Translations under genes and position numbers: made by a program
The notes under the pieces: generated by a model
The model's input: the letters and a program-made list of their open reading frames with translations, nothing else
Databases searched by the model: none
What the model was told of the DNA's origin: nothing
Shown: piece after piece, positions 1 through 64,000 of the stretch
How the letters are laid out: every line of letters begins with the position of its first letter
Position numbering within the stretch: position 1 is the first letter of the stretch
NCBI GenBank assembly: GCA_045627285.1
Contig: JAZQNJ010000053.1
Coordinates: 39,190-103,189, forward strand
DNA from: Treponema sp.
Lineage (GTDB): Bacteria > Spirochaetota > Spirochaetia > Treponematales > Treponemataceae
Direction: 5' to 3'
Length of the DNA: 64,000 bases

Positions 1-465
1 GACAGTCCTTACGAGCTGGCAGGAACAATCGAAAAAGAAATTACAGGTGCAGCTCTGGACCAGCTTTTTGTTAACGGCAAAACACTGGAAAATGCCCGCA
101 ATGAAGAAATCGCTTCAATGCATCCTAATATGCGTGCAGAAGTAGAAAAAGATCTCCAGCAGCATCCTGAAAAAGCAGTAAAAGCCCTTGTTAAAAAAGA
201 AGGCTATCGTCTTTACCAGTACAATTCCCTCAATAAAACCACTCAGGGCACAGAACTGGAGCTGGTAAGTCCAGATGTTCTTTCTCAGAAACTTCAGGGC
301 GTGGATTACGTATTTGTAAATTCAAAGAACGGAACTGTCATCGACTGGGTTAATCCAGACCACGATTGTGCCATTTACACAAACTTAGATATTGCAGAAG
401 GTACACTGGTTCGTACAAAGGATCCTGAATATGTTGAAGGTCAGGTCCGTACTACAGGGAGATAG
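1..465 (+). CDS. Hypothetical protein, 3' part (5' end lies outside the window)
   Basis: The frame of ORF 118..465 is open back to position 1; stop TAG at 463-465; no recognisable motif. Confidence 0.7.
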   Translation, partial: DSPYELAGTIEKEITGAALDQLFVNGKTLENARNEEIASMHPNMRAEVEKDLQQHPEKAVKALVKKEGYRLYQYNSLNKTTQGTELELVSPDVLSQKLQGVDYVFVNSKNGTVIDWVNPDHDCAIYTNLDIAEGTLVRTKDPEYVEGQVRTTGR

Positions 466-1267
466 GGCGTGCCGGCACAATAAATTGTGCCGTCGGTCCT
501 TCCGCAGTTCCGCTTTCGCTTCATCCCTTACGGGACGGCTTCGCCGCTGCTCCAGCACCTCACGTGTTTTATTCCTCTTATTATTTTTATTCATTGTTTG
601 TCCATTATCTGCTCATTGCTCCAGTAAAGATCTTGTTCAGTATGTCCGTTATGATTTTGCTAAAAACTTCGATTATGGTCCGGAAGCAAACCTGGCTGTT
701 CCCGGCATTGGCTATGGTTTAAACTATAAAAATCAATTGCTGGCAGAAGCTTTATACAGTTCTTCATGGGTTACAAATGATTTTTTAATTACTGTCACTT
801 TCTGGCCCCAAGAGTTACAGGTCAACAGATATACAGCCTTTGGGTTAAAAACGACATTGCATTTTCTTGATTTTGACCGTTTTAGTACAGAACAGGATTA
901 TCTTGCAGAGCCGATCTTAAAGCTGGGAACAGACAGTTTTTATATTCAGGGCGGCATGTTCCTGGGAATAAAGCGTACGGCAATAAAAGTTCTTGATGAA
1001 TCCTTTTATGACTTTTATCCATGCTATTGTGTTCAGGCTGCAGGAAAAATCAATTCAATCTATGAGCTTTACGGTTCTTTTTCTACCCATGACAATAGGC
1101 GGTATTATCTTTTTTCTTCTCCATTATACACTCTTGGTGCCAGTGTTAACCTTGAGAATAGGGCTGTTTTTTCTTTGGAAGCAGAGGCCCATTGTGCAGA
1201 CATGTTTACCGCAAAATTTTACCTTAACGGGTTTAGCTTAGGAACTTCCTTAAAGGTGATGCTATGA
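431..1267 (+). CDS. Hypothetical exported, outer-membrane beta-barrel-like protein; start uncertain
   Basis: Hydrophobic signal-like stretch VLFLLLFLFIVCPLSA followed by amphipathic, aromatic-rich strands. The nearest upstream in-frame ATG is at 431, so the frame runs through repeat copy A. The stop overlaps the next gene (ATGA). Confidence 0.55.
   Translation: MLKVRSVLQGDRACRHNKLCRRSFRSSAFASSLTGRLRRCSSTSRVLFLLLFLFIVCPLSAHCSSKDLVQYVRYDFAKNFDYGPEANLAVPGIGYGLNYKNQLLAEALYSSSWVTNDFLITVTFWPQELQVNRYTAFGLKTTLHFLDFDRFSTEQDYLAEPILKLGTDSFYIQGGMFLGIKRTAIKVLDESFYDFYPCYCVQAAGKINSIYELYGSFSTHDNRRYYLFSSPLYTLGASVNLENRAVFSLEAEAHCADMFTAKFYLNGFSLGTSLKVML
464..564 (-). repeat. Structured GC-rich dispersed element, copy A
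   Basis: Minus strand: gtgctgga-GCAG-cggcGAAgccg-tcccGTAAggga-tgaa-gcGAAAgc-ggaa-CTGC-ggaaggaccgac-ggcacaatttattgtgcc. Aligns by eye with copies B-E. Confidence 0.8.
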
Positions 1268-2157
1268 AAAAAGCTTTATACCTGTTCATTTTAATATTAG
1301 TCATAAGTTTTTCATCCTGCTCCTTCGGGGGTTATCAGTTTGCCTTTACAGACAAAACTGTGGAAGACCGTTCCCCATGCATTCAGCAGATGGAAGAAAT
1401 AAAGCCACAATCCACAGGTCATACAAAATACAGCTTTCTGATTGTTACAGACATGCACATTGGAGCTGCACGATATTCCCACAATGATGACGGATTTTTT
1501 AAGTGGCTGGACAAACAGTTTGATAATCCTGACGAAGTAATGCGACCTGCATTTGTCATAAATCTTGGTGATATTGCAGACACAGGCAGTTCAAAAGAAT
1601 ACAAAGAGTACGCAGATTGGGAAACCAAAGTAAAAATGGCAGCTCAGACAAAACTTGGAATTGCAGATTACAAAATATTCAATGTGGCCGGAAATCACGA
1701 CATCTACAATGATGGAGCTGCAAATTACAGAAAAATGGTTTATCCCCACAGCTTCAGCTACTGCTTTAGTTTTTCAAACAGTTCAACAGAAGAGGGCTTT
1801 GACTTTTATTTTCTGGACTCAGCAAACGGCACCTTTGGAATCCGGCAGTTAAATGATCTGGAAAAAAAATTTAAGCAGAATAACAGGCCAAAATTAATTT
1901 TTACCCATTATCCGCTGTATCTTAAAGGCATAAATATGATGATTCAGGATACGCTGGAGAGGGCAAAAGTACTTACATTCCTGGCCGAAGGCGATGCAAA
2001 GCTTGTAATGGGCGGCCATGCCCATGTAACACAGAGCAAAGACTTTGGACCATTTCTTTCCCAGATTACGGCAGCCTATGCCGGAAGGAATACAGTCTGT
2101 CTTGTAACAGTTGATGAACAAACTTGTGAGGTTTCAACAAAGGTTGTCAGTTTTTAA
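1264..2157 (+). CDS. Calcineurin-like metallophosphoesterase, lipoprotein
   Basis: Lipobox FSSC; motifs DMH, GD, GNHD, H, GHAH. Confidence 0.85.
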   Translation: MKKALYLFILILVISFSSCSFGGYQFAFTDKTVEDRSPCIQQMEEIKPQSTGHTKYSFLIVTDMHIGAARYSHNDDGFFKWLDKQFDNPDEVMRPAFVINLGDIADTGSSKEYKEYADWETKVKMAAQTKLGIADYKIFNVAGNHDIYNDGAANYRKMVYPHSFSYCFSFSNSSTEEGFDFYFLDSANGTFGIRQLNDLEKKFKQNNRPKLIFTHYPLYLKGINMMIQDTLERAKVLTFLAEGDAKLVMGGHAHVTQSKDFGPFLSQITAAYAGRNTVCLVTVDEQTCEVSTKVVSF

Positions 2158-3991
2158 CCCCTGACTTAAGTTCTCTTTTTATCCATTCAACTTCTACGAG
2201 ACGATGATCAATATTTTCAATTCTGTGAAACGTAATACAGTCGGCTCTGTGAATCATTACGCCATTTCTTGTATTTGCATAACCGCAGATTAAATCTCCT
2301 GGCTTTGGAGAACAGCAGCCGGCAAGCTTATATAAAACATTTTTTGTGCCGTCAACCTGAATTTCTCCGGTGTAACATTCATCAATCTTCCGTTCCTTTG
2401 CCTTTTCTGGATTAGTTCCACGGTGCTTTCTTCGCTTTTCTTCCTGAATCTGCTGGGCGTGTTCACTCTGGGCCTGAATATCGGCTTTTCTCTGTTCTTC
2501 TGCCGCTTTATCAATAAAGGTTGGATCATTTGCTACAAGCCAGCTGTGGATTCTTTGTCTGGCTTTCGATGTCCGGACAATCTTAAGCTGATTTTCTGTA
2601 GGATGAGCCTGAGGATTTGTTATGATTTCGATGATCTGTGTATTTTTTAAAGCTGCAGAAAGCGGAATGATTTTTCCGTCTGCTTTTGCACCTACGATTT
2701 TTTCACCAACCTTGGAATGAACATGGTATGCAAAGTCGATGGCATTGGAGCCGGCTGGCAACTGTATAACATCACCCATAGGAGTAAATACAAAAATTTC
2801 GTCACCTAACAGTTCTCCCTTAAGCTTTGCAAAGAAATTTTCATCACTGAGCTTTTCGTCTTTAAGGCTCTGCAGCTGGTTAAAAATTCCCAGGTTTGAA
2901 ACATCAACTTTGTCGTGGTTTGTTCCCTTTTTGTAAAGCCAGTGGGAAGCAACACCGTGTTCTGCTTTGTTGTGCATGTCCTCTGTACGAATCTGGATTT
3001 CCAGAGGACGACCTTCACACATGACAGTTGTATGGAGGGACTGGTATCCGTTGGCTTTTGGCATGGCAATGTAGTCCTTGAAGCGTCCGTCCATAGGCTT
3101 CCACAGGCCGTGAACAATTCCGATTAAAGTGTAGCACTGAGCATTTGTCTGACAGATTACGCGAAGGGCCAGAAGGTCATAGAGCTGGCTTGCGGGAACA
3201 TTGCGTTTCTGCATCTTTTTGTAAATTGAATAAAAATGCTTTGCACGGCTGGAAACACTTACTGTAATGCCGGCTTTTTCTGAGGATTTATAGATTGCGT
3301 TTACGGCTTTTTCCAGGTACAGGGAACGCTCGTCATGCTTCTGGTTTACGATGGCCTTAATTTGTGCAAAGACATCAGGGTTTGAGTACTTAAGGCTTAA
3401 ATCTTCCATCTCATTTTTGATGGACTGCATACCAAGACGGTCAGCAAGAGGAGCCCAGATATCAATAACTTCTGCGGCCACAAGACGCTGCTTTTTTTCG
3501 TCGATGGATTTTAAGTTTCTCATTCTGTCCAGACGGTCAGCAAGCTTTACGAGAATGACTCTTACATCGTCAATCATGGCAAAGAGCATTTTACGTATGT
3601 TGTCTGCCTGCTGAATCGATGAGGCATTGATTTTCATGCCGGTTATTTTTGAAGTGTCCTGTACGATTCTTGTAATTACAGGTCCGAATTTAACTTCAAT
3701 TTCTTCCTTCTGAATGCCTTCAATTTCAAAAATGCTGTGAAGGAGACCGCAGATGACACAGTCCATGTCCATCTTTGCCTGAGCAAGAAGGGCTGCAACT
3801 CTCATTGGATGAAGGTGATAAGGCTTACCGCAGGTACGCTGAAGTGAGGAAGTTTTATTACAGAGATAAATCCAGGCCTCTTCAAATTTTTGTTTTTCTT
3901 CCGGAGTAAAGCTGTTAAAAGTTTCGAAAAACTGTTTCAGGAGAATGTCTTTGTCGTATTCGGTGTTGTTTGTAATTATGTCGAAAGCCAC
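2147..3991 (-). CDS. RelA/SpoT family (p)ppGpp synthetase with a degenerate HD domain and no ACT domain
   Basis: KLADRLDRMR, RAKHFYSIYKKM, RFKDYIAMPKANGYQSLHT, EIQIRT, TGS (DFAYHVHSKVG) and CC zinc finger; GTG start with GGAGG upstream. Confidence 0.92.
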   Translation of the reverse strand: MAFDIITNNTEYDKDILLKQFFETFNSFTPEEKQKFEEAWIYLCNKTSSLQRTCGKPYHLHPMRVAALLAQAKMDMDCVICGLLHSIFEIEGIQKEEIEVKFGPVITRIVQDTSKITGMKINASSIQQADNIRKMLFAMIDDVRVILVKLADRLDRMRNLKSIDEKKQRLVAAEVIDIWAPLADRLGMQSIKNEMEDLSLKYSNPDVFAQIKAIVNQKHDERSLYLEKAVNAIYKSSEKAGITVSVSSRAKHFYSIYKKMQKRNVPASQLYDLLALRVICQTNAQCYTLIGIVHGLWKPMDGRFKDYIAMPKANGYQSLHTTVMCEGRPLEIQIRTEDMHNKAEHGVASHWLYKKGTNHDKVDVSNLGIFNQLQSLKDEKLSDENFFAKLKGELLGDEIFVFTPMGDVIQLPAGSNAIDFAYHVHSKVGEKIVGAKADGKIIPLSAALKNTQIIEIITNPQAHPTENQLKIVRTSKARQRIHSWLVANDPTFIDKAAEEQRKADIQAQSEHAQQIQEEKRRKHRGTNPEKAKERKIDECYTGEIQVDGTKNVLYKLAGCCSPKPGDLICGYANTRNGVMIHRADCITFHRIENIDHRLVEVEWIKRELKSGVKN

Positions 3992-4147
3992 TGGTTCCTC
4001 CTTAACAATAAAGTCTTTCTATAACAATAAAAATATAGCATAAAGCAAGGGTTCGTGTATAAGGATTTTCTTATTTTTATCTAAAGATATTCTAATCTAA
4101 TTTTTTATCCGATAATCTATTATAAATATAGAAAAAAGGTTTATTTA

Positions 4148-5464
4148 ATGAAAAAGGCAATTATCCCTGCAATAGCAGCAGTGTCATTTCTTATAGTGTC
4201 AGTTTTTTCTGCCACTGCCGAAAATTACACCCTCAACGAAAATCAGGCTGTAGAAAAGGCTCTTAAAAACAATGTTTCCCTGGAACAGAGTGCTATCACT
4301 TTAAATTCCCTCAAAAGAACCAGTGCCCACAGCTGGAATTCTGCCAGTCCGTCAATTTCTGCTTCTGCATCAGGAACAGTTCCTGTGGATGCTCTTTCTG
4401 ACAAGACTTCAGATTATTCCATGGCACTAAGTGTTTCTGCAGCAGTATCTGTTACTCTGGCTTCAAATCTCTTTACACAGATGCAGGTTGCAAAGCATAA
4501 CTATGAAATAGGAAAAATCACATTTGAAGAAGCATATCGCTCCATAGAACTGACTGTACGGCAGAATTTCTACGGATTACTATACGAAAAAGAAAATATC
4601 ACCCTGCAGGAAAAAAATCTTCAGATTGCCCGCCAGCAGTATAACAACAATCTGGCAAAGTATAACTCAGGCCGTCTCAGCGAAATTGATGTTTTAAGTG
4701 CGGAAGTTAATTATAAAGGGCTTATTCCAACTGTAGAAAATGCCCGTACCATATACGAAAATAACCTGGATTCCTTTAAGCAGCTTCTTGGTCTGGAACT
4801 GACAGATACAGTCGAACTGGAAGGCGATCTGGACGATCTTGTTTATCTGGAAAAAATCACTCTGGACGGTCATGAAGTAAAGTCGTCAAAAATCGCTTCC
4901 CTTGAAAAAAAATTGCAGTCAGAAAAAGCCGGACTTCTGGATAAAAGATTTTCTGCCTATGGACCGAGTTTTAAGGCTGATTTTAACTGGAATGAAGGAA
5001 ACTGGTATTCCGGTGGAAAAAACGGATATGAAAGCAGAGATCCCGAAAAATCATCATCTGTTAAGCTTACAGCTTCAATTCCCCTTGACGGTGTGCTTCC
5101 CTGGTCTTCAAAAAACGACAGCGTAGATAAAGCAAAAGAAAGTGTAAAGACTGCAGAGCTTCAGCTTCAGGACGAAAAAATTTCCCTTCAACGGTCAATT
5201 GATTCTTCCCTCCGGTCCATTAAACAAAGCCAGGAAGCAATCAAATACCGTCAGGCAAATGTTACACTGGCTCAAAAAAACTATGACATGACACTGGAGG
5301 CCTATAACAGAGGTACTAAGGATCTTTTGAGCCTGCAGAATACAAGCAATTCTCTTTTAAGTGCACAGCTTTCACTAAAAAACGAAATATACAGTTTAAG
5401 AAAACTTATTCTGAATCTTGAAAATATTATTGGTGCCGGTTTTGGTACTCTTACGGAGAAATAA
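4148..5464 (+). CDS. TolC-family outer membrane efflux protein
   Basis: Signal peptide and two OEP-like helical halves (YNSGRLSEIDVL / YNRGTKDLLSL); first gene of the efflux operon. Confidence 0.85.
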   Translation: MKKAIIPAIAAVSFLIVSVFSATAENYTLNENQAVEKALKNNVSLEQSAITLNSLKRTSAHSWNSASPSISASASGTVPVDALSDKTSDYSMALSVSAAVSVTLASNLFTQMQVAKHNYEIGKITFEEAYRSIELTVRQNFYGLLYEKENITLQEKNLQIARQQYNNNLAKYNSGRLSEIDVLSAEVNYKGLIPTVENARTIYENNLDSFKQLLGLELTDTVELEGDLDDLVYLEKITLDGHEVKSSKIASLEKKLQSEKAGLLDKRFSAYGPSFKADFNWNEGNWYSGGKNGYESRDPEKSSSVKLTASIPLDGVLPWSSKNDSVDKAKESVKTAELQLQDEKISLQRSIDSSLRSIKQSQEAIKYRQANVTLAQKNYDMTLEAYNRGTKDLLSLQNTSNSLLSAQLSLKNEIYSLRKLILNLENIIGAGFGTLTEK

Positions 5465-6454
5465 ATGACCATTAAAGGAAAAGAAATCAAAAAATCATGG
5501 ATTGCGGCAGCCTGTGTTGTTGCTGCAACTGTAATCGTTATCATTCTTTCGATGACAGTTTTAAAATCGGATGGAGTTCAAAAGAACAGCGGAAAAAAAG
5601 GAAGGGGCAATACCGTTGTTTCTGTAAGGACTATGGAAGCTGCTGCTACGACACTTCACGGATATGTTTCAACAAACGGAGAAGTTGAAAGTCAGAGCTC
5701 TGTAAATGTTTTTCCTGATGTATCCGGTAAAGTAATGGAAACAGCTGTAATGCTTGGTTCTGTTGTAAAGCGGGGGGACATAATCGGTTATGTTGATCCA
5801 AATTCACCTGGAAGCTATTACAAACGAAGTCCGGTTTATGCTCCGATTTCTGGAAGCGTTATTTCTACACCGCTTAAAAATGGTACAACTGTTACTACCG
5901 GAACAACAATTTGCATTATTGGAGATATTAATAATCTTCAGGTAACTGCCAGTGTACCTGAGCGCTTTGTTGCAGTATTAAAGACGGGCCTTAAGGCAGA
6001 TGTAAGCGTAGAAGCATATCCTGGTGTTGTTTTTCCTGCCACTGTAAGCAGAGTAAGTCCGGTAGTTGATGCTGCCAGCCGCACAAAAGAAGTTATCCTT
6101 AATTTTGACACAAAAGACAGCCGTGTAAATGCAGGTATGTTTGCAAAGGTTGTGCTGTATACAGAAGATTACAAAGGTTTTCCAGTTATGCCGGCTGATG
6201 CCGTTGTTTCTCTCAATGAAGAAAATTTTGCCTTTGTAATTGGAAATGAAAACAAAGTTCAGCGACGTAAAATCAAAACAGGAAACTCTGTAGACGGAAT
6301 GATTCAGGTTCTGGAAGGAATCAATGAGGGGGAGAGAATCGTTATTCAGGGACAGACTGCATTAAGTGATGGTAGCACAGTTCGTGATATTTCTTTATCC
6401 GCAGAAAAAAAGGTTGATGAATCTGATAAAGCCGGTAAACAGGAGAAAAAATGA
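5465..6454 (+). CDS. RND efflux periplasmic adaptor (MFP)
   Basis: N-terminal TM helix; APISG, VSPVVDAASRT, GMFAKV motifs. Confidence 0.9.
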   Translation: MTIKGKEIKKSWIAAACVVAATVIVIILSMTVLKSDGVQKNSGKKGRGNTVVSVRTMEAAATTLHGYVSTNGEVESQSSVNVFPDVSGKVMETAVMLGSVVKRGDIIGYVDPNSPGSYYKRSPVYAPISGSVISTPLKNGTTVTTGTTICIIGDINNLQVTASVPERFVAVLKTGLKADVSVEAYPGVVFPATVSRVSPVVDAASRTKEVILNFDTKDSRVNAGMFAKVVLYTEDYKGFPVMPADAVVSLNEENFAFVIGNENKVQRRKIKTGNSVDGMIQVLEGINEGERIVIQGQTALSDGSTVRDISLSAEKKVDESDKAGKQEKK

Positions 6455-9400
6455 GCATAAGCAAAAAAACTCTTGATCATCCTGTTCTTACTCTTATCGT
6501 ATTTGTGCTTCTGGCAATTACAGGTCTTTTTACAATTAAGAACGTTGCCATCAGCCTTATGCCGGATATCGACAGCCCTTATATTACAGTCCGCACTTCT
6601 TACACAAATGCCGGTCCTGAATCTGTAGAGAAGGCTGTAACAAAAGTGCTGGAAGGTCAGCTTATAAGTGTAGCCGGTCTTAAAAAACTTACATCAACTT
6701 CAAGGGAAGGTTCATCTTCCATTTCTCTGGAGTTTAACTATGGTACAGATCTTGATATTGCTACTCAGAATATCCGCGACAAGATAGACAGAGTTGTTCG
6801 AAAACTCCCTGACGAAGCAGGAACTCCTACTATCATGAAGATGGACAGTGACGCAATGCCTATTATGCGTATTGCCGTTAATGGGGTGCGGTCCAGGGAC
6901 GAGCTTAAGGTAATTGCTGAAGATACAATTGCTGATCTGCTTGAACAGACTGATGGTGTTGCAGAAGCAAGTGTCAGTGGTGGTCGTGACAAAATTGTCC
7001 GGGTAGATATTTCTCAGAACAGGCTGGCAGCTTATGGCCTTACAATCAGTGCAATCAATTCGGCCCTCTCAAAACAGAATCTGGAACTGGGAGGCGGTAA
7101 AATCACAGAAGGTAAGACTGATTATACAATCCGTACTACAGGTGAATTTTCCAGTCTGGAAGAGATTAACGATACAATTCTTGTAAAGAAAAATGATTAT
7201 GTGGTGCGGCTTCGCGATGTTGGTACTGCATACATGGGATACAAAGATAAATCCAATGAAGTTTATATCAACGGGCTTCCTGGAGTTTACATCTCAGTAA
7301 CAAAGCAGTCTGGAAAAAACAGTGTAACTGTAGCAAATGCAGTTTATGAAAAAATGAGGCAGATTGAAGAATTTGTTCCTGATGACATTACGCTGTCCAT
7401 TGTGTCAGATACAACAGACTCTATCAGAGATACAATTAATACTCTTATTTCCAGCCTTGTTCAGGGGCTTATACTTGCAGTAATCGTTCTTTTCCTGTTC
7501 CTTAAAAACTTTAAGTCTACAATCATTATTGCAATTTCAATTCCCCTGTCAGTAATCATTACGCTTCTTGCCATGAGCATGGCTGGAATTACTTTGAACA
7601 TGATGACTCTTACGGGACTTATTCTTGGGGTTGGTATGATTGTAGATGCTTCCATCGTTATGATTGAAAACATCTATGTTTACAGAACTCGTGGTGCTAA
7701 ACCAAAAGTAGCAGCTGTGCTTGGTTCCTCAGAAATGATCATGTCAGTTCTTTCCGGAAACCTGACAACTATCTGTGTATTTATTCCGTTTCTTTTGTTT
7801 ATGAAGGACCTGGGAATGATGGGACAGATGTTTAAAGGAATTATTTTTACCGTCGTAATTGCTCTTGTTTCATCGCTTTTTGTTGCTGTATTCCTTGTGC
7901 CTGTTCTTGCGGGAAAATTTCTTCCCCTCACAAACAGAAAAGAAAAGCCTGTTACCTTTGGGTCTCTGAAAAGATTCTATGAAATCTGTGACGTTCCTCT
8001 TAATATCCTTACTAAGTATTACAGAATTGCACTAGACGCTGCACTAAAAAACAAAGCCGTTACTTCAATCATTTGTTTTTCAATCCTTGTTATGGCCATT
8101 GCCCTGGCACCTACATTAAAAATAAACATGATGCCAAAGGGAAACGATGATTCTGTACAGCTTAACCTGACACTGCCTATGGGAACTACACTGAACGAAA
8201 CAATTCAGGTGATGGAGTCAGTGGAACAGATAGTTCGTGACGAAGTAAAAGGTTATAAAACCCTTATTACAAGCATGGGTACCGGTGGCACAAGCTATAA
8301 AGGTAACATTCAGATAAAGCTTCCAAAATCAAAGTTCCAGATTGATAATGCCGAAGCAGTTCAGGCAAAGCTTCGAAAGCATTTTGGAGATTTTGCCGGC
8401 GCCAGATTTAACTTTAGTTCCGGAATGAGAGGTCAGATGACAGGAAGCGACCTTAAAATCAAAGTAAGGTCAGACTCTCTGGATGATGCCCTTAAAGTTG
8501 CTTCACAGATTCGGGGTGTTATGGAAAAAATTTCTGATATTGGTGAAGTTTCCATCGATACGGAAGAAGGTGTTCCAGAAGTAGAGATTGATATTGACCG
8601 CCAGAGAGCTTATGACTTTGGGGTCGATGTAACAACTGTTGCCAGAGAAATCAACTATGCCATTAACGGTGTAACTTCAACAACATACAGAGAAAACGGA
8701 AAAGAATACAACACCGTAATTATGTATTCCAGAGAAGACCGCCAGAAGGTTGTGGACCTGGAACAGATCTATGTAAACGGAACAAAGGGTAAGGTAAGTG
8801 TAGCAAACTTTGCCGTGGTAAAAAAAGGTCTTGGACCTGTAAGTATCCGCCGCGAAAATCAAACCCGTGTTGTTTCTGTTTCTGCAGATATAGTTTCTGA
8901 AACAAATGCAAACATCGTTGAAGACGCCATCCGTGAAGGAATTGCAGAAAGCTTTATTATTCCGGACAACGTAACATTAAGCTGGGAAGGAACATGGAAG
9001 GATATGAAAGACCAGGGAAAAACCTACACTCAGATTATTCTCATGGCAATTATCCTTGTATTTGGTGTAATGGCAGGTACTTATGAAAGCTTTAAGGCAC
9101 CTCTTATTAACCTTTGTACAATTCCATTCCTCATTATTGGAGTAGTATTCATTTACAAGCTTTCTGGACAAGCCTTCAGTATGATGAGCCTCGTGGGCCT
9201 CATTATGCTTGTAGGAATTGTTGTAAATAATGGAATCATTCTCGTAGATTACACAAATCTTCTTCTGGACAGAGGCTACAAAATGCACGAGGCTTGTCTG
9301 GAAGCAGGGACCAGCCGTCTTCGTCCTGTTTTAATGACTACCCTTACAACAATTCTCGGTATGCTTCCAATGTGTTTTGCCACAAGCGGAAGTGCTGGAA

Positions 9401-9546
9401 TGGTACAGCCAATCGGTGTTGCAGTTGTAGGAGGACTTACAAGTTCGACTTTCGTAACGCTGTTCTTTATTCCTGTTCTCTATTCCATGATCATGAAGGA
9501 AAAGCAAAAGGAACTGAGTTCTATCCGGCTGAATACTCAGGAATAA
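6451..9546 (+). CDS. AcrB/AcrD/AcrF-family RND permease
   Basis: 1031 aa with multiple TM segments; GMIVDASIVMIEN and RLRPVLMTTLTTILG motifs. Confidence 0.95.
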   Translation: MSISKKTLDHPVLTLIVFVLLAITGLFTIKNVAISLMPDIDSPYITVRTSYTNAGPESVEKAVTKVLEGQLISVAGLKKLTSTSREGSSSISLEFNYGTDLDIATQNIRDKIDRVVRKLPDEAGTPTIMKMDSDAMPIMRIAVNGVRSRDELKVIAEDTIADLLEQTDGVAEASVSGGRDKIVRVDISQNRLAAYGLTISAINSALSKQNLELGGGKITEGKTDYTIRTTGEFSSLEEINDTILVKKNDYVVRLRDVGTAYMGYKDKSNEVYINGLPGVYISVTKQSGKNSVTVANAVYEKMRQIEEFVPDDITLSIVSDTTDSIRDTINTLISSLVQGLILAVIVLFLFLKNFKSTIIIAISIPLSVIITLLAMSMAGITLNMMTLTGLILGVGMIVDASIVMIENIYVYRTRGAKPKVAAVLGSSEMIMSVLSGNLTTICVFIPFLLFMKDLGMMGQMFKGIIFTVVIALVSSLFVAVFLVPVLAGKFLPLTNRKEKPVTFGSLKRFYEICDVPLNILTKYYRIALDAALKNKAVTSIICFSILVMAIALAPTLKINMMPKGNDDSVQLNLTLPMGTTLNETIQVMESVEQIVRDEVKGYKTLITSMGTGGTSYKGNIQIKLPKSKFQIDNAEAVQAKLRKHFGDFAGARFNFSSGMRGQMTGSDLKIKVRSDSLDDALKVASQIRGVMEKISDIGEVSIDTEEGVPEVEIDIDRQRAYDFGVDVTTVAREINYAINGVTSTTYRENGKEYNTVIMYSREDRQKVVDLEQIYVNGTKGKVSVANFAVVKKGLGPVSIRRENQTRVVSVSADIVSETNANIVEDAIREGIAESFIIPDNVTLSWEGTWKDMKDQGKTYTQIILMAIILVFGVMAGTYESFKAPLINLCTIPFLIIGVVFIYKLSGQAFSMMSLVGLIMLVGIVVNNGIILVDYTNLLLDRGYKMHEACLEAGTSRLRPVLMTTLTTILGMLPMCFATSGSAGMVQPIGVAVVGGLTSSTFVTLFFIPVLYSMIMKEKQKELSSIRLNTQE

Positions 9547-9614
9547 AAAATTCATTACATAAAAAATTACTGTCAAATTTAGGGATTTGACCATGAGTGT
9601 TTATTGGGGGAAAA

Positions 9615-9899
9615 ATGACAAGACTTGAAATTATTGGAAACCAGTCTCTGCAGGACGAAATTATTTCACTTCTGGAAGAACATATTCCCGGAGTTCTTTA
9701 TACAATTATTCCTGTGGTAACTGGAAAAGGAAAAAATAATTATAAACTAGGAAACTCCACCTGGCCGGAAACAAATTTTGTTCTCATAAGCTATGTGGAA
9801 GACAGTCAGGTAGAAACTGCAAAAAAAATAATTGCCGCAGTAAAAGAAAAATTCGAAGGTGAAGGCTTAAAACTTTTCTGCGTAAAGGCCGAAGAGTAA
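9615..9899 (+). CDS. PII-like (PG0541-type) transporter-associated protein
   Basis: ~94 aa directly after the RND permease; V.GKG...LG..TWPETN motif; ATG at 9615 after GGGGG. Confidence 0.7.
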   Translation: MTRLEIIGNQSLQDEIISLLEEHIPGVLYTIIPVVTGKGKNNYKLGNSTWPETNFVLISYVEDSQVETAKKIIAAVKEKFEGEGLKLFCVKAEE

Positions 9900-9918
9900 A
9901 ATTTTTATGAGTGCATTA

Positions 9919-11610
9919 TTACATTACAGTAATTCTGTGTTCTGTAGTTGCATATCGTGAATTAAGTTTTCCGTCCATAATACTTGTAATATAGTAAATC
10001 AGGGCCTGGTCTACAGGCATTATGTCATTTGCCAGGAGCTCCCCCTCAAGAAGGGCAGTGTTTCCGTCCCCCCCGTTTTTAATGATGTAGTCAAGGCTGC
10101 CAACTGTATAGAGGCTATTTGGATCAATGGCAGTATATCTTCCGTTTTTGAGAACCTGCACATCTTTTATACGCCTGTATCCCCTGATGTCAGAGAGCAT
10201 ACCTTTTTCATCAACTACGACGGGACTTCTTATTGAGGTGTCGATTGTAAATCTTAATCCCGAAACCTGAAGAAATCCTCCGAACTCGCCGCAGGCTTTT
10301 CCATTTTTGTCTGTTTCGCTCATGGTGTTTTTTGCGGCAAATTCAAGACAGTCAAGAATCTGCTGTCCTGTTACTTTTCTGCTGCAGATTTTGTTTCCAA
10401 AAGGATTAACGGCAATAATTTCTTCATTTGTAACTTCACCTTTAGGAAGGCTTGCCCTTACGCCGCCACCATTGGCCAGACCAATGTCAGCATGGGTAAG
10501 ATATCGGTAGGTATCGGCACAAAGATTTCCGATTCCAGTTTCTCTTGTACGTACAATGCGGATTCCTTTCTCGTTATTAATTGAAAGATTAATGTTTGAT
10601 TCTGCCACTACAATGCCAAGCTGCTTTTTAAGATCCTTCTGAAGTGAATTCATAAGATGCTCAACCTGTTCATCTTTATCATTCCATTCTGTGATTCTTG
10701 AGCTGGAAATAATTCCTTCAGTATTGATGGTCAGCCGGCAGATGCTTTCGAACTCATTTCCTGAACATAAGATTGGAACAGGGGTGCCTTTAAGATTTTT
10801 TACACTTCTGTTTTCATTTCCGCAGTATTCGTGGGAATCAATTACGGCATCAATACCTTTTGTATGGTTAATAAGGGAGTCTGCATTGAAAAGCTTTTCA
10901 ATTTTGTTTGTTTCAGAGATTCCAAGGTGTGTTATGCAGATTACGTAATCGGCACCGTTTTTTCTGGCACTGTCAACAGTGCTTTGAATCTGCCAGAAAA
11001 ACTTTGAACCGGTTTTATTCTGGTAGAAGTCATAAACGTATTTATTATCTTCCATAAAGAATGAGGGAGTTGATGATTTTACGGCAAGAGGAGTTGTTAT
11101 TCCCAGATATGCCACTTTTGTCTTTCCATATTCAACAATGGCATAGGGAATTGTTTCATCAAGAAAATTCTGGTTTGTTCCGGTATATTTTATGTTGGCA
11201 TTAAGGTATTTGTGATTGGCAGCCCTTGTAATTTCTTCAAAGTTTTTCATTCCAAAATCAAATTCGTGATTGCCAATAACAGCAAAGTCGTATCCGGTGG
11301 CATTCATAATCTGAGTCATGGAAATACCTTTTGAAACTGAGCCTATGAGTTCACCCTGTACGCTGTCACCCGCATCAATTAACGTAACATAAGGTGTGTT
11401 CTTTAGAGTCTGCTGTTTTATTGATGCCACCTGAGGGAATCCCAGGGATTTGTTGATTTTGCAGTGAGTATCACCTGTTGCGAGAATTACGATATCCTGG
11501 TCAGGAGTGGTTACAGTTGATTTGCCGCATCCAGAAAAAGTCAGTGAAGCAATTGCAGGTAAAAGTAAAAAAGCTGAAAAGGAAAAATGTTTCAATATTG
11601 TTTTCTCCAT
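9919..11610 (-). CDS. Bifunctional metallophosphatase/5'-nucleotidase lipoprotein
   Basis: Lipobox FSGC; DTH, DAGD, GNHEFDFG, THLG; C-terminal domain NGGGVRA, PFGN, FLQVSG. Confidence 0.9.
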   Translation of the reverse strand: MEKTILKHFSFSAFLLLPAIASLTFSGCGKSTVTTPDQDIVILATGDTHCKINKSLGFPQVASIKQQTLKNTPYVTLIDAGDSVQGELIGSVSKGISMTQIMNATGYDFAVIGNHEFDFGMKNFEEITRAANHKYLNANIKYTGTNQNFLDETIPYAIVEYGKTKVAYLGITTPLAVKSSTPSFFMEDNKYVYDFYQNKTGSKFFWQIQSTVDSARKNGADYVICITHLGISETNKIEKLFNADSLINHTKGIDAVIDSHEYCGNENRSVKNLKGTPVPILCSGNEFESICRLTINTEGIISSSRITEWNDKDEQVEHLMNSLQKDLKKQLGIVVAESNINLSINNEKGIRIVRTRETGIGNLCADTYRYLTHADIGLANGGGVRASLPKGEVTNEEIIAVNPFGNKICSRKVTGQQILDCLEFAAKNTMSETDKNGKACGEFGGFLQVSGLRFTIDTSIRSPVVVDEKGMLSDIRGYRRIKDVQVLKNGRYTAIDPNSLYTVGSLDYIIKNGGDGNTALLEGELLANDIMPVDQALIYYITSIMDGKLNSRYATTEHRITVM

Positions 11611-11676
11611 ATACTACATTTCAGAATAACACGAAACAACAGAAAAACAGGGGTAAAATGGTGTTATAATGTTGCT

Positions 11677-12291
11677 ATGAGAAGAAAAAAACATCCGGCA
11701 GAACCCTTGTATTTTCTTATGAACAAGAGTGCCGGAACAGTCTGTTCTACAGTCAGCGACAGAAGGCATACAGTTTATGAAGTTTTTACACCGGAGCAGC
11801 TTGTTTCCTCCGAGGGAGCAAAACTTCATACAGTGGGGCGGCTTGATGCAGATACAACAGGCCTTCTTCTGTTTACAAATGACGGAAAGCTTTCAAATTA
11901 TCTTACACGGCCCGAAAGCAGAATCAAAAAAACTTATATTGCAAAACTAAAAACTCCTGTGAGCAGCCGCCTTCAGAAGGAATACATAACAAAAGCCCTG
12001 AACGGCCTGGAACTTCCTGCAGAAAATAAAGCTCCGGTTCAGTACAGTGACAGTGCCAGACTGGAATTCCTAGATATTGATGAAAATGGAACTTCCTGCC
12101 GTTGTAAAGTAATTCTTACGGAAGGTAAATTTCATGAAGTAAAAAGACTGTTCAGGGCCCTGAAAAACGAAGTTACGGAATTAAAAAGAATCGGGATGGC
12201 AGGGCTTGTACTAGATGAAACCCTTAAAGAAGGGAATGTAAGAAGTCTGACCTTAGAGGAGCTGTCAGTTTTAACAGAGGGACTTACTTAA
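11677..12291 (+). CDS. RsuA-family pseudouridine synthase, lacking the S4 domain
   Basis: NKSAG, GRLDADTTGLLLFTNDG, EGKFHEVKR; ATG at 11677 lies 6 nt after TATAAT. Confidence 0.88.
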   Translation: MRRKKHPAEPLYFLMNKSAGTVCSTVSDRRHTVYEVFTPEQLVSSEGAKLHTVGRLDADTTGLLLFTNDGKLSNYLTRPESRIKKTYIAKLKTPVSSRLQKEYITKALNGLELPAENKAPVQYSDSARLEFLDIDENGTSCRCKVILTEGKFHEVKRLFRALKNEVTELKRIGMAGLVLDETLKEGNVRSLTLEELSVLTEGLT

Positions 12292-13243
12292 TACCACAGA
12301 CATTCCGCTTCATGCCGTTAAGATCTTCTTCAATGCGGATGGAATGAAATCCTGCTTCCTTAAAAAACAATGCGGTTTCCTCCGCGTTGTATTCACCTGT
12401 TTCCATAAAAAGCTCACCGCCTGGTGCCAGATGTTCGTAACACTGAGGAACAAGTCTTCTGATTAATGCAAGACCGTCATCTGTTCCTGCATAATCTCCT
12501 TCATCACTTACATCTCCGTCCAGAGCAAGAATTGGTTCTGAGCGTCCGTCCTTAAGTAAATCAAGAGAAACTGAATGAGGAACGTAAGGCGGGTTTGTTA
12601 CGATTATGTCAAACTTCCATGGAACGTTGTCAAAAAGATTTGTCTGTACGAAGCGGACATGGTGCAAAAGTTCACCTTCCAGAAGGGCAGAGGCATTTTT
12701 TTCGGTTATGGCCAGTGCTTTTGTGCTTATGTCGGCGAATGTTACTTTTGGAAGATCCCATTCATCAATACCGTCATTGTCAAAAAGGGAGCGGAGAATG
12801 CTTAATCCAACACATCCTGATCCACTGCACATGTCACAGACCGCAGGAATTTTTGAGTAGCCACCTCCGGCAAGGGAAGCTGCTGCGTAACGGAGCCCCA
12901 GTGAAGAAAGAGCCTGTTCCACAAGAATTTCAGTGTCCGGCTTTGGAATTAAAACATCAGGGGTAACAGTAAAGTCGTAGCCGTAAAACTCTTTGTGCCC
13001 TGTAATGTATGCAACAGGAAGTCCTGAACATCGTTGTGCCATGGCGTCACTAAAAGCTTTTTCTTCTTCAGCCGAAAGTTCATGTTCTCTGTGAACCATA
13101 ATCCAGGTGCGGTTCCGTTTAAGAATGTGTTCAAGAATAATGTCTGCATCCAGTTCCGGTGTCTCTGTAAGCTTTTTACCTGCTGGATTTACAGCCGCTT
13201 TAAGGGTTTGAACAGCCTGGGTTCGGGTCTGAAAGAGAGTCAT
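12284..13243 (-). CDS. prmC: Release factor glutamine methyltransferase
   Basis: GLPVAYITG, VLIPKPDTE, DMCSGSG and NPPY motifs; downstream of prfA. Confidence 0.93.
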   Translation of the reverse strand: MTLFQTRTQAVQTLKAAVNPAGKKLTETPELDADIILEHILKRNRTWIMVHREHELSAEEEKAFSDAMAQRCSGLPVAYITGHKEFYGYDFTVTPDVLIPKPDTEILVEQALSSLGLRYAAASLAGGGYSKIPAVCDMCSGSGCVGLSILRSLFDNDGIDEWDLPKVTFADISTKALAITEKNASALLEGELLHHVRFVQTNLFDNVPWKFDIIVTNPPYVPHSVSLDLLKDGRSEPILALDGDVSDEGDYAGTDDGLALIRRLVPQCYEHLAPGGELFMETGEYNAEETALFFKEAGFHSIRIEEDLNGMKRNVCGIK

Positions 13244-13283
13244 TTTTCCTCCGGTTACAACAGACAGATTCTAATACATTTAC

Positions 13284-13320
13284 AAAAAAAAATCCCTTCC
13301 GGCACTTTAACCGAAAGGGA
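13284..13320 (-). terminator. Probable intrinsic terminator between prfA and prmC
   Basis: tcccttccgg / ccgaaaggga stem followed on the minus strand by a T9 run. Confidence 0.6.
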
Positions 13321-13345
13321 CTGTATTCAGAAAATAAGCGTAAAA

Positions 13346-14422
13346 TTAGCTCTCCAGTTCTTTAAATTCTTCTTCTTTAACGTAAACGTTAAGGGCATCA
13401 AGCATATCGTCCATGTTACCCATCATAAATCCAGGAAGGTTATGAACACTCATGTTAATGCGGTGGTCAGTTACGCGGTCCTGAGGATAGTTGTATGTAC
13501 GGATTTTTTCCGAGCGGTCACCGTTACCAACCATCTTTTTGCGGGCACTAGAACGTTCAGCATCAAGCTTGCTCTGTTCATAGTCAAAAAGGCGGGCACG
13601 AAGAACTTCCCATGCCTTTTCCTTGTTTTTAATCTGAGATTTCTGGTCCTGCTGAATAACAACAATACCAGTCGGAATGTGTGTAAGACGAACGGCAGAG
13701 TCAGTTGTGTTTACACACTGTCCGCCAGGACCACCGGCACGCATTACGTCAACGCGAACATCGCCAGGATTGATTTTAATATCAGCTTCTTCAGCTTCAG
13801 GAAGAACGGCTACAGTGATTGTAGAAGTCTGGAGACGTCCCTGAGCTTCAGTCTGAGGAACACGCTGTACACGGTGTACGCCAGATTCGTAGCGGAGAGT
13901 ACCGTAAACGAATTTTCCAGAAATCTGAGTAACGATTTTGTTAAATCCGCCAACTTCAGTTTCCTGGGCTTCAACGTTTTCATATTTCCAGCCTTTGCGG
14001 TCAGCAAGGTGGCAGTACATTTCCCATACATCACGAACAAACAGAGAAGCTTCGTCACCACCGGCAGCAGAACGAATTTCAAGAATAATGTTCTTTTCAT
14101 CAAGGGGATCAGGCGGAATAAGCTTAAGCTTAAGCTCGTCTTCAAGCTGAGGAACTTTTTCTTCCAGTTCCTTAAGCTCTTCGCGGGCCATTTCCTTCAT
14201 GTCAGGGTCATCTTCAGCAGTAATCATTACTTTTGCATCTTCAATTCCCTGAAGAGTTTTTTTGTATTCGTGACCAGTTTCAAGAACGCTTGTCAAAAAG
14301 CCGTGTTCACGCATAACGTCTTTGTATTTTTTCTGATCTTTAACCAGGTCAGGATCCTGAACCATTTCGTTAACTTCTACAAAGCGTTTGTCCAATTCAT
14401 CGATTTTTTTAAGAAAGTCCAT
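13346..14422 (-). CDS. prfA: Peptide chain release factor 1
   Basis: GGQ motif, PQT (PxT) RF1 motif, IRTYNYPQDRVTDHR. Start MDFLKK at 14422; the ORF-track extension to 14554 is translation of repeat copy B. Confidence 0.96.
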   Translation of the reverse strand: MDFLKKIDELDKRFVEVNEMVQDPDLVKDQKKYKDVMREHGFLTSVLETGHEYKKTLQGIEDAKVMITAEDDPDMKEMAREELKELEEKVPQLEDELKLKLIPPDPLDEKNIILEIRSAAGGDEASLFVRDVWEMYCHLADRKGWKYENVEAQETEVGGFNKIVTQISGKFVYGTLRYESGVHRVQRVPQTEAQGRLQTSTITVAVLPEAEEADIKINPGDVRVDVMRAGGPGGQCVNTTDSAVRLTHIPTGIVVIQQDQKSQIKNKEKAWEVLRARLFDYEQSKLDAERSSARKKMVGNGDRSEKIRTYNYPQDRVTDHRINMSVHNLPGFMMGNMDDMLDALNVYVKEEEFKELES

Positions 14423-14443
14423 TTTTTTATAATACAGAAAATA

Positions 14444-14570
14444 AGCCCTTGTTTCAACGGAGCTGCCATATCTGCTTCGGAACCGTCCTTCCGCCACTCG
14501 GTAACCCTCGGCCTCCTCAGTCGCTGCGCTCCCTGCGGTGGCTGGCTCCGCCATGGCTCCAGCACGGGCT
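14444..14570 (-). repeat. Structured GC-rich dispersed element, copy B
   Basis: Terminal agccc/gggct. Minus strand gtgctgga-GCCA-tggcGGAgcca...ccGCAgg..gcGCAgc...TGGC-ggaaggac; shares gtgctggagc and gcggaaggac exactly with copy A. Confidence 0.75.
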
Positions 14571-14573
14571 AAA

Positions 14574-15824
14574 TTATGATTTTAAAAGTTTAAGAAGAGT
14601 CTGCTCAGTTTTAAGGGCCTTTAAGATTTCAGGCTCGGTAACAGTTTCATTTCCGCTGCCTGTTTTTACAGCACGGATCATAAGGTTTTTAGGAGTTCCT
14701 TCGTCATCAATAAACTCCAGCATCTGAACTTTATACCCCTTCTGTTCAAGAAGTTCACCACGGACAGCATCTGTTACTAGGGTAGAAAATCTTTCTTTTA
14801 TAAGACCATATTTTAGAAGACTTTCCAAAGTTTCATTTTCGCAGGTCTTTTTAAGCTGAAGGTTTATTTCGTGCTGGCAGCATGGTACAGAAAGAATTGC
14901 TTTTGCTCCATGTTTAACGGCATAATCCAGGGCATAGTCAGTGGCAGTGTCACAGGCGTGGAGGGTAATGATTATATCCGGATTTTTGTCTTCACCAAAC
15001 TCCGCAATATTACCCACAGCAAAACTCAGATTTTTAAGTCCCAGTTCACCGGCCATGCGGTTGCAGTATTCGATTACATCTTTCTTTAAGTCCAGCCCAA
15101 ACACCTGACAGTCAATTCTCTTTATTTCAGAAAGAAAGTACTGAACAGCAAATGTCAGATAGCTTTTTCCGGAACCAAAATCCACCACGCTTACAGGAGA
15201 ATTTCCCCGTCCGGCCATAACCTCAGGCAGAATGTCATCAAGAGTTTCCAGAAACCTGTTTATCTGCCGGAACTTGTGGTATTTTGAAGCAATAACTTTT
15301 CCGCTGTCGGTCATAATCCCAAGGCGTACCAGAAATGGCACAGGAATTCCTTCCTTCAGAACATAATTTTTCTTTTTGTTTACTGCAGCCCCCGTAAGCA
15401 GATTTTTAACTGGAGAGTAAGGTCTCCCTTCGCTTCGCTCCGGGCCGGGCTGTACAGAGTTCCGGCTTTGGCCTCCATTGCCTGCGGCAACGCCTTCCGG
15501 CGCTCTTCCGATCCCTGACCCAGGGATTTTTTTTGACAGACGGGTGATTTCTCCTTTTTTATTGGCAAGAATTGTAACCTCTTCGGTTTCTGTCCGCTGA
15601 ATGCAGTTTTTAAAAGTCTTTCCGCCGTGAAGTTCAATAAACTTCAAAGTTTCTTCCAGAGAAAATTTTTTGTGGAACACCTGCTTTTCAGTATACAGCT
15701 CAGTAAAATATTCGGTTTTTTCAGAGGAAGAGACTGACAGCCTGATTTTCACTCTCTTATATGGTAAGCCCAGAACGGATTCAATGTTTTTTACAGGTTT
15801 TGAAAAAGTTGCAGAAAGAATCAT
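14574..15824 (-). CDS. Class I SAM-dependent methyltransferase carrying an in-frame repeat insertion
   Basis: KFRQINRFLE, VDFGSGKSYLTF, LHACDTATD, VPCCQ, TPKN motifs. Confidence 0.85.
   Translation of the reverse strand: MILSATFSKPVKNIESVLGLPYKRVKIRLSVSSSEKTEYFTELYTEKQVFHKKFSLEETLKFIELHGGKTFKNCIQRTETEEVTILANKKGEITRLSKKIPGSGIGRAPEGVAAGNGGQSRNSVQPGPERSEGRPYSPVKNLLTGAAVNKKKNYVLKEGIPVPFLVRLGIMTDSGKVIASKYHKFRQINRFLETLDDILPEVMAGRGNSPVSVVDFGSGKSYLTFAVQYFLSEIKRIDCQVFGLDLKKDVIEYCNRMAGELGLKNLSFAVGNIAEFGEDKNPDIIITLHACDTATDYALDYAVKHGAKAILSVPCCQHEINLQLKKTCENETLESLLKYGLIKERFSTLVTDAVRGELLEQKGYKVQMLEFIDDEGTPKNLMIRAVKTGSGNETVTEPEILKALKTEQTLLKLLKS
15421..15520 (-). repeat. Structured GC-rich dispersed element, copy C, inside the methyltransferase CDS
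   Basis: Minus strand: gggatcgga-AGAG-cgccGGAAggcg-ttgccGCAggcaa-tgga-ggcCAAAgcc-ggaa-CTCT-gtacagcccggc; terminal ggtc/gacc. Confidence 0.85.
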
Positions 15825-15887
15825 GGTTTTATTTTAGACCAAAGTAAAATAAAAACTCAATGCAGAATCCGTGTCAGAATATTTCAG

Positions 15888-15915
15888 TTTGTGAAACATT
15901 AAAATGTTTCACAAA
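15888..15915. promoter_or_regulatory. Perfect 13-bp inverted repeat upstream of parA, built from parS half-sites
   Basis: tttgtgaaacatt-aa-aatgtttcacaaa. Confidence 0.55.
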
Positions 15916-15957
15916 AAATACTATATTTTTGAATTCGTTTTCCGATATACTATATAT

Positions 15958-16713
15958 ATGGGAAAAATAATTGTTTTTGTTAATCAAAAGGGTGGTGTTG
16001 GCAAAACAACTTCCGCTATCAATATTGGGGCATACATTGCTAAAGCTGGTAAAAAGGTTCTTCTTGTAGATTTTGACTCTCAGGGGAACATGTCCAGCGG
16101 TGTAGGTGTTTCAAAAGACAAGCCTACAGTTTATGAACTTCTCGCAGGTCAGTGTTCTCCGGAAGAAGCTGTAAAACATACTCCTGTAGAAAATCTTGAT
16201 GCAATCAGTGCCTCTCTTGACCTTTCAGGTGCAGCAATTGAGCTTGTAGATCAGGAAAACCGCGAGTACTTCCTTAAAAACGCACTGGAGCCATACAGAA
16301 ACCAGTATGACTATATTCTTATTGACTGTCCTCCTTCACTGGGAATCCTTACCCTTAACGGTCTTGCAGCCGCAGATTCAGTAATGGTTCCAATGCAGTG
16401 TGAGTATTTTGCTCTTGAAGGTATTTCCCTGTTGCTTCAGTCAGTACAGAAAGTTCAGAAATCAATTAATCCAAAGCTTGTAATCGGGGGAATTTTCTTC
16501 ACTATGTATGACAGCCGTACACGCCTTGCACAGGACGTTGTACGCCAGGTACAGGCTTATTTTAAAGATGTTGTATTTAACACAATCATTCCGCGGAACG
16601 TCCGCCTTTCAGAAGCTCCTTCTCACGGTGAACCAATCTGTCTTTATGATCCGGAATGTGTTGGTGCAAAGAGCTATCAGAAACTTGCTGATGAGGTAAT
16701 CCGTCGTGGCTAA
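15958..16713 (+). CDS. parA: ParA/Soj chromosome partitioning ATPase
   Basis: NQKGGVGKTT deviant Walker A, DCPPSLG, IPRNVRLSEAPSHG; start MGKII at 15958. Confidence 0.96.
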   Translation: MGKIIVFVNQKGGVGKTTSAINIGAYIAKAGKKVLLVDFDSQGNMSSGVGVSKDKPTVYELLAGQCSPEEAVKHTPVENLDAISASLDLSGAAIELVDQENREYFLKNALEPYRNQYDYILIDCPPSLGILTLNGLAAADSVMVPMQCEYFALEGISLLLQSVQKVQKSINPKLVIGGIFFTMYDSRTRLAQDVVRQVQAYFKDVVFNTIIPRNVRLSEAPSHGEPICLYDPECVGAKSYQKLADEVIRRG

Positions 16714-17668
16714 GAAATTTGGACTTGGTGCAGGCCTTGATGCCCTTATGGGTGGTTCTGCAAAAACAGAAGTAAAACCTGTTGAACCTGCAGCTGCTGC
16801 AGATGAAAAAAAAGAAACAACATTTAAGGCTGTAAAAACTGTTGCTGGGCTTCCTGCCGGAATCGAACAGGACGAAAACGGCCGTCTATGGGTTGATCCA
16901 GAGCTCTTAAAGCCAAACCCTCATCAGCCTCGCGAAGAGTTTGACGAAGAAAAACTCAAGGAACTGTCAGATTCCATCAAAGAAAACGGCGTAATTCAGC
17001 CGATTACAATTGAAGATGCAAAAGATGGCACTTTCTATATTATTGCCGGAGAACGCCGTACAAGAGCTTCAAAAATGGCAGGCCTTAAAAAGGTTCCTGT
17101 TCAGCTTTCAGCCTACAGCGAACAGAAAAAGCTGGAAGTTGCATTGATTGAAAACATTCAGCGTGCAGATTTAAATCCTGTAGAAGAAGCCAAGGCTTAC
17201 TATAAGCTTATGGAACTTGGCGGGCTTAAACAGGAAGAAGTTGCACAGAAAGTCGGCAAAAACCGTGCAACAGTTGCAAATGCAATCCGCCTTTTAAAGC
17301 TTCCAGAAGATATTCAGAATGCCCTTGTTTCAGGCCAGATTACAGCAGGTCATGCCAGAGCACTGCTTATGGTAAAAGACAAAATGAACATGCAGATTCT
17401 GTTCGGCAAAATCGTAGGACAGGGACTTTCAGTTCATCAGGCAGAAGTTATGGCTGGCGAAATAAACAATCCTCAGCCAAAGGAACCTAAGAACGGAGGT
17501 TCAAAAGGTCCTGCCCGAGACCCGGATCTTATTGATGTAGAAACACAGCTTATAGAAAAGCTCGGAACAAAAGTACAGATTAAGGGCAGCTACGAAAAAG
17601 GCAGCATCGAGATCAGCTACTATAACAAAGCAGATTTCGACAGACTTTTCGAACTGATTAGTAAGTAA
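16706..17668 (+). CDS. parB: ParB/Spo0J partition protein
   Basis: N-terminal GLGAGLDAL, PNPHQPR, AGERRTRA, ENIQRADL, HTH; overlaps the parA stop. Confidence 0.96.
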   Translation: MAKKFGLGAGLDALMGGSAKTEVKPVEPAAAADEKKETTFKAVKTVAGLPAGIEQDENGRLWVDPELLKPNPHQPREEFDEEKLKELSDSIKENGVIQPITIEDAKDGTFYIIAGERRTRASKMAGLKKVPVQLSAYSEQKKLEVALIENIQRADLNPVEEAKAYYKLMELGGLKQEEVAQKVGKNRATVANAIRLLKLPEDIQNALVSGQITAGHARALLMVKDKMNMQILFGKIVGQGLSVHQAEVMAGEINNPQPKEPKNGGSKGPARDPDLIDVETQLIEKLGTKVQIKGSYEKGSIEISYYNKADFDRLFELISK

Positions 17669-17686
17669 GAATTAGTAATTAATAAT

Positions 17687-17729
17687 AAAAAAAACACGAG
17701 TCGATGGTAAACCGGACTCGTGTTTTTTT
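17687..17729. terminator. Bidirectional intrinsic terminator between parB and cobB
   Basis: A-run, cacgagtc...gactcgtg, T-run. Confidence 0.8.
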
Positions 17730-18462
17730 ATCTCACCACAATCTTCTCAAACACGCTGCCCAGGCCCTGGTGCAAAACAAGACTGCACATTGAGTCAGCC
17801 TGGGTTTCGCTTTTATTAATCATAACAATATTGTTTCCACGGAAGTATCGAATAAAACCCGCAGCCGGATAAACTACAAGACTGGTCCCACCAATAATCA
17901 GCAGGTCTGCTTCAGAAATTGCCTTTATTGCACCTGTTACCACATCATCGTCCAGGCCTTCTTCATAAAGAACTACATCAGGCTTAACAAGTCCTCCACA
18001 GCTGCAGCGTGGCAGCGAGTCCGGAGCCCCTGCACTTTCAGAAATAAAAGTATCATCGTAAAAATTACCGCATTCCATGCAGAAGTTACGGAGTGTTGAA
18101 CCGTGAAGCTCATACACTTTTTTGCTTCCAGCTTTCTGATGCAGGCCGTCAATGTTCTGTGTAACTACGGCACTGAGTTTTCCTGCTGCTTCCAGTTCTG
18201 CCAGTTTTTTGTGAGTGATGTTTGGTTCAACGCCTTTAATAATAAGCTTTTCCCTATAAAATCTGTAAAATTCTTTTGGATTCCTGTCAAAGAAGCTGCG
18301 GCTGATGATAGTTTCCGGCGGATATTTCCACTGCTGCTGGTATAAGCCGTCCTGGCTCCTGAAGTCCGGAATGCCTGATTCTGTGCTTACTCCAGCACCT
18401 CCAAAAAATACAATTTTCTTAGATTCATCTATTAATGCCTGTAGCTTTTGCAGAGATTCCAT
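17728..18462 (-). CDS. cobB: Sir2-family NAD-dependent deacylase
   Basis: GAGVSTESGIPDFR, TQNIDGLH, HGS, CxxC...CxC, GTSLVVYPAA. Confidence 0.92.
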   Translation of the reverse strand: MESLQKLQALIDESKKIVFFGGAGVSTESGIPDFRSQDGLYQQQWKYPPETIISRSFFDRNPKEFYRFYREKLIIKGVEPNITHKKLAELEAAGKLSAVVTQNIDGLHQKAGSKKVYELHGSTLRNFCMECGNFYDDTFISESAGAPDSLPRCSCGGLVKPDVVLYEEGLDDDVVTGAIKAISEADLLIIGGTSLVVYPAAGFIRYFRGNNIVMINKSETQADSMCSLVLHQGLGSVFEKIVVR

Positions 18463-18593
18463 AATTCATAATCCTCTTTATTCAGTATATCACCATATTT
18501 AAGGAATATAAAAAAACAGAATCGGAAAGATTTGTATATGGATTTTTGGAATTTCTGCCGATAAATTCAAGTGGAGTACTATTTTCAGTTTGT

Positions 18594-18623
18594 TTGACAG
18601 TGTTAAATAAATTGTTATAAGAT
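18594..18623 (+). promoter_or_regulatory. Putative sigma70 promoter of the Ig/barrel gene
   Basis: TTGACA (18594-99) followed by TATAAG at 16 nt or TAAGAT at 18 nt. Confidence 0.45.
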
Positions 18624-18655
18624 AAAAAATCCAGAAAATTGAAAAGAGGAAAAAA

Positions 18656-21600
18656 ATGTTCAAAAAGGGATTACTCATATTAACAGCTTTGTTGATGACT
18701 GGTTCAGTATTTGCTCACGGAAAAGGCGATATCGATAAACGCGATGTTGCCCAGATGGACAGTTGGCAGGAAGATATTGAAGTAGGCAAGAAAAAAGAAG
18801 GTACATACAACGTTCTTGTTACTGTAGAAGATAAAGGTGGTAACAAAACTGTTGGGGGGCCTTACAATATTTTCATTGATAAAGACTCTGACTTCCCTGT
18901 TTCTGGAATTACTAACCCTATTAGAAATATGCGTGTTCCAGGTAACCTTAACATTGTAGGTACCTGTATCGATGATGATGGTGTAGATGCTGTTTATCTT
19001 TCAATTTTTAAAGGTACAAAAGACGAAAAAAACAAGCCTGTTGTAACTATTACAACAAAAGACGGAAAAGAAGTTGAACTCCGTGATGTACTTGTTACAG
19101 GTAAAGAATTCTGGGAATACAAACTTGATACAACTTCAATGGAAGAAGGCCCTTATACAATCGAAGTATACGGTGATGATATTCATGGACATTCTTCAAA
19201 AACTAAGAATCACAAAAAAGGTGTAGTTACATTCAACCTGGACCGCCGTCTCCCTGTTACTCAGGTAACAAATATGGAGCTTGGTAAACTTGTTTCAGGT
19301 AAAATTACTCTTAAAGGAAATGTTACTGATGGAAACGGCATCAAGAATCTCCAGTATTCTCTTGATGGACAGCAGAACTTTTTTGACCTTAAATTCAAGG
19401 AAGATAAAAAGACAGGAATATGCACTTTTGAGCTTCCTGTAAACACAAAAGACTTTAAGGATGGAGCTGCAGTGTGCTGGTTCCGTTCTGTTGATAAAAT
19501 GGGCTCGGTTGGCCTTAACTCATTCCTCTACTTTATTGATAACACAAAACCAGATGTAAAAATTGTTTCTCCTGCAGAAGGAGAAGTTAAAAACGGCGTA
19601 TTCGGTGTTGTTGGATATGCAAAAGATGTAATTGGTATTCAGTCTCTTAAATGGACATGTTCAAACGGTAAATCGGGAGAATTTACACTTACTCCGGGTA
19701 ACCCTTACTGGTATCAGGAAATTGATACTGCAGGTATGACCAAAAACGTTGAATTTACAGTTACAGCAATTGATACAGTAAACAACGAAGTTGTAAAGAA
19801 AATTACAATTCCTCTTGATCAGGAAGCAGATAAACCTGTTGTTACAATCGAATATCCTGCAGCAGACCAGGTTGTAGAAGGAGATGCAGGAACTGTATTC
19901 CTTCGCGGTATTGCTTCAGATGATGACGGTGTTGCTTCAATCGAATACAAGCTTGATGGCGGTGAAGTAAAGACTTTGGAAACTCACGGTGTATTCTACA
20001 GCCTTATGTCAGAAGAAGCTGACCTTCCTGCAGGTAAACATTCAGTAACAGTTACTGCTGTTGATAAATTCGGTGTAAAGGGCAATCCTGTAACACATTC
20101 ATTCATATCAAAAGGAAAAATTCCTGTATTTGCAGAGGCAAAAGCCGGTGGAAAGCCGGTATTCTCTGGCATTACAGTTCATCCGGAAGCAAATCCTTCA
20201 TACGAAACATCAGTTTCTTCAGCAGCAGGTATTTCATCTGTGGCATGGAAAGTTGAATGGGGCAAAGAAGGCATTAAGACTGGTGAAAGTACAGTTAAGC
20301 CTGGTGACAAGACAGTTAACGTTTCAATCCCATTAAACAATTCAGAAATTGCCTGGGGTGCCGTAAAGATTACAGTCACTGCAGCTGATATTTACAACCG
20401 TGTTGTAGAAAAGAGCGATGTTGTAAAAATTCAGGACATTACAGATATTGCAGTTGAAGCTCCAAAAGTTGTTATAGATGACAGCCGTGTAAGTGAATCT
20501 GGCGATATCATCAATGATGTAAATCATCCTGTAAGCGGATATTTTGCAGGTGGAAAAATAAAGAGTGCATCAATCGTACCTGCAACTCCATTTGCAGCAA
20601 TCACATTTAACGAAAACACATTTACTCTTACTGCAACAGATAATCCTGATGTTGTAGGTGCATCTGCTCCGGTAAAAGTCCGTGTTGTTTCTACAGATAA
20701 CATCCCTTATGAAAGTCAGGAACTTATTTTCCATTCAGATTCTCCTGCTCCAGAAGTTGCTGTAGACAGTCCTATAGAAGTTGTTCTTTCTGTTCCTGTT
20801 GAACAGAAAGATGAAGAAGGAAATGTAATTCCAGCTCCAAAAGAATCTGTTACAGTTAATGGTAAGGTTGCTTCTAAAGCAGGCCTTACTTCCATTGGTT
20901 ACAGAATTGCTTCTTTTGGATTAACATATGACCAGAAAACTAAAAACCTTGTAACAGGAGCTGCTGCTTCAGCAAAATTCGGTGAATTAACAGCTATTCC
21001 TGCTAAAACAGGCAGTTTCTCTTTTGAAATTCCATCAGAAAACCTCGGACCGGGTATGCACATTGTAGAAATCGTTGCAAACAATGGCAAAACAGCTGCC
21101 GGTGCTGTATTCATTAAAAAGCTTCCTGCACTTCCTGAAACTGATGCTGCAGGAAAAAAGATTACCGGTCCAAAGGGAACTTATTACGGCTGGGCAGACG
21201 GCGTTGATGTTTATGGAGCAATTATCTGTCAGAATGATGCTGCAGAGGGCTTCTCAAAGGTTGAATACCGCAGAGATATGAAGCCTGGCGAAACTGCTGT
21301 TTCATTTAAGGATAAGACCGGTAAAGCTGTTTCAACATATAAGGCAAGTAAACCTGGGGCTGCAAAAGTGTTTATTACAAGTGTGGGCGGTATTGCTTAT
21401 GCCAGCGGTATGCACGTTGTAATTCCTTATGGAGCAAAGGATGCTGTAAAGGCTGTTGTTACCGTAGAATCCCAGGCTGCACTTAAAGCAATCAACTGGA
21501 CAGTTGAAGGAGAATCTGTTCCTGGCGGAGATGTAAAAACATCAGGTAAAATCACAGATCCAAAGCTTATCCGTTCACCTGCTGCAGGTGTTTATGAAGC

Positions 21601-24600
21601 AGACATCTCCCTTGGAAACCTTCCTGTTCGTTTTACTACCTTAAAGGTAACGGCAGAAACTGCAGAGGGCAACGCCGATTACAAGGGAACAATTGCGGTA
21701 ATTCGTGAAAGAGATTCATCACTCATAGATAACGATAGAAGAATTTACTGGGCTCCGGCAGGAGATGCTCTTTATGACACAGCATCAGACAGATATGTAA
21801 TTAAGACAGGTGACCGCTTTAATGCCTTTGCAAATGTTTACGCACCTGTTAATGTCAGCTTTGTTTCAGCACAGCCTGGACTTACAGTTACAGCTGACGG
21901 AAACAATATTTATGTAATAGCAGAAAAAGAAGGTACTTATAAAAATGTTGCAGTAAAAGTAACTGATGCACAGGGCGTATCATATACATCATCTGCCGTA
22001 AGTTTTCTTGTTGATGATGCACTTCCAGCTGTTTCAATCGAAGCTCCTGCAGCCCGTAAGTGGATCCAGAAGACAACAAGTCTTTCTGTAAAGGCTTCGG
22101 ATACAAACGGAATTGCTTCAGTAGAATTCTCACTGGATGGCGGTCAGACCTGGAATCCGGCAGCGGCTGCTGGTTCAGGTTCTTATACAGCCGTAATTAA
22201 TGCAGGAGAAATGGATGACGGACTTGTTAGTGTTGATATCCGTGCAAAAGATAATGCCGGAAAATATGGTTATACACAGACTGTAATCCAGAAGGATACA
22301 ACTCCACCGGATCCGCTTGTAATCGTTCCTTGTCCAGAAGACATTGTAAACGGTGAAAACGAAATCGTATTTGCCGTAAAAGACAATGGATACTTTGCAA
22401 AAGCAGAATATGTAGCACCAAAAACTGGAAAAGAAACTCCGGCAGCTGTCGAAGTTCCATTCACATCAATGGTTGAAACCCACGTAGGTACAAAAGAAAA
22501 GCCGATTGATGAAAAGATGTCATTTATCTTTACTGATGAAGCAGGCAATACAACAACATACAGAGTATGGGACTTTATCGTAGACAATAAGAGTGACCTC
22601 CCTGTTGCAGAAGTTCATCTTCCTGACGAAGAAGCTGTAATTACAACGGCATTCCAGATTTCTGGTATTACTATTGATGATGATGGACCTACAAAGATCT
22701 GGTATAAGCTTGATGACGGTGAATATAAACCGGCCAGTGAAGATTATGCTTCAAGTTTTAAAATTGATATTGATAAAGTTTCATTCACAAAACTTGGTGA
22801 CAACGAACATAAAGTTACAGTATATGCAGAAGACCTGAACGGTGTTAAAGGTCCTGAGTTTGTACGCAACTTTAAAATTTCTCTTGAAGAACCTCAGGGT
22901 GCAGTAGAAACTCCGCCAATCACAGAAACTGTAAAAGGCTGGGTAAAACTCACTGGTAGAGCAACTGATAAAAACGGTATCAGAGCAGTATATGTATCTG
23001 TAGATAACGGTAACACATATAACGAATCTGTAGGTAACTTCTCTCACGAAAATCAGACTGCTAACTGGTCTTACGAATTTGATACTCGTGTAGTTCAGGA
23101 TGGAACTCATGTTGTCTTCTTAAAGATCGTAGACTGGTTCGGTATTGAAGGTATCTTCTCTACACAGATTAATATTGATAACACAGCTCCAAGCATTGAT
23201 CTTGAACTTCCTCTTGATGACTCTAAGACAACAAAGATGTTGTTCTTCTCTGGTCAGACAACAGATAATATCGGGCTTGAAAAACTTTACATTACAATCC
23301 GTTCCCTTGAAGGAAAGACTGTAAGCTCAAGACTTTCAAGAATTGATCTTGTGCCAGGTGAAATCATTACACAGTCAATTGACCTTTCTTCTCTGGATAA
23401 CGGTTTCTACAACGTAGAACTTACTGGTCACGATGCTGCTGATAACATTACACGTGTTTCACGCAACATTCAGCTTAATAAGAATGCTGTTCTTACAAAG
23501 GTTGACCTTCTTTATCCTCTTAACGGAGAAGCTGTTCAGGGTAGATTCAATATTTATGGTACTGCTGTAAGTGATATTAATATTGAGAAGCTTGAATTGC
23601 TTGTTGATGGTACAGCTGTAGCGGAAACTACACTTTCTGCCAGCGGATACTATAAATTCGATATTAATCCAAATGATAAAAATGCCCCTGTGATTCTTGA
23701 AAACGGCGATCACAAAATCCAGGTAAAAGCTCATCTGGCTAATGTTCATACAATTGTTTCTGGAGAACAGACAATTAAATACCGTGCTGATGGTCCTTGG
23801 GTAACAATCGATAACTTTACTTACGGTGATTTTGCTATTGAACGACCATATATTGCAGGAAAAGCAGGTTACTCTGTAACAGCTGAAGAAGTTGCTGCAG
23901 CAAAGGCTAAGGGTGCATCTAAAGAAACAAAAGCTGCCCTTGAAGCTAAATCTGTAGAAAAAGTTGAAATCTCATTTAACAACGGTAAGACATTCCAGGA
24001 AGTTTCACAGTCTGGAAAATGGCGTTACCGCATTGAAAATGAGGATATTGCAGAAGGCTATCACTTCCTGCTTGTAAGAGCCATTATGAAGAACGGTGAA
24101 AGAGCCGTAACAAGAGTAATTGTTCAGGTAGATAAGACAAAACCAACTGTTAAGCTTATCAGCCCTGGTGAAGGCGGAAGCTACAACGAAAGCATCGAAT
24201 TTAGTGGTCTTGCACACGATAACGTTGCCCTCAAAAATGTAACACTTCTCCTTCGTAAAGGTGACAAATCAAGCTATGAAGTACCTGCCTTTATACAGGG
24301 ACTTTATCTTGATGGTCAGTTCTGGGGTGCTTCACTGTACAGCTTTGGTGCTGGTCTTTCATTCTTTGATGATAACGTTCGTCTTCAGGCACAGTGGGGT
24401 CAGTTTACACAGCAGCAGAGAAATATCTTCTCAAGAACAACTTCCCGCTATGGTGGAGACATTTATGGTGGAAAGATTCTTGCAAATGTAGCATATATTC
24501 CATTTATGTACTTCTTTGGTCGCGATTATGAATGGCTTTCTGCCAACTGTACTGTCGGAGCAAACTTCTCACGCTTTACAGAAACAGGTTCTGGAAAACC

Positions 24601-24793
24601 TCAGATTCTTTCTGCACTGCTTGCACAGCTTGAATTCCCTAGAATCAGTTTTGCAAAACAGAAGATGTTCAGAACTGTGGCTGTATACACTGAAGGTCAG
24701 CTCTGGTTTATTCCAACAGATGTTCAGTCTACAGTTGATATTGCTTCAATTGTTCCACAGATTTCTATTGGGTTACGTGTAAACGTATTCTAA
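18656..24793 (+). CDS. 2045-aa Ig-like (Big) repeat protein with a C-terminal outer-membrane beta-barrel
   Basis: Sec signal ending SVFA; repeated P.V.I..P....G.A.D..G / D..GN units; last ~160 aa are amphipathic strands ending SIGLRVNVF (terminal Phe). Confidence 0.85.
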   Translation: MFKKGLLILTALLMTGSVFAHGKGDIDKRDVAQMDSWQEDIEVGKKKEGTYNVLVTVEDKGGNKTVGGPYNIFIDKDSDFPVSGITNPIRNMRVPGNLNIVGTCIDDDGVDAVYLSIFKGTKDEKNKPVVTITTKDGKEVELRDVLVTGKEFWEYKLDTTSMEEGPYTIEVYGDDIHGHSSKTKNHKKGVVTFNLDRRLPVTQVTNMELGKLVSGKITLKGNVTDGNGIKNLQYSLDGQQNFFDLKFKEDKKTGICTFELPVNTKDFKDGAAVCWFRSVDKMGSVGLNSFLYFIDNTKPDVKIVSPAEGEVKNGVFGVVGYAKDVIGIQSLKWTCSNGKSGEFTLTPGNPYWYQEIDTAGMTKNVEFTVTAIDTVNNEVVKKITIPLDQEADKPVVTIEYPAADQVVEGDAGTVFLRGIASDDDGVASIEYKLDGGEVKTLETHGVFYSLMSEEADLPAGKHSVTVTAVDKFGVKGNPVTHSFISKGKIPVFAEAKAGGKPVFSGITVHPEANPSYETSVSSAAGISSVAWKVEWGKEGIKTGESTVKPGDKTVNVSIPLNNSEIAWGAVKITVTAADIYNRVVEKSDVVKIQDITDIAVEAPKVVIDDSRVSESGDIINDVNHPVSGYFAGGKIKSASIVPATPFAAITFNENTFTLTATDNPDVVGASAPVKVRVVSTDNIPYESQELIFHSDSPAPEVAVDSPIEVVLSVPVEQKDEEGNVIPAPKESVTVNGKVASKAGLTSIGYRIASFGLTYDQKTKNLVTGAAASAKFGELTAIPAKTGSFSFEIPSENLGPGMHIVEIVANNGKTAAGAVFIKKLPALPETDAAGKKITGPKGTYYGWADGVDVYGAIICQNDAAEGFSKVEYRRDMKPGETAVSFKDKTGKAVSTYKASKPGAAKVFITSVGGIAYASGMHVVIPYGAKDAVKAVVTVESQAALKAINWTVEGESVPGGDVKTSGKITDPKLIRSPAAGVYEADISLGNLPVRFTTLKVTAETAEGNADYKGTIAVIRERDSSLIDNDRRIYWAPAGDALYDTASDRYVIKTGDRFNAFANVYAPVNVSFVSAQPGLTVTADGNNIYVIAEKEGTYKNVAVKVTDAQGVSYTSSAVSFLVDDALPAVSIEAPAARKWIQKTTSLSVKASDTNGIASVEFSLDGGQTWNPAAAAGSGSYTAVINAGEMDDGLVSVDIRAKDNAGKYGYTQTVIQKDTTPPDPLVIVPCPEDIVNGENEIVFAVKDNGYFAKAEYVAPKTGKETPAAVEVPFTSMVETHVGTKEKPIDEKMSFIFTDEAGNTTTYRVWDFIVDNKSDLPVAEVHLPDEEAVITTAFQISGITIDDDGPTKIWYKLDDGEYKPASEDYASSFKIDIDKVSFTKLGDNEHKVTVYAEDLNGVKGPEFVRNFKISLEEPQGAVETPPITETVKGWVKLTGRATDKNGIRAVYVSVDNGNTYNESVGNFSHENQTANWSYEFDTRVVQDGTHVVFLKIVDWFGIEGIFSTQINIDNTAPSIDLELPLDDSKTTKMLFFSGQTTDNIGLEKLYITIRSLEGKTVSSRLSRIDLVPGEIITQSIDLSSLDNGFYNVELTGHDAADNITRVSRNIQLNKNAVLTKVDLLYPLNGEAVQGRFNIYGTAVSDINIEKLELLVDGTAVAETTLSASGYYKFDINPNDKNAPVILENGDHKIQVKAHLANVHTIVSGEQTIKYRADGPWVTIDNFTYGDFAIERPYIAGKAGYSVTAEEVAAAKAKGASKETKAALEAKSVEKVEISFNNGKTFQEVSQSGKWRYRIENEDIAEGYHFLLVRAIMKNGERAVTRVIVQVDKTKPTVKLISPGEGGSYNESIEFSGLAHDNVALKNVTLLLRKGDKSSYEVPAFIQGLYLDGQFWGASLYSFGAGLSFFDDNVRLQAQWGQFTQQQRNIFSRTTSRYGGDIYGGKILANVAYIPFMYFFGRDYEWLSANCTVGANFSRFTETGSGKPQILSALLAQLEFPRISFAKQKMFRTVAVYTEGQLWFIPTDVQSTVDIASIVPQISIGLRVNVF

Positions 24794-24805
24794 TCTTCTT
24801 TCAGA

Positions 24806-24897
24806 ATTCTCCGGTTAAATCCGGGGAATCCTTTTATCTTTGCATAATAAAAATTGATCAGCGGCTGCTTTACATAATTTGTTAAGGCAGCCGTTTT
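24806..24897 (+). terminator. Two stem-loops after the Ig/barrel gene; probable terminator(s)
   Basis: attctccgg/ccggggaat plus T-rich tail; gcggctgcttt/aaggcagccgt plus TTT. Confidence 0.55.
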
Positions 24898-24955
24898 AAA
24901 TTTTCAGAATTTGTGGTAGCGTAAAGCCTTGCAATTTCAAGGCATTAAACTTGAC

Positions 24956-25003
24956 AGGGGCTGTCCGGTAAGTAACGACCGTAGCTGTCATTGGGGCAGC
25001 CCT
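24956..25003. repeat. GGGGCTGTCC-type palindromic element
   Basis: aggggctgtcc...ggggcagccct; the left arm is identical to the hairpin arm at 39515. Confidence 0.5.
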
Positions 25004-25096
25004 TTAATATTCAGTTTTACTGGTTTATTGAAAAATTGGTCAAAAATTGATATTCTAATAACAAAATGTTTTTTTAAACGCTCAGGAGGGTTGTTT

Positions 25097-28000
25097 ATGA
25101 CTGGCAAATTAAGAAGAGTATTTTTTACAGGATCCGTAGCAGTGCTTGGACTGGCAGCTATGTTCAGTTCCTGTTCAAATGGCGTTGGTCTTGGAGAATC
25201 TGTAGATACAAAGGCTCCTCAAATTTCAATTGAATATCCCCCTGTTGCGGCTATTATACGGGAACAGTTTGTTCTTGCCGGAAAATGGGATGATGATAAA
25301 GGTCTTAAACAGATTTCTGTTTCTGTAATTAATACTGAAGCAAAAAAGGATGAGTCACCTGTCTGGACCGGGACAGCCACAATCAACTCAAATAAAACCT
25401 GGCAGGTTCTTTTAAATCAGGCTGATGCCAGTAATTCTTCCGAGGTGCCTGTATATCCTCTCCTTGACGGTAAATACCAGATTTCAGTTGTAGCAGAAGA
25501 TAATGCAGGCAATTCTTCTGGTGAAGCATCACGAACATTTGATATTGATAATACTGCTCCTGTATTCATTATTTCTAATCCTGGAGTTGTTAAGTCAGAA
25601 CACAAAACAGCATCTGCTTATGGTTCCATTTTTACCGTAGAAGGAACTATTGCTGATGATCATGCAATTTCAACAATGGAAGTTGCCGTTTACGATAAAA
25701 ACGGACAGGTTGTCAGTCACGAAGTTTATGACGGACAGCAGGTAGACTCATTTGTAGAAGAAGATATATCTACTGCCGGCGGTACAAGCGTTACTATTGC
25801 TCAGTATTCTGATTCTAACGGCAGATATTCCATGATACACCCTTCGGATAATGGTACAGAAGAATATTACTGTTCTGTAAAGCTTTCTGATAATGCAAGA
25901 AAATACGACAATCCTTTTAACGAATCTCGTGAAGCTGCTGTGGAAAAAACAGATGCTGTCGGTAACCAGACATTTGATGTTTATCTTTATGACAGTGTTT
26001 TTACAACTCTTATGAGTTCGAAGAAAGGTAAAGGTCTTAGTGCTACAGATCTAAAAAATGTTCTTAATGGAACAAAAAATGATGCTGAAGTTCTCGAAAC
26101 ACTTAAAGCTGTAGTAAAAGATACAACTGAAGAAGAATCAAGACTTTGTTTTACACTTAACCCTGAAGCAAACCCTACATATCAGATTAACGGTCTTGAA
26201 TACAGTTTTGCACCTGACAGCATGATTCAGAGCTATTCGTCAGGAAACCCGGTTTCTGTCAGTGTTTCTGCAGGTCTTGACGGAACAAATATTCAGCCGT
26301 CAGCAGTAAAAGTATGGATAAAAGAATTTGATTCAGCTCCAGACAGCGAAAATGAAGTAAGGACAGCTATTAATGCCCTTGTAGCAGATGTTTCATCAAA
26401 AGAAAATAACGAATTTGAATTCCATCAGGTTACCGATTCATTAAGTGATGAAGCTACAAAAATTCAGGTTGATGATGGTGCGAAATGGATTCTTATTTAT
26501 GATTATTATGAAAATCTTCCAGTGGGTACAAACGGACAAAAAACAGAAGAAAGCTCTGTGGGAACAAAAACATTCTCTGTAACTCTTCCGTCAGGAATTG
26601 TTCTCAACAAGCACTATATCATCGCTGTTACAGGTGCCGATGTTGAAGACGTAAAATTCAAACACGAAAAGCTTTATGGATTTATTGGTAACGAAGCCGG
26701 AGTTCCTCCTACAATCGCTGTTACAAGTCCTTCAAATCTTGATGTAGTAAACTCTTCGGCCTTTGCATTTACAGGAAATGTTTCAATCAAATCTAAATCA
26801 CTCTATGTTTCAGAATTAAAGGCTACTTTGACAGTAACTGATGAAGATGCAGGATCAGCAATCGGTTCAAATAACTATTATGTAGCTGCAATTAAATATA
26901 ACAATAATACTGGAGAATGGGCTCCTGATCCTGATTATCCTGCTAGTTCTGCCCTTAAATGTAAAGACGGAGAATGGACATTTACACCAAGTCTGCTGCC
27001 AAATTACCATGCTGCCGACAGCAGAATCGTTGCCGAAGAAGGCTCTGGTAAAAACTATCTTTACACTGTAGAAATTTACGCAAAATCATCATCTGGTCAC
27101 GAAAATACCGTTTCTTCCAACGTTCATATAGATACAACATCACCAGTAATCGAAATTGCTTCAATTCTTCCTTCAATCGAAGGTTTTGACAGTACAGGAA
27201 ATGTTTATGTAAACGAGTCTGTAACCGTAAAAGGCAACATCGAAGAAACAAACCTTAAAAACGTAGAGATGGAAGTTTATGCCGACGGTGTAAAAGTTGA
27301 TTCCCTCTGCAAGGATCTTGGAAAAGTTTATTCATTTACAGAAGTTGTTGATTCAAACAAAATTAAAGACGGTGCAAAAATTGATGTAAGGATTGTAGCA
27401 GCTGATATTGTAGATAATAAAACAGTTTATTCATCACAGACAGATTCTGTTACTTATGCAAACCTTTATGTAAACCAGGAAACAGACAGACCTGTTATTA
27501 CTCTCAATAACTCTTCTAATTCAAGTCTCTTTACAGCAGACTCGTCTAATATCAACGAAACAAACGGAAACCTTTTTGGAGTTACTACAAATAACAGACT
27601 TACAGCTACAATCACTGATGATGATCTTATTAAGAAGGTGCTTGTTTACGTTTATGATGCAAACGGAGCCCTCCTTGCTGCTGAAAAGACAAACGATGTT
27701 TACAATGTAAACCCGGTAACTGTTGCTCCGGACAAGGCTTCCCATAACCTTACTTACCTCTTACCGGAAGACGAGGGTATTTATAAAATTAAGATTGATG
27801 CACTTGATTATGAAAAAACCGCAGAAAATGATAAGCCTGTTGGAGAAGCATCTACAGGAGAATTCTTTATTGCTGTTTCTAACGGTGCACCTTCTGTATA
27901 TCTGGACAATGTAGCTACATATCAGACAGCAGAACCTGTTATTACAGGTACAGTATCAAGCAAAGCGGCTGTAGTTTCAGCAAAATTCATTGATGAAGTT

Positions 28001-31000
28001 ACAAACAGAGAACTTTCAACTCAGCCGGCTGTAATTACCATTGAAAAAGACGGACAGGATCCTCTTAAATGGAAAACAGTATTCGACAAGGCTCTTCCAA
28101 ATGCCAATTATACAATTCTCTATACAGCAAAAAATGACTTTGGTCAGACAAATACAGTTAAAGCTGCATTTACAGTTGATAACAAAAACCCTGAACTGGT
28201 TATTACTCAGTACGGTTCAACTTCAGAAGTTGTTTCAGCTGCAAAGCAATTCCACATCAACCCGGAAAATATTTACACTGTAAAGGGTGCCGTAACAGAC
28301 GGTCTTTCTGGTGTTGAAGCCGTTTATTTCTATCTGGGAGATATTCCAGCAGGAAAAGAATTCCCATCTTCTAACAACGGCTGGAGTGTTGCGGCTCTTC
28401 AGAGTTCACAGGGATACTATACATCTTCAAACACAACTGATTCTAAGGAAGTTACAAATCAACGGGCATGGACTGCATCGCTTACAGATGTAAATAATCT
28501 TGCAGTTCAGGATGGATCTGCAGGTTATACACTTCATATTGCAGCTGTCGATAAAGCTGGAAACAGCAGTGCAAATGTTGATTATATTTCTATCTGGCCT
28601 GATAGTCAGAATCCGGTTCTTTCAGTTGTACCTGAAGTAGAAAACGGGTTAATTATTGAAAAGGGAAATACAAAATACGCATCTAAGAACTACAAGTTCA
28701 AAGGAACAATTACAGAAAACCAGATTAATTCCCTTAAAATCGGTGGTACAGATGTAACTTCTTCCATAACAGACGGAGCATTTACTTATATTCCATCTGT
28801 TACTCAGGATGGCACTGTATCATATAACTTTGTTGTAACTGATAAGGCTGGCAACAGTGAATCAAAAACAGTTTCTGTAGCCCGTGATACAACTGCTCCT
28901 GACGTAGCTCTTTCAAAACCTGTTGCAGGTGGTCTTATTGGCAGTTCAGATAAGATTCACGGTACTGTAAACGATGACGGCATTGGTGTTGATACTGATG
29001 GTGTTCATTATGTAATTAAAAAGAATAATGCAGTAATAGCCGGAGGTGAAGGCGATGCAGTTATTACTGGAAATACATGGCAGATCAACAATCTGACAAT
29101 CAACTCTGAAGGTACCTTTACAATTGAGCTTACTGGTAAAGACAAACTTGGAAACAAGAAGACATACGATGCTGTTACTTTCTACTATGACTCTGCAGCT
29201 CCAGCTGTAAGGGAATCAGGAGAATCTGCACGTACTGTAAACGGACAATACACACTCAGCGGAACCGTTGTAGAAACAAATGGTCTTTATTCAATGACAA
29301 TAAAAGACAGTGCTGCCGGCAGTTCCGACGTAACATTATCAAATACAGCTTCTGGAAACGGCTTCAGATTAAAAACAGGTTCTACTGATACATACGAATG
29401 GACATATACAGAAACATCACCAGTGGATGGCTCTCACATCTACCAGATTTCTGCAACTGATATTACACAGAACTCTGAACGAGCTTCCAACATTGTTACA
29501 AGAACAGTAAATGTAGACACTGCTTTGCCGGAAATTACAAATGTTATTAATCCTGATCTGGTAAAGCTTGATGATTCAAAATATGTAACACTGAAGGTAA
29601 ATTCAGCAGACATCAAGAAAAATGATTTCTCTACAGGGCTTGCCGGTGTTTATTACAAAGTAATTTCAAGGTCTTCAAGAGCTGTTGTTACTGCAGCCGA
29701 TCTGACAGAAGAAAACGGATGGTATGCAATGTCTCAGGGAATTTCAAACTGGAATGCTACTTTTGACATTACAAAATTCGGTGAAGAATTCTCTAAGGAT
29801 GGAACAGTGTATGCTGGTTTTGCAGCTGTGGATCAGGCTTCTAACGTAAGTGTCAGCAGTACAGATGCAGTAATTGTAATAGATGAAAAGCGTCCTGCCG
29901 TAACAGTTTACAAAGAAACAGACTGTATAAATGTTGTCTCGTCAATTACCGGATATCAGACAAATGCAGTAGATGTAACACTGTATGCTGTGGTTTTTGA
30001 TACAAACATCAGCAACACAGCTCTGACTGGAACAGCAAGTAACAATGCAAATGTTACATGCACATTCGTTGAAAACGTAACAGGCGGTAAAAAATTCAAA
30101 GTAAGTTTTAAGGCTTCTGATGACGGAACAACAGAACTTTTACTTACTGCAAAAGACACAAATAATCGCACTTCAGATACAGCAAGAGCTCCTGTAGTTT
30201 GTGATAAAGTTGCACCTGTTGTAACTCTTGATACACCTTCAACTGAAGGTACAACATCTTCAAACACTGTAAAAGTAATGGGTACTGTTCTGGAAAACAA
30301 TCTTTCGTCAGTAACAGTTAACCTTGTTGATTACAATTCTCCTGCTACAGTTAAGTTCTCTGCTACAGCAAATCCATCGCAGCATGAAGAATACGAAGAA
30401 AGTAAAAGAAAATATAACTGGGATGCACTTATACCTTCAGTAGCTGATGGAAAATACAAGATTCAGGTTATTGCTTCTGATACTTATAATAACGTAACAA
30501 CAGTTACTTCTGATTTTGGATATGTTGTAGATATTACAAAACCTGTTGTAGAAAATATTGCCACATCTGCCTCTAATGTAAACATTGCAACTGCAGGACA
30601 GACATTCACTGTTTCTGCCGATGTTACAGATGCAACAAGTGGAATTAACTCTGTAAGACTTCTTGATAACGGAACTGACATGAATATTGTTCCTGCAAAA
30701 TCAGGCAGTAAATACACATTCACTGTTCCACAGGAAAAACTTACTACAGGTTCTCATTCTTACACAGTTTCTGCGGTAGATAAGGCAGGAAATACAAATA
30801 CAGCTGTTAAATCAATTCAGTGTGATACAACAGCACCTGAGATTAAAGTTTCGGGTATCAGTCCGACAGTTACTGACAGTTCAATAGTTTATGTAAACGG
30901 TAAGATTACAGTTTCTGGTAATGCCAGTGATGAAACTGAACTTGCATCAGCTGCTCTCAGTGTTAAAGTTTTCAAGAAAAATGATGCTCTGACAGATGCC

Positions 31001-34000
31001 AATGACCTTGCCTCCAAAACAGCAGGTCTTGTGCTTGAAAACGGTACAGACAGTTATACTCTTGGCGGAACATACAAAACATGGAGCTTTGTACTGGATA
31101 CACAGAAACTTGATGACAATACCGATTATGTGATTGTTGTTTCAGGTACAGATAAAGCCGGTAATACACCAGCAGCAGATTCTGTACTTACACACGAAAT
31201 CAAGGTTAATCAGGAAACAGATAAACCTGTTTCAACACTGACAAATGCAGAAATTCAGTATGGTGGTGAAGACCTTACTTCAATAGTTCAGCTCAATGGT
31301 AAGCAGATAAATATCTTTAAGCCTGGTGACAGATTGACAGGTTCTGTTTCTGATGATGATGGAATTAAGACTGTAAAAGTTACTGTTACAAATGAATCAG
31401 GTACACAAGTTGCATCATCAACTCCTGTATCGGGCGGCAACAAAACAACTTATACCGTAAACTATCAGCTTCCTTCAAATCTTCCAGAAGGCGGATATAT
31501 TGTTTCTATTGAAGTTGAAGATATTAAGGGAGAAACAACAAACAGCACAAGCTTCAATTCAGTTCCTGTAGCTGTAGATAACGGAGCACCTGTGCTTACT
31601 ATTTCTAATCCTGTTTCTTCACTTTACTATAATTCAAAAGTTGCAGTTGAAGGATCTGTAACTGACGGATGCGAAGTTAAACTTGCTGTATCAGGAACCC
31701 CATTCAGTTCTGAAAAATATTCTTCTGAAACTGTTGTTAGCGGAAGTTTTACAGATACAATTACAATCCCTGGTTCAGTTGCAGAAAGCGGGGAAGAATA
31801 CTCTGTAACATATACCGCTACTGACCGATGGGGACAGACAGCTTCTCAGACAGTTAAATTCAGCAAAGACTCAATAAGACCAGTTGTAAACGGAAGCAGC
31901 GATACAAAAGTTGGAAACGCAGTCTGGTCTGACGGTTCATGGTACAAATCAGGAACACTTCAGGTAACAATTCCATGGACAGAAAATGGTTCAGGTCTTG
32001 AAAAGGTTTATTACTGGGTAGGATATACAGGAAGAACGGACGATGTACCTGCTGATCTTTCAATAGATGGAAATAATGATGGAAGCACAACTGTTTCCGG
32101 TAAGGGTGATTCAATTAAGGTTGAAGTAACACCAACCAGCTTTAAGGAAGATGATTCTTCTGAAGCAGCACGCACGACAAATACACTTTATGTTCAGGCA
32201 AAAGATAAGGCTGGAAACTTAAGCGACATTAAGTCATATACAATTCATATTGACCAGACAGAACCATCATTTGAATCTGTATTCTATACTTATGATGGTG
32301 CAAGTTTCTTTGATGCTAATGGTTCTGTACTTACAAACCAGAAGCAGAATATCACAATTTACGGTGCAATTTCGGACCCTGCATCAGGTGTTGGAGAACT
32401 TTCTATAAAGGTTGGAGCAGTTTCCAAGTCAGCAGCAATCCAGTATACAACTGCTGCAAGCCTTTCAAACAGCGATGAATACAAGAACGCTTCATGGAAG
32501 GATTACAGTGCAATTGAAGACAAAACAAAAATTACAGGCTGGAAGCTTGTTCTGAAGGCAAATGACTGTACATCAGGGGACGTAAGAATTACACCTGTTG
32601 ACGTTGCAGGTAACGGTACAGCCCAGCGTGTATTTGCATTCAGCGTAGATACAGTTGCTCCATCTGCAGCAATCGGTGCAAGCCTTGTAACAACAGGTAT
32701 TAACGGAACACATGCAATCAGCGGTTCTGTAACAGAAACCGGAGAACCTGCTTCATTTAAACTGTATTATACAAATACAAATCCTTCATTATTAACTGCA
32801 GTTGCTCCTGATGCAGATGGCAGTATCTGGACACTTATGACTGCAAATTACGAGGCAGATGGACAGAATTACTCAACAGAGGAATTTACTTCCGCCCAGA
32901 GAATCTTTAACTGGTCAGGATACAGCCTCGACTTTACAGCAAAATCACAGGCTGCATCTAAAGCAAACGGACAGGACAACATTTATCTTCTTCCTGTCGT
33001 AACTGACAAGGCTGGTAACTGTAACATTTACACAGATACATATAATGCAGAAACAGGAACTGCTGTTCGTACTTACAACCTGTCAGGTGCATACAGGACT
33101 TACCTTGTTGACCTGGCAACAGACAGACCGCTTGTTAAGTTCAGCGATATTTCTGAAAATGGAAGCGGAAGTTACATCATTAAAAACTCTGTAGGTGCCG
33201 TAATTTCTGGGACAGTAACAGATGATGACGCAACATCAGCAGAGCAGGTTAAGACATTTATCGTAAGTTCTTCTGACGTAACTGATGCCACAGGATTTAC
33301 TGCAACTACAAACGGCAACATTGTTACATATAAAGCTAATACAGGTGTATCTTATACAGATGCCAAGAATGTTCAGAAAACTGGTTACGACATGACAACA
33401 TTCAACAAACTGGACGGTTCATGGACATTTACACCAGCTAATCCTCTTGATGGAACAAAAAATGTTTATGTTTACATTGAAGATAACAGTAATACGGTTT
33501 TCTATACAACAAAAACTTCCACAGGCTATACAATCCGCAATAACCCAAGATTCCAGGTTAAGACTGGCACTGTGGGTGCATTATCATCAGTAATCAGTTA
33601 CAGCTCTGATAATGAAGTCCCTGTTGTTGATTACATCAAATACTCATTCTCTAATGCACAGAACGGTACATACTATAACGAAGCCGGAACTGAAGGAGGA
33701 TATAGTGATGTATCACCAAGTGCATTCCTTGGTGGTGTTTCAAGAAGATTCGTTAAGTTCCAGATTCTTGCGAAAGATAACAACGGTATTGCAGACCTGA
33801 CCCTTAACGTAGCAGGTTTTGATGATGACATTACAGTAAGGAAAGATGAAGCTAATTCAACCGCTACATCTGCTGTTTACATTTCTGATCCAATTAGTCT
33901 TGAAGGAAAAGCAAGCGGACTTACAGAAGTGAGGGCTACTCCAATCGATAACTCAGGTCTTTCTCAGGGTAGTAAACTACAATTCTACACAGATAACGAA

Positions 34001-37000
34001 GTTAAACTGGATGGATTTAAAGTTACAACTTCTGCAATAGAAACATTTACTTCTGACGTTAAGATCAGCGGTGTTTCTACAGACGGTGGCTCTGGAGCCA
34101 AATACATCAGTTGGGCTGTACCATCCGGAAATGGTGCTAACCCGACATATATGTGGTCAGAAAAAAATGAAGCTGCTTCTGTCTGGAACTTTGAATACAA
34201 CGCTGCAGACGGTAATTCCCTTACAAATTACACCGGCGATGATTATGAAAAATACGGTGTAACTAAAAACGGTTATGTATATTCAATTCCAGTACATTTC
34301 CTGGTAGAAGATGAACTTGGAAACACAGGAATCTACAAAGACTACAGAATCAATTACAATCCAAATGCTAACTGGCCTACTGCAGAAGTTCTTACACCAC
34401 AGAATGATACAATCCTTGGTACAACAGCTGACTTTGCCGGATCAGCAAAAGACAACAACGAAATCAAGGCTTCTTACATCCAGTTTGACCTTGACGGTGA
34501 CGGAGACTTTGATGATTTGGATAAAAGTGCAATCGAAAATCTTAACAGCTCTATTACAGTTTACACTGCAGCTAATGCAGGTGATGGCGGTACCGGCTTA
34601 AGTACAACCGATGGTCCATATAAAGATGGTGATGACAGATCATCATGGTGGGGTATTAAAGTAAGCGGTACAACAAGCTGGAACGGACTTAACATCAAGC
34701 TTCCAACTTCTCCTACCGAAGGTGATGAAGTTGTAAACAAGACAAAATGGAAGGTTCGCGTATGTTCTGTAGATAACGAAAACATTGCAGGTCTCTGGTC
34801 AACTCCGGTAGCCTTCCGTGTAGACGATGCAGCACCAAAGATTGGTAACGAAATCAAGATTGTTACAAACTCAAATGGTTCTAAAGATTATACAGCTGAT
34901 ATGTATGTTTCACAGAATACAGGTAATAACTGGAAGCTTGTACTTGATTTGTGGGATGAAGATGCGGGTATTAATCTGGATGCAACAAACGTAACTGTGA
35001 GAGTGGGTAACAACCCGGCCCAGACTTTGAATAAAGCTATTGACGGAACAATGACAGATTCAAAGTGGGGTTATGAAGCAACAGGAAAAAGTGGAGGTAA
35101 CAACAACTACAAGATTTACATCCCGTTGAATACAAATGACGAAGGTACTGTAACTTATTCTGTAAAGACAACTGACAACTCAAAAGACAAGCTTACAACA
35201 TCTGCACAGTATTCATTTACCGTGGACAATACAGCTCCGGATGTAAGTCCTGTACAATTTGCATCAAAGGCTCTTCATATGAACATCCTGAGTAACTCAA
35301 ATTACTCAGCTGAAGTTTCGACAGAAGTCTCTGATGCAATTTCGGGATTTGCAAGCCTTAACTTGTTCTTTGAACGTGCAGGCAGCTACTTCGTTCCATT
35401 TGCAGGTGGCAGTACAGACAACTGGTCAACAGTAAGTGCATCGGGAAAATCTTACAGTCTGACAGACGGTATGCCAGGTCTTTCTGTAGCGGGTACAGGT
35501 TCTAAGGGGGAAAATACATATAAAATTTCTTCTTACAATGCAGAAACCCACAGTTACATCCGTGCCGGTGGAATCATTAAGATTGACGGTTCTTACTACA
35601 ATATTACCGGTGTTGCTGGTGGTGTAGTTACATTTGACGGCAAACTTGCTTCTGATGTAGAAACAGCCGTATTCCCTTATGTACTGACAGTAAACTATAC
35701 AACAACAAGTACAGAAAGCCGTGTGACTACAGGAACTACTTACAAAGTAACAGGTGATGATGGTGATGGACTTGTTGAAGGTGTAACAAAAGAAGGTTCA
35801 ACATGGACCTGTACAGCAGCAATTCTTTCTGATGCTATTTCGGACGGTACTGTAACACTTCATGCTGTTGCAATAGACCAGGCCGGTAACATTAGTACAG
35901 ATCTTCTGACTCCGACAATGATCTCAAATAATGCACCTCGTGTTGCAAGGGTTTACCTTGGTAACGACTTGAACGGGGATACATACTATTCTGCAGATGA
36001 AATGGAATGGTTCAGTGCTCTTGATGAAAACGGTAAGTCACAGGAATATGTAACTCTGGTAACTGACAGATTTGAAGTAAACAGCAAAATTCCAGAAAAT
36101 ACAAATGGAAAAGCTTCTGCAAAGGCATACTTTAAAGTAACAGGCGACATAGTAATCGTTCCTGAATTTGTAAACGGAGAAAGCGGTCATGGATCAGGTC
36201 AAGGCGACGTTATTTACGATGCCGTAATTGCTTCTGACGCTAAAGATCCAACCTGGAATACAAATAACCTCCACGGTTCTATAGCCGTAAACAGCAAAAT
36301 TGAATCTGGAATTAAGACAAAAGATGCAGCTGGAACTGATACAGATACAGGCTTAAGTACATTAAAAGCTGTAACCCTTACAGGTGCAAATATGAACAGT
36401 AAGTTCAACAAGGAAGACAAAAAAGCAACAATTGCCCTTTCTTTGTGGGATTCTGCTGAAGTATATACGCTTTCCGAAGGGGCATTCACTTCTACACCAG
36501 TCGCTGAAGGTACGGCTTCTGTTAAAGGGACAAATGCATACACAAGCTTCGGTTACCAGTGGACTCTTGTAAACATTCCAGTTTACTTTGATATTACTGA
36601 CGACGTAGCTCCTGCAGGTACAATTACACCGTTCTACTGGAATGAAGGTGCAGCAGCACCTGAAGCAACAGGTACAGCAGGTAACCGTACAACAGATGAC
36701 AACTCAATCGTTTATTACGAAACTGTAATAGGAACAGATTCAACAGTTGCTCCTGTAGGTCATATTGATCTTGGAAAACACAGAACAGGTAATATCCCTG
36801 CGGTTTCAGGTGTAATCAAGATTGAAGGTACTGCAAGTGATGACCAGCGAATGTCAAATGTAAATGTAGACTTTGGTTCTGGTTCTGCAACAGCTACATA
36901 TAATTCTACAAATGCAACATGGTCAACTTCAGGAACTCTGGCAGACAACGGCTATAACCTGACAATGAGAGAAAACTCCATTACCCAGGACGGCCATTCT

Positions 37001-39376
37001 GCTAAATGGACTCTCCTCCTGAATACAGCGATTGCAAGTGTAGGAAACGGAAATAAAATTGTAAAAGTAACAGTTACTCAGGCAAAAGAAGGATCATCAA
37101 AATCTAATACACCTGGTACTGTACAGACAACAGATAACGCAGAAACCGCATACCTTTCAATGGATGTCGTTCCTTATATTACTAAGGTGGAAAGAACAAA
37201 TACTACTGTTCACGGAAATATGAATAGGTCTTTCAATGGATGTTACCCTGTAGCTGAAGGTGAAACTCTTATTGTCAGTGGATTTAACTTTGGAAACGGT
37301 TCATGGAAGGTTGGTAACAATGCTGCAACATCATACTCTAATGCCGGCTCAACTATAACGGGGCCAGGCAGCTTTACAATGGTAGTTCCTGAAAAATCTG
37401 GAAACCTTTCTGTAACAAGTACAACAACTTCGCTGAATAACGAAAATAACGATGCTGATGGTTATAACACAGAAACATTTGAGATGGGTGGTACAAGTAC
37501 AGAGTTTACTGCAAAGGACGACAGATATCTTAGCGTATGGAACCTTGGAAACTACTTTAAGGACACTTTGAAGAGTCAGGGCAAAGAATTTGAAAAGCCT
37601 GTGATGACTGCATCTAAAGATGGTAAACTGTATGCATCCTGGGGTACTCCTTCAAATGGATCTATTACATTTAGTTATGGACTTTCGAATAATACAACAG
37701 CAATTTATAACTGTTATGACCAGCCATCTTCTTATACAAGCGTAGCTTTTGATCAGAAGAGTGATTCTGGAGCAGCTTCAGTTATGTACATTGGTGAAGC
37801 CCAGGGTGCCGGAGGTTCTTATTCAACAACAGGTTTATCAAGTGCGGCAATTGTAGGTGGTGCACTTTTAACTCAGATTAAAAAGGATGATATTGATAAC
37901 GAAACAACTTATTCAGGTAAAAAAGCTGTAGTTGCGGGAAATCCGACATTGATGCTTGATGGCGATAATACTTCCGGATTCTTTAACCTTGCTTCATATG
38001 ATGCAGAAAGACGACTCGGAATTTTTACAAATCCAAAGGCTGCTCGTTTTGGGGATTACCTCCATAATGTATGGTATGATTCTCTTAATGAATCGCTTAA
38101 GTATTCTGTTATTAATGTTGGAGAAAGCAACATTGTTACTAACTATTCTGGCAGAGGTGGTGCAGTAGCAATTAATGTTGTTATCGATGGTGGATGGACA
38201 AATCAGGATAGGGTACATTCATGGGTACCATATAATGCAGCTAATCATCAAAATTACAAAAACAATGTAATTGGTGCTGCAGATAAAAACCAAACTGGTG
38301 GTGGTCAGACTACAAATGGTGCTTTCTATGAAAATAATATTTTCCTTGGTAGTGCAACACATAAAAGCACAAGTCAGTCTGAGTGGATAACTGGTACTCC
38401 AACTAAAACTTCCCTTACTATGTCGACAAATGTTGGGTATAAAACTGCACCTGCAGTTGGAGATACAATTGCTCTTATGGACAATACTTTCAGTGGTTAT
38501 AAGATAGTATTAAGAACAATTACAGCAGTAAATGGAAGAACTATTACCTGGAATGAAGCAGTACCTGATGATCTTACTATTAAAGGGGCCACAATATATA
38601 AAGGTGCCCTTAATGTTGTTGATCGCGAAAATACATCTTCTTCTGCCGGTTTATCAGCTGACATTGATGTTACAAAAGGCGGGTGTCCTGTAATAGCATA
38701 TTATGATGCCACAAATTCAAAACTTAAGGTTGCAATTGCAAAATCATTACAACCGGATTATGCAGATGAATGGGAACGCTTTGATACAGGAATGACTTGT
38801 TCAGGTGAAGTAAATGTCAAAGTTGATGCAAATAATGGTGTTCATATTATGTACAATAACCAAGATGGTAAGATGTGTTATCTTTACATTAAATTGACAG
38901 AAACATCTGCAAACAATGTTTATTCACATAACAGGACTATAGGAAAAGAAGAAGTGGTAGATGATAATGGTTCACTTTCTTACGGTTCAATTTCTGTAAT
39001 TAAGAGTGGAACTAATTATATTCCTACCATGACTTATCTTAATAAAGCTAACACTGCTAACTCTATAAAATATGCATATAGAACTGCGGCTCCTGTTACT
39101 AATGGAGAGGTTTCAAAAAATCATTCAGCTGCATGGGATTATTTGATTGTTCCTTCTGTTGGTACAGGTCATTATGCTTTACCAGAAAATCCAATTTCTA
39201 TTGAATCAAACAACGACTGGACATCAGAAACAAGCAGTGTTCTTCAGCACAGGCTTGTAAACTTCTATGGCGGTGGAAAAAATGAAAAGGATACAGCTAC
39301 TCCTGTAACAGTAGATTCTGTAATAGCTTATAAAACTTCAAGTGCGTTCGAAACAGCTTACTTAAAGAAAGAATAA
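25097..39376 (+). CDS. Giant Ig-repeat surface lipoprotein 1 (~4759 aa), putative adhesin
   Basis: AGGAGG then ATG at 25097; lipobox MFSSC; many DxAGN / DxxxP repeats; EF-hand-like loops; propeller-like C-terminus. Confidence 0.85.
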   Translation: MTGKLRRVFFTGSVAVLGLAAMFSSCSNGVGLGESVDTKAPQISIEYPPVAAIIREQFVLAGKWDDDKGLKQISVSVINTEAKKDESPVWTGTATINSNKTWQVLLNQADASNSSEVPVYPLLDGKYQISVVAEDNAGNSSGEASRTFDIDNTAPVFIISNPGVVKSEHKTASAYGSIFTVEGTIADDHAISTMEVAVYDKNGQVVSHEVYDGQQVDSFVEEDISTAGGTSVTIAQYSDSNGRYSMIHPSDNGTEEYYCSVKLSDNARKYDNPFNESREAAVEKTDAVGNQTFDVYLYDSVFTTLMSSKKGKGLSATDLKNVLNGTKNDAEVLETLKAVVKDTTEEESRLCFTLNPEANPTYQINGLEYSFAPDSMIQSYSSGNPVSVSVSAGLDGTNIQPSAVKVWIKEFDSAPDSENEVRTAINALVADVSSKENNEFEFHQVTDSLSDEATKIQVDDGAKWILIYDYYENLPVGTNGQKTEESSVGTKTFSVTLPSGIVLNKHYIIAVTGADVEDVKFKHEKLYGFIGNEAGVPPTIAVTSPSNLDVVNSSAFAFTGNVSIKSKSLYVSELKATLTVTDEDAGSAIGSNNYYVAAIKYNNNTGEWAPDPDYPASSALKCKDGEWTFTPSLLPNYHAADSRIVAEEGSGKNYLYTVEIYAKSSSGHENTVSSNVHIDTTSPVIEIASILPSIEGFDSTGNVYVNESVTVKGNIEETNLKNVEMEVYADGVKVDSLCKDLGKVYSFTEVVDSNKIKDGAKIDVRIVAADIVDNKTVYSSQTDSVTYANLYVNQETDRPVITLNNSSNSSLFTADSSNINETNGNLFGVTTNNRLTATITDDDLIKKVLVYVYDANGALLAAEKTNDVYNVNPVTVAPDKASHNLTYLLPEDEGIYKIKIDALDYEKTAENDKPVGEASTGEFFIAVSNGAPSVYLDNVATYQTAEPVITGTVSSKAAVVSAKFIDEVTNRELSTQPAVITIEKDGQDPLKWKTVFDKALPNANYTILYTAKNDFGQTNTVKAAFTVDNKNPELVITQYGSTSEVVSAAKQFHINPENIYTVKGAVTDGLSGVEAVYFYLGDIPAGKEFPSSNNGWSVAALQSSQGYYTSSNTTDSKEVTNQRAWTASLTDVNNLAVQDGSAGYTLHIAAVDKAGNSSANVDYISIWPDSQNPVLSVVPEVENGLIIEKGNTKYASKNYKFKGTITENQINSLKIGGTDVTSSITDGAFTYIPSVTQDGTVSYNFVVTDKAGNSESKTVSVARDTTAPDVALSKPVAGGLIGSSDKIHGTVNDDGIGVDTDGVHYVIKKNNAVIAGGEGDAVITGNTWQINNLTINSEGTFTIELTGKDKLGNKKTYDAVTFYYDSAAPAVRESGESARTVNGQYTLSGTVVETNGLYSMTIKDSAAGSSDVTLSNTASGNGFRLKTGSTDTYEWTYTETSPVDGSHIYQISATDITQNSERASNIVTRTVNVDTALPEITNVINPDLVKLDDSKYVTLKVNSADIKKNDFSTGLAGVYYKVISRSSRAVVTAADLTEENGWYAMSQGISNWNATFDITKFGEEFSKDGTVYAGFAAVDQASNVSVSSTDAVIVIDEKRPAVTVYKETDCINVVSSITGYQTNAVDVTLYAVVFDTNISNTALTGTASNNANVTCTFVENVTGGKKFKVSFKASDDGTTELLLTAKDTNNRTSDTARAPVVCDKVAPVVTLDTPSTEGTTSSNTVKVMGTVLENNLSSVTVNLVDYNSPATVKFSATANPSQHEEYEESKRKYNWDALIPSVADGKYKIQVIASDTYNNVTTVTSDFGYVVDITKPVVENIATSASNVNIATAGQTFTVSADVTDATSGINSVRLLDNGTDMNIVPAKSGSKYTFTVPQEKLTTGSHSYTVSAVDKAGNTNTAVKSIQCDTTAPEIKVSGISPTVTDSSIVYVNGKITVSGNASDETELASAALSVKVFKKNDALTDANDLASKTAGLVLENGTDSYTLGGTYKTWSFVLDTQKLDDNTDYVIVVSGTDKAGNTPAADSVLTHEIKVNQETDKPVSTLTNAEIQYGGEDLTSIVQLNGKQINIFKPGDRLTGSVSDDDGIKTVKVTVTNESGTQVASSTPVSGGNKTTYTVNYQLPSNLPEGGYIVSIEVEDIKGETTNSTSFNSVPVAVDNGAPVLTISNPVSSLYYNSKVAVEGSVTDGCEVKLAVSGTPFSSEKYSSETVVSGSFTDTITIPGSVAESGEEYSVTYTATDRWGQTASQTVKFSKDSIRPVVNGSSDTKVGNAVWSDGSWYKSGTLQVTIPWTENGSGLEKVYYWVGYTGRTDDVPADLSIDGNNDGSTTVSGKGDSIKVEVTPTSFKEDDSSEAARTTNTLYVQAKDKAGNLSDIKSYTIHIDQTEPSFESVFYTYDGASFFDANGSVLTNQKQNITIYGAISDPASGVGELSIKVGAVSKSAAIQYTTAASLSNSDEYKNASWKDYSAIEDKTKITGWKLVLKANDCTSGDVRITPVDVAGNGTAQRVFAFSVDTVAPSAAIGASLVTTGINGTHAISGSVTETGEPASFKLYYTNTNPSLLTAVAPDADGSIWTLMTANYEADGQNYSTEEFTSAQRIFNWSGYSLDFTAKSQAASKANGQDNIYLLPVVTDKAGNCNIYTDTYNAETGTAVRTYNLSGAYRTYLVDLATDRPLVKFSDISENGSGSYIIKNSVGAVISGTVTDDDATSAEQVKTFIVSSSDVTDATGFTATTNGNIVTYKANTGVSYTDAKNVQKTGYDMTTFNKLDGSWTFTPANPLDGTKNVYVYIEDNSNTVFYTTKTSTGYTIRNNPRFQVKTGTVGALSSVISYSSDNEVPVVDYIKYSFSNAQNGTYYNEAGTEGGYSDVSPSAFLGGVSRRFVKFQILAKDNNGIADLTLNVAGFDDDITVRKDEANSTATSAVYISDPISLEGKASGLTEVRATPIDNSGLSQGSKLQFYTDNEVKLDGFKVTTSAIETFTSDVKISGVSTDGGSGAKYISWAVPSGNGANPTYMWSEKNEAASVWNFEYNAADGNSLTNYTGDDYEKYGVTKNGYVYSIPVHFLVEDELGNTGIYKDYRINYNPNANWPTAEVLTPQNDTILGTTADFAGSAKDNNEIKASYIQFDLDGDGDFDDLDKSAIENLNSSITVYTAANAGDGGTGLSTTDGPYKDGDDRSSWWGIKVSGTTSWNGLNIKLPTSPTEGDEVVNKTKWKVRVCSVDNENIAGLWSTPVAFRVDDAAPKIGNEIKIVTNSNGSKDYTADMYVSQNTGNNWKLVLDLWDEDAGINLDATNVTVRVGNNPAQTLNKAIDGTMTDSKWGYEATGKSGGNNNYKIYIPLNTNDEGTVTYSVKTTDNSKDKLTTSAQYSFTVDNTAPDVSPVQFASKALHMNILSNSNYSAEVSTEVSDAISGFASLNLFFERAGSYFVPFAGGSTDNWSTVSASGKSYSLTDGMPGLSVAGTGSKGENTYKISSYNAETHSYIRAGGIIKIDGSYYNITGVAGGVVTFDGKLASDVETAVFPYVLTVNYTTTSTESRVTTGTTYKVTGDDGDGLVEGVTKEGSTWTCTAAILSDAISDGTVTLHAVAIDQAGNISTDLLTPTMISNNAPRVARVYLGNDLNGDTYYSADEMEWFSALDENGKSQEYVTLVTDRFEVNSKIPENTNGKASAKAYFKVTGDIVIVPEFVNGESGHGSGQGDVIYDAVIASDAKDPTWNTNNLHGSIAVNSKIESGIKTKDAAGTDTDTGLSTLKAVTLTGANMNSKFNKEDKKATIALSLWDSAEVYTLSEGAFTSTPVAEGTASVKGTNAYTSFGYQWTLVNIPVYFDITDDVAPAGTITPFYWNEGAAAPEATGTAGNRTTDDNSIVYYETVIGTDSTVAPVGHIDLGKHRTGNIPAVSGVIKIEGTASDDQRMSNVNVDFGSGSATATYNSTNATWSTSGTLADNGYNLTMRENSITQDGHSAKWTLLLNTAIASVGNGNKIVKVTVTQAKEGSSKSNTPGTVQTTDNAETAYLSMDVVPYITKVERTNTTVHGNMNRSFNGCYPVAEGETLIVSGFNFGNGSWKVGNNAATSYSNAGSTITGPGSFTMVVPEKSGNLSVTSTTTSLNNENNDADGYNTETFEMGGTSTEFTAKDDRYLSVWNLGNYFKDTLKSQGKEFEKPVMTASKDGKLYASWGTPSNGSITFSYGLSNNTTAIYNCYDQPSSYTSVAFDQKSDSGAASVMYIGEAQGAGGSYSTTGLSSAAIVGGALLTQIKKDDIDNETTYSGKKAVVAGNPTLMLDGDNTSGFFNLASYDAERRLGIFTNPKAARFGDYLHNVWYDSLNESLKYSVINVGESNIVTNYSGRGGAVAINVVIDGGWTNQDRVHSWVPYNAANHQNYKNNVIGAADKNQTGGGQTTNGAFYENNIFLGSATHKSTSQSEWITGTPTKTSLTMSTNVGYKTAPAVGDTIALMDNTFSGYKIVLRTITAVNGRTITWNEAVPDDLTIKGATIYKGALNVVDRENTSSSAGLSADIDVTKGGCPVIAYYDATNSKLKVAIAKSLQPDYADEWERFDTGMTCSGEVNVKVDANNGVHIMYNNQDGKMCYLYIKLTETSANNVYSHNRTIGKEEVVDDNGSLSYGSISVIKSGTNYIPTMTYLNKANTANSIKYAYRTAAPVTNGEVSKNHSAAWDYLIVPSVGTGHYALPENPISIESNNDWTSETSSVLQHRLVNFYGGGKNEKDTATPVTVDSVIAYKTSSAFETAYLKKE

Positions 39377-39469
39377 GTTGTAACAAGTAACTCTCCCCAG
39401 TGATGGAGACCCGTAGTTGCCGGCTTGCCGGCAATGAACGGCAGCTAATGTCTGACGTAGTGTCCGGGG

Positions 39470-39612
39470 GGGGAGCTTAGGGATAGGAACGGTGTGCGGA
39501 GCGCAAACAAAAAAAGGGGCTGTCCATTCTTTTTGGACAGCCCCTTTTTTTGGTCGGAGCGGTAGCGGAGCCGTGGATAGCCCGACGGTTACGGAACGTA
39601 ACCGAAAGCCCC
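39470..39612 (+). repeat. Structured GC-rich dispersed element, copy D, carrying a terminator hairpin as its middle arm
   Basis: gggatagga-ACGG-tgtgcGGAgcgca-[terminator]-cgga-gcGGTAgc-ggag-CCGT-ggatagcccgac-ggttacgGAAcgtaacc. Confidence 0.8.
39508..39552. terminator. Bidirectional terminator between convergent genes
   Basis: caaaaaaaggggctgtcca / tggacagcccctttttttg, a perfect stem. Confidence 0.85.
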
Positions 39613-39615
39613 TTA

Positions 39616-40896
39616 TTAATTTCTGATTTTTGAAATGAGTTCTGCGGCCAGGGCATCTTTCTGTTTTTTGGACAGGTCGGCTTCGCGGCTTAATCCGGCA
39701 AAAGGTGCATTTGTGGCGGCAATCCAGTAACGTGCATCATCGGCCTGTTTGTCTGGAGTACGGCAGTGGGCATTTGCCGGGGCAAGTCCTGTGGCACGAC
39801 TTAAAGTTTCCTGCATTTTGTCTGTGGTAAGTGTGTTTATAAGAAGGTTAATATTCTTGTTGTTTTTTAATGGCACTGCACAAACTACAGGAGCTGTAAA
39901 TGTTCTTGAGGCTGATGTATGTTCAGATGGTACATAAATTGAAGAAAATCGTGATGCAACGCCGGTTTCCATCTGTCTGTGCTGTTCCAGGGACATCATT
40001 GTTGTTACCGAAAGATTTGATTTAAGGAACACATTTACATCATTTTGTGAAAGTGAGAAGACATCGTTTGTAAGAAGTTTGTTTTCCCTTAACTGCTTGA
40101 GATAATTAACACCGGAGTATAGGCTTCCGTTATAACTTCCAGCCAGTTTATCTGCAAGTTCAATGGCATTGAATTTTTTATCTGCAGATTTTTTGATTTC
40201 TTCTGCGGCTTTTTTATAGGATTCTGGGCCATCCAGTGCTTCTGTCAGTGCACCAAGAATATCAAGAAACAGTCCGCTGTCTTTGCCTGCAAAAACTACT
40301 GGATATGTATAGTCTGCTTTTTTTGCATTATTGAATTTTACTATGTCATCCATAGTTTTAATTCCGTTAATTTTTGTTGATTTGAATGCTGCTGTGTGAA
40401 TATCGAATTCCAGGTTGCTGCAAAGTACAGGAACTGCCTTAACCTTTTTGCTTGACTTGTTATACACAGCTGTCTGCCTCATTGTAGATGTCATTTCCTG
40501 TAGCAATTCTGATGACACTGCGGCTTTAGAAGAGGCGTGTTTTACGGCAACATTTACAGGAGCACCTGAGAGTGTAAAGATAATAGAAGGATTTTGATTT
40601 TTTATCTGTTTTTCCAGAGTTTCACGAGAATCATATTCAACGAACTTGTGTTTGATGTTTTTTGATTGAAGTTCATCAGTGAGAACCTGTTGAAGTTTTG
40701 CGGTTGTGTTTTTTTCCATTCCGTAAAAAGCAATTACCGGTGGGTTGATGTAGCTTTTTACAGAAAGTCCTGCCCAAACCAGAAATAATATTCCTATTAC
40801 AGTGCTGACGATTATTTTGCTGCGTTTTGTAAGGTATTTTTCCTTTAAGCTGAGCAATGCGGTTTTAAGAGATGATTTGTTTGTTGTCTTTTTCAT
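39616..40896 (-). CDS. Membrane-anchored protein resembling an extracellular solute-binding protein
   Basis: Basic N-terminus plus one TM helix; loose SBP-like motifs (AVPVL, PVVFAGKD, QETLSRATGLAP). No ABC permease or ATPase nearby. Confidence 0.55.
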   Translation of the reverse strand: MKKTTNKSSLKTALLSLKEKYLTKRSKIIVSTVIGILFLVWAGLSVKSYINPPVIAFYGMEKNTTAKLQQVLTDELQSKNIKHKFVEYDSRETLEKQIKNQNPSIIFTLSGAPVNVAVKHASSKAAVSSELLQEMTSTMRQTAVYNKSSKKVKAVPVLCSNLEFDIHTAAFKSTKINGIKTMDDIVKFNNAKKADYTYPVVFAGKDSGLFLDILGALTEALDGPESYKKAAEEIKKSADKKFNAIELADKLAGSYNGSLYSGVNYLKQLRENKLLTNDVFSLSQNDVNVFLKSNLSVTTMMSLEQHRQMETGVASRFSSIYVPSEHTSASRTFTAPVVCAVPLKNNKNINLLINTLTTDKMQETLSRATGLAPANAHCRTPDKQADDARYWIAATNAPFAGLSREADLSKKQKDALAAELISKIRN

Positions 40897-40903
40897 ATTC
40901 TTA

Positions 40904-40930
40904 TTATCGGAAGAAAAGGCAGATATTTAA
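40904..40930 (-). promoter_or_regulatory. Sigma28-like promoter, leaderless
   Basis: Minus strand TAAA-N14-TCCGATAA-N7-ATG. Confidence 0.5.
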
Positions 40931-41052
40931 AAAATATGGTAAAAAAATATCAAAAAAGTCGAATTTTATGGTTCATTGGTTGAAATTTATGGACTTATAT
41001 AAAATATGAGTTAAAATTTCGGCAGGTTTACCCTTTAATAAATAACAAAATT

Positions 41053-41079
41053 TAAGTTTTTTTATTGTTGAGCCGATAT
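41053..41079 (+). promoter_or_regulatory. Sigma28-like promoter of giant lipoprotein 2
   Basis: TAAG-N15-GCCGATAT. Confidence 0.6.
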
Positions 41080-41109
41080 TTGAAAGTGGAAAAAACTTTG
41101 GAGGTCAGT

Positions 41110-44100
41110 ATGAACTTTATTAAAAAACACCTTTTTACAGCAGGCTTTGCAGCAATGTCAGTGTTTCTGGCTGTTGGAATTCTATCCTGCTCAGACCATG
41201 TAGGTTTAGGTGAATCTGTAGATACAAAGTCTCCTACAATTTCGATTGAATATCCTCCTGTAGCTTCAATCATCCGGGATAAGTTTGTTCTTGCCGGAAA
41301 ATGGAATGATGATAAAGGACTTAAAGAAATTCAGGTTACGGTTCTTAATACAAAAGACGGCTACAAACCTAAATCGGGTCATACTAATCCAGAAACATAT
41401 ACTGCCACAATAAAAGAAGATAAGACATGGCAGATTGAATTAAATGCAGAAGAGGAAGATGGATATCCTTTACTGGATGGTACTTACCAGATTACAGTTC
41501 AGGCTTTTGATAATGCCGGTAACGAGTCTGGTCAGACTTCCCGTGCTTTTGATATTGATAATACAGCTCCTGTATTCATTATTTCTAAACCAGGGGTAAC
41601 AGTTGAGGCCGTTCAGAACGATCACATGACTTCGTCGGCTTATGGTGCCCTCTTTAAGATTGACGGTACAATCGCTGATGATCACCTTGTTGACTCTATG
41701 GAAGTAACTGTTATTGATGCTGACGGAAATGAACATTCATTTACAGAAAAGAATATTTCAACAGCCGGTGGATCAAGTGTTACTTTTGCTCACTACCTGA
41801 CAGATAATCAGCTTGACAGTGCTAAAGAAGACAAAAAGGCCCTCCACAATAAGTACATGTCGATTATTGGGGACAGAAAGGGCGAAAACAAATACTCTTG
41901 TATTGTAAAACTTACTGATAACTCAAAGGTTTATATTAATCCTTCAAATGCTGACCGCAGTGCAGAGGTGATTGCAGCAGAAAGCAAAGGTAATGAAACT
42001 TCGGCTGTTTACCTTTATGATGATGTTTATACTGAACTCATGAGTGCCAACAAACTTGGACTCAGTGCAACTGATTTTAAAAATATTATTAATGGAAATG
42101 ATACTGAAACAGCTGCAAATTTGATTGACGGTGTTTCAGTTTATGACTTTTTAAAGAGTAAAGAAGTTAAAACTGACGCTTCAAATCTGTCAATGACATT
42201 GAATCCGGAGGCAGGTCCTACATATCAGATTAACGGGATGGAATTTGGAGAAACTCTCCAGTCAGCGTCAGCAGGTAACCCTGCATCTGTAACAATTTCT
42301 GCCGGTCTTGATGGTACTCTTGTTAATCCGGGCCTTGTAAAAATCTGGGTCAAAGAATATTCAGGTAATCCAGCAAACAGTGTTGAATCGGACATTGAAA
42401 ACCTTGTAAAAACACTTGATTCTAAAGAATACAAGAATTTTAAGTTTGTGCAGGCAAAAGTATCATTAAAGGAAGAAGGTGTTTCAAACGTTGATGGATG
42501 GGTTCTTGTACGTGACCTTGCAAAAAATGAAAAAGGGGAAACCCAGAATTCTGGATCTGTAGATACAGAAACTGTATCGGTAACACTGCCAGCAGGAATT
42601 GTTTTAAATAAATACTATGTTTTTGCTGTTACTGGTGCTGACCAGGACGGAATTCCGTTTAAACAGGACAGAATTTTCGGATTTATCGGAAACGAAGCCG
42701 GGGTTCCTCCGGTTATTAAAGTAACAGAACCTAAAAATCTTGCTATTAAAAATTCTTCTGACTCTCTCGTATTTAGCGGTTCATTATCAATTGATTCAGA
42801 ATCTCTTTATGTAGAAGAATTTAGTGCAACTCTTACTGTAACAGATGAAGATGCAGGATCAGCAATCGGTTCAAATAACTATTATGTAGCTGCAATTAAA
42901 GAAGATAAAGGTATAGCAGGACATTCTTCTTCGGCTAATGATGCACTTGTATGCAATGGTGAAAAAAAAGATGGTAAATGGTCATGGACATGGACATTTA
43001 CACCAAGCCTGCTGCCAAATTACCATAATGACGACGACAGAATCGTTGCTTCTGAGGGCTCAGGAAAATCTTATCTCTATACACTGGAACTTTATTCTAA
43101 ATCATCTTCTGGTCATGATATTACAGCTTCGACTAACGTTCATATTGATACTAAAAAGCCGGAAGTTAATGTTACATCGGTAACTCCATCTGTAGCCGGA
43201 AGCGATTTTGATGGTTCTAATGCCGCTTATCTTAACGGGGACATTACTGTAAAAGCCGTAATCGAAGAAACAAACCTTGCAGATTCAAGTGCAACTGATT
43301 CTGAAAAGGACGGTATTACATACGATATTCGGGCTAGAAAAGCAGTTTCTGAGGCACCTGAAATGACTGCCAGCGATTCTATTCTTTCTAAGCTTGCAGG
43401 TTTTAACGGAAAACTTAATAAGGCATATTCAACATCTCTGGATATTCCTACAAAAGAAATTACAAGTCTCTTTGCCACTGAAGGAGACCTTGATCCAAAA
43501 ATTGAAGTTGAAGTTGTATTCAGCGCAAAAGACAAAGCTGGAAACATTGGTACAGGTTCAACAAAAGAAGCAAATAATAAAGCAAACTTCATTATCTGGC
43601 AGAAGACTGACTATCCGAGAATCAGTCTTGGTAATGCTGATTATGAAATTACTGACAAAGAAAATATTCGTGAAGGTGCTAATCTCTTTGGTACTACAAA
43701 TAACAACAAGCTCGCTGTTTCATATACTGATGATGATGCACTTGATGCTTATGTTGTAGACATTTATTCAGACGATTATGATCCTTCTGTATCACAGGAA
43801 GATAATGCTTCAAAGAAAAAGAAATCAATTTCAGGTTCATCAAATAACTCTTCGGCTTCTCAGAATGCAACACTCCCAGAAGAAGAAGGAATTTATACTG
43901 TAATTATTACATGTACTGACGAATCTGGGCTTAAGAGCAAAGCCGGTCCATTTAAGGTTGCTGTAGATTCAGGTTCACCTGTTGTTACAGTAACATCTCC
44001 TGGAGATACATGGCTTAGCAGAGAAATCGATATTGATGGTACAGTTTCAAAAACAGCTGCAACAGTTGATGCAAAATTTGTTGATAAAGACGGAAATGAG

Positions 44101-47100
44101 ATAAATGTTGATAATGCTAAAATACATGTAATAAAGGCTGACGGCGAAAAGACATTCGGTGGTAAAATTACATATCCTCTTGGAACATCTGGCGAAAAAT
44201 ATGTAAAATTTATAGCTGAGGACAACTATGGTCAGAAAGCTTCTGTAATCAGACATTTCCAGATTGATGAACAGGAACCTGATATTAAGGATGCTGCTGA
44301 CAGTCTGGTTTCTCTTGATGATTCTCCGTATGCTACAGTTTCTGGATATGTATATGACAACATGACAGTTGCAAAGGTATACTATCAGATTACAGACACA
44401 GCCACTGCTCCTGCATTTACAGCTGCAACAGAAAGTCAATGGAAGGAACTTGTTCTTGGTTCTCCAAAAATTTACGAAGTTGATGGTAATGAAAGAGAAT
44501 ATCAGGGTTATACAGCTACTGTAAATCTTAAAAATTCTCCTTATTCCCTTACTGACGATGGCATTAAATATGCGTATATTGCTGCTAAAGATAATGCAGG
44601 TAACAGAACTGTCTGCCAGACTCCGGGTATTATTACAGTAGATGCTACACTTCCTGTAATCACTCTTAAATCAGACAATGATTCAACTGAGTTCAGCGAC
44701 AAAGATGAACTGCATACAAAAGCTGCGTCATATAAGATTAATGCTTATGTTACAGATACCAATGTTGATTCGCTTACTGTAAAAGATGAGTCCGGAAATG
44801 ATATTGCTGTGGGTAGCACAACAAATGTTACCGGTGGAAAAAAATATGAAATAAATCTTCCACTTAACAGTAAAGAAATGACAAAGGTTCTGACTTTCAG
44901 AGCTAAAGATACAAACAACCGTGATGCAAAAGATGTTAAGGTAACTGTAATCCGTGACAATATTGCTCCTGTGGTAACAATCCATACTTATGATGCTTTC
45001 TCTGCTTCAAAATCTATTGAACTTAAGGGTACAGTTACAGATGAACATTTCTCAAATTCTGCTGAATATCTTAAGGTTTATCTGATTCCTTCTGATCCTT
45101 TAAAAGTAAAAACCGGTTCTGTGGTATTTGAAAAAAATGAAGTAGCTCATTCATACAACTGGACTGCAAACTTTACCGGTCTGGAAGACATCAGTTATCA
45201 GATTGCTATTGTAGCAAAAGATACATTCGGAAATTACTCTGCATACTCAACAGACAATACTTACGTTGCAAAAGACGGTGATGGTAATGATCTCGTTACA
45301 AATTCTCTGACAGGAGCAGGTGTTTCTGTAGACTCTGAAGCTCCTGTTTCTACTATTACTCTTACTACTGCTAAAAAAGTACTTAACAAGGCAAGAGAAG
45401 CCGTACCAGGTCCAAGTCCTTATGCACTGGCATTTGGAGGTTCTTATTATACAAATGACAATGCACCTGTTCTTGGTGGCGTAATTACAGAAACAAACCT
45501 TGTAACTGACGGGGACAAGCCTGTTCTTAGAGTTTCGATTGATGGTGGACCAGTAAAAGATGTTGAATTTACAAGCGGCGGAATTTCTGCTGGATCATGG
45601 ACTTATGTTCCAAATGCTGCTGAAGGAACAAATGCCGACACCTCTTATGAATATACTCTTAAATTAAAAGACAATGCAGGAAACTCATTTGAAAAATCAT
45701 TTACAGTAATTATTGATACTAATAAGCCTCAGCTTACATTTACTTCTCCGGCAGAAGGCGAAAGCTTTGAATCTGCTCCATCGGCAAAGATTAACTTCTC
45801 TGATGACGGAGTTGGTATTAAAGATGTGAGTGTTAAGGTTTATAACATAACAGAGGGTAATACAGAAGTAAATTCTGCAAATTACACATTTACTAAGGGT
45901 AGTGCAACAGGTCAGTTAAAGTTTAAGGACAGCTACACTACTGAAGGTACTTTCAAAATTGAAGTTAGTGCTAAAGACTATCTTGATTTCCAGTCTGATG
46001 AAACAGATGATACAGTAAGAACAATTTATCTTGATACTGCAAAACCTGTATTAAAAGAAGACTCTGTTGGTAACAGTGGGCTTACAACAAAGGATTCATT
46101 TACTCTTTCTGGAACAATTACTGATACAAACGCTCTTTATAACAATGGCAGTGCAGATTCTGATGGAAAAACTCCTGTAACTGTTACTGTAACAAAGGAT
46201 GGCGATTCTGACATTGTAATAAACGTTCCTGTTACTATGAGCACTGTTTCCGGAAAGGAACATAAAGAAGGTACCTGGACATACACTTTTGTAACTGGAA
46301 GTGCAGAAGCTGCAGCTGGCCAGACAAAGCTCAGCGATGGTATTTACACATTTGCTATTGTTGGTACAGATGTGGCAAACAAAACTGTTCAGATGTCAAG
46401 AAGCGTTATAGTTGATACAGAAAAACCTTCTATTACATACACTCCAGCATTTGATGGTGCAAAGCCTTTCGTAACAACAACTCACAATGGCGGATGGTTT
46501 AAATCTAACAGTCTTAATTTTGAAGGAACTGCTTCAGATACTGACAATGGAACAGGTATTAACACTGTTGAATACAGTTATTCTACAAAAAATGCAGATT
46601 CATCTATAACATGGTCTGAATATACAGCATTTGCTGGAACAGGAACATGGAAAGGAAACGTTGAAAATCTTGTTTCAGGGGAATCACAGGTTAGAATCAG
46701 GGCAAAAGATAATGCTGGTAACTATTCTGATGTCGAGACTCTTGGTCCATGGAATATTGATACAACAGTTCCTGAGTTTAAAGACAATTCTTTAAAAGTA
46801 GGATTTGCAGCAGATTCTGTTGTACTTTCTTCTACATTCCTGGCAAATGGTACAAAAGATATTTATCTTGAATTTATTGTAAGCGATGCCGGTGGTTCCG
46901 GAGTAGCAGATGTTTATATTCGTCCAAAAGATGGATCAGCTCCAACAGCTGATGACAAAGTTACTACTGAAACAATTACAGATGAAGGTGAAGATAAAGG
47001 AAAGACTAAGTGTACGTTTAAAATGATTCATGAAAACGTACGCGGATCTGGTGCTGTATTTGCCCGTATTTACGATAATGCAGGTAATTATGCAGATGCA

Positions 47101-50100
47101 AGTTTGTTCTCTATTAATTTTGATAATGAAGGACCAGCTATTGTCCTTAACAAACCGGTTGATGCAGATTCATCTACTGATGTCGTTGAAGTAAACGGAA
47201 AAATCGCTTTAAGCGGTACAGGTACAGATAACAACACTCTGGCTTCAATTGACGAGATCCAGTATTCGACAAATGGTACAACATGGACAGCACTGGAAGG
47301 TGTAACAATTACTGGAAGCTATAGTTTTAATGTAGCTGGAGTGGATACAACAGTCCTTTCTGACAATACAGAATACTTCCTCCGTGCAAAAGGTACTGAT
47401 GACGCCGGTAATGAAGGATATTCAACTCCATTTATAGTTAAGGTTGATCAGAATACAGACAGACCTGTTGTTAAGTTCAACGAAATTGTTGGAGCTTCAG
47501 GATCTCTGAGAAAATATACATCTATTATTACTGGTTCAGTTTCTGATGATGACAGTGTAAGTGAATTTAAAGTTTATGCTTCAAGAAGTGCTCTTACAGC
47601 CGGTCAATTAAGTTCAATCGATTGGGATTCATTTAATCAGTCTGCTTACGGTAAACTTGGCTGGAAAGCAGGTGAAGCTTCATTTACTTTTGAACCGACA
47701 GATCAGAATGATGGTGAAATCTTTATTTACTTCTACCTGAAGGATTCTGAGGGCGGAACATTTATTACTGGAGCATCTGATACTCATAAGCAGCCTTATG
47801 TTGACTACAAGGATGACAAAGATGCTGAAAATAAAGAAATAGGTAAACTGAACAACAACACTGCAATTTCTTACAAGATTGACTCAAATCCTCCAACATT
47901 TGAAAAACGATACTACTTTGCAGGAACAAGTGCAGAGGTAGCAGCAAAGACAAATGACAAGATTACAACAGAAATTCCAAGTTCAATTACTATAGGTGGT
48001 ACAAAACAGCCTGTCGTTAAATTTGTAATTGAAGGTAAAGATGAAATTGGTCTTGGAGACATGACAGGAAGTCTGTCTCTCGTTGACGTTGCTCGTGCAG
48101 CTCCAATTCCTGTAGTATTTACACGTGTTACAGGTACAAACACATACACAGGTACTATTGATGTCAGTGAAATGGAGTCAGGAACATATTCTCTCGTAAT
48201 CTCATTGAAGGATATTTCTGACCTCCCTGCTACAACAACAATAACTGTAAACGTAGATAACAAAGCTCCGTCTGTAGAAGTCAGATCTCCTCTTAAAACA
48301 ACTCTCCTTACAGGTGATGTTACAGTAAGCGGTCAGCTGACAGATACATATTCTGAAATTACTAAGGTTAAGTATCTTGTAATGACAGATACCTATAAAA
48401 AAGACAGTGTAACTTATACTGATTCAAAACTTCGTCAGATTATGAACGAAGATATAGACCAGTATAACAGAGGAACTGAATATCTCTTTGAATTCCCATT
48501 TGATGGTGATACTTATGAAGTTGACGGTGAAAAACTGGTAAATCCAAAGCTTCCTGCAACTGCAAAAGAGCTGGAAAATTACAAAGAATTTACAGATGAC
48601 GGACAGATTTATAATCTTCCTGTTTATATTCTGGCAGAAGACAAACTTGGAAACTGGATTATTTACAAGGACTTCTATATTCACTACAACCCATACAGTG
48701 ACCGTCCTACAACAGAAATCCTTTATCCGGATCCTGCAAACAATACTCCAGACAAACAAAACCTGCTTTCTGGACAGATTCGTCTTAGTGGTTCTGCGGT
48801 AGATAACGTTTCTGTTAATTCTGTTTACTTCCAGATTCGTCCTGACACAGATGAATATAATTCTGCAAACGCAGATGATTTGTGGGGTACAAACGCAAAA
48901 ACTTGGGCTCAGCATGTATTTGGCACAGAAGCCATTAAAGTCCAGAACGATATTAATACAGGTGCCAACTTTGATGCAGACGACAAATTCTGGGGAATTA
49001 AGGCTTCTGGAAGTGCCAGCTGGTACTCTAACCTTAATACAGGCTACAACCTGCAGATTACAGAGAGTGGTTATTCAACTCAAATCGGTTCAACAGGAAC
49101 CTACAAAATTGCTGTTCGTGCTGTAGCCCTTGATAATAACGATACACTTGGTAACTGGAGTGTTCCTGTATCATTTACAATTGACCCTAATGCACCAAGT
49201 ATTGGTTCTGCATACTTCCCGCAGGTAGAAAAGAAAGATACTGCTGCCGGAATATCGGCTGATACACGCCTTGTACAAGGGGATCTTTATCTTAAAGACC
49301 AGTGGTATCTTGTAACTTCAGTTGAACACACAAACGGTATTTCCGAAATCAGTTATACTCTTTCTACAATTGATGGTAGCGGTGTTTCTTCTTCAACCCC
49401 GGAAGTTAAGATTGTATCGAATGGTTCTGAAGTTTCTGGAACAGCATTTAAGGCAGTTCAAAAATACTGGAAGACTGTAAACGGCGAAAAGGTAGAATGT
49501 AGCAGTACAGATCCTGCAAAGGAAACCAGCGGATATCTCATTACTGTTCCATTGAACACATCTACAGGTTCTGGTACACGAACCATTAAGATTGATGCAA
49601 AGGATGCTACAGGTGACAAGAAAGCAGGTTCAGCAACTTATTCATTCAAATATGATAACGAAGCTCCTGTAATCAGTAACCTGACACAGAATTCTACTTC
49701 ATTTACAAGTGGAGTAGGACTTACAAACAGCAACAACCAGCTTACTCTTGGTGCAACTGTTGAAGACTCGGTATCAGGGTTCAGTAAGGCTCTGTTCTAC
49801 TTCTATCGTGAAAGTGAAGCAGAGGGTAGCAAACATACCCGTCGTATTTACGATCCGTTTATTGGTGAATACACAGGTGATGATCCTGCAGCAAACCCTG
49901 CCCGTATTGATGTTACAGACGCATCTGGAAACCTTAAGACTGGAATTACAAAAGAAGAGCTTGGTGTTGCTGGACATACAGCTCCACTTTATGGTGTTAC
50001 AAAGACAGTTACAAAAACTGCAAACGTAGACAACTCTCTCTCATTTACTGGTGATGACATACATGTCCGCACAGGTGGAATTGTTAAAGTTGGTGATTCA

Positions 50101-53100
50101 TACCGCGTAATTAAGTCTAAGACTGTAAGCGGTGAAACAGTAACAGTAACATTCGCTCCAGACTGTAAGACTAACTTTACATCTGCATTCTTCCCTTATG
50201 CTCAGGTTGTAGACAATACAAGCACAGAAAAGGTAAGAAGCTTTACAAATACAGGTGTAACATTTGCAAACAACAGCGATGATGGTGACGGTATGCCGGA
50301 AAGTATTTCCGGTATGACAAACTCAAGAACATGGGAAGCTTCTATTCATGGTAACTGGATTCCTGACGGTGCCGTTACATTTGTAATGTTTGCATTTGAT
50401 GCTTCAGAAAATGTTGCAGCCACTACTCAGGATGCAATCATGGCAAACAACAGACCTCGTATTTCTAAGATCCACCTTGGTACTGATCTGGATGGAAATG
50501 ATTCATTCTCTGACTTTGAATTTGAAACATATAACCTGCTTGGTGTACAGGGAGCTTCTCAGGAAGTATTTGATCTGACAACAGCCGGATTTAAAACAAT
50601 GAACGGCACAGTTGCAGTTGAATCTACAAGAAGTGCATTCAAGATTAAGGATAAGCTTGCCGTAGTACCGGAATTTGTTGGTGGTAACGGACAGATTTAT
50701 CTTGTTTTCAATAACAATGATACTACAACTAGTCCAAATGCTGACGGTGAAACAGTTGATTCTCATCAGACTGGAACAATAGCTGCGGGCTTACGTACTG
50801 CCGGTACAATCAGCGGTACAAAAATTGCAGGTCGTCTTTATACTATCAGCTCAGGTGATGTAGGTGCTGATACAGCTGATAATGCAACCCGTGCAATGTC
50901 ATTTACATTCTGGGATTCAACAGACGAAATGACTGCCGGTACAGATTCTCAGTGGGCATTCCTCCGTGTTAAGGATATGAATGTAAAACAGAGCGACTCT
51001 GTTAGACCAAAGGCTGTAATTGATCCGTTCTTCTGGAATGGAATTAATGATAACTCAATTTATGGTTCTTCTACTGCAGAAACCATTGCAGATCTTAAGG
51101 GGCATATTGAACTGGAAGATGACTGGGCTGCTGTACCAGCTGCAGTAAAAGCACCTCTTGTAGCAAATCTTAAGGATGGCGATCCAAAGGTATCTGGAAA
51201 AATCAGTATCGTAGGTTCAGCATACGATGACTTCCGTATTACAGAACTGTATGCAGTAATTGATGGATTTACATTCAAGAATGCTGCAAATACAAGCGGC
51301 ATTGCGACAACTACTGTAGCTACAACTGAAAATGGAAATTCAGTTTCTCGTACAATGGTTAAACTTGCTGAGTATGCAAACGGAACATGGACACCTGTTG
51401 CAGGAGGAATGGATGCTTACGGCTGGAACTTTACAGTAACAGACGGCGGACTTGATCAGACTGGACACCGTGTAACATGGCAGCTTGACTGGGATACAAG
51501 TAAGATTTCTGGTATTGCCGGGCTTAACAAAGTTATTGGTATTGCAGCAAAAGATAAAGGCGGAAACTTTAGCTTTAAGGCAGCTTCTACTGCAACAGTA
51601 ACAGTTGATGGAATTGATGTTCTTGATACAAGTGAAGCTGTATACAACAAAGCTGAATATCAGGTAGATGTTGTACCGTATGTAACAGACGTTAAGACAG
51701 CTCTTTCTGCAAGAAAAGAAAACAACTGGTCTGTATACGGAAGGTCTGCTCTTGGAAGTTACATACTTAGTGATGCTGAAACAATTAAGATTTTCGGATT
51801 TAACCTTTACGATGGCTCAACAAATCCTGTTATTACAAATATGACATTGGTAGGTAACAGGGGAACAGCTTCTACTACCGCTGTTAAGGCTGTAACAAAG
51901 GATACAGATGCAATAATTACAACTGATGCTACCCATGGAGACTATATTATTGCTACAGTTGGTAATGGTCATACATCAACAGATCTTGCATTAACTGTAA
52001 GTGGTGTACCAATTATCAACAATTACAACAATAATAATGCTACGGGTACTTCAGGGGTAACTATAACAGAAACAGCAACTTACACATATGAAAACCTCAG
52101 AAAGAACGCTTATAACCGTCGTCCAAATAACGACAGTAATAACCGTTTGACAGATGATGTTAAGCTTGCTGTATGGCATTTTAATTCCAATGCAGCTGAA
52201 GTAAGAGATGCCGGTTTGTTAAAAGAACCTGTAATGAAGATTAACCCTATAAATAAGATTGTAGGATTCAGTTTTGTTAATGGTCCTATGGACTCTTCTA
52301 TGGCTAACGGTATGCAAAATTCTTACCAGCACTGGCAGAGTAACTATGCGGCATATCGAAACAGTATGTTCTGTTATGATGATAACGGTGACTCACATGG
52401 TCTTATGACAGGTATCGATACTAACGTAGATCAGGGTGGTCGCTTCTCTTATTATACAAGCCGATGGGGACCTAGTGGTACTAATGGAACAGGTGGTAAC
52501 TATGACGGTGTTAATGCTATTCGTCTGGAATCTATTGCTGCGCCAAAGATTGGTACAACTACACCATATGTAATTATGGAAGACAGATTCCATTCTGTTA
52601 GCATGGCTGTGTCTACTCATTACAGTATTCCAACTGTGTATATTGCATACTACGAAGATATCAATAAGCAGATTCGCTTTAGATATGGTACACAGAATGA
52701 TGTTGGAGCTACAAAAATTGCAGGAACTGTAACTGGAACTACATTCGGTACAAGTAATAATACAAGACTCGAAAATCAGAAGGTTTTATTACTTGATTCA
52801 AATTCTAAGGTAATCGGTTCTGCATACTTTGGTGCTCGCGGTGGTACAAATGGTAACAGACAATATGAAATGACAAACGTTTCATATAATGGAACAGTAG
52901 CTTATGCAGCAAGTATTGCAAAGAATAATTTTGGTCAGTTTGAGGATAACGTTAATGCTGATGGTGGAACAACTGGTGGTTCAGCAGGTTTCGAAGCCCA
53001 TACAAGAAACTACAGTGTTCTTGCCAGTGATACAACATCGATAAAATCTGGTGAATATGTTGATATTGCAGTTATTCCAGGGGCATCTACTGCACAGGAT

Positions 53101-53814
53101 GTTGTTGTTGCCACATGGTATGATAATGCTACTAGCAAATGGATGTATGCATATAAGAAAAACCCATGTACAGACAACGATATAAGTGCTACTCATGGTG
53201 ATGGTTACTGGTCAAATCCTGTAGCTCTTGCTGAAGAAGCAGGTGAATACTGTAAGATTGTTGCTGACAAGGATGGTGGTGTACATATGGCATGTTACAG
53301 CGGTAACTCGTCTATTTACTATGTATACCTGGCACCTGATCAGGTACAGGCTGCTTCACCTTCATTTACTGTAGTAACAGTAGATTCTTATGGTGTAACT
53401 GGTGAGTATCTGTCTATTGATGTAGCAAAATCTGCAAAAGGCAATAATATTCCGTACATCGGTTCTTACATGACTTCTACAAAGAAACCTCGTTACGCAT
53501 ATCTTGTAGAAAAGAATGACACCGTTGATTACACAACAGGTGGTGTAACAACTCTTGGTGACTTTACAGGAAACTGGGAAGTAATGCTTCTTCCTGTAAC
53601 AAGCTTTGTTACAGCAGACAATGTAAATGTTGCTGTATGGAAAGATGCAAATGGTGTTATTACAAATTCATCGCCAACTGCAAGTGCTCCAAATGCCACA
53701 AATGGTGGAACAACAAGTGGTGTTGTCCATGGTAATGGTACTCAAAACGCCATTCTTGGATATGCAACAAAGGTGGGAACTAACGGACATATTGAAACTG
53801 CTCAGTTGAAGTAA
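41110..53814 (+). CDS. Giant Ig-repeat surface lipoprotein 2 (~4234 aa), paralogue of lipoprotein 1
   Basis: GGAGG then ATG at 41110; lipobox ILSC; the same GLGESVDTK start and the same ordered conserved blocks as 25097..39376. Confidence 0.85.
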   Translation: MNFIKKHLFTAGFAAMSVFLAVGILSCSDHVGLGESVDTKSPTISIEYPPVASIIRDKFVLAGKWNDDKGLKEIQVTVLNTKDGYKPKSGHTNPETYTATIKEDKTWQIELNAEEEDGYPLLDGTYQITVQAFDNAGNESGQTSRAFDIDNTAPVFIISKPGVTVEAVQNDHMTSSAYGALFKIDGTIADDHLVDSMEVTVIDADGNEHSFTEKNISTAGGSSVTFAHYLTDNQLDSAKEDKKALHNKYMSIIGDRKGENKYSCIVKLTDNSKVYINPSNADRSAEVIAAESKGNETSAVYLYDDVYTELMSANKLGLSATDFKNIINGNDTETAANLIDGVSVYDFLKSKEVKTDASNLSMTLNPEAGPTYQINGMEFGETLQSASAGNPASVTISAGLDGTLVNPGLVKIWVKEYSGNPANSVESDIENLVKTLDSKEYKNFKFVQAKVSLKEEGVSNVDGWVLVRDLAKNEKGETQNSGSVDTETVSVTLPAGIVLNKYYVFAVTGADQDGIPFKQDRIFGFIGNEAGVPPVIKVTEPKNLAIKNSSDSLVFSGSLSIDSESLYVEEFSATLTVTDEDAGSAIGSNNYYVAAIKEDKGIAGHSSSANDALVCNGEKKDGKWSWTWTFTPSLLPNYHNDDDRIVASEGSGKSYLYTLELYSKSSSGHDITASTNVHIDTKKPEVNVTSVTPSVAGSDFDGSNAAYLNGDITVKAVIEETNLADSSATDSEKDGITYDIRARKAVSEAPEMTASDSILSKLAGFNGKLNKAYSTSLDIPTKEITSLFATEGDLDPKIEVEVVFSAKDKAGNIGTGSTKEANNKANFIIWQKTDYPRISLGNADYEITDKENIREGANLFGTTNNNKLAVSYTDDDALDAYVVDIYSDDYDPSVSQEDNASKKKKSISGSSNNSSASQNATLPEEEGIYTVIITCTDESGLKSKAGPFKVAVDSGSPVVTVTSPGDTWLSREIDIDGTVSKTAATVDAKFVDKDGNEINVDNAKIHVIKADGEKTFGGKITYPLGTSGEKYVKFIAEDNYGQKASVIRHFQIDEQEPDIKDAADSLVSLDDSPYATVSGYVYDNMTVAKVYYQITDTATAPAFTAATESQWKELVLGSPKIYEVDGNEREYQGYTATVNLKNSPYSLTDDGIKYAYIAAKDNAGNRTVCQTPGIITVDATLPVITLKSDNDSTEFSDKDELHTKAASYKINAYVTDTNVDSLTVKDESGNDIAVGSTTNVTGGKKYEINLPLNSKEMTKVLTFRAKDTNNRDAKDVKVTVIRDNIAPVVTIHTYDAFSASKSIELKGTVTDEHFSNSAEYLKVYLIPSDPLKVKTGSVVFEKNEVAHSYNWTANFTGLEDISYQIAIVAKDTFGNYSAYSTDNTYVAKDGDGNDLVTNSLTGAGVSVDSEAPVSTITLTTAKKVLNKAREAVPGPSPYALAFGGSYYTNDNAPVLGGVITETNLVTDGDKPVLRVSIDGGPVKDVEFTSGGISAGSWTYVPNAAEGTNADTSYEYTLKLKDNAGNSFEKSFTVIIDTNKPQLTFTSPAEGESFESAPSAKINFSDDGVGIKDVSVKVYNITEGNTEVNSANYTFTKGSATGQLKFKDSYTTEGTFKIEVSAKDYLDFQSDETDDTVRTIYLDTAKPVLKEDSVGNSGLTTKDSFTLSGTITDTNALYNNGSADSDGKTPVTVTVTKDGDSDIVINVPVTMSTVSGKEHKEGTWTYTFVTGSAEAAAGQTKLSDGIYTFAIVGTDVANKTVQMSRSVIVDTEKPSITYTPAFDGAKPFVTTTHNGGWFKSNSLNFEGTASDTDNGTGINTVEYSYSTKNADSSITWSEYTAFAGTGTWKGNVENLVSGESQVRIRAKDNAGNYSDVETLGPWNIDTTVPEFKDNSLKVGFAADSVVLSSTFLANGTKDIYLEFIVSDAGGSGVADVYIRPKDGSAPTADDKVTTETITDEGEDKGKTKCTFKMIHENVRGSGAVFARIYDNAGNYADASLFSINFDNEGPAIVLNKPVDADSSTDVVEVNGKIALSGTGTDNNTLASIDEIQYSTNGTTWTALEGVTITGSYSFNVAGVDTTVLSDNTEYFLRAKGTDDAGNEGYSTPFIVKVDQNTDRPVVKFNEIVGASGSLRKYTSIITGSVSDDDSVSEFKVYASRSALTAGQLSSIDWDSFNQSAYGKLGWKAGEASFTFEPTDQNDGEIFIYFYLKDSEGGTFITGASDTHKQPYVDYKDDKDAENKEIGKLNNNTAISYKIDSNPPTFEKRYYFAGTSAEVAAKTNDKITTEIPSSITIGGTKQPVVKFVIEGKDEIGLGDMTGSLSLVDVARAAPIPVVFTRVTGTNTYTGTIDVSEMESGTYSLVISLKDISDLPATTTITVNVDNKAPSVEVRSPLKTTLLTGDVTVSGQLTDTYSEITKVKYLVMTDTYKKDSVTYTDSKLRQIMNEDIDQYNRGTEYLFEFPFDGDTYEVDGEKLVNPKLPATAKELENYKEFTDDGQIYNLPVYILAEDKLGNWIIYKDFYIHYNPYSDRPTTEILYPDPANNTPDKQNLLSGQIRLSGSAVDNVSVNSVYFQIRPDTDEYNSANADDLWGTNAKTWAQHVFGTEAIKVQNDINTGANFDADDKFWGIKASGSASWYSNLNTGYNLQITESGYSTQIGSTGTYKIAVRAVALDNNDTLGNWSVPVSFTIDPNAPSIGSAYFPQVEKKDTAAGISADTRLVQGDLYLKDQWYLVTSVEHTNGISEISYTLSTIDGSGVSSSTPEVKIVSNGSEVSGTAFKAVQKYWKTVNGEKVECSSTDPAKETSGYLITVPLNTSTGSGTRTIKIDAKDATGDKKAGSATYSFKYDNEAPVISNLTQNSTSFTSGVGLTNSNNQLTLGATVEDSVSGFSKALFYFYRESEAEGSKHTRRIYDPFIGEYTGDDPAANPARIDVTDASGNLKTGITKEELGVAGHTAPLYGVTKTVTKTANVDNSLSFTGDDIHVRTGGIVKVGDSYRVIKSKTVSGETVTVTFAPDCKTNFTSAFFPYAQVVDNTSTEKVRSFTNTGVTFANNSDDGDGMPESISGMTNSRTWEASIHGNWIPDGAVTFVMFAFDASENVAATTQDAIMANNRPRISKIHLGTDLDGNDSFSDFEFETYNLLGVQGASQEVFDLTTAGFKTMNGTVAVESTRSAFKIKDKLAVVPEFVGGNGQIYLVFNNNDTTTSPNADGETVDSHQTGTIAAGLRTAGTISGTKIAGRLYTISSGDVGADTADNATRAMSFTFWDSTDEMTAGTDSQWAFLRVKDMNVKQSDSVRPKAVIDPFFWNGINDNSIYGSSTAETIADLKGHIELEDDWAAVPAAVKAPLVANLKDGDPKVSGKISIVGSAYDDFRITELYAVIDGFTFKNAANTSGIATTTVATTENGNSVSRTMVKLAEYANGTWTPVAGGMDAYGWNFTVTDGGLDQTGHRVTWQLDWDTSKISGIAGLNKVIGIAAKDKGGNFSFKAASTATVTVDGIDVLDTSEAVYNKAEYQVDVVPYVTDVKTALSARKENNWSVYGRSALGSYILSDAETIKIFGFNLYDGSTNPVITNMTLVGNRGTASTTAVKAVTKDTDAIITTDATHGDYIIATVGNGHTSTDLALTVSGVPIINNYNNNNATGTSGVTITETATYTYENLRKNAYNRRPNNDSNNRLTDDVKLAVWHFNSNAAEVRDAGLLKEPVMKINPINKIVGFSFVNGPMDSSMANGMQNSYQHWQSNYAAYRNSMFCYDDNGDSHGLMTGIDTNVDQGGRFSYYTSRWGPSGTNGTGGNYDGVNAIRLESIAAPKIGTTTPYVIMEDRFHSVSMAVSTHYSIPTVYIAYYEDINKQIRFRYGTQNDVGATKIAGTVTGTTFGTSNNTRLENQKVLLLDSNSKVIGSAYFGARGGTNGNRQYEMTNVSYNGTVAYAASIAKNNFGQFEDNVNADGGTTGGSAGFEAHTRNYSVLASDTTSIKSGEYVDIAVIPGASTAQDVVVATWYDNATSKWMYAYKKNPCTDNDISATHGDGYWSNPVALAEEAGEYCKIVADKDGGVHMACYSGNSSIYYVYLAPDQVQAASPSFTVVTVDSYGVTGEYLSIDVAKSAKGNNIPYIGSYMTSTKKPRYAYLVEKNDTVDYTTGGVTTLGDFTGNWEVMLLPVTSFVTADNVNVAVWKDANGVITNSSPTASAPNATNGGTTSGVVHGNGTQNAILGYATKVGTNGHIETAQLK

Positions 53815-53842
53815 TTTTCTTCTGAACAGATGCGCTAATCCC

Positions 53843-53941
53843 CCGTTAGCGCTGGTAGGGGCGCCGCAGGCGTTGCGAAGCAATGGAGCGAAAGCGGAAC
53901 CCCGGACATAGCGACCCGTTGTCAGCGGCAACGGGTAACGG
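53843..53941 (+). repeat. Structured GC-rich dispersed element, copy E
   Basis: ccgtta-gcgctggta-GGGG-cgccGCAggcg-ttgcGAAgcaa-tgga-gcGAAAgc-ggaa-CCCC-ggacatagcgac-ccgttg..caacgg-g-taacgg. Confidence 0.85.
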
Positions 53942-53966
53942 CAAAAAGTAAAAAATCAATTTTTAG

Positions 53967-54008
53967 AATCCCGTGGTCGGTAAACGCTGGCTGCGGGATT
54001 TTTTTTTG
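53967..54008 (+). terminator. Intrinsic terminator; left direct repeat of the TA cassette
   Basis: aatcccgtggtcgg-taaacg-ctggctgcgggatt followed by a T run. Confidence 0.8.
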
Positions 54009-54090
54009 TGGACGGTGAGGGTTTTGTGGAGTATATTTTATGGGAAAGAGTTGATGCCGTTAGTGCGGTGTTTATATGGAGGTAAGTATT

Positions 54091-54294
54091 ATGTCGGTAG
54101 AAATTATTGAAAATAAGTTAAAGTTGTTATCTGATGCATATTTAATAATGGTTAATGAATATATTGAAAAATTATTAGAACAGGAGAATCAAGCAAAGAA
54201 AATATCAGCGAAGGGAATTGCTGCCAAATATGCAGATGAAAACTTAAGAGCTATTGAAGCTAAGGCGAGAGAGGAAGCATTTTCAAGAAAATAA
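54091..54294 (+). CDS. Putative antitoxin
   Basis: 67 aa; GGAGG then ATG at 54091; stop overlaps the PIN gene start (TAATG). Confidence 0.65.
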   Translation: MSVEIIENKLKLLSDAYLIMVNEYIEKLLEQENQAKKISAKGIAAKYADENLRAIEAKAREEAFSRK

Positions 54295-54662
54295 TGATTA
54301 ATGGAAAAGTTTTAATTGATGCAAATGTAATTCTCAGGTATATGCTGAGTGATATTAAAGAGCAGGCTGATCAGGCAGAAATTGTAATAAGAAATGGAGC
54401 TTATACTACTCCAGAAGTTTTAGCAGAAGTAATTTATGTATTAAGAAAAGTATACAAAATCGAAAAAAAAGAAGTTTGTGACTTTGTTGCTATATTCTTG
54501 AATGAGATTGATATAGAAAATAAAGCTTGTATGTACGAGGCGTTGAACATTCATGCTGAACGAGCTTTGGATTTTGTTGATTGTTTGCTGATTGCTTACA
54601 ATAATTTATTAAAAGTCAAAGTTTTTTCTTTTGATGAAAAGCTGATGAATGCCTTGAGTTAA
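54294..54662 (+). CDS. PIN-domain (VapC-like) ribonuclease toxin
   Basis: IDANVILRY, EVLAE, DFVDCLL and SFD supply the acidic catalytic residues. Confidence 0.9.
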   Translation: MINGKVLIDANVILRYMLSDIKEQADQAEIVIRNGAYTTPEVLAEVIYVLRKVYKIEKKEVCDFVAIFLNEIDIENKACMYEALNIHAERALDFVDCLLIAYNNLLKVKVFSFDEKLMNALS

Positions 54663-54676
54663 TTTTTATAAATGAT

Positions 54677-54718
54677 AATCCTGCAACCGGTAAACGCTGG
54701 CTGCGGGATTTTTTTTTG
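54677..54718 (+). terminator. Intrinsic terminator; right direct repeat of the TA cassette
   Basis: aatcctgcaaccgg-taaacg-ctggctgcgggatt plus T run; 31 nt identical to 53978-54008. Confidence 0.8.
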
Positions 54719-54799
54719 GTCATGTGGTTTCTGCAAGACAAATGATTTAAAATGTCTTAAAATTAGAGTGTATATTTTATTTGTAAAGGGAGATTTTTT

Positions 54800-55420
54800 A
54801 TGAAAAAATCTTTTGTTGCAGCTGTAGCAGCGGCTTTGATTTTTGGTTTTTCTGGATGTGGTTCTACTTCTGGGGCGGGGGTTTCCCGCATTTCTGCCGA
54901 TACTCAGACTGATCTTTCCGGTTACTGGAACGATACTGATGTTCGTATTGCTGCTGAAAACCTTATTGACCAGTGTGTAAATGCAAAAGCTATTTCAGCC
55001 TTTTCTTACGGTAAGCACAGGGATCCTGTTGTAATTCTTGGTACTTTCCGCAATCAGAGTGATGAACACATTGATACTACAATTCTTTCCAAGAAGTTTG
55101 AAATTGCACTTATTAACAGCGGAAAAGTTGGTTTTGTTGCTTCCAGCACAGAAAGGGGCGAAATACGTCAGGAACGCAATGAACAGCAGCAGTTTGCTTC
55201 TGAAGCCACTGCTAAAAGCCTTGGAAATGAAACTGGTGCGGATTTTATGCTGATTGGCTCTGTAAAAACTATTGTTGATTCCAATGGCAGTCAGACTACA
55301 CGTACCTACTTTGTAAATGCTGAACTTATTGATATTGAAACAAACAGAAAACTTTGGGCTGGTGAAGACAGTTCAATTAAAAAACTGATTAAATCTCCTT
55401 CTGGCAATTACAGATACTAA
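54800..55420 (+). CDS. LpoB-like (PBP activator / CsgG-like fold) lipoprotein
   Basis: Lipobox FSGC; DLSGYWNDTD, NQSDEHIDT, GADFML, LIDIETNRKLW. Confidence 0.7.
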   Translation: MKKSFVAAVAAALIFGFSGCGSTSGAGVSRISADTQTDLSGYWNDTDVRIAAENLIDQCVNAKAISAFSYGKHRDPVVILGTFRNQSDEHIDTTILSKKFEIALINSGKVGFVASSTERGEIRQERNEQQQFASEATAKSLGNETGADFMLIGSVKTIVDSNGSQTTRTYFVNAELIDIETNRKLWAGEDSSIKKLIKSPSGNYRY

Positions 55421-55429
55421 CCTTAATTG

Positions 55430-56404
55430 ATGAAAAACAGATTTCTTTGCACCGCAGTTTTGATTGTTCTCGGAATGATGGGTTTTGCTTCCGGCAAAAA
55501 GGACCTGGTGTCTTTTGCTGAGCTTGAAAAAAAATATCCTTCTTCGGAATATTTTATGGCTGTGGGGCAGGGTGCAAGTCTGGCTAATGCTCAAAGTTCC
55601 GCAAAGTTAAGTTTATGTCAGAGCCTTGGGGAAAGCCTGTCTGGAAACCAGAATACTTCTCAGTTCGAAAACTCAGCGGGCGATAAAGAAAGTTCGCTTT
55701 CTGTTTCTGTAATGGAAACTGTTGTTTTTGAAAATGTATGGGGAATTCAATTAAAGGAACACTGGCAGCCTGATTCTTCTAAAAGCCTGTGGTATTCTGT
55801 GGCTGTGCTTAATAAAAAAGAGGCCGGTCAGTACTATGCACGGCTTATTTCTGACGAGGACAGTAAAATACAGAAGCTGGTTTCTGCTGCAGAAAAGAAT
55901 ATGCCTTCCTTTGAGAGTCTGTCTTTTATGGATCAGGCAGTGAGGGCTGCAGAGGAAAATCAGTACAACTTAAACATTCTTAAAGCAATAAACTTAAATC
56001 AGGCCAGAGTAGTTTTTTTAAGCTATGAGAGCCTCCAGAACATTTATCTGCAGCAGAAAAAAATGGCTTCAGAGCTTAAAGTAAATATTATTGTGGATAA
56101 CGATAGAAATGATCAGGTTCTTGGAGCCTTTACTTCTGCTCTTGCCGAAAAAGGTGTTGCTGTTTACAGGGGGCAGGGGCAGTTTATAATTAAAGCCAAT
56201 GTTTCGATGGAGCCTGTAAATCAGAAAATTCAGGATGGAACTGTTGCAGTGAGGTTCCTTGTGACCGGTTCTGTAACTGACCTTGCTTCCGGGAATGTGG
56301 TTAAATCCATTAATTACAGCGGGAGGGAAGGACACATCACCGTTGAGCAGGCTGAAGCCCGTTGTTTCCGCCGCATTGCATCTTTAATTCAGGACGACTT
56401 TTAA
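55430..56404 (+). CDS. Exported protein, LPP20-like N-terminal domain
   Basis: Signal peptide; YP..EY..AVGQG...A..A.; downstream of the LpoB-like gene. Confidence 0.5.
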   Translation: MKNRFLCTAVLIVLGMMGFASGKKDLVSFAELEKKYPSSEYFMAVGQGASLANAQSSAKLSLCQSLGESLSGNQNTSQFENSAGDKESSLSVSVMETVVFENVWGIQLKEHWQPDSSKSLWYSVAVLNKKEAGQYYARLISDEDSKIQKLVSAAEKNMPSFESLSFMDQAVRAAEENQYNLNILKAINLNQARVVFLSYESLQNIYLQQKKMASELKVNIIVDNDRNDQVLGAFTSALAEKGVAVYRGQGQFIIKANVSMEPVNQKIQDGTVAVRFLVTGSVTDLASGNVVKSINYSGREGHITVEQAEARCFRRIASLIQDDF

Positions 56405-56412
56405 TATTTTTC

Positions 56413-56439
56413 TAAAAACTGATTTTTATATGCCGATAT
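56413..56439 (+). promoter_or_regulatory. Sigma28-like promoter, leaderless
   Basis: TAAA-N15-GCCGATAT-N7-ATG(56447). Confidence 0.65.
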
Positions 56440-56446
56440 TTTAGAT

Positions 56447-58873
56447 ATGCGCGCATATTCATTTTTAATCGGTTCATTTTTTCTTTTAACATCCTGTGTT
56501 GCTTCGGCACAGTCTTCTAAACCAATTTACAAACTCCCGGAACTGGAAACTTCCGTGGAAACAGCAAAGGCAGGTGGCGTTATTGCCGGTGCCAACAGTG
56601 GTCTTTACAGACTTTCTGCTTCTAAAACTGCAATTCCTTTGTGGACGGAAGGTAAGGTTTCAAAAATAATTCATACTAATGTGCCTGTTAAAGATGAAAA
56701 CGGTATTTCTACCGGACAGACTTCTGAGCGATGGTATTTCCTTACAAGTAAAGGAATTCTTACTTCCACTGATTTAAGCACTTTTGAATATCGTAATAAT
56801 GGTCTGCCTTTCCTTAAGATCAAAGAAGTAAATGCCGGAGAAATTTCTTTTTCTGATAGACCGGCACAATTAAAGGATCTGGAAGTGCATCCGGAAAATC
56901 CGCTGATTCTTATTACTGCAACTAAAGACAAGGTTTTTATTACATACGATGGTGGTTTAAGCTGGTCTTCCCTGGGGTCCATGAGTAATTCAACATCAGG
57001 TATTAAGGCCGTTGCTGTAGCTACAATTCAGGGACGACTTATTGCATTTATGGCACATCCTATTTTTGGTTTTTCTTACATTGTTCCAGAAGCAAAAAAA
57101 CCGGCATGGAATGACTGTAACGGTGGTTTTGAAAATATGCGTACTCAGACATATCCTGATGAAATTGCTGATATTCACACTGTTGCCGTAAGAAATCCTG
57201 ACGGAACAACTGATACTGAAGTGTATGTAAGTCAGACCTTTCTTCCAAGAATATATAAGTTTGACTGGGCTACAAAGAGAGGGGTTCTTCTTTACAGTGG
57301 AAAAGAACCTGCTGACACTATTGACGGACTTTTTTGGGATGGAAAGGAACTTCTTTATACACGCCCGGGAGAAATTGCATCATTTGATCCTGTAACATCA
57401 AATCTTGGGTCTGTGCCTCATTCGTATTACACATGGAAAAACACCTTCAGTGCACTGGCTCCTTCTGACACTTTATATTCTGCCTGGATTCCTGATGAAA
57501 AAAATCTTTCTACAGGTCTTTCGCTAAGTGAACTGTGGCTTTTAAAGCCTGACCTCTGTACAAATGCATACGCTTCTAAAGCTGTTGGGCGAAAGTCAAT
57601 TTACTGTCCTGCAAATCATGTAACAACTCAGGCAGGAATTGATAAATACAAGAAAATCATTCTGGATAATAAACTGGACAGCCTTGTAATCGATATGAAG
57701 GATGATTACGGCCTTCTGCGCTACGACGCCAAGGATCCCCTTGTTGTTGAAAAGGGTTACATCTCAAAATATCACATTAACCTGGAACACTTTGTTCAGG
57801 AAATGAAAAAAGATAACATTTATCTTGTGGCGAGAATCGTAGTTTTTAAAGATAAGCATTTAAGTCAGTACGGTGGTGGAAAATATGCTATCTGGGATAG
57901 AGTAAACAACAAGGCCTGGATGGGTACAAAAACTGAAAAATATACAGATCCTGACACTGGTGAAGTTACTACTAAAACAGGTTATTACGATGAAAACTGG
58001 GTAGATCCATATTCTCCTGATGTGTGGGAATATAATGTCCGCATTGCAAAGGAGCTTATTGCGGGGGGATTTGATGAAATTCAGTTTGACTATATACGGT
58101 TTCCTACTGATGGTCTAAATATGGGAAATGCCACTTTCCGCTTTAAGGATAAAGGCATGGACAAGGAAAGCTGTCTTCTGTCTTATCTTTCTTATGCCCG
58201 TAAGCATATTGATGCTCCAATCGGAATTGATATTTACGGTGCAAACGGATGGTATCGCTCTGGAACAAGAACTGGTCAGGATGTAGAACAGCTGTCTGAA
58301 TATGTAGATATTATCTGTCCAATGTTTTATCCAAGCCATTTTGAACAGAACTTCCTGGAATATGCCCCTGTTTCTGAACGTCCATACCGCATTTATTATT
58401 ATGGAACTTACCGTAATACTGTAATCGGACGAAACAGAATCATTATCCGGCCATGGGTTCAGGCTTTTTATCTTGGTGTAAGATATGACAGGCAGTGGTA
58501 CAACACAAATTATGTTCAGCAGCAGGTTTTTGGTGTAAGAGACAGTGTAAATCGTGGATATATGTACTGGAACAACATTGGCCGCTACGATGATATTTCT
58601 CCTGATGTGGGTAACACCCCATACAATGGTCCAGCTTACGAAGCCGGTAAAGATTACAGAAAACCTGCTCTGGGAAGCGGGAATCTTATGTATCCGGAAT
58701 CTGTGCAGAATCATCACGAAATGGCAGAAGAAAATTTGTCGGCTCTTGATTCTGTAAAAAAAGACGGAATGGAAAAAGAAGACAAAAAGAAGAAAAATTC
58801 ATCGGGATTTCCGTCAATTTCCGAAATAAGAAAATTGTGGCAGGCATACGAATATGACAAACACGAAATATAA
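56447..58873 (+). CDS. Exported putative glycoside hydrolase (DUF4015-like TIM barrel) with a propeller-like N-terminus
   Basis: VIDMKDDYG, ARIVVFKD, WVDPY, GFDEIQFDYIRFPTDG, PMFYPSHF, RPWVQAF; Asp-box TYDGGLSW. Confidence 0.75.
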   Translation: MRAYSFLIGSFFLLTSCVASAQSSKPIYKLPELETSVETAKAGGVIAGANSGLYRLSASKTAIPLWTEGKVSKIIHTNVPVKDENGISTGQTSERWYFLTSKGILTSTDLSTFEYRNNGLPFLKIKEVNAGEISFSDRPAQLKDLEVHPENPLILITATKDKVFITYDGGLSWSSLGSMSNSTSGIKAVAVATIQGRLIAFMAHPIFGFSYIVPEAKKPAWNDCNGGFENMRTQTYPDEIADIHTVAVRNPDGTTDTEVYVSQTFLPRIYKFDWATKRGVLLYSGKEPADTIDGLFWDGKELLYTRPGEIASFDPVTSNLGSVPHSYYTWKNTFSALAPSDTLYSAWIPDEKNLSTGLSLSELWLLKPDLCTNAYASKAVGRKSIYCPANHVTTQAGIDKYKKIILDNKLDSLVIDMKDDYGLLRYDAKDPLVVEKGYISKYHINLEHFVQEMKKDNIYLVARIVVFKDKHLSQYGGGKYAIWDRVNNKAWMGTKTEKYTDPDTGEVTTKTGYYDENWVDPYSPDVWEYNVRIAKELIAGGFDEIQFDYIRFPTDGLNMGNATFRFKDKGMDKESCLLSYLSYARKHIDAPIGIDIYGANGWYRSGTRTGQDVEQLSEYVDIICPMFYPSHFEQNFLEYAPVSERPYRIYYYGTYRNTVIGRNRIIIRPWVQAFYLGVRYDRQWYNTNYVQQQVFGVRDSVNRGYMYWNNIGRYDDISPDVGNTPYNGPAYEAGKDYRKPALGSGNLMYPESVQNHHEMAEENLSALDSVKKDGMEKEDKKKKNSSGFPSISEIRKLWQAYEYDKHEI

Positions 58874-60248
58874 TCCTGATGAGCCGATTGCAGCCATTGC
58901 TACAGCACTTGCTCCTGGAGCACTGGGGATTGTAAGAGCCAGCGGAAAAGATTCAATTTCTCTTCTTGGAAAAGTTTTTTCACGACCAAAAGCACTGGCA
59001 GAAGCTCCCGGCAACAGTATTGTGTATGGATGGATTGTTAATCAGGGAGAAAAAGTTGACGAAGTTCTTGTGTCTGTTTTTAAAGGTCCTAAAAGCTTTA
59101 CTGGTGAAGATATGTGCGAAATCAGCTGTCATGGTGGAGTTTCTGTTGTAACTGCTGTTTATGAGACACTTCTAAAAGCAGGCTTCCGTCCGGCTGAGAA
59201 AGGGGAGTTTACTTTCCGGTCTTATATAAATGGAAAATCCGATTTAACTAAAGCTGAAGCTGTAAGGGAGATTATTGATTCAAAAACTGATGCCAGCCGA
59301 GCCCATGCTGCAGGCCGCCTTTCTGGTTCTCTGTTTGCAGAAATTGATTCTATCAAAACACTGGTAACTGATACACTTGCTGCAATTGAAGTTGATATTG
59401 AATATCCTGAGGATGAAGAAACTATTGCGGACAGTTTTGACCCGAAGGACCTGGAAATGGCAAGAGACAGACTTAAGGAGCTTGCTTCTTCGTGGAAAAG
59501 CGAAAAACTTTATCAGGATGGGGCAAAAATTGTTCTTGCAGGCCGTACCAATGCAGGAAAGTCTTCGCTTTTTAATGCACTTTTAAAAGAAGATCGGTCA
59601 ATTGTAAGTGATATTGAAGGTACTACAAGAGACTGGATTGAAAGCTGGGTAAGTTTTGACGGTATTCCTGCCAGACTTTTTGATACAGCCGGACTTCGGG
59701 AAACGGAGGATGTAATTGAGGCTAAAGGTGTAGAGCTTACAAAGGATCTTGCTTCCGGGGCTGACCTTGTGCTTTATCTTATTGATGCTTCCTCTGGAAT
59801 TAAAGATGAAGACAGAATGTTTCTGTCTGGCAATAAAGACATTCCCTATATTGTAGTTCTCAATAAAAGTGATATAACAGCGGCTGCAGATCTAAAATCA
59901 ATAAAAGACGAGTTGTCCTGTATTGTTCCTGTAGTTGATGAAATTTCGGCTAAAAAGGGAACTGGTGTAGGTGAACTTACAAACGATGTAAAAAAGCTCA
60001 TTCTTGGTAACAGCCAGTCTAGAAGTGAATCTGCAGGACTTGGGTCTCAGCGTCAGAAAGAAGCTGTGGGCGAAGCCCTGGAAAGAATAACTCATGGTCT
60101 TGAAATTGCAGCAGACGGAAGTTTTGGCCTTGATGCAGTGGTTCAGGATCTGGAAGACTGCCTGGACAGTCTGGGTGAAATTACAGGGGAAGTAACTCCT
60201 GATGATGTGCTTGGTTCAATTTTCAGCCACTTTTGTGTTGGTAAATAA
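58854..60248 (+). CDS. mnmE: tRNA modification GTPase
   Basis: IAAIATA, GRTNAGKSS, GTTRD, DTAG, NKSD, C-terminal FCVGK. Confidence 0.97.
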   Translation: MTNTKYNPDEPIAAIATALAPGALGIVRASGKDSISLLGKVFSRPKALAEAPGNSIVYGWIVNQGEKVDEVLVSVFKGPKSFTGEDMCEISCHGGVSVVTAVYETLLKAGFRPAEKGEFTFRSYINGKSDLTKAEAVREIIDSKTDASRAHAAGRLSGSLFAEIDSIKTLVTDTLAAIEVDIEYPEDEETIADSFDPKDLEMARDRLKELASSWKSEKLYQDGAKIVLAGRTNAGKSSLFNALLKEDRSIVSDIEGTTRDWIESWVSFDGIPARLFDTAGLRETEDVIEAKGVELTKDLASGADLVLYLIDASSGIKDEDRMFLSGNKDIPYIVVLNKSDITAAADLKSIKDELSCIVPVVDEISAKKGTGVGELTNDVKKLILGNSQSRSESAGLGSQRQKEAVGEALERITHGLEIAADGSFGLDAVVQDLEDCLDSLGEITGEVTPDDVLGSIFSHFCVGK

Positions 60249-60311
60249 TATTTCATTAGAAAACAGGAGGTATACTCCCAAAAGTACTGAATAAGGAATA
60301 ATATATTCCAG

Positions 60312-60704
60312 ATGACCAGATTACTTTTACCGGTAAAAATTATAGCTGTTGTTTCAATTTTCTTGCTTGGAATTCCTGTCTTTGCTGCAGATTCCCTTGA
60401 AGAAGGTTTTGAACTTGTTGATCAGGCTTTTAACGAAAAATCACCTGACAAACTGTCTATTGTACTGGAAAAATTTAACAAAAATTCAGAATATGGCCGT
60501 CTGGAAGAATTTGCCCTTAAAAAAATCAGACAGTTGATTATTGATGATGATCTTGATCTGGCTCTTAAGGCTTCCATGGCAGTAATCAATAATAATCTGC
60601 AGAATTTTGAGGCTGTTGATCTGTATTCTTCCATCGATAATGCAATTCAGAGCGAGCAGGTTTCCAGAAACAGGAGACGGTTTGCCACAGCCTGGACTCA
60701 GTAG
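60312..60704 (+). CDS. Hypothetical exported helical protein
   Basis: Signal peptide ending VFA; 130 aa. Confidence 0.6.
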   Translation: MTRLLLPVKIIAVVSIFLLGIPVFAADSLEEGFELVDQAFNEKSPDKLSIVLEKFNKNSEYGRLEEFALKKIRQLIIDDDLDLALKASMAVINNNLQNFEAVDLYSSIDNAIQSEQVSRNRRRFATAWTQ

Positions 60705-60726
60705 CTGACAAAGAGAGTTAGCGTTA

Positions 60727-61965
60727 ATGAAAATCAAAAAAAGTCTTTTAAGCATATTATTCATGTCAGTTCTGGCATCTGCCCTATTTGCCGGAGGAGC
60801 TGATGTTTCTATTCTTACAAAAAAATATCTTGATTTGTCAGCGGCTCAGCTGGAAGAAAATCTTGTTTCAGATGCCTATAATTCAGTGAATTCTGCCCTT
60901 AAACTTAATGAAACAAAGGGTATTCCTGCCAACGTAAGTCTTATTTCAAGTCAGGTTTATCTGAAGCGGCTGGAAGAAATTCAGGAAAAAAAAGATTATG
61001 TTTCTCTTAATGATGTAATAGTCAATCTGGAAAAATATCCTCAGATTAAAGACAGTGCCATCAGTAAAAAACTTATGGACATTGAACTTCAGCAGCGGAT
61101 GGACCAGGAAAAAGAAGGACGACGTACGGGTAATGTAATTTTGATAGCAGTATTCTCCGTATGTGCAGTTCTTATTCTGGTGGTTGTTGTAGCCTTCTGG
61201 GGATTCTTTTCGCAGTCCAGAGCAAATGCCAGACAGGTCCGTCAGTTTGAAGAAACATTAAAAATGGTTGCAGGGATTCAGCAGACAAATAATCAGATTC
61301 TTTTGGGAACAGTTTCTGATTTGCAGGGAATGTCCGCACTTCGTTTTGCAGGAAGCAGCAGCTGGGGAATTGATGCGTTACCATCACCGGAAATGAACGA
61401 TGAAGAAAAAGAAGTTCTAAAGGAACTTGCAATTTCATGCGAGGATCTTGGTGCAAAAATTGATATGATTACAAACCGAAAGAATAATTCAAAGAACGTT
61501 AGTGAACTTGTTTACAAGCTGGCTCTGGCTTTGGGATGTAATCAGAATACGGCAAAGGCTTATTTTTGTGCTTCCATGGTATATGATGCGGGTTTTATGG
61601 CTATACCTGAGGAAATTCTTTCCGCGGAGTCCTTAAATGAGCAGGAAAAAGAGGTCCTTCATGATCATGTTAATAAGACTGCTGAGTTTTTTGAATTCGT
61701 TCCTGAAATGTATTTAAAGATATTTGAAGATGCTGCCCGCTTTCATCACGAAAATGAAGATGGTTCAGGATATCCTGAAGGTGTAGCCGGATCTGATATA
61801 CCACAGGTGGCAAAGCTTATACACGTTGTTGAAAGCTACTGTTCTCTGGTGAGCCGTCGAAATTACAGGGAGATTATGGACAAGGAGTCTGCAGTCAATG
61901 AACTGCTTTTACATCCTGATATGTACGATGAGGTTGTAGTGCGGGCATTGGATTCCATTGTTTAA
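60727..61965 (+). CDS. Membrane-anchored HD-GYP domain protein (degenerate)
   Basis: Signal peptide and TM helix; HHENEDGSGYP present, but the HD position reads YD. Confidence 0.8.
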   Translation: MKIKKSLLSILFMSVLASALFAGGADVSILTKKYLDLSAAQLEENLVSDAYNSVNSALKLNETKGIPANVSLISSQVYLKRLEEIQEKKDYVSLNDVIVNLEKYPQIKDSAISKKLMDIELQQRMDQEKEGRRTGNVILIAVFSVCAVLILVVVVAFWGFFSQSRANARQVRQFEETLKMVAGIQQTNNQILLGTVSDLQGMSALRFAGSSSWGIDALPSPEMNDEEKEVLKELAISCEDLGAKIDMITNRKNNSKNVSELVYKLALALGCNQNTAKAYFCASMVYDAGFMAIPEEILSAESLNEQEKEVLHDHVNKTAEFFEFVPEMYLKIFEDAARFHHENEDGSGYPEGVAGSDIPQVAKLIHVVESYCSLVSRRNYREIMDKESAVNELLLHPDMYDEVVVRALDSIV

Positions 61966-61989
61966 TCACCTTATTTTTAGTAAAATTAA

Positions 61990-62021
61990 GCCGCTGTTAT
62001 AAATTAACAGCGGCATTTTTT
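61990..62021 (+). terminator. Intrinsic terminator
   Basis: gccgctgtta / taacagcggc followed by a T run. Confidence 0.75.
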
Positions 62022-62029
62022 ATACAAGA

Positions 62030-62060
62030 AGCGGTGGTTGAGCCTGTCGAAACTGCCGCT
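62030..62060. repeat. REP-like imperfect palindrome upstream of glmS
   Basis: agcggtggtt-gagcctgtcga-aactgccgct. Confidence 0.5.
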
Positions 62061-62080
62061 GCTTGTGGTGGGAGACCTTT

Positions 62081-64000
62081 ATGTGCGGAATCACCGGTTA
62101 TGTTGGAGTTAAAAATGCTGCTCCAGTTCTTATCAATTCACTTAAAAAACTAGAATACAGAGGCTATGATTCTGCAGGTATTGCCGTTTTAAACGATGAT
62201 GAAATCCTTGTAAAAAAATGTAAGGGTGCCCTTAAATTTCTGGTTGAAAAGGTAACAGATGAGGTTGTAAAACAGTCGAAGAATGAAAAACCGGAAGTTA
62301 CTGAAAACCGCTTTAAAGAACTGACAGAAAAATGCGGTAAACTTGTTCCTGGAACTGTTGGTATTGGTCATACACGATGGGCTACTCACGGTGAGCCTAG
62401 TGACATCAACTCTCATCCACATACAAATGTCAGCGGGACAATTGCAGTTGTTCACAATGGTATTATAGAAAATTATGTAAAGCTTAAGGGATGGCTTCAG
62501 AGTCAGGGCGTTGTATTTAAAAGCCAGACAGATACCGAAGTTGTAGCTCACTTTATTAATTACTTTTATGAGCTGGACGGAGATATCTTTAATGCCGTTC
62601 TTCAGGCAATTTCAAAGCTGGAAGGAAGTTACGCGTTGGGAGTAATCTGCAAGGATTATCCTGACAGACTTATTGCAGCAAGAAAAGAAAGTCCGCTCAT
62701 CGTTGGTGTTGGAAAGAACGAAAACTTTATTGCCAGTGATGTTCCGGCCGTCCTTGAATACACAAGGGAAGTTCACTTTCTGGAACAGAATGAGCTTGCA
62801 GTTCTTTATGCGGATCATGTTGATCTGTTTAATGCTGAAGGTGAAAAAATTGTACGGCAACCTGTTCATGTGGATTGGGATATGTCTTCTGCTGAAAAGG
62901 GTGGATATGCACACTTTATGCTAAAAGAAATCCTTGAACAGCCAAAGGCATTGAGAGACACACTTCGTCCACGTCTTGTAATGAATGGGTCTGTTCCTTG
63001 CGACATCAAATTTGATGAAATTGAATTTGGAGATGACTGGAAAAATGCCGGCCGCATTGTAATTACAGCCTGCGGAACTTCGTATCATGCTGGTATGGTG
63101 GCAAAATATGCTTTTGAACACTTTGCCAGAATCCCTGTTACAGTTGATGTTGCCTCTGAATTTCGTTATAGAAATCCGATTCTTAAAAAGGATGATATTT
63201 TCATTATCATTACTCAGTCCGGAGAAACAGCAGATACTCTCGCTGCCATGCGTCTTGCAAAGCAGGCAGGAGCAAAGGTTATTGCAATTACAAACTGTGT
63301 TGGATCAACAGCAAGTCGTGAAGCAGACTGCGTAATTTACACCTGGGCAGGCCCTGAAATTGCCGTTGCTTCTACTAAGGCTTACACAACTCAGCTTATG
63401 TGTCTTTATCTTCTGGCATTGAAGATGGCAGAAATAAGAGGGGTAATAAATACTGCTGATTATAAAAAGGTCCTTGTTGAACTGAACAAGATTCCAGAAA
63501 TGACTCAGAAAATTGTGGAAAATCAGGAAGATATCCAGAAGTTCGCAAGCCAGCAGTTTAATAAAGAAAAAATTTTTTATATAGGTCGTCTTTTTGACAG
63601 TGCATCATCTCTGGAAAGTGCCCTTAAACTAAAAGAAGTAAGCTACATGCACTGCGAAGCCTTTGCAGCCGGAGAACTTAAGCACGGACCGATTGCCCTT
63701 GTTGATAGGTCTACTCTTGTTGTAGCAATTGCTACTTCACCGGAACTCTACGAAAAAATTGCTTCTAACATTGTTGAAGTTAAGAGTCGCGGAGCTGCAA
63801 CAATGGTAATTACTCAGGATACAAAAGGTTCCTTCAATGACTGTGCTGATGCCGTTATTTCTATTCCGGAAGTATCTGCAGAGCTTGCCAGCATGATTTC
63901 AATTGTTCCGGCACAGCTTTTTGCATATTACTGTTCTATATTAAAAGGCTGTAATCCTGACCAGCCACGAAACCTGGCAAAATCTGTAACAGTTGAATAA
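62081..64000 (+). CDS. glmS: Glutamine--fructose-6-phosphate aminotransferase
   Basis: MCGI N-terminus at 62081, LEYRGYDSAG, GHTRWATHG, QSGETADT, C-terminal PRNLAKSVTVE. Confidence 0.98.
   Translation: MCGITGYVGVKNAAPVLINSLKKLEYRGYDSAGIAVLNDDEILVKKCKGALKFLVEKVTDEVVKQSKNEKPEVTENRFKELTEKCGKLVPGTVGIGHTRWATHGEPSDINSHPHTNVSGTIAVVHNGIIENYVKLKGWLQSQGVVFKSQTDTEVVAHFINYFYELDGDIFNAVLQAISKLEGSYALGVICKDYPDRLIAARKESPLIVGVGKNENFIASDVPAVLEYTREVHFLEQNELAVLYADHVDLFNAEGEKIVRQPVHVDWDMSSAEKGGYAHFMLKEILEQPKALRDTLRPRLVMNGSVPCDIKFDEIEFGDDWKNAGRIVITACGTSYHAGMVAKYAFEHFARIPVTVDVASEFRYRNPILKKDDIFIIITQSGETADTLAAMRLAKQAGAKVIAITNCVGSTASREADCVIYTWAGPEIAVASTKAYTTQLMCLYLLALKMAEIRGVINTADYKKVLVELNKIPEMTQKIVENQEDIQKFASQQFNKEKIFYIGRLFDSASSLESALKLKEVSYMHCEAFAAGELKHGPIALVDRSTLVVAIATSPELYEKIASNIVEVKSRGAATMVITQDTKGSFNDCADAVISIPEVSAELASMISIVPAQLFAYYCSILKGCNPDQPRNLAKSVTVE

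Follow-up and report, generated by a model that had tools for sequence, protein, structure and literature searches.

An interspersed spirochaete repeat with strong covariation in a predicted branched, single-strand fold

Introduction

Five GC-rich islands are scattered through the window, a 64,000-nt stretch of a Treponema contig. The initial annotation, made from the letters alone, proposed that the islands share one layout, that their stems covary, and that selection acts on a single-stranded, possibly DNA-level, fold, as might suit a mobile element. This raises two questions: are the islands copies of a single element, and if so, what is folded and what keeps the fold in place? Here, we describe the family to which the islands belong, its fold, and its distribution within and between genomes, and we weigh explanations for its existence.

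Results

The five islands are true copies of one interspersed repeat, with ~105 bases per unit (range 84-160 nt), and all five are matched by covariance model R1 (Table 1). Copy B, already singled out as the most divergent, has the lowest score of the five; its equivalent in a related locus, L171, where the release factor is 98% identical, scores 24.4 bits. Orientations relative to local transcription agree with those first described: B, C and E are sense, and A is antisense to both of its flanking + strand genes. The 3' end of copy A overlaps the TAG stop codon of an ORF ending at 465. Copy B begins at the stop codon of a methyltransferase gene, with the likely true start of a release factor (M45, ATG at 14421) downstream of it, and copy C is translated in frame as residues ~101-137, within the linker of a Methyltransf_32 protein (assigned with Pfam from the translation). 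The 3' end of copy D is 2 nt from the stop codon of the gene at 39616-40896 (- strand), and copy E starts 25 nt past the stop codon of a gene encoding 4249 aa; in copy E, P1 pairs 53843-53847 with 53937-53941, and P3 pairs 53858-53861 with 53900-53903.

Table 1. Positions and properties of repeat copies in the window and of in-frame copies at other loci
Feature	Position	Strand	Model R1 score (bits)	Description
Copy A	463-568	-	92.6	Canonical; intergenic
Copy B	14455-14575	-	26.3 (E 2e-7, 400-nt search)	Divergent; interior enlarged
Copy C	15416-15524	-	67.0	Sense; inside methyltransferase gene
Copy D	39471-39614	+	46.8	Fold z-score -5.9; between convergent genes
A7-stem-T7 hairpin	39509-39551			Fills arm H2 of copy D; resembles bidirectional terminator
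Copy E	53840-53945	+	88.2	Canonical; intergenic; sense
In-frame copy	L183:758-861			Linker of two-domain ABC ATPase
In-frame copy	L184:893-983			Linker of RluA-type pseudouridine synthase

The initial annotation made its proposal depend on the existence of further genomic copies, and these are numerous. With a covariance model built from 23 copies, we found at least 113 in the host assembly (2.26 Mb, 82% complete; some genome-wide tallies below use n = 114), where the repeat occupies ~0.5% of the genome at a mean spacing of ~1 copy per 20 kb. The host is a Treponema of the gut or rumen. Across the 24 species of the genus that were scanned, copy number ranges from 0 to 90, and in the genus as a whole from 0 to >100; most species have between 2 and at least 90 copies, and a few have none. 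The covariance model also recovered copies outside the genus: sister genera have 1-6, and members of a second spirochaete family have 1-4. Complete genomes of the sister genus g15 (2.7-2.9 Mb) carry at most one copy each. Outside the spirochaetes, matches to a 17-base pattern in genome contigs mostly fail the covariance model, and their number is close to the chance expectation. The single pattern match among viral contigs was rejected as a repeat copy. A search of the window against Rfam 15 at the gathering score gave no matches, and a search with a relaxed E-value, using copies B, C and E together with ten canonical copies, gave only scattered noise (E up to 5-10). No Rfam 15 family matched copies from sister genera or from family f17, and a full-text search of the published literature found no description of the repeat. 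The family is apparently new both to the literature and to Rfam 15, as the initial annotation had suspected.

The modelled fold has 26 pairs in 10 helices and runs in the order P1, P2, a GGA/GGA loop, the 4-bp P3, and a junction with arms H1, H2 and H3, plus a side arm, H4. Most copies are far from identical, with a mean column identity of 50-55%, and stem sequences vary freely while Watson-Crick pairing persists; loops and arms H2 and H4 also vary freely. The conserved parts are T-GCG-TYAG-GGAU ... AGCC-CGRC ... RACGC-CC, two 3x3 purine loops (U-GGA-G / C-GGA-A), and hairpin loops of the form G-N(1-2)-A with a C-G closing pair. The 5' head is GCG-TYAG; at the 3' end, ACGC-CC precedes T/A, a pattern that the previously noted CTTA and CCTA ends fit; overall, the ends read GCGTT ... 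AACGC. T is enriched immediately after P1, and no conserved promoter or terminator was found at the repeat ends.

The proposed layout holds: in an alignment of 23 copies, 91% of cells are paired, as are 100% of those in P3, which in the first copy set was chosen using a regular expression that required complementarity; H1, H2, H3, P2 and P1 were not preselected. For 91 copies from ~60 species, 93.9% of cells are paired and all 26 pairs have changed on both sides, with none of 500 shuffles scoring as high and slid controls reaching 35-47% paired; counts from alignment A4, which was fitted to the model, lean toward structure. The covariation is strand-specific in both the 23-copy and the 91-copy alignments. 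These data support the idea that selection acts on a strand-specific fold and not on sequence, in line with the original proposal. The predicted hairpin loops were also borne out: of the 91 copies, at least 63 have a C(GNA)G triloop in H1 and 82 have a C(GNNA)G tetraloop in H3, the H3 loops comprising 35 GNRA versus 41 GNYA. Among ~1310 cells in the core helices there are only 2 G.U and 3 A.C combinations; P1 plus H4 have 48 and 30, respectively. Six of 114 genome copies, copy D included, have an H2 arm like an intrinsic terminator, with five different stem sequences, one of them shared by two near-identical copies. The 3' half of these copies stays paired even though the H2 terminator would cut the transcript before it.

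Several observations support the view that the repeat is dispersed, gene-less, and behaves as inserted DNA. In near-identical pairs of copies, similarity ends at the element borders: C73:6620 and C76:2097 show 100% identity over 95 nt and have unrelated flanks, and identity is 95% between C87:7858 and C87:9596 and 90% between C105:27058 and C18:1928, the last pair differing by a compensatory change in P1. In these pairs, the element itself is the unit of duplication. Orthologous sites also differ in occupancy. The methyltransferase linker is filled in G000, G047, G072 and G063, and the closest homologues (P0002-P0004) have no insert; the site is 33 nt long in L171 versus 111 nt in G000. Conversely, a copy is found upstream of the methyltransferase gene in L171, G047 and G072, and none is found there in G000. 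The suggestion of a mobile element gains support from element-bounded duplicates and from filled and empty sites; we saw no truly clean empty site, as "empty" sites hold other short sequence. Three DNA sequencing runs yielded short contigs of mixed relatives, with no usable filled/empty junction, and searches for strain variants by exact protein match returned no record. No k-mer duplication at any offset around the copies exceeds the shuffled expectation for a target duplication, and apart from the 4-5 bp of P1 the ends carry no inverted repeats.

Three copies, all sense, are translated in frame within interdomain linkers. The methyltransferase-linker copies of three lineages have P3 stems of AGAG/CTCT, ACCG/CGGT and GAAG/CTTC, paired in each case. 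This suggests selection in place, unless the copies reflect separate insertions or gene conversion. Elsewhere, the spacers that hold copies comprise 40 tandem sense, 22 tandem antisense, 22 convergent and 19 divergent contexts, and roughly 25-50% of copies have a stop codon no more than 20 nt away. With respect to GC skew, the copies split 38 versus 33, which gives no indication of a replication-strand bias, and no recurrent neighbour gene was found among 73 loci. Hence, placement looks indifferent to transcription and replication, with sense orientation weakly favoured.

An HUH/Y1 enzyme had been suggested as a possible partner. The genome has a single Y1_Tnp gene (C40:17672-18007), which is IS200-like and has no repeat copy within 1.5 kb. 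Y1 genes were found in 7 of the 24 scanned species and bear no relation to the number of copies, although these are metagenome-assembled genomes, such that absence is not certain. Given the lack of flanking copies and of any correlation with copy number, this candidate is not supported; Rpn/Transposase_31 likewise does not correlate with copy number. TnpB domains, reverse transcriptases and DUF559 were not found in the 82% complete assembly, and no match to the integron integrase model TIGR02249 scores above 71 bits, the family cut-off being 265. In a single case, an IS110 transposase gene lies ~460 nt from a copy.

Discussion

We propose, and give it about an even chance, that the islands belong to a non-autonomous interspersed family with a REP- or MITE-like lifestyle, defined by a branched single-strand fold and spread by insertion with the help of a trans-acting protein. 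The whole unit would be copied and then inserted without target duplication. Its usual destination would be an AT-rich spacer, frequently next to a stop codon, with an occasional in-frame insertion in a protein linker. The trans-acting protein, whose existence we infer, would recognise the strand rich in purines, most probably while the DNA is single-stranded or extruded, and would make or keep the copies. Mobility of this kind would account for the swings in copy number and for the filled and empty sites. Nonetheless, we note that selection in place, as suggested by the methyltransferase-linker copies, is not predicted for a selfish element, and so counts against a purely selfish one. As to the folded molecule, the near-pure Watson-Crick stems, the C(GNA)G and C(GNNA)G loops, and the six H2 terminators favour a DNA-level or single-stranded DNA fold over RNA; together with mixed orientation, this is an indirect case and not proof. 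Indeed, the near-absence of G.U from the core, where it is no more frequent than A.C, is itself a sign of a DNA-level fold.

Integron attC sites are conserved in structure, not sequence, and are recognised in the form of folded single-stranded DNA. The repeat likewise conserves structure over sequence, but its end boxes have the opposite polarity (5' GTT ... AAC 3', rather than RYYYAAC ... GTTRRRY), and its copies are scattered among housekeeping genes rather than in cassette arrays, with no integron integrase scoring above the cut-off. Rickettsia palindromic elements (RPE) insert in frame into coding genes and are translated as an extra peptide. The three in-frame copies described here share that behaviour, which does not imply homology: host, sequence and fold are unrelated to those of RPE, and most copies here are intergenic. 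REP/BIME/REPIN sequences and their RAYT (Y1 HUH) transposases are known from Proteobacteria (PMC3479197, PMC5581495, PMC3733652). Like these, the repeat is a high-copy, gene-less, GC-rich, hairpin-forming spacer sequence, often found just past stop codons, that lacks target duplication, varies widely in copy number between relatives, and has a fold presumed to be read on one strand. The initial annotation allowed that the family might prove to be a known REP family. However, REP sequences are palindromes of 20-40 nt with a GTAG or CGTC head, whereas the repeat spans 100-130 nt and has five to seven helices, a multi-way junction and a different head. REPINs are inverted doublets, whereas copies here are singlets (one pair within 120 nt among 114 copies), and in this spirochaete host no RAYT-like gene has copies beside it or follows their number. 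The repeat also lacks the terminal inverted repeats and target-site duplication of a MITE. It does not resemble an IS200/IS605 derivative (PATE) or a TnpB guide-RNA scaffold, given that no TnpB domain was found in the assembly and that there is no replication-orientation bias; the Rfam IS605-orfB family matches neither the window nor ten canonical copies. Lastly, the TD-1 and TD-2 motifs, of unknown function, also have mixed orientation relative to genes and are reported only in Treponema denticola (PMC1950547); going by the published description, the repeat shares the mixed orientation and differs in distribution, being almost absent from the complete genomes of sister genus g15.

An alternative possibility, which we consider rather unlikely, is that the repeat is a cis-acting structured RNA module in mRNAs, such as a 3' UTR stabiliser, a processing site, a terminator helper, or a site for a protein that binds GGA or tandem G.A, that spread through the genome earlier and that the host now maintains site by site. 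The covariation is strong and strand-specific, and tandem-G.A internal loops, G...A-closed loops, purine-rich 3x3 loops and GNRA-like loops are typical of folded RNAs. Moreover, the sense bias in tandem spacers and in all three intragenic copies, the frequent proximity to stop codons, the enrichment of T right after P1, and the maintenance of pairing through different sequences in the methyltransferase linker are all as an RNA module would have it. Such a module is harder to reconcile with the third of tandem copies that are antisense, the 19 copies between divergent genes, and the absence of a common gene context. Against it, too, G.U does not outnumber A.C, with hardly any of either in the core stems; the GNNA loops do not favour a purine as their third base, C(GNA)G triloops prevail, and six copies have a terminator inside the fold.

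Because the core stems are strictly Watson-Crick, both strands could fold, and the repeat might instead be where a nucleoid or topology protein binds double-stranded or cruciform DNA, much as REP/BIME binds gyrase and IHF. The spacing of roughly one copy per 20 kb and an orientation free of replication and transcription are in keeping with such a site. We nonetheless regard it as improbable: the conserved GGA/GGA, GNA and GNNA loops are purine-rich on one strand only, which a symmetric reader would not need, and copy numbers from 0 to >100 within one genus are hard to fit to a housekeeping role. We attach still less probability, only a very slight one, to trans-acting small RNA genes or self-cleaving ribozymes. 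Multi-copy ribozymes do exist, and the compact multi-helix junction with invariant junction nucleotides speaks for this reading, but the ends lack a conserved promoter or terminator, some copies are inside ORFs or run over a stop codon, there is free variation in the loops and in arms H2 and H4, and no Rfam ribozyme family matched.

Returning to an inserted element with a branched single-strand fold, it is possible, and we suggest it tentatively, that the repeat represents a spirochaete-wide class with a branched ssDNA fold (a four-way junction, twin GGA/GGA loops and C(GNA)G mini-hairpins). Such elements would be copied or maintained by an enzyme other than Y1/HUH, TnpB, reverse transcriptase or integron integrase, and would tolerate both terminator cargo arms and translation.

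Structure-defined repeats are known mainly as the simple palindromes of Proteobacteria (REP with RAYT) and as integron attC sites. The fold described here is far more elaborate, its covariation record is exceptionally clean, it occurs in two spirochaete families, and none of the usual enzymes is associated with it. The family also has practical consequences, since it breaks metagenome-assembled genomes and lengthens ORF calls, as for the release factor in the window, and its covariance model merits a place in Rfam or in repeat libraries. Knowing what recognises the repeat would bring to light either a DNA-structure-specific mobilisation system of a new kind or a new class of abundant bacterial RNA module.

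A covarying fold shared by dispersed copies

All five GC-rich islands described in the initial annotation were confirmed on reading those stretches of the window (C53:39190-103189 of a Treponema assembly, G000, of 2.26 Mb, 117 contigs and 39% G+C, 82% complete), and the observation is real and significant. Searching the window with R1, a covariance model from 23 aligned copies (alignment A3, structure assigned by hand), gave no sixth copy; copy B, thought to be the most divergent, is indeed a weak member (just 26.3 bits). The further genomic copies that had been expected were already visible by the dozen in a crude pattern search across the whole assembly.

Conservation of the folded repeat begins at T-GCG and ends at ACGC-CC, with ordinary AT-rich spacer on either side. 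The element ends, GCGU and ACGC, form the 4-bp helix P1; a conserved (U/C)AG then leads to P2 (GGAU with AGCC, including a fixed A.G), a 3x3 loop (GGA against GGA or, in a subtype, GGUA against GGA), the 4-bp helix P3 and a junction of three arms. Arm H1 is mostly CGGC-GAA-GCCG, H2 has a U-A closing pair and variable length, and H3 reads U-GGA-GC-GNNA-GC-GGA-A. On the 3' side of P2 come a CGAC or CGGC spacer, a hairpin (H4) that varies, and the 3' half of P1, and the element terminates in a conserved, unpaired CC.

The proposal that the copies share a covarying layout was borne out. Pairing is found in 91% of cells in A3 and in 93.9% in A4, an alignment of 91 R1-detected copies from ~60 other species, where both sides change at 26 of 26 pairs. 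Shuffling A4 never gave values as high as those observed (0/500), and sliding the partners by 1-3 columns left pairing in just 35-47% of cells. P3 in the initial copy set was chosen for complementarity, and A4 was fitted to the R1 model, which biases its counts in favour of the structure; the covariation signal far exceeds both effects, and helices other than P3 were taken without preselection.

Abundance and host range

With an E-value limit of 0.01 and 150 of the 420 candidates scored, R1 matches the source assembly at 113 or more sites, and the density of the element there is ~1 copy per 20 kb, or ~0.5% of the DNA. Within its own genus, 19 of 24 species in a first sample carry matches (2-90 per species; five species have none), as do all 17 in a second. 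Other genera of the same family have matches in 9 of 20 genomes (1-6 copies per genome), a sister genus, g15, has one copy in the identical place in 3 of 9 complete genomes, and two families of the same order, f4 and f5, have few copies. Matches also occur in 7 of 16 genomes (3.9-4.5 Mb) of a distant family, f17, at 1-4 copies each, with ends nearly identical to those in the own genus: GCGUUAGGGAUUG.AG ... AAAGCCCGAC ... GGAACGCCC.

Hosts of pattern matches are labelled as gut and rumen Treponema MAGs, and most pattern matches outside spirochaetes fail R1. High-scoring full-length copies (up to 87 bits) are present in L041, L091 and L093 (CAVJSA01, labelled Lachnospiraceae) and in L050 (CAVEBK01, labelled Collinsella); copies in such Firmicutes- or Actinobacteria-labelled MAGs reflect either mislabelled or contaminated bins, or transfer.

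Coordinates of folded-repeat copies and other features
Feature	Location	Strand
Copy A	window 463-568	-
Copy B	window 14455-14575	-
Copy C	window 15416-15524	-
Copy D	window 39471-39614	+
Copy E	window 53840-53945	+
3'-end/stop contact	window 463-465	
3'-end/stop contact	window 39614-39618	
Release-factor ORF	window 13346-14554	-
Release-factor gene call, close relative	L171:1857-3065	
Mosaic divergence from L171	window 13266-16370	
Methyltransferase orthologue, G047	L163:498-1772	-
95%-identical copies	L166:2359-2468, 4097-4199	
Sole Y1 (IS200-like) transposase gene	L170:1429-1767	-
IS110-family transposase gene	L182:44-1147	-
GCGTTAGCGGCAACGCC	L182:1375-1400	
Full copy near IS110 gene	L182:1609-1727	+
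Second repeat	L008:210-302 (= G000 C72:5328-5420)	
Second repeat	C93:5331-5430	
Second repeat	C66:9578-9677, 3691-3785	
Second repeat	C98:2265-2364, 2395-2484	
Second repeat	C116:23-119	
GC-rich repeat family	L168:1179-1221, 1994-2036, 5697-5770	
GC-rich repeat family	L169:800-862	

Genomic context

Gene context in the source assembly was scored with a greedy ORF proxy, by which 40 copies lie sense and 22 antisense between tandem genes, 22 in convergent spacers and 19 in divergent ones. The copies show no preferred orientation with respect to GC skew (38 against 33), which 68% of genes follow, and no neighbouring gene family recurs among 73 loci from other species. In the same assembly, no more than 20 nt separate the 3' terminus of the folded repeat (…GCCC) from the stop codon of a converging gene in 39 of 82 cases, and the two often overlap, the stop appearing as CTA or TTA; the 5' end comes as near to the stop of a same-strand gene in only 21 of 83 cases. 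Of the cases in convergent spacers, 18 of 20 have a 3' distance of 16 nt or less. CCC-TA or CCC-TTA at the 3' end reads as TAG or TAA on the opposite strand, and there are two examples of such contact in the window. Across species the asymmetry is weak (17/50 vs 14/50), and the proximity of the 3' end to a stop codon recurs in 3 of 5 copies from f17. This asymmetry may reflect target choice or the survival of insertions.

Two other repeats were noted. One is ~100 nt long, with ~10 copies that share 77-90% identity; it immediately precedes seven folded-repeat copies on their 5' side and is also found alone and in tandem; because its 3' end, CCCTGAC, is the complement of GTCAGGG in the folded repeat, it could compete with P1/P2. 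The other, a GC-rich family (…GGGTAGCGGAAAAGACCGCAGC.CAGCGAGGACTTTGGAGCGCAGGG…) with at least 4 copies, did not match any Rfam family at the gathering threshold.

Copying, gain and loss

Signs of recent copying come from pairs of copies that share 100%, 95% and 90% identity although their loci are unrelated, the likeness stopping at the element borders; the members of the 90% pair differ by a compensatory change in P1. No target duplication was found at the copies. One accessory gene (AlbA_2/HATPase_c_4, 483 aa), with an adjoining PIN and DUF2281 toxin-antitoxin pair, lies between two directly repeated copies of 95% identity.

A Methyltransf_32 protein carries copy C in its linker, both in the source assembly and in three other genomes (G047, G072 and G063); the closest homologues (67-72% identity) and several others have a short linker only, without an insert. 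DNA of a close relative (L171, whose release factor is 98% identical as protein) can be aligned to either flank of copy C, with 33 nt in between vs 111 nt in the source assembly. The spacer upstream of the methyltransferase gene holds a copy in L171, G047 and G072 and none in the source assembly. Of the empty orthologous sites that had been sought, this locus provides presence/absence differences but no textbook clean empty site. Divergence from L171 is mosaic here (at the DNA level, 87% identity in the release-factor gene and just 73% in the N-terminal half of the adjacent methyltransferase gene), a pattern that points to a boundary of recombination at copy C or close to it.

Two more sense copies keep the reading frame in linkers between domains, one in a two-domain ABC ATPase and one in an RluA-type pseudouridine synthase. 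The release-factor ORF (402 aa) starts 44 codons 5' of the likely true start (MDFLKKIDEL, ATG at 14421), and the extension is read-through of copy B; the gene call in the close relative is also 402 aa. The G047 methyltransferase orthologue has one in-frame stop (FGLD*KKDV), Leu in the source assembly, that is either a sequencing error or the mark of a pseudogene.

RNA or DNA fold

We lean towards a fold that acts at the DNA level; reading it as RNA is possible but rather doubtful. Folded RNAs accept G.U far more readily than A.C. The four core helices are nearly free of both (2 G.U and 3 A.C among ~1310 cells), and in P1 and H4 G.U is barely ahead (48, with A.C at 30), which argues for DNA. 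The loops point the same way, since those of H3 follow GNNA without favouring a purine in third position (35 GNRA vs 41 GNYA) and those of H1 are mostly C(GNA)G triloops, a motif described in the initial annotation as exceptionally stable in DNA mini-hairpins. In 6 of 114 copies, arm H2 is an A5-7/GC-stem/T5-7 hairpin, with five different stem sequences. A hairpin of this kind should halt transcription, whichever way it runs, before the fold's second half is reached; that all six keep the second half intact also speaks for DNA, as do the one third of tandem copies that are antisense and the many copies in divergent promoter spacers.

An RNA is favoured by purine-rich conserved loops on one strand only, by a modest preference for sense orientation and by the commonness of stop-codon neighbours. 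The methyltransferase-linker copies also count towards it: in three lineages, at the same place, P3 is paired via three different sequences, which looks like in-place selection, although these copies could alternatively have been inserted separately or have arisen by gene conversion.

Candidate partners and relation to known families

The proposal of an HUH/Y1 enzyme as partner found no support. The only Y1_Tnp gene of the assembly is IS200-like and solitary, without TnpB or flanking copies, and Y1 genes do not track copy number across species. Neither a TnpB domain nor a reverse transcriptase was detected in the 82% complete assembly, no integron integrase or DUF559 was found, and Rpn-type nucleases tend, if at all, to be most frequent in copy-free species, such that no partner was identified among these candidates. 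The element was not found on viral contigs. An IS110-family gene lies near a copy (~460 nt) in one case; the short GCGTTAGCGGCAACGCC between them looks like both element ends joined without the interior.

In the comparison with Rfam that the initial annotation proposed, Rfam 15 gave no match at gathering scores; for thirteen copies scanned at E up to 5-10 it returned scattered noise only, and for copies from other genera nothing. A full-text literature search found no published description of the folded repeat. The nearest published likeness, judged by description only, is to the TD-1 and TD-2 motifs of T. denticola, which are multi-copy and covarying, with modular stems and a function that is not known (PMC1950547). 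We place the folded repeat outside REP/RAYT, MITEs, IS200/605 derivatives and attC because it failed their defining tests. The family appears to be undescribed so far, and the folded repeat behaves as a structure-defined, non-autonomous interspersed repeat.

Follow-up and report, generated by a model that had tools for sequence, protein, structure and literature searches.

A split Ig domain bounds the Ig array of a Treponema outer-membrane barrel protein and may close the chain into a loop

The window, a 64,000-nucleotide stretch of a Treponema sp. contig, carries on its forward strand a gene (18656..24793) for a 2045-aa protein, P0001, in which a signal peptide is followed by an Ig array bounded by a split Ig domain and by an 8-stranded barrel. 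The signal peptide (18656..18715; aa 1-20) is type I-like and has no lipobox Cys; it was recognized from the sequence and its cleavage site was inferred by eye. It is followed by an N-terminal half-domain with strands D-E-F-G (18716..18883; aa 21-76), assigned with a repeat HMM and AlphaFold2 strand pairing, by four complete Ig repeats, d1-d4 (18884..20116; aa 77-487; repeat HMM), by a length-variable atypical middle with weak repeat-HMM matches and an estimated six or so divergent beta-rich modules (20117..22012; aa 488-1119), and by seven complete repeats, c7-c1 (22013..24130; aa 1120-1825; repeat HMM). The C-terminal half-domain (24131..24271; aa 1826-1872), assigned by repeat HMM and AlphaFold2, comprises strands A-A'-B-C and ends in a conserved RxGDK motif, and the outer-membrane beta-barrel (24293..24793; aa ~1880-2045), assigned by AlphaFold2 and structure matches, ends in a terminal Phe. 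About 17 whole Ig domains lie between the two half-domains. Two genes for giant Ig-repeat lipoproteins, both probable partners, lie on the same strand: the first (25097..39376; ~4,760 aa) encodes a protein that begins with a complete Ig domain, its partnership being inferred from adjacency and co-occurrence, and the second (41110..53814; ~4,230 aa) encodes its paralogue.

Profile and fold matches identified the repeats of P0001 as tandem Ig-like beta-sandwiches of the Big_7, Big_13 and Big_3_3 type (Pfam PF17957, E 4.7e-55; PF19077, E 1.3e-14). The last repeat, c1, is a whole Ig domain with normal strand order (6tn6_A; Z 11.9, rmsd 2.3, 90 aligned), and the SiiE fragment 2yn3 also matched the Ig repeats (Z 9.8, rmsd 7.0, 258 aligned). 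A sequence search of the PDB with the protein gave no match, Foldseek with the full-length model returned only generic multi-Ig matches (TM-score by query ≤0.21), and fold searches with VIA and Atlas picked out single domains without demonstrating closure of the chain; the leads from the Atlas feature search were all below 0.9. Ca_tandemer adhesin repeats matched P0001 weakly, below the cut-off. Homologues are often annotated as neuraminidase or BNR proteins. This label was rejected, the sole BNR motif being sub-threshold and inside an Ig loop, and so was an Asp-box beta-propeller sialidase, no propeller being present in the models (the 630-aa middle of P0001 was left out of folding).

The first-pass annotation, made from the sequence alone, had claimed that the protein starts with the second half of an Ig domain and ends, before the barrel, with the first half. 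This held. The two peptides on which the claim rested are in frame in the open reading frame, at aa 37-75 and aa 1830-1869, and an HMM of length 95, derived from nine complete internal repeats of P0001 alone, placed the N piece (aa 28-66) at model positions 49-87 (E 7.6e-7) and the C piece (aa 1826-1867) at 1-42 (E 1.1e-5), the coverage of the two pieces being complementary and without overlap. Only the 20-aa signal peptide lies upstream of the N piece and the barrel lies downstream of the C piece, with the halves ~1,750 aa apart in the chain. The boundary needed a small correction: the short D strand (aa ~27-32) also belongs to the N piece, giving the split A-A'-B-C | D-E-F-G.

The complementary split is retained in nearly all full-length homologues, which range from 1,034 to 2,618 aa and come from several spirochaete families, with members in T. 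denticola, T. socranskii, T. lecithinolyticum, rumen treponemes and Spirochaeta thermophila. When the homologues were scanned with a repeat HMM for the whole family, the C unit started at model position 10-19 in 279/280 homologues and ended at 50-69 in 267/280, and the first N-terminal match began at 50-69 in 258 of 275, the exceptions being mostly truncated proteins. Both halves are highly conserved, with many columns above 90%, and a lipobox-like motif was found in only 7/219 homologues. The segment from the N half through the end of d2 measures 244-249 aa across the family (interquartile); both terminal arms are fixed in length and variation sits between d2 and c5 (the per-domain best-match mapping of d3/d4 was noisy and was left out of the analysis). 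The atypical middle is missing from the 1,034-aa homologue, P0379, for which we rejected a split-gene fragment, as it has its own signal peptide and a complete paralogue as upstream neighbour. In a distant group, a predicted coiled coil of 110-270 aa precedes the N half. Carriers of the barrel protein were 48 of the 301 genomes searched, and many spirochaete families gave no match in that sample.

The first-pass annotation had further inferred that the halves complement each other, proposing coevolution and co-folding as checks and folding of each half with adjacent sequence as the refutation. The inference was supported by coevolution, strand pairing and co-folding, and folding with adjacent sequence was examined and rejected, as described below. 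In 337 paired sequences (Meff ~199), V43-I1847 and N71-D1870 ranked 7 and 14 among all coevolving pairs. The contacts expected from 2,896 intact repeats were found between the halves in the right register and were enriched (AUC 0.66-0.69, p 1e-5 to 6e-4), near that obtained for c1 as an intact domain (0.71-0.73); the six negative pairings gave 0.41-0.59, and the p values ignore relatedness, which is the same in the negative pairings. In a register scan the true register was the top of 81 (0.89 vs 0.20 ± 0.18). Among the 91 inter-domain blocks, N x C had the highest density (44 per 10^4) and C x d1 the next highest (28), and N1844 coupled to D79, D107 and D108, the junction signature of consecutive repeats, based on ~19 variant sequences. 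Shuffled-pairing DCA controls reached a maximum inter z of 3.7-4.7; since shuffling also removes the shared phylogeny, we relied on the non-partner pairings instead.

Structure prediction pointed the same way. In the AlphaFold2 model without the N-terminus, strands A' and C were unpaired and had the lowest confidence, and in that of full-length P0379 (1,034 aa) every strand of both halves was paired (pLDDT 85-92); closure was read from DSSP strand pairing across two different homologues. Co-folding of the two segments was a weak pass only (0.38 vs 0.00 for the best control). The runs agreed in at least 96% of contacts, with partner pLDDT of at least 67 (44 with an unrelated chain). The mark used was reached by 58/80 solved complexes and 2/110 mismatches, and at values of 0.60 or less it was reached by only 7 solved complexes plus both mismatches; moreover, two Ig halves may pass through memory of Ig folds. 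By these computational measures the two pieces, D-G at the N-terminus and A-C ahead of the barrel, act as a single Ig domain that sits in series between c1 and d1, and on this evidence we consider it very likely that the halves complement each other as one Ig domain.

The barrel was modelled as 8 strands in ~165 aa (pLDDT 93.6) and resembles OprF (4rlc_A; Z 14.3, rmsd 2.9, 126 aligned) and NspA (Z 14.1), with 9-13% identity to its structural matches. Eight antiparallel strands and a terminal aromatic beta-signal, a trait of OmpA/OmpW-like barrels, are present, the terminal Phe being 93% conserved. A C-terminal peptidoglycan-binding OmpA domain is absent: the protein ends at the barrel and no OmpA family match was obtained in Pfam or NCBIfam. 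The connections between strands 3-4 and 7-8 are gappy and variable and turns 2-3 and 4-5 are the most conserved, a pattern that fits the standard topology with a periplasmic N-terminus. It is likely, by inference and without any test, that the Ig part is periplasmic rather than on the surface.

The split Ig connects head to tail with the last whole Ig on one side and the first whole Ig on the other, and therefore the cis form would be a closed loop with the barrel branching from the C-D loop. This adjusts the geometry proposed earlier, a loop or out-and-back hairpin. No contacts between the side-by-side arms of a hairpin were detected, the d1/d2 x c4/c5 blocks being slightly raised (17-23 vs ~11 per 10^4) without clustered pairs, a result that neither supports nor excludes such contacts. 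In the proposed mechanism, Sec export would be followed by folding of the whole Ig domains and insertion of the barrel into the outer membrane, with the N piece docking on its own chain's C piece much as beta-propellers close by Velcro. The resulting loop, which would count ~18 domains in P0001 and 8 in the shortest homologue, would be attached to the barrel via the C-D loop of the split domain and, with standard 8-stranded topology, would lie in the periplasm, a location that is inferred and untested; its size would be set by insertions opposite the barrel. We lean, by a modest margin, toward such a barrel-pinned, self-closing Ig chain, a closed and probably periplasmic loop hanging from the barrel. 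Given complementation, pairing in cis is likely, and the fixed terminal arms and variable middle speak for it. With P0379 as one 1,012-aa chain closure appears feasible, with a 23-aa flexible linker at the deleted middle. Counting against a closed chain, no arm-to-arm contacts were detected, and a ring of 8 domains would need ~45 degrees per junction, while Asp/Asn-rich junctions of this kind tend to be stiff, as in SiiE-type repeats.

The alternative of cis or trans pairing raised in the first-pass annotation remains, both forms being compatible with the evidence. In trans, which is possible but less likely, the N half would complete the C half of the next molecule. The products would be dimers, closed oligomers or an unbroken Ig filament, the last running along the inner face of the outer membrane with a barrel pin every 8-18 or more domains. 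All the coevolution and co-fold evidence fits trans pairing equally well, coevolution being blind to intra- versus intermolecular contacts; stiff tandem junctions favour extended chains, the coiled coil of the distant group could oligomerise, and one FimA sequence can fold either as a monomer that complements itself or as a polymer, with greater stability in the polymer-like form (PMC6615685). Against it, both halves were paired confidently in the full-length single-chain model (which had no trans option), no chaperone/usher gene was noticed among the inspected neighbours (without a targeted family search), and intramolecular closure should, by inference, win kinetically if geometry permits. 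A surface adhesin, in which the halves complement and the Ig chain is an exposed, autotransporter-like passenger, overlaps the cis/trans question and is unlikely; Big_7/Big_13 repeats are typical of surface adhesins and the Ca_tandemer match, weak as it is, agrees, but the barrel has 8 strands against 12 in type Va/Ve translocators and no linker runs through it.

Readings without self-complementation fare worse. Duplication and truncation, an established mechanism of circular permutation, easily leave half-repeats at array ends, so that the halves might belong to permuted DEFG-ABC units, fold with adjacent sequence or be vestiges, with no long-range pairing. This is largely refuted and very unlikely: in 2,223 tandem pairs the expected contacts had z 4.7-4.8 within the repeat against 0.57 for the permuted register, the whole domains resemble PDB Ig folds with normal strand order, the N half with the first half of d1 (AUC 0.50-0.53) and the C half with the second half of c1 (0.49-0.55) gave no enrichment, the C half did not pair with the barrel in the AlphaFold2 model, and both halves are highly conserved, unlike vestiges. 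We also regard as very unlikely that separate proteins, such as the neighbouring giant lipoproteins, complete each half. These lipoproteins co-occur with the family, often adjoin it and have a conserved tag ahead of the first Ig domain; this domain is, however, complete, paired terminal halves were found by genome scan only in P0001 and its paralogue, and the N and C halves co-evolve with each other.

Our preferred reading, closure in cis, has its nearest parallel in the Velcro closure of beta-propellers, in which one or more N-terminal strands complete the last repeat and close the ring within one chain (PMC2716378). That terminal segments form one repeat is supported here, and that they do so within one molecule is only inferred. 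In the P0001 family, in contrast, each repeat is a whole Ig domain within a series, closure adds four strands to three, and the loop, of up to ~1,850 aa, is variable in size with a membrane barrel branching from the split domain. In chaperone-usher pili, including self-complemented FimA (PMC6615685), an N-terminal piece likewise completes an incomplete Ig fold, in cis or trans, but one G strand is donated between single-domain subunits via chaperone and usher, whereas here about half a domain is donated, both halves belong to one multidomain protein and every subunit brings a barrel of its own. A pilin-type gap lacking only the G strand was ruled out, the C unit being without D, E, F and G, all four supplied by the N piece. 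The C-terminal domain shares its fold with the 8-stranded barrels of OmpA/OprF, NspA, OmpW and T. pallidum TP0126/0479/0698/0733, which are single-domain or place the barrel first, before a C-terminal peptidoglycan-binding domain (PMC8407342); in the P0001 family the barrel comes last, after 850-2,400 aa of Ig repeats. SiiE and intimin/invasin (type Ve) adhesins share tandem bacterial Ig domains and D-x-x-x-P linkers. Adhesins of the SiiE/intimin type form open, linear rods on the surface and depend for export on a type I system or a 12-stranded barrel at the N-terminus, and to our knowledge none of these has a terminal split domain. A type Va autotransporter, with its C-terminal 12-stranded barrel and pore linker, was excluded by the 8 strands in ~165 aa, and a type Ve inverse autotransporter, with its N-terminal 12-stranded barrel, by the C-terminal position and 8 strands of the P0001 barrel. 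In the literature searched, which left out most subscription papers, we found no description of the split-Ig arrangement and no paper on the protein family. Tandem Ig proteins are usually treated as open linear rods; if the termini rebuild a domain across ~1,750 residues, Velcro-type closure would extend from propellers to giant Ig arrays or, alternatively, a barrel-pinned filament would be defined.

The family also offers a concrete means of testing how the outer membrane and the very large lipoproteins are organised in non-pallidum treponemes. A role for the loop as a structural scaffold or spacer beneath the outer membrane, docking or guiding the co-encoded giant Ig lipoproteins, is inferred and untested, and we hold it tentatively, with the balance slightly against it. 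A bolder reading, no more than possible, is that the family forms the membrane-anchored core of a spirochaete envelope apparatus not yet described, in which split-Ig closure would build size-tunable periplasmic rings, or barrel-pinned head-to-tail filaments, that hold or export Ig lipoproteins of 2,000-4,800 aa. A ring around the periplasmic flagella was dropped, as the sample held no match from many spirochaete families and no link of the gene to flagella was found. In favour of the partnership, the giant lipoprotein was present in 20 of the 301 genomes searched, all 20 among the 48 barrel carriers, and was the next gene in 35/95 loci. Across 95-100 loci, the genes directly adjoining that of the barrel protein were parB, Sir2, giant lipoprotein genes and unclassified ones.

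The P0001 gene (ORF 18656-24793, + strand), encoding a product of 2045 aa, is flanked by parA/parB/Sir2-like genes and two giant ORFs. The parA-parB and Sir2-like genes (15904-18462) lie directly upstream, and across the family the upstream neighbour was Sir2 (26) or parB (15) in 41 of 100 loci altogether, suggesting a stable chromosomal position. Pfam identified only bacterial Ig repeats on P0001 and a PDB sequence search retrieved no relative.

The first-pass annotation had claimed that the mature protein starts with the second half of an Ig domain and ends, before the barrel, with the first half. Both claims held, and the two peptides quoted in their support were located at aa 37-75 and 1830-1869. 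With a repeat HMM of 95 positions, built from nine internal repeats of P0001, the mature N-terminus aligned to positions 49-87 (E 7.6e-7) and the last unit to positions 1-42 (E 1.1e-5). The split was also found in homologues by a family-wide HMM, the first N-terminal match starting mid-repeat in 258 of 275 and the C unit comprising the first half only in 267 of 280 proteins.

The homologues, gathered via protein, representative and genome searches, carry names pointing to Treponema and other Spirochaetia proteins and range from 1,034 to 2,618 aa. The interquartile spans from the N half to d2, the second whole repeat (244-249 aa), and from c5, the fifth whole repeat from the end, to the C-terminus (719-736 aa) are nearly fixed, and therefore length variation sits in the middle. 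Of 28 other genomes from the window's family, 22 yielded a member of this protein family, as did several further families; no member was found in most of the phylum sample, including one complete 1.1-Mb genome of the window's family. The window's own genome carries a second member (contig C99:7682-13762, L059), with 61% identity across the C-terminal 256 aa and an identical split. At L069:5759-13105 two complete paralogues (1,408 and 1,034 aa) stand in tandem, and each has the split domain.

To test by coevolution whether the two halves pair, we used 337 paired sequences (Meff about 199). Among all pairs, V43-I1847 ranked 7 and N71-D1870 ranked 14. Intact repeats (2,896; Meff 1,556) supplied an expected contact map, which tested the N half against the C half without visual selection: expected-contact positions scored high between the halves (AUC 0.66-0.69, p 1e-5 to 6e-4). 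Two intact domains gave 0.71-0.77, and six non-partner pairings with the same phylogeny gave 0.41-0.59. The true register scored best of 81, and the halves formed the densest off-diagonal block among 14 segments, followed by the C half with d1, the first whole repeat. Although few sequences vary at this position, N1844 was coupled with D79, D107 and D108, matching the coupling of the corresponding Asn to the next domain in tandem repeats. The coevolving contacts that the first-pass annotation had proposed to look for are thus present, in the true register, while co-folding, another of its tests, gave weak support only. The co-fold of aa 21-80 with aa 1820-2045 scored 0.38 versus 0.00 for the best control, with at least 96% of contacts shared by runs; partner pLDDT was at least 67, compared with 44 when the chain was unrelated. 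Of 80 solved complexes 58 reached the mark, as did 2 of 110 mismatches, but only 7 of those complexes and both mismatches lay at 0.60 or under, and Ig halves may score merely through the model's prior exposure to Ig folds.

AlphaFold2 modelled aa 1713-2045 (pLDDT 93.6, pTM 0.80) as a whole Ig domain, a half-domain and an 8-stranded barrel matching OprF (Z 14.3, rmsd 2.9, 126 aligned), NspA and OmpA. In this fragment, without the N-terminus, strands A' and C are partnerless and confidence falls to 71-88. The full-length model of P0379, a natural homologue of 1,034 aa with seven whole Ig domains that occurs in two assemblies, has every strand of both halves paired (pLDDT 85-92, pTM 0.59) and a 23-aa disordered linker in place of the missing middle; closure was inferred from DSSP, without coordinates. 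The predicted structures thus agree, indirectly, with pairing of the halves. The barrel is strongly conserved at turns 2-3 and 4-5, and its variable connections are those expected to be extracellular. Such barrels have a standard topology, given which the Ig part is inferred to be periplasmic, in the absence of direct localisation data.

The chain enters an Ig domain by strand A at one end and leaves by G at the other, while C ends and D starts next to where G stops. Once rebuilt, the split domain would therefore stand in series between c1, the last whole repeat, and d1, and the barrel and the mature N-terminus would both attach at its C-D loop. The first-pass annotation had offered closure in cis or oligomers in trans; both fit the data and neither is excluded. 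In cis, the split domain would join 8 to about 18 domains, with more in longer homologues, into a closed loop, a putative arrangement comparable to the Velcro closure of a propeller (PMC2716378); in trans, chains would be pinned by barrels. One FimA sequence can give both types of outcome (PMC6615685). We lean modestly towards cis, since one chain is apparently able to close, a flexible linker persists in the shortest form and no assembly machinery was noticed beside the gene; trans remains possible, and the present data cannot separate the two.

A reading with shifted boundaries, in which the repeats are permuted, was rejected (z 0.57 for the permuted register versus 4.7-4.8 within repeats). 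The giant Ig lipoproteins were ruled out as a source of the missing halves because their first domain is complete. P0001 belongs to the bacterial Ig-repeat proteins, and its mode resembles strand complementation or Velcro closure. Its barrel is OmpA-like, but the protein itself is not an OmpA; assignments as a type Va or Ve autotransporter, chaperone-usher pilin or sialidase were likewise rejected. The literature searched contained no paper describing a split-Ig barrel protein.

In 35 of 95 loci the gene that follows the barrel gene encodes a giant Ig lipoprotein, and the two adjoin in distant lineages too. All 20 genomes with the conserved C-terminal part of the giant lipoprotein fall within the 48 carriers of the barrel family (301 genomes searched), with the reservations that related genomes are not independent and that the lipoprotein query is less sensitive. 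The giant lipoproteins (25097-39376 and 41110-53814; L031-L037 and L084-L218 among homologue loci) share a tag, C-x1-5-[GL]LG-x-x-[VI]D, right after the lipidated Cys and before the complete first domain; this tag could conceivably act as a signal for sorting or docking to the barrel protein. In many loci (L059, L061, L138, L186, L210, L216, L228) a conserved exported protein of ~370 aa and unknown family follows instead, and might be a second partner. Our best guess on function, inferred and held with less than even confidence, is a scaffold, spacer or docking element under the outer membrane.

In a distant spirochaete group (L044-L058, e.g., L053:2784-9023), a Lys/Glu-rich, coiled-coil-like segment of 110-270 aa follows the signal peptide and precedes the N half. 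It is not the missing strands; it would emerge beside the barrel and, by analogy, recalls stalked outer-membrane tethers. Databases label this family neuraminidase or BNR domain protein, probably on account of an Asp-box-like S-x-D-x-G-x-T-W loop that some Ig repeats carry, both in P0001 (22115-22165, aa ~1154-1170) and in homologues.
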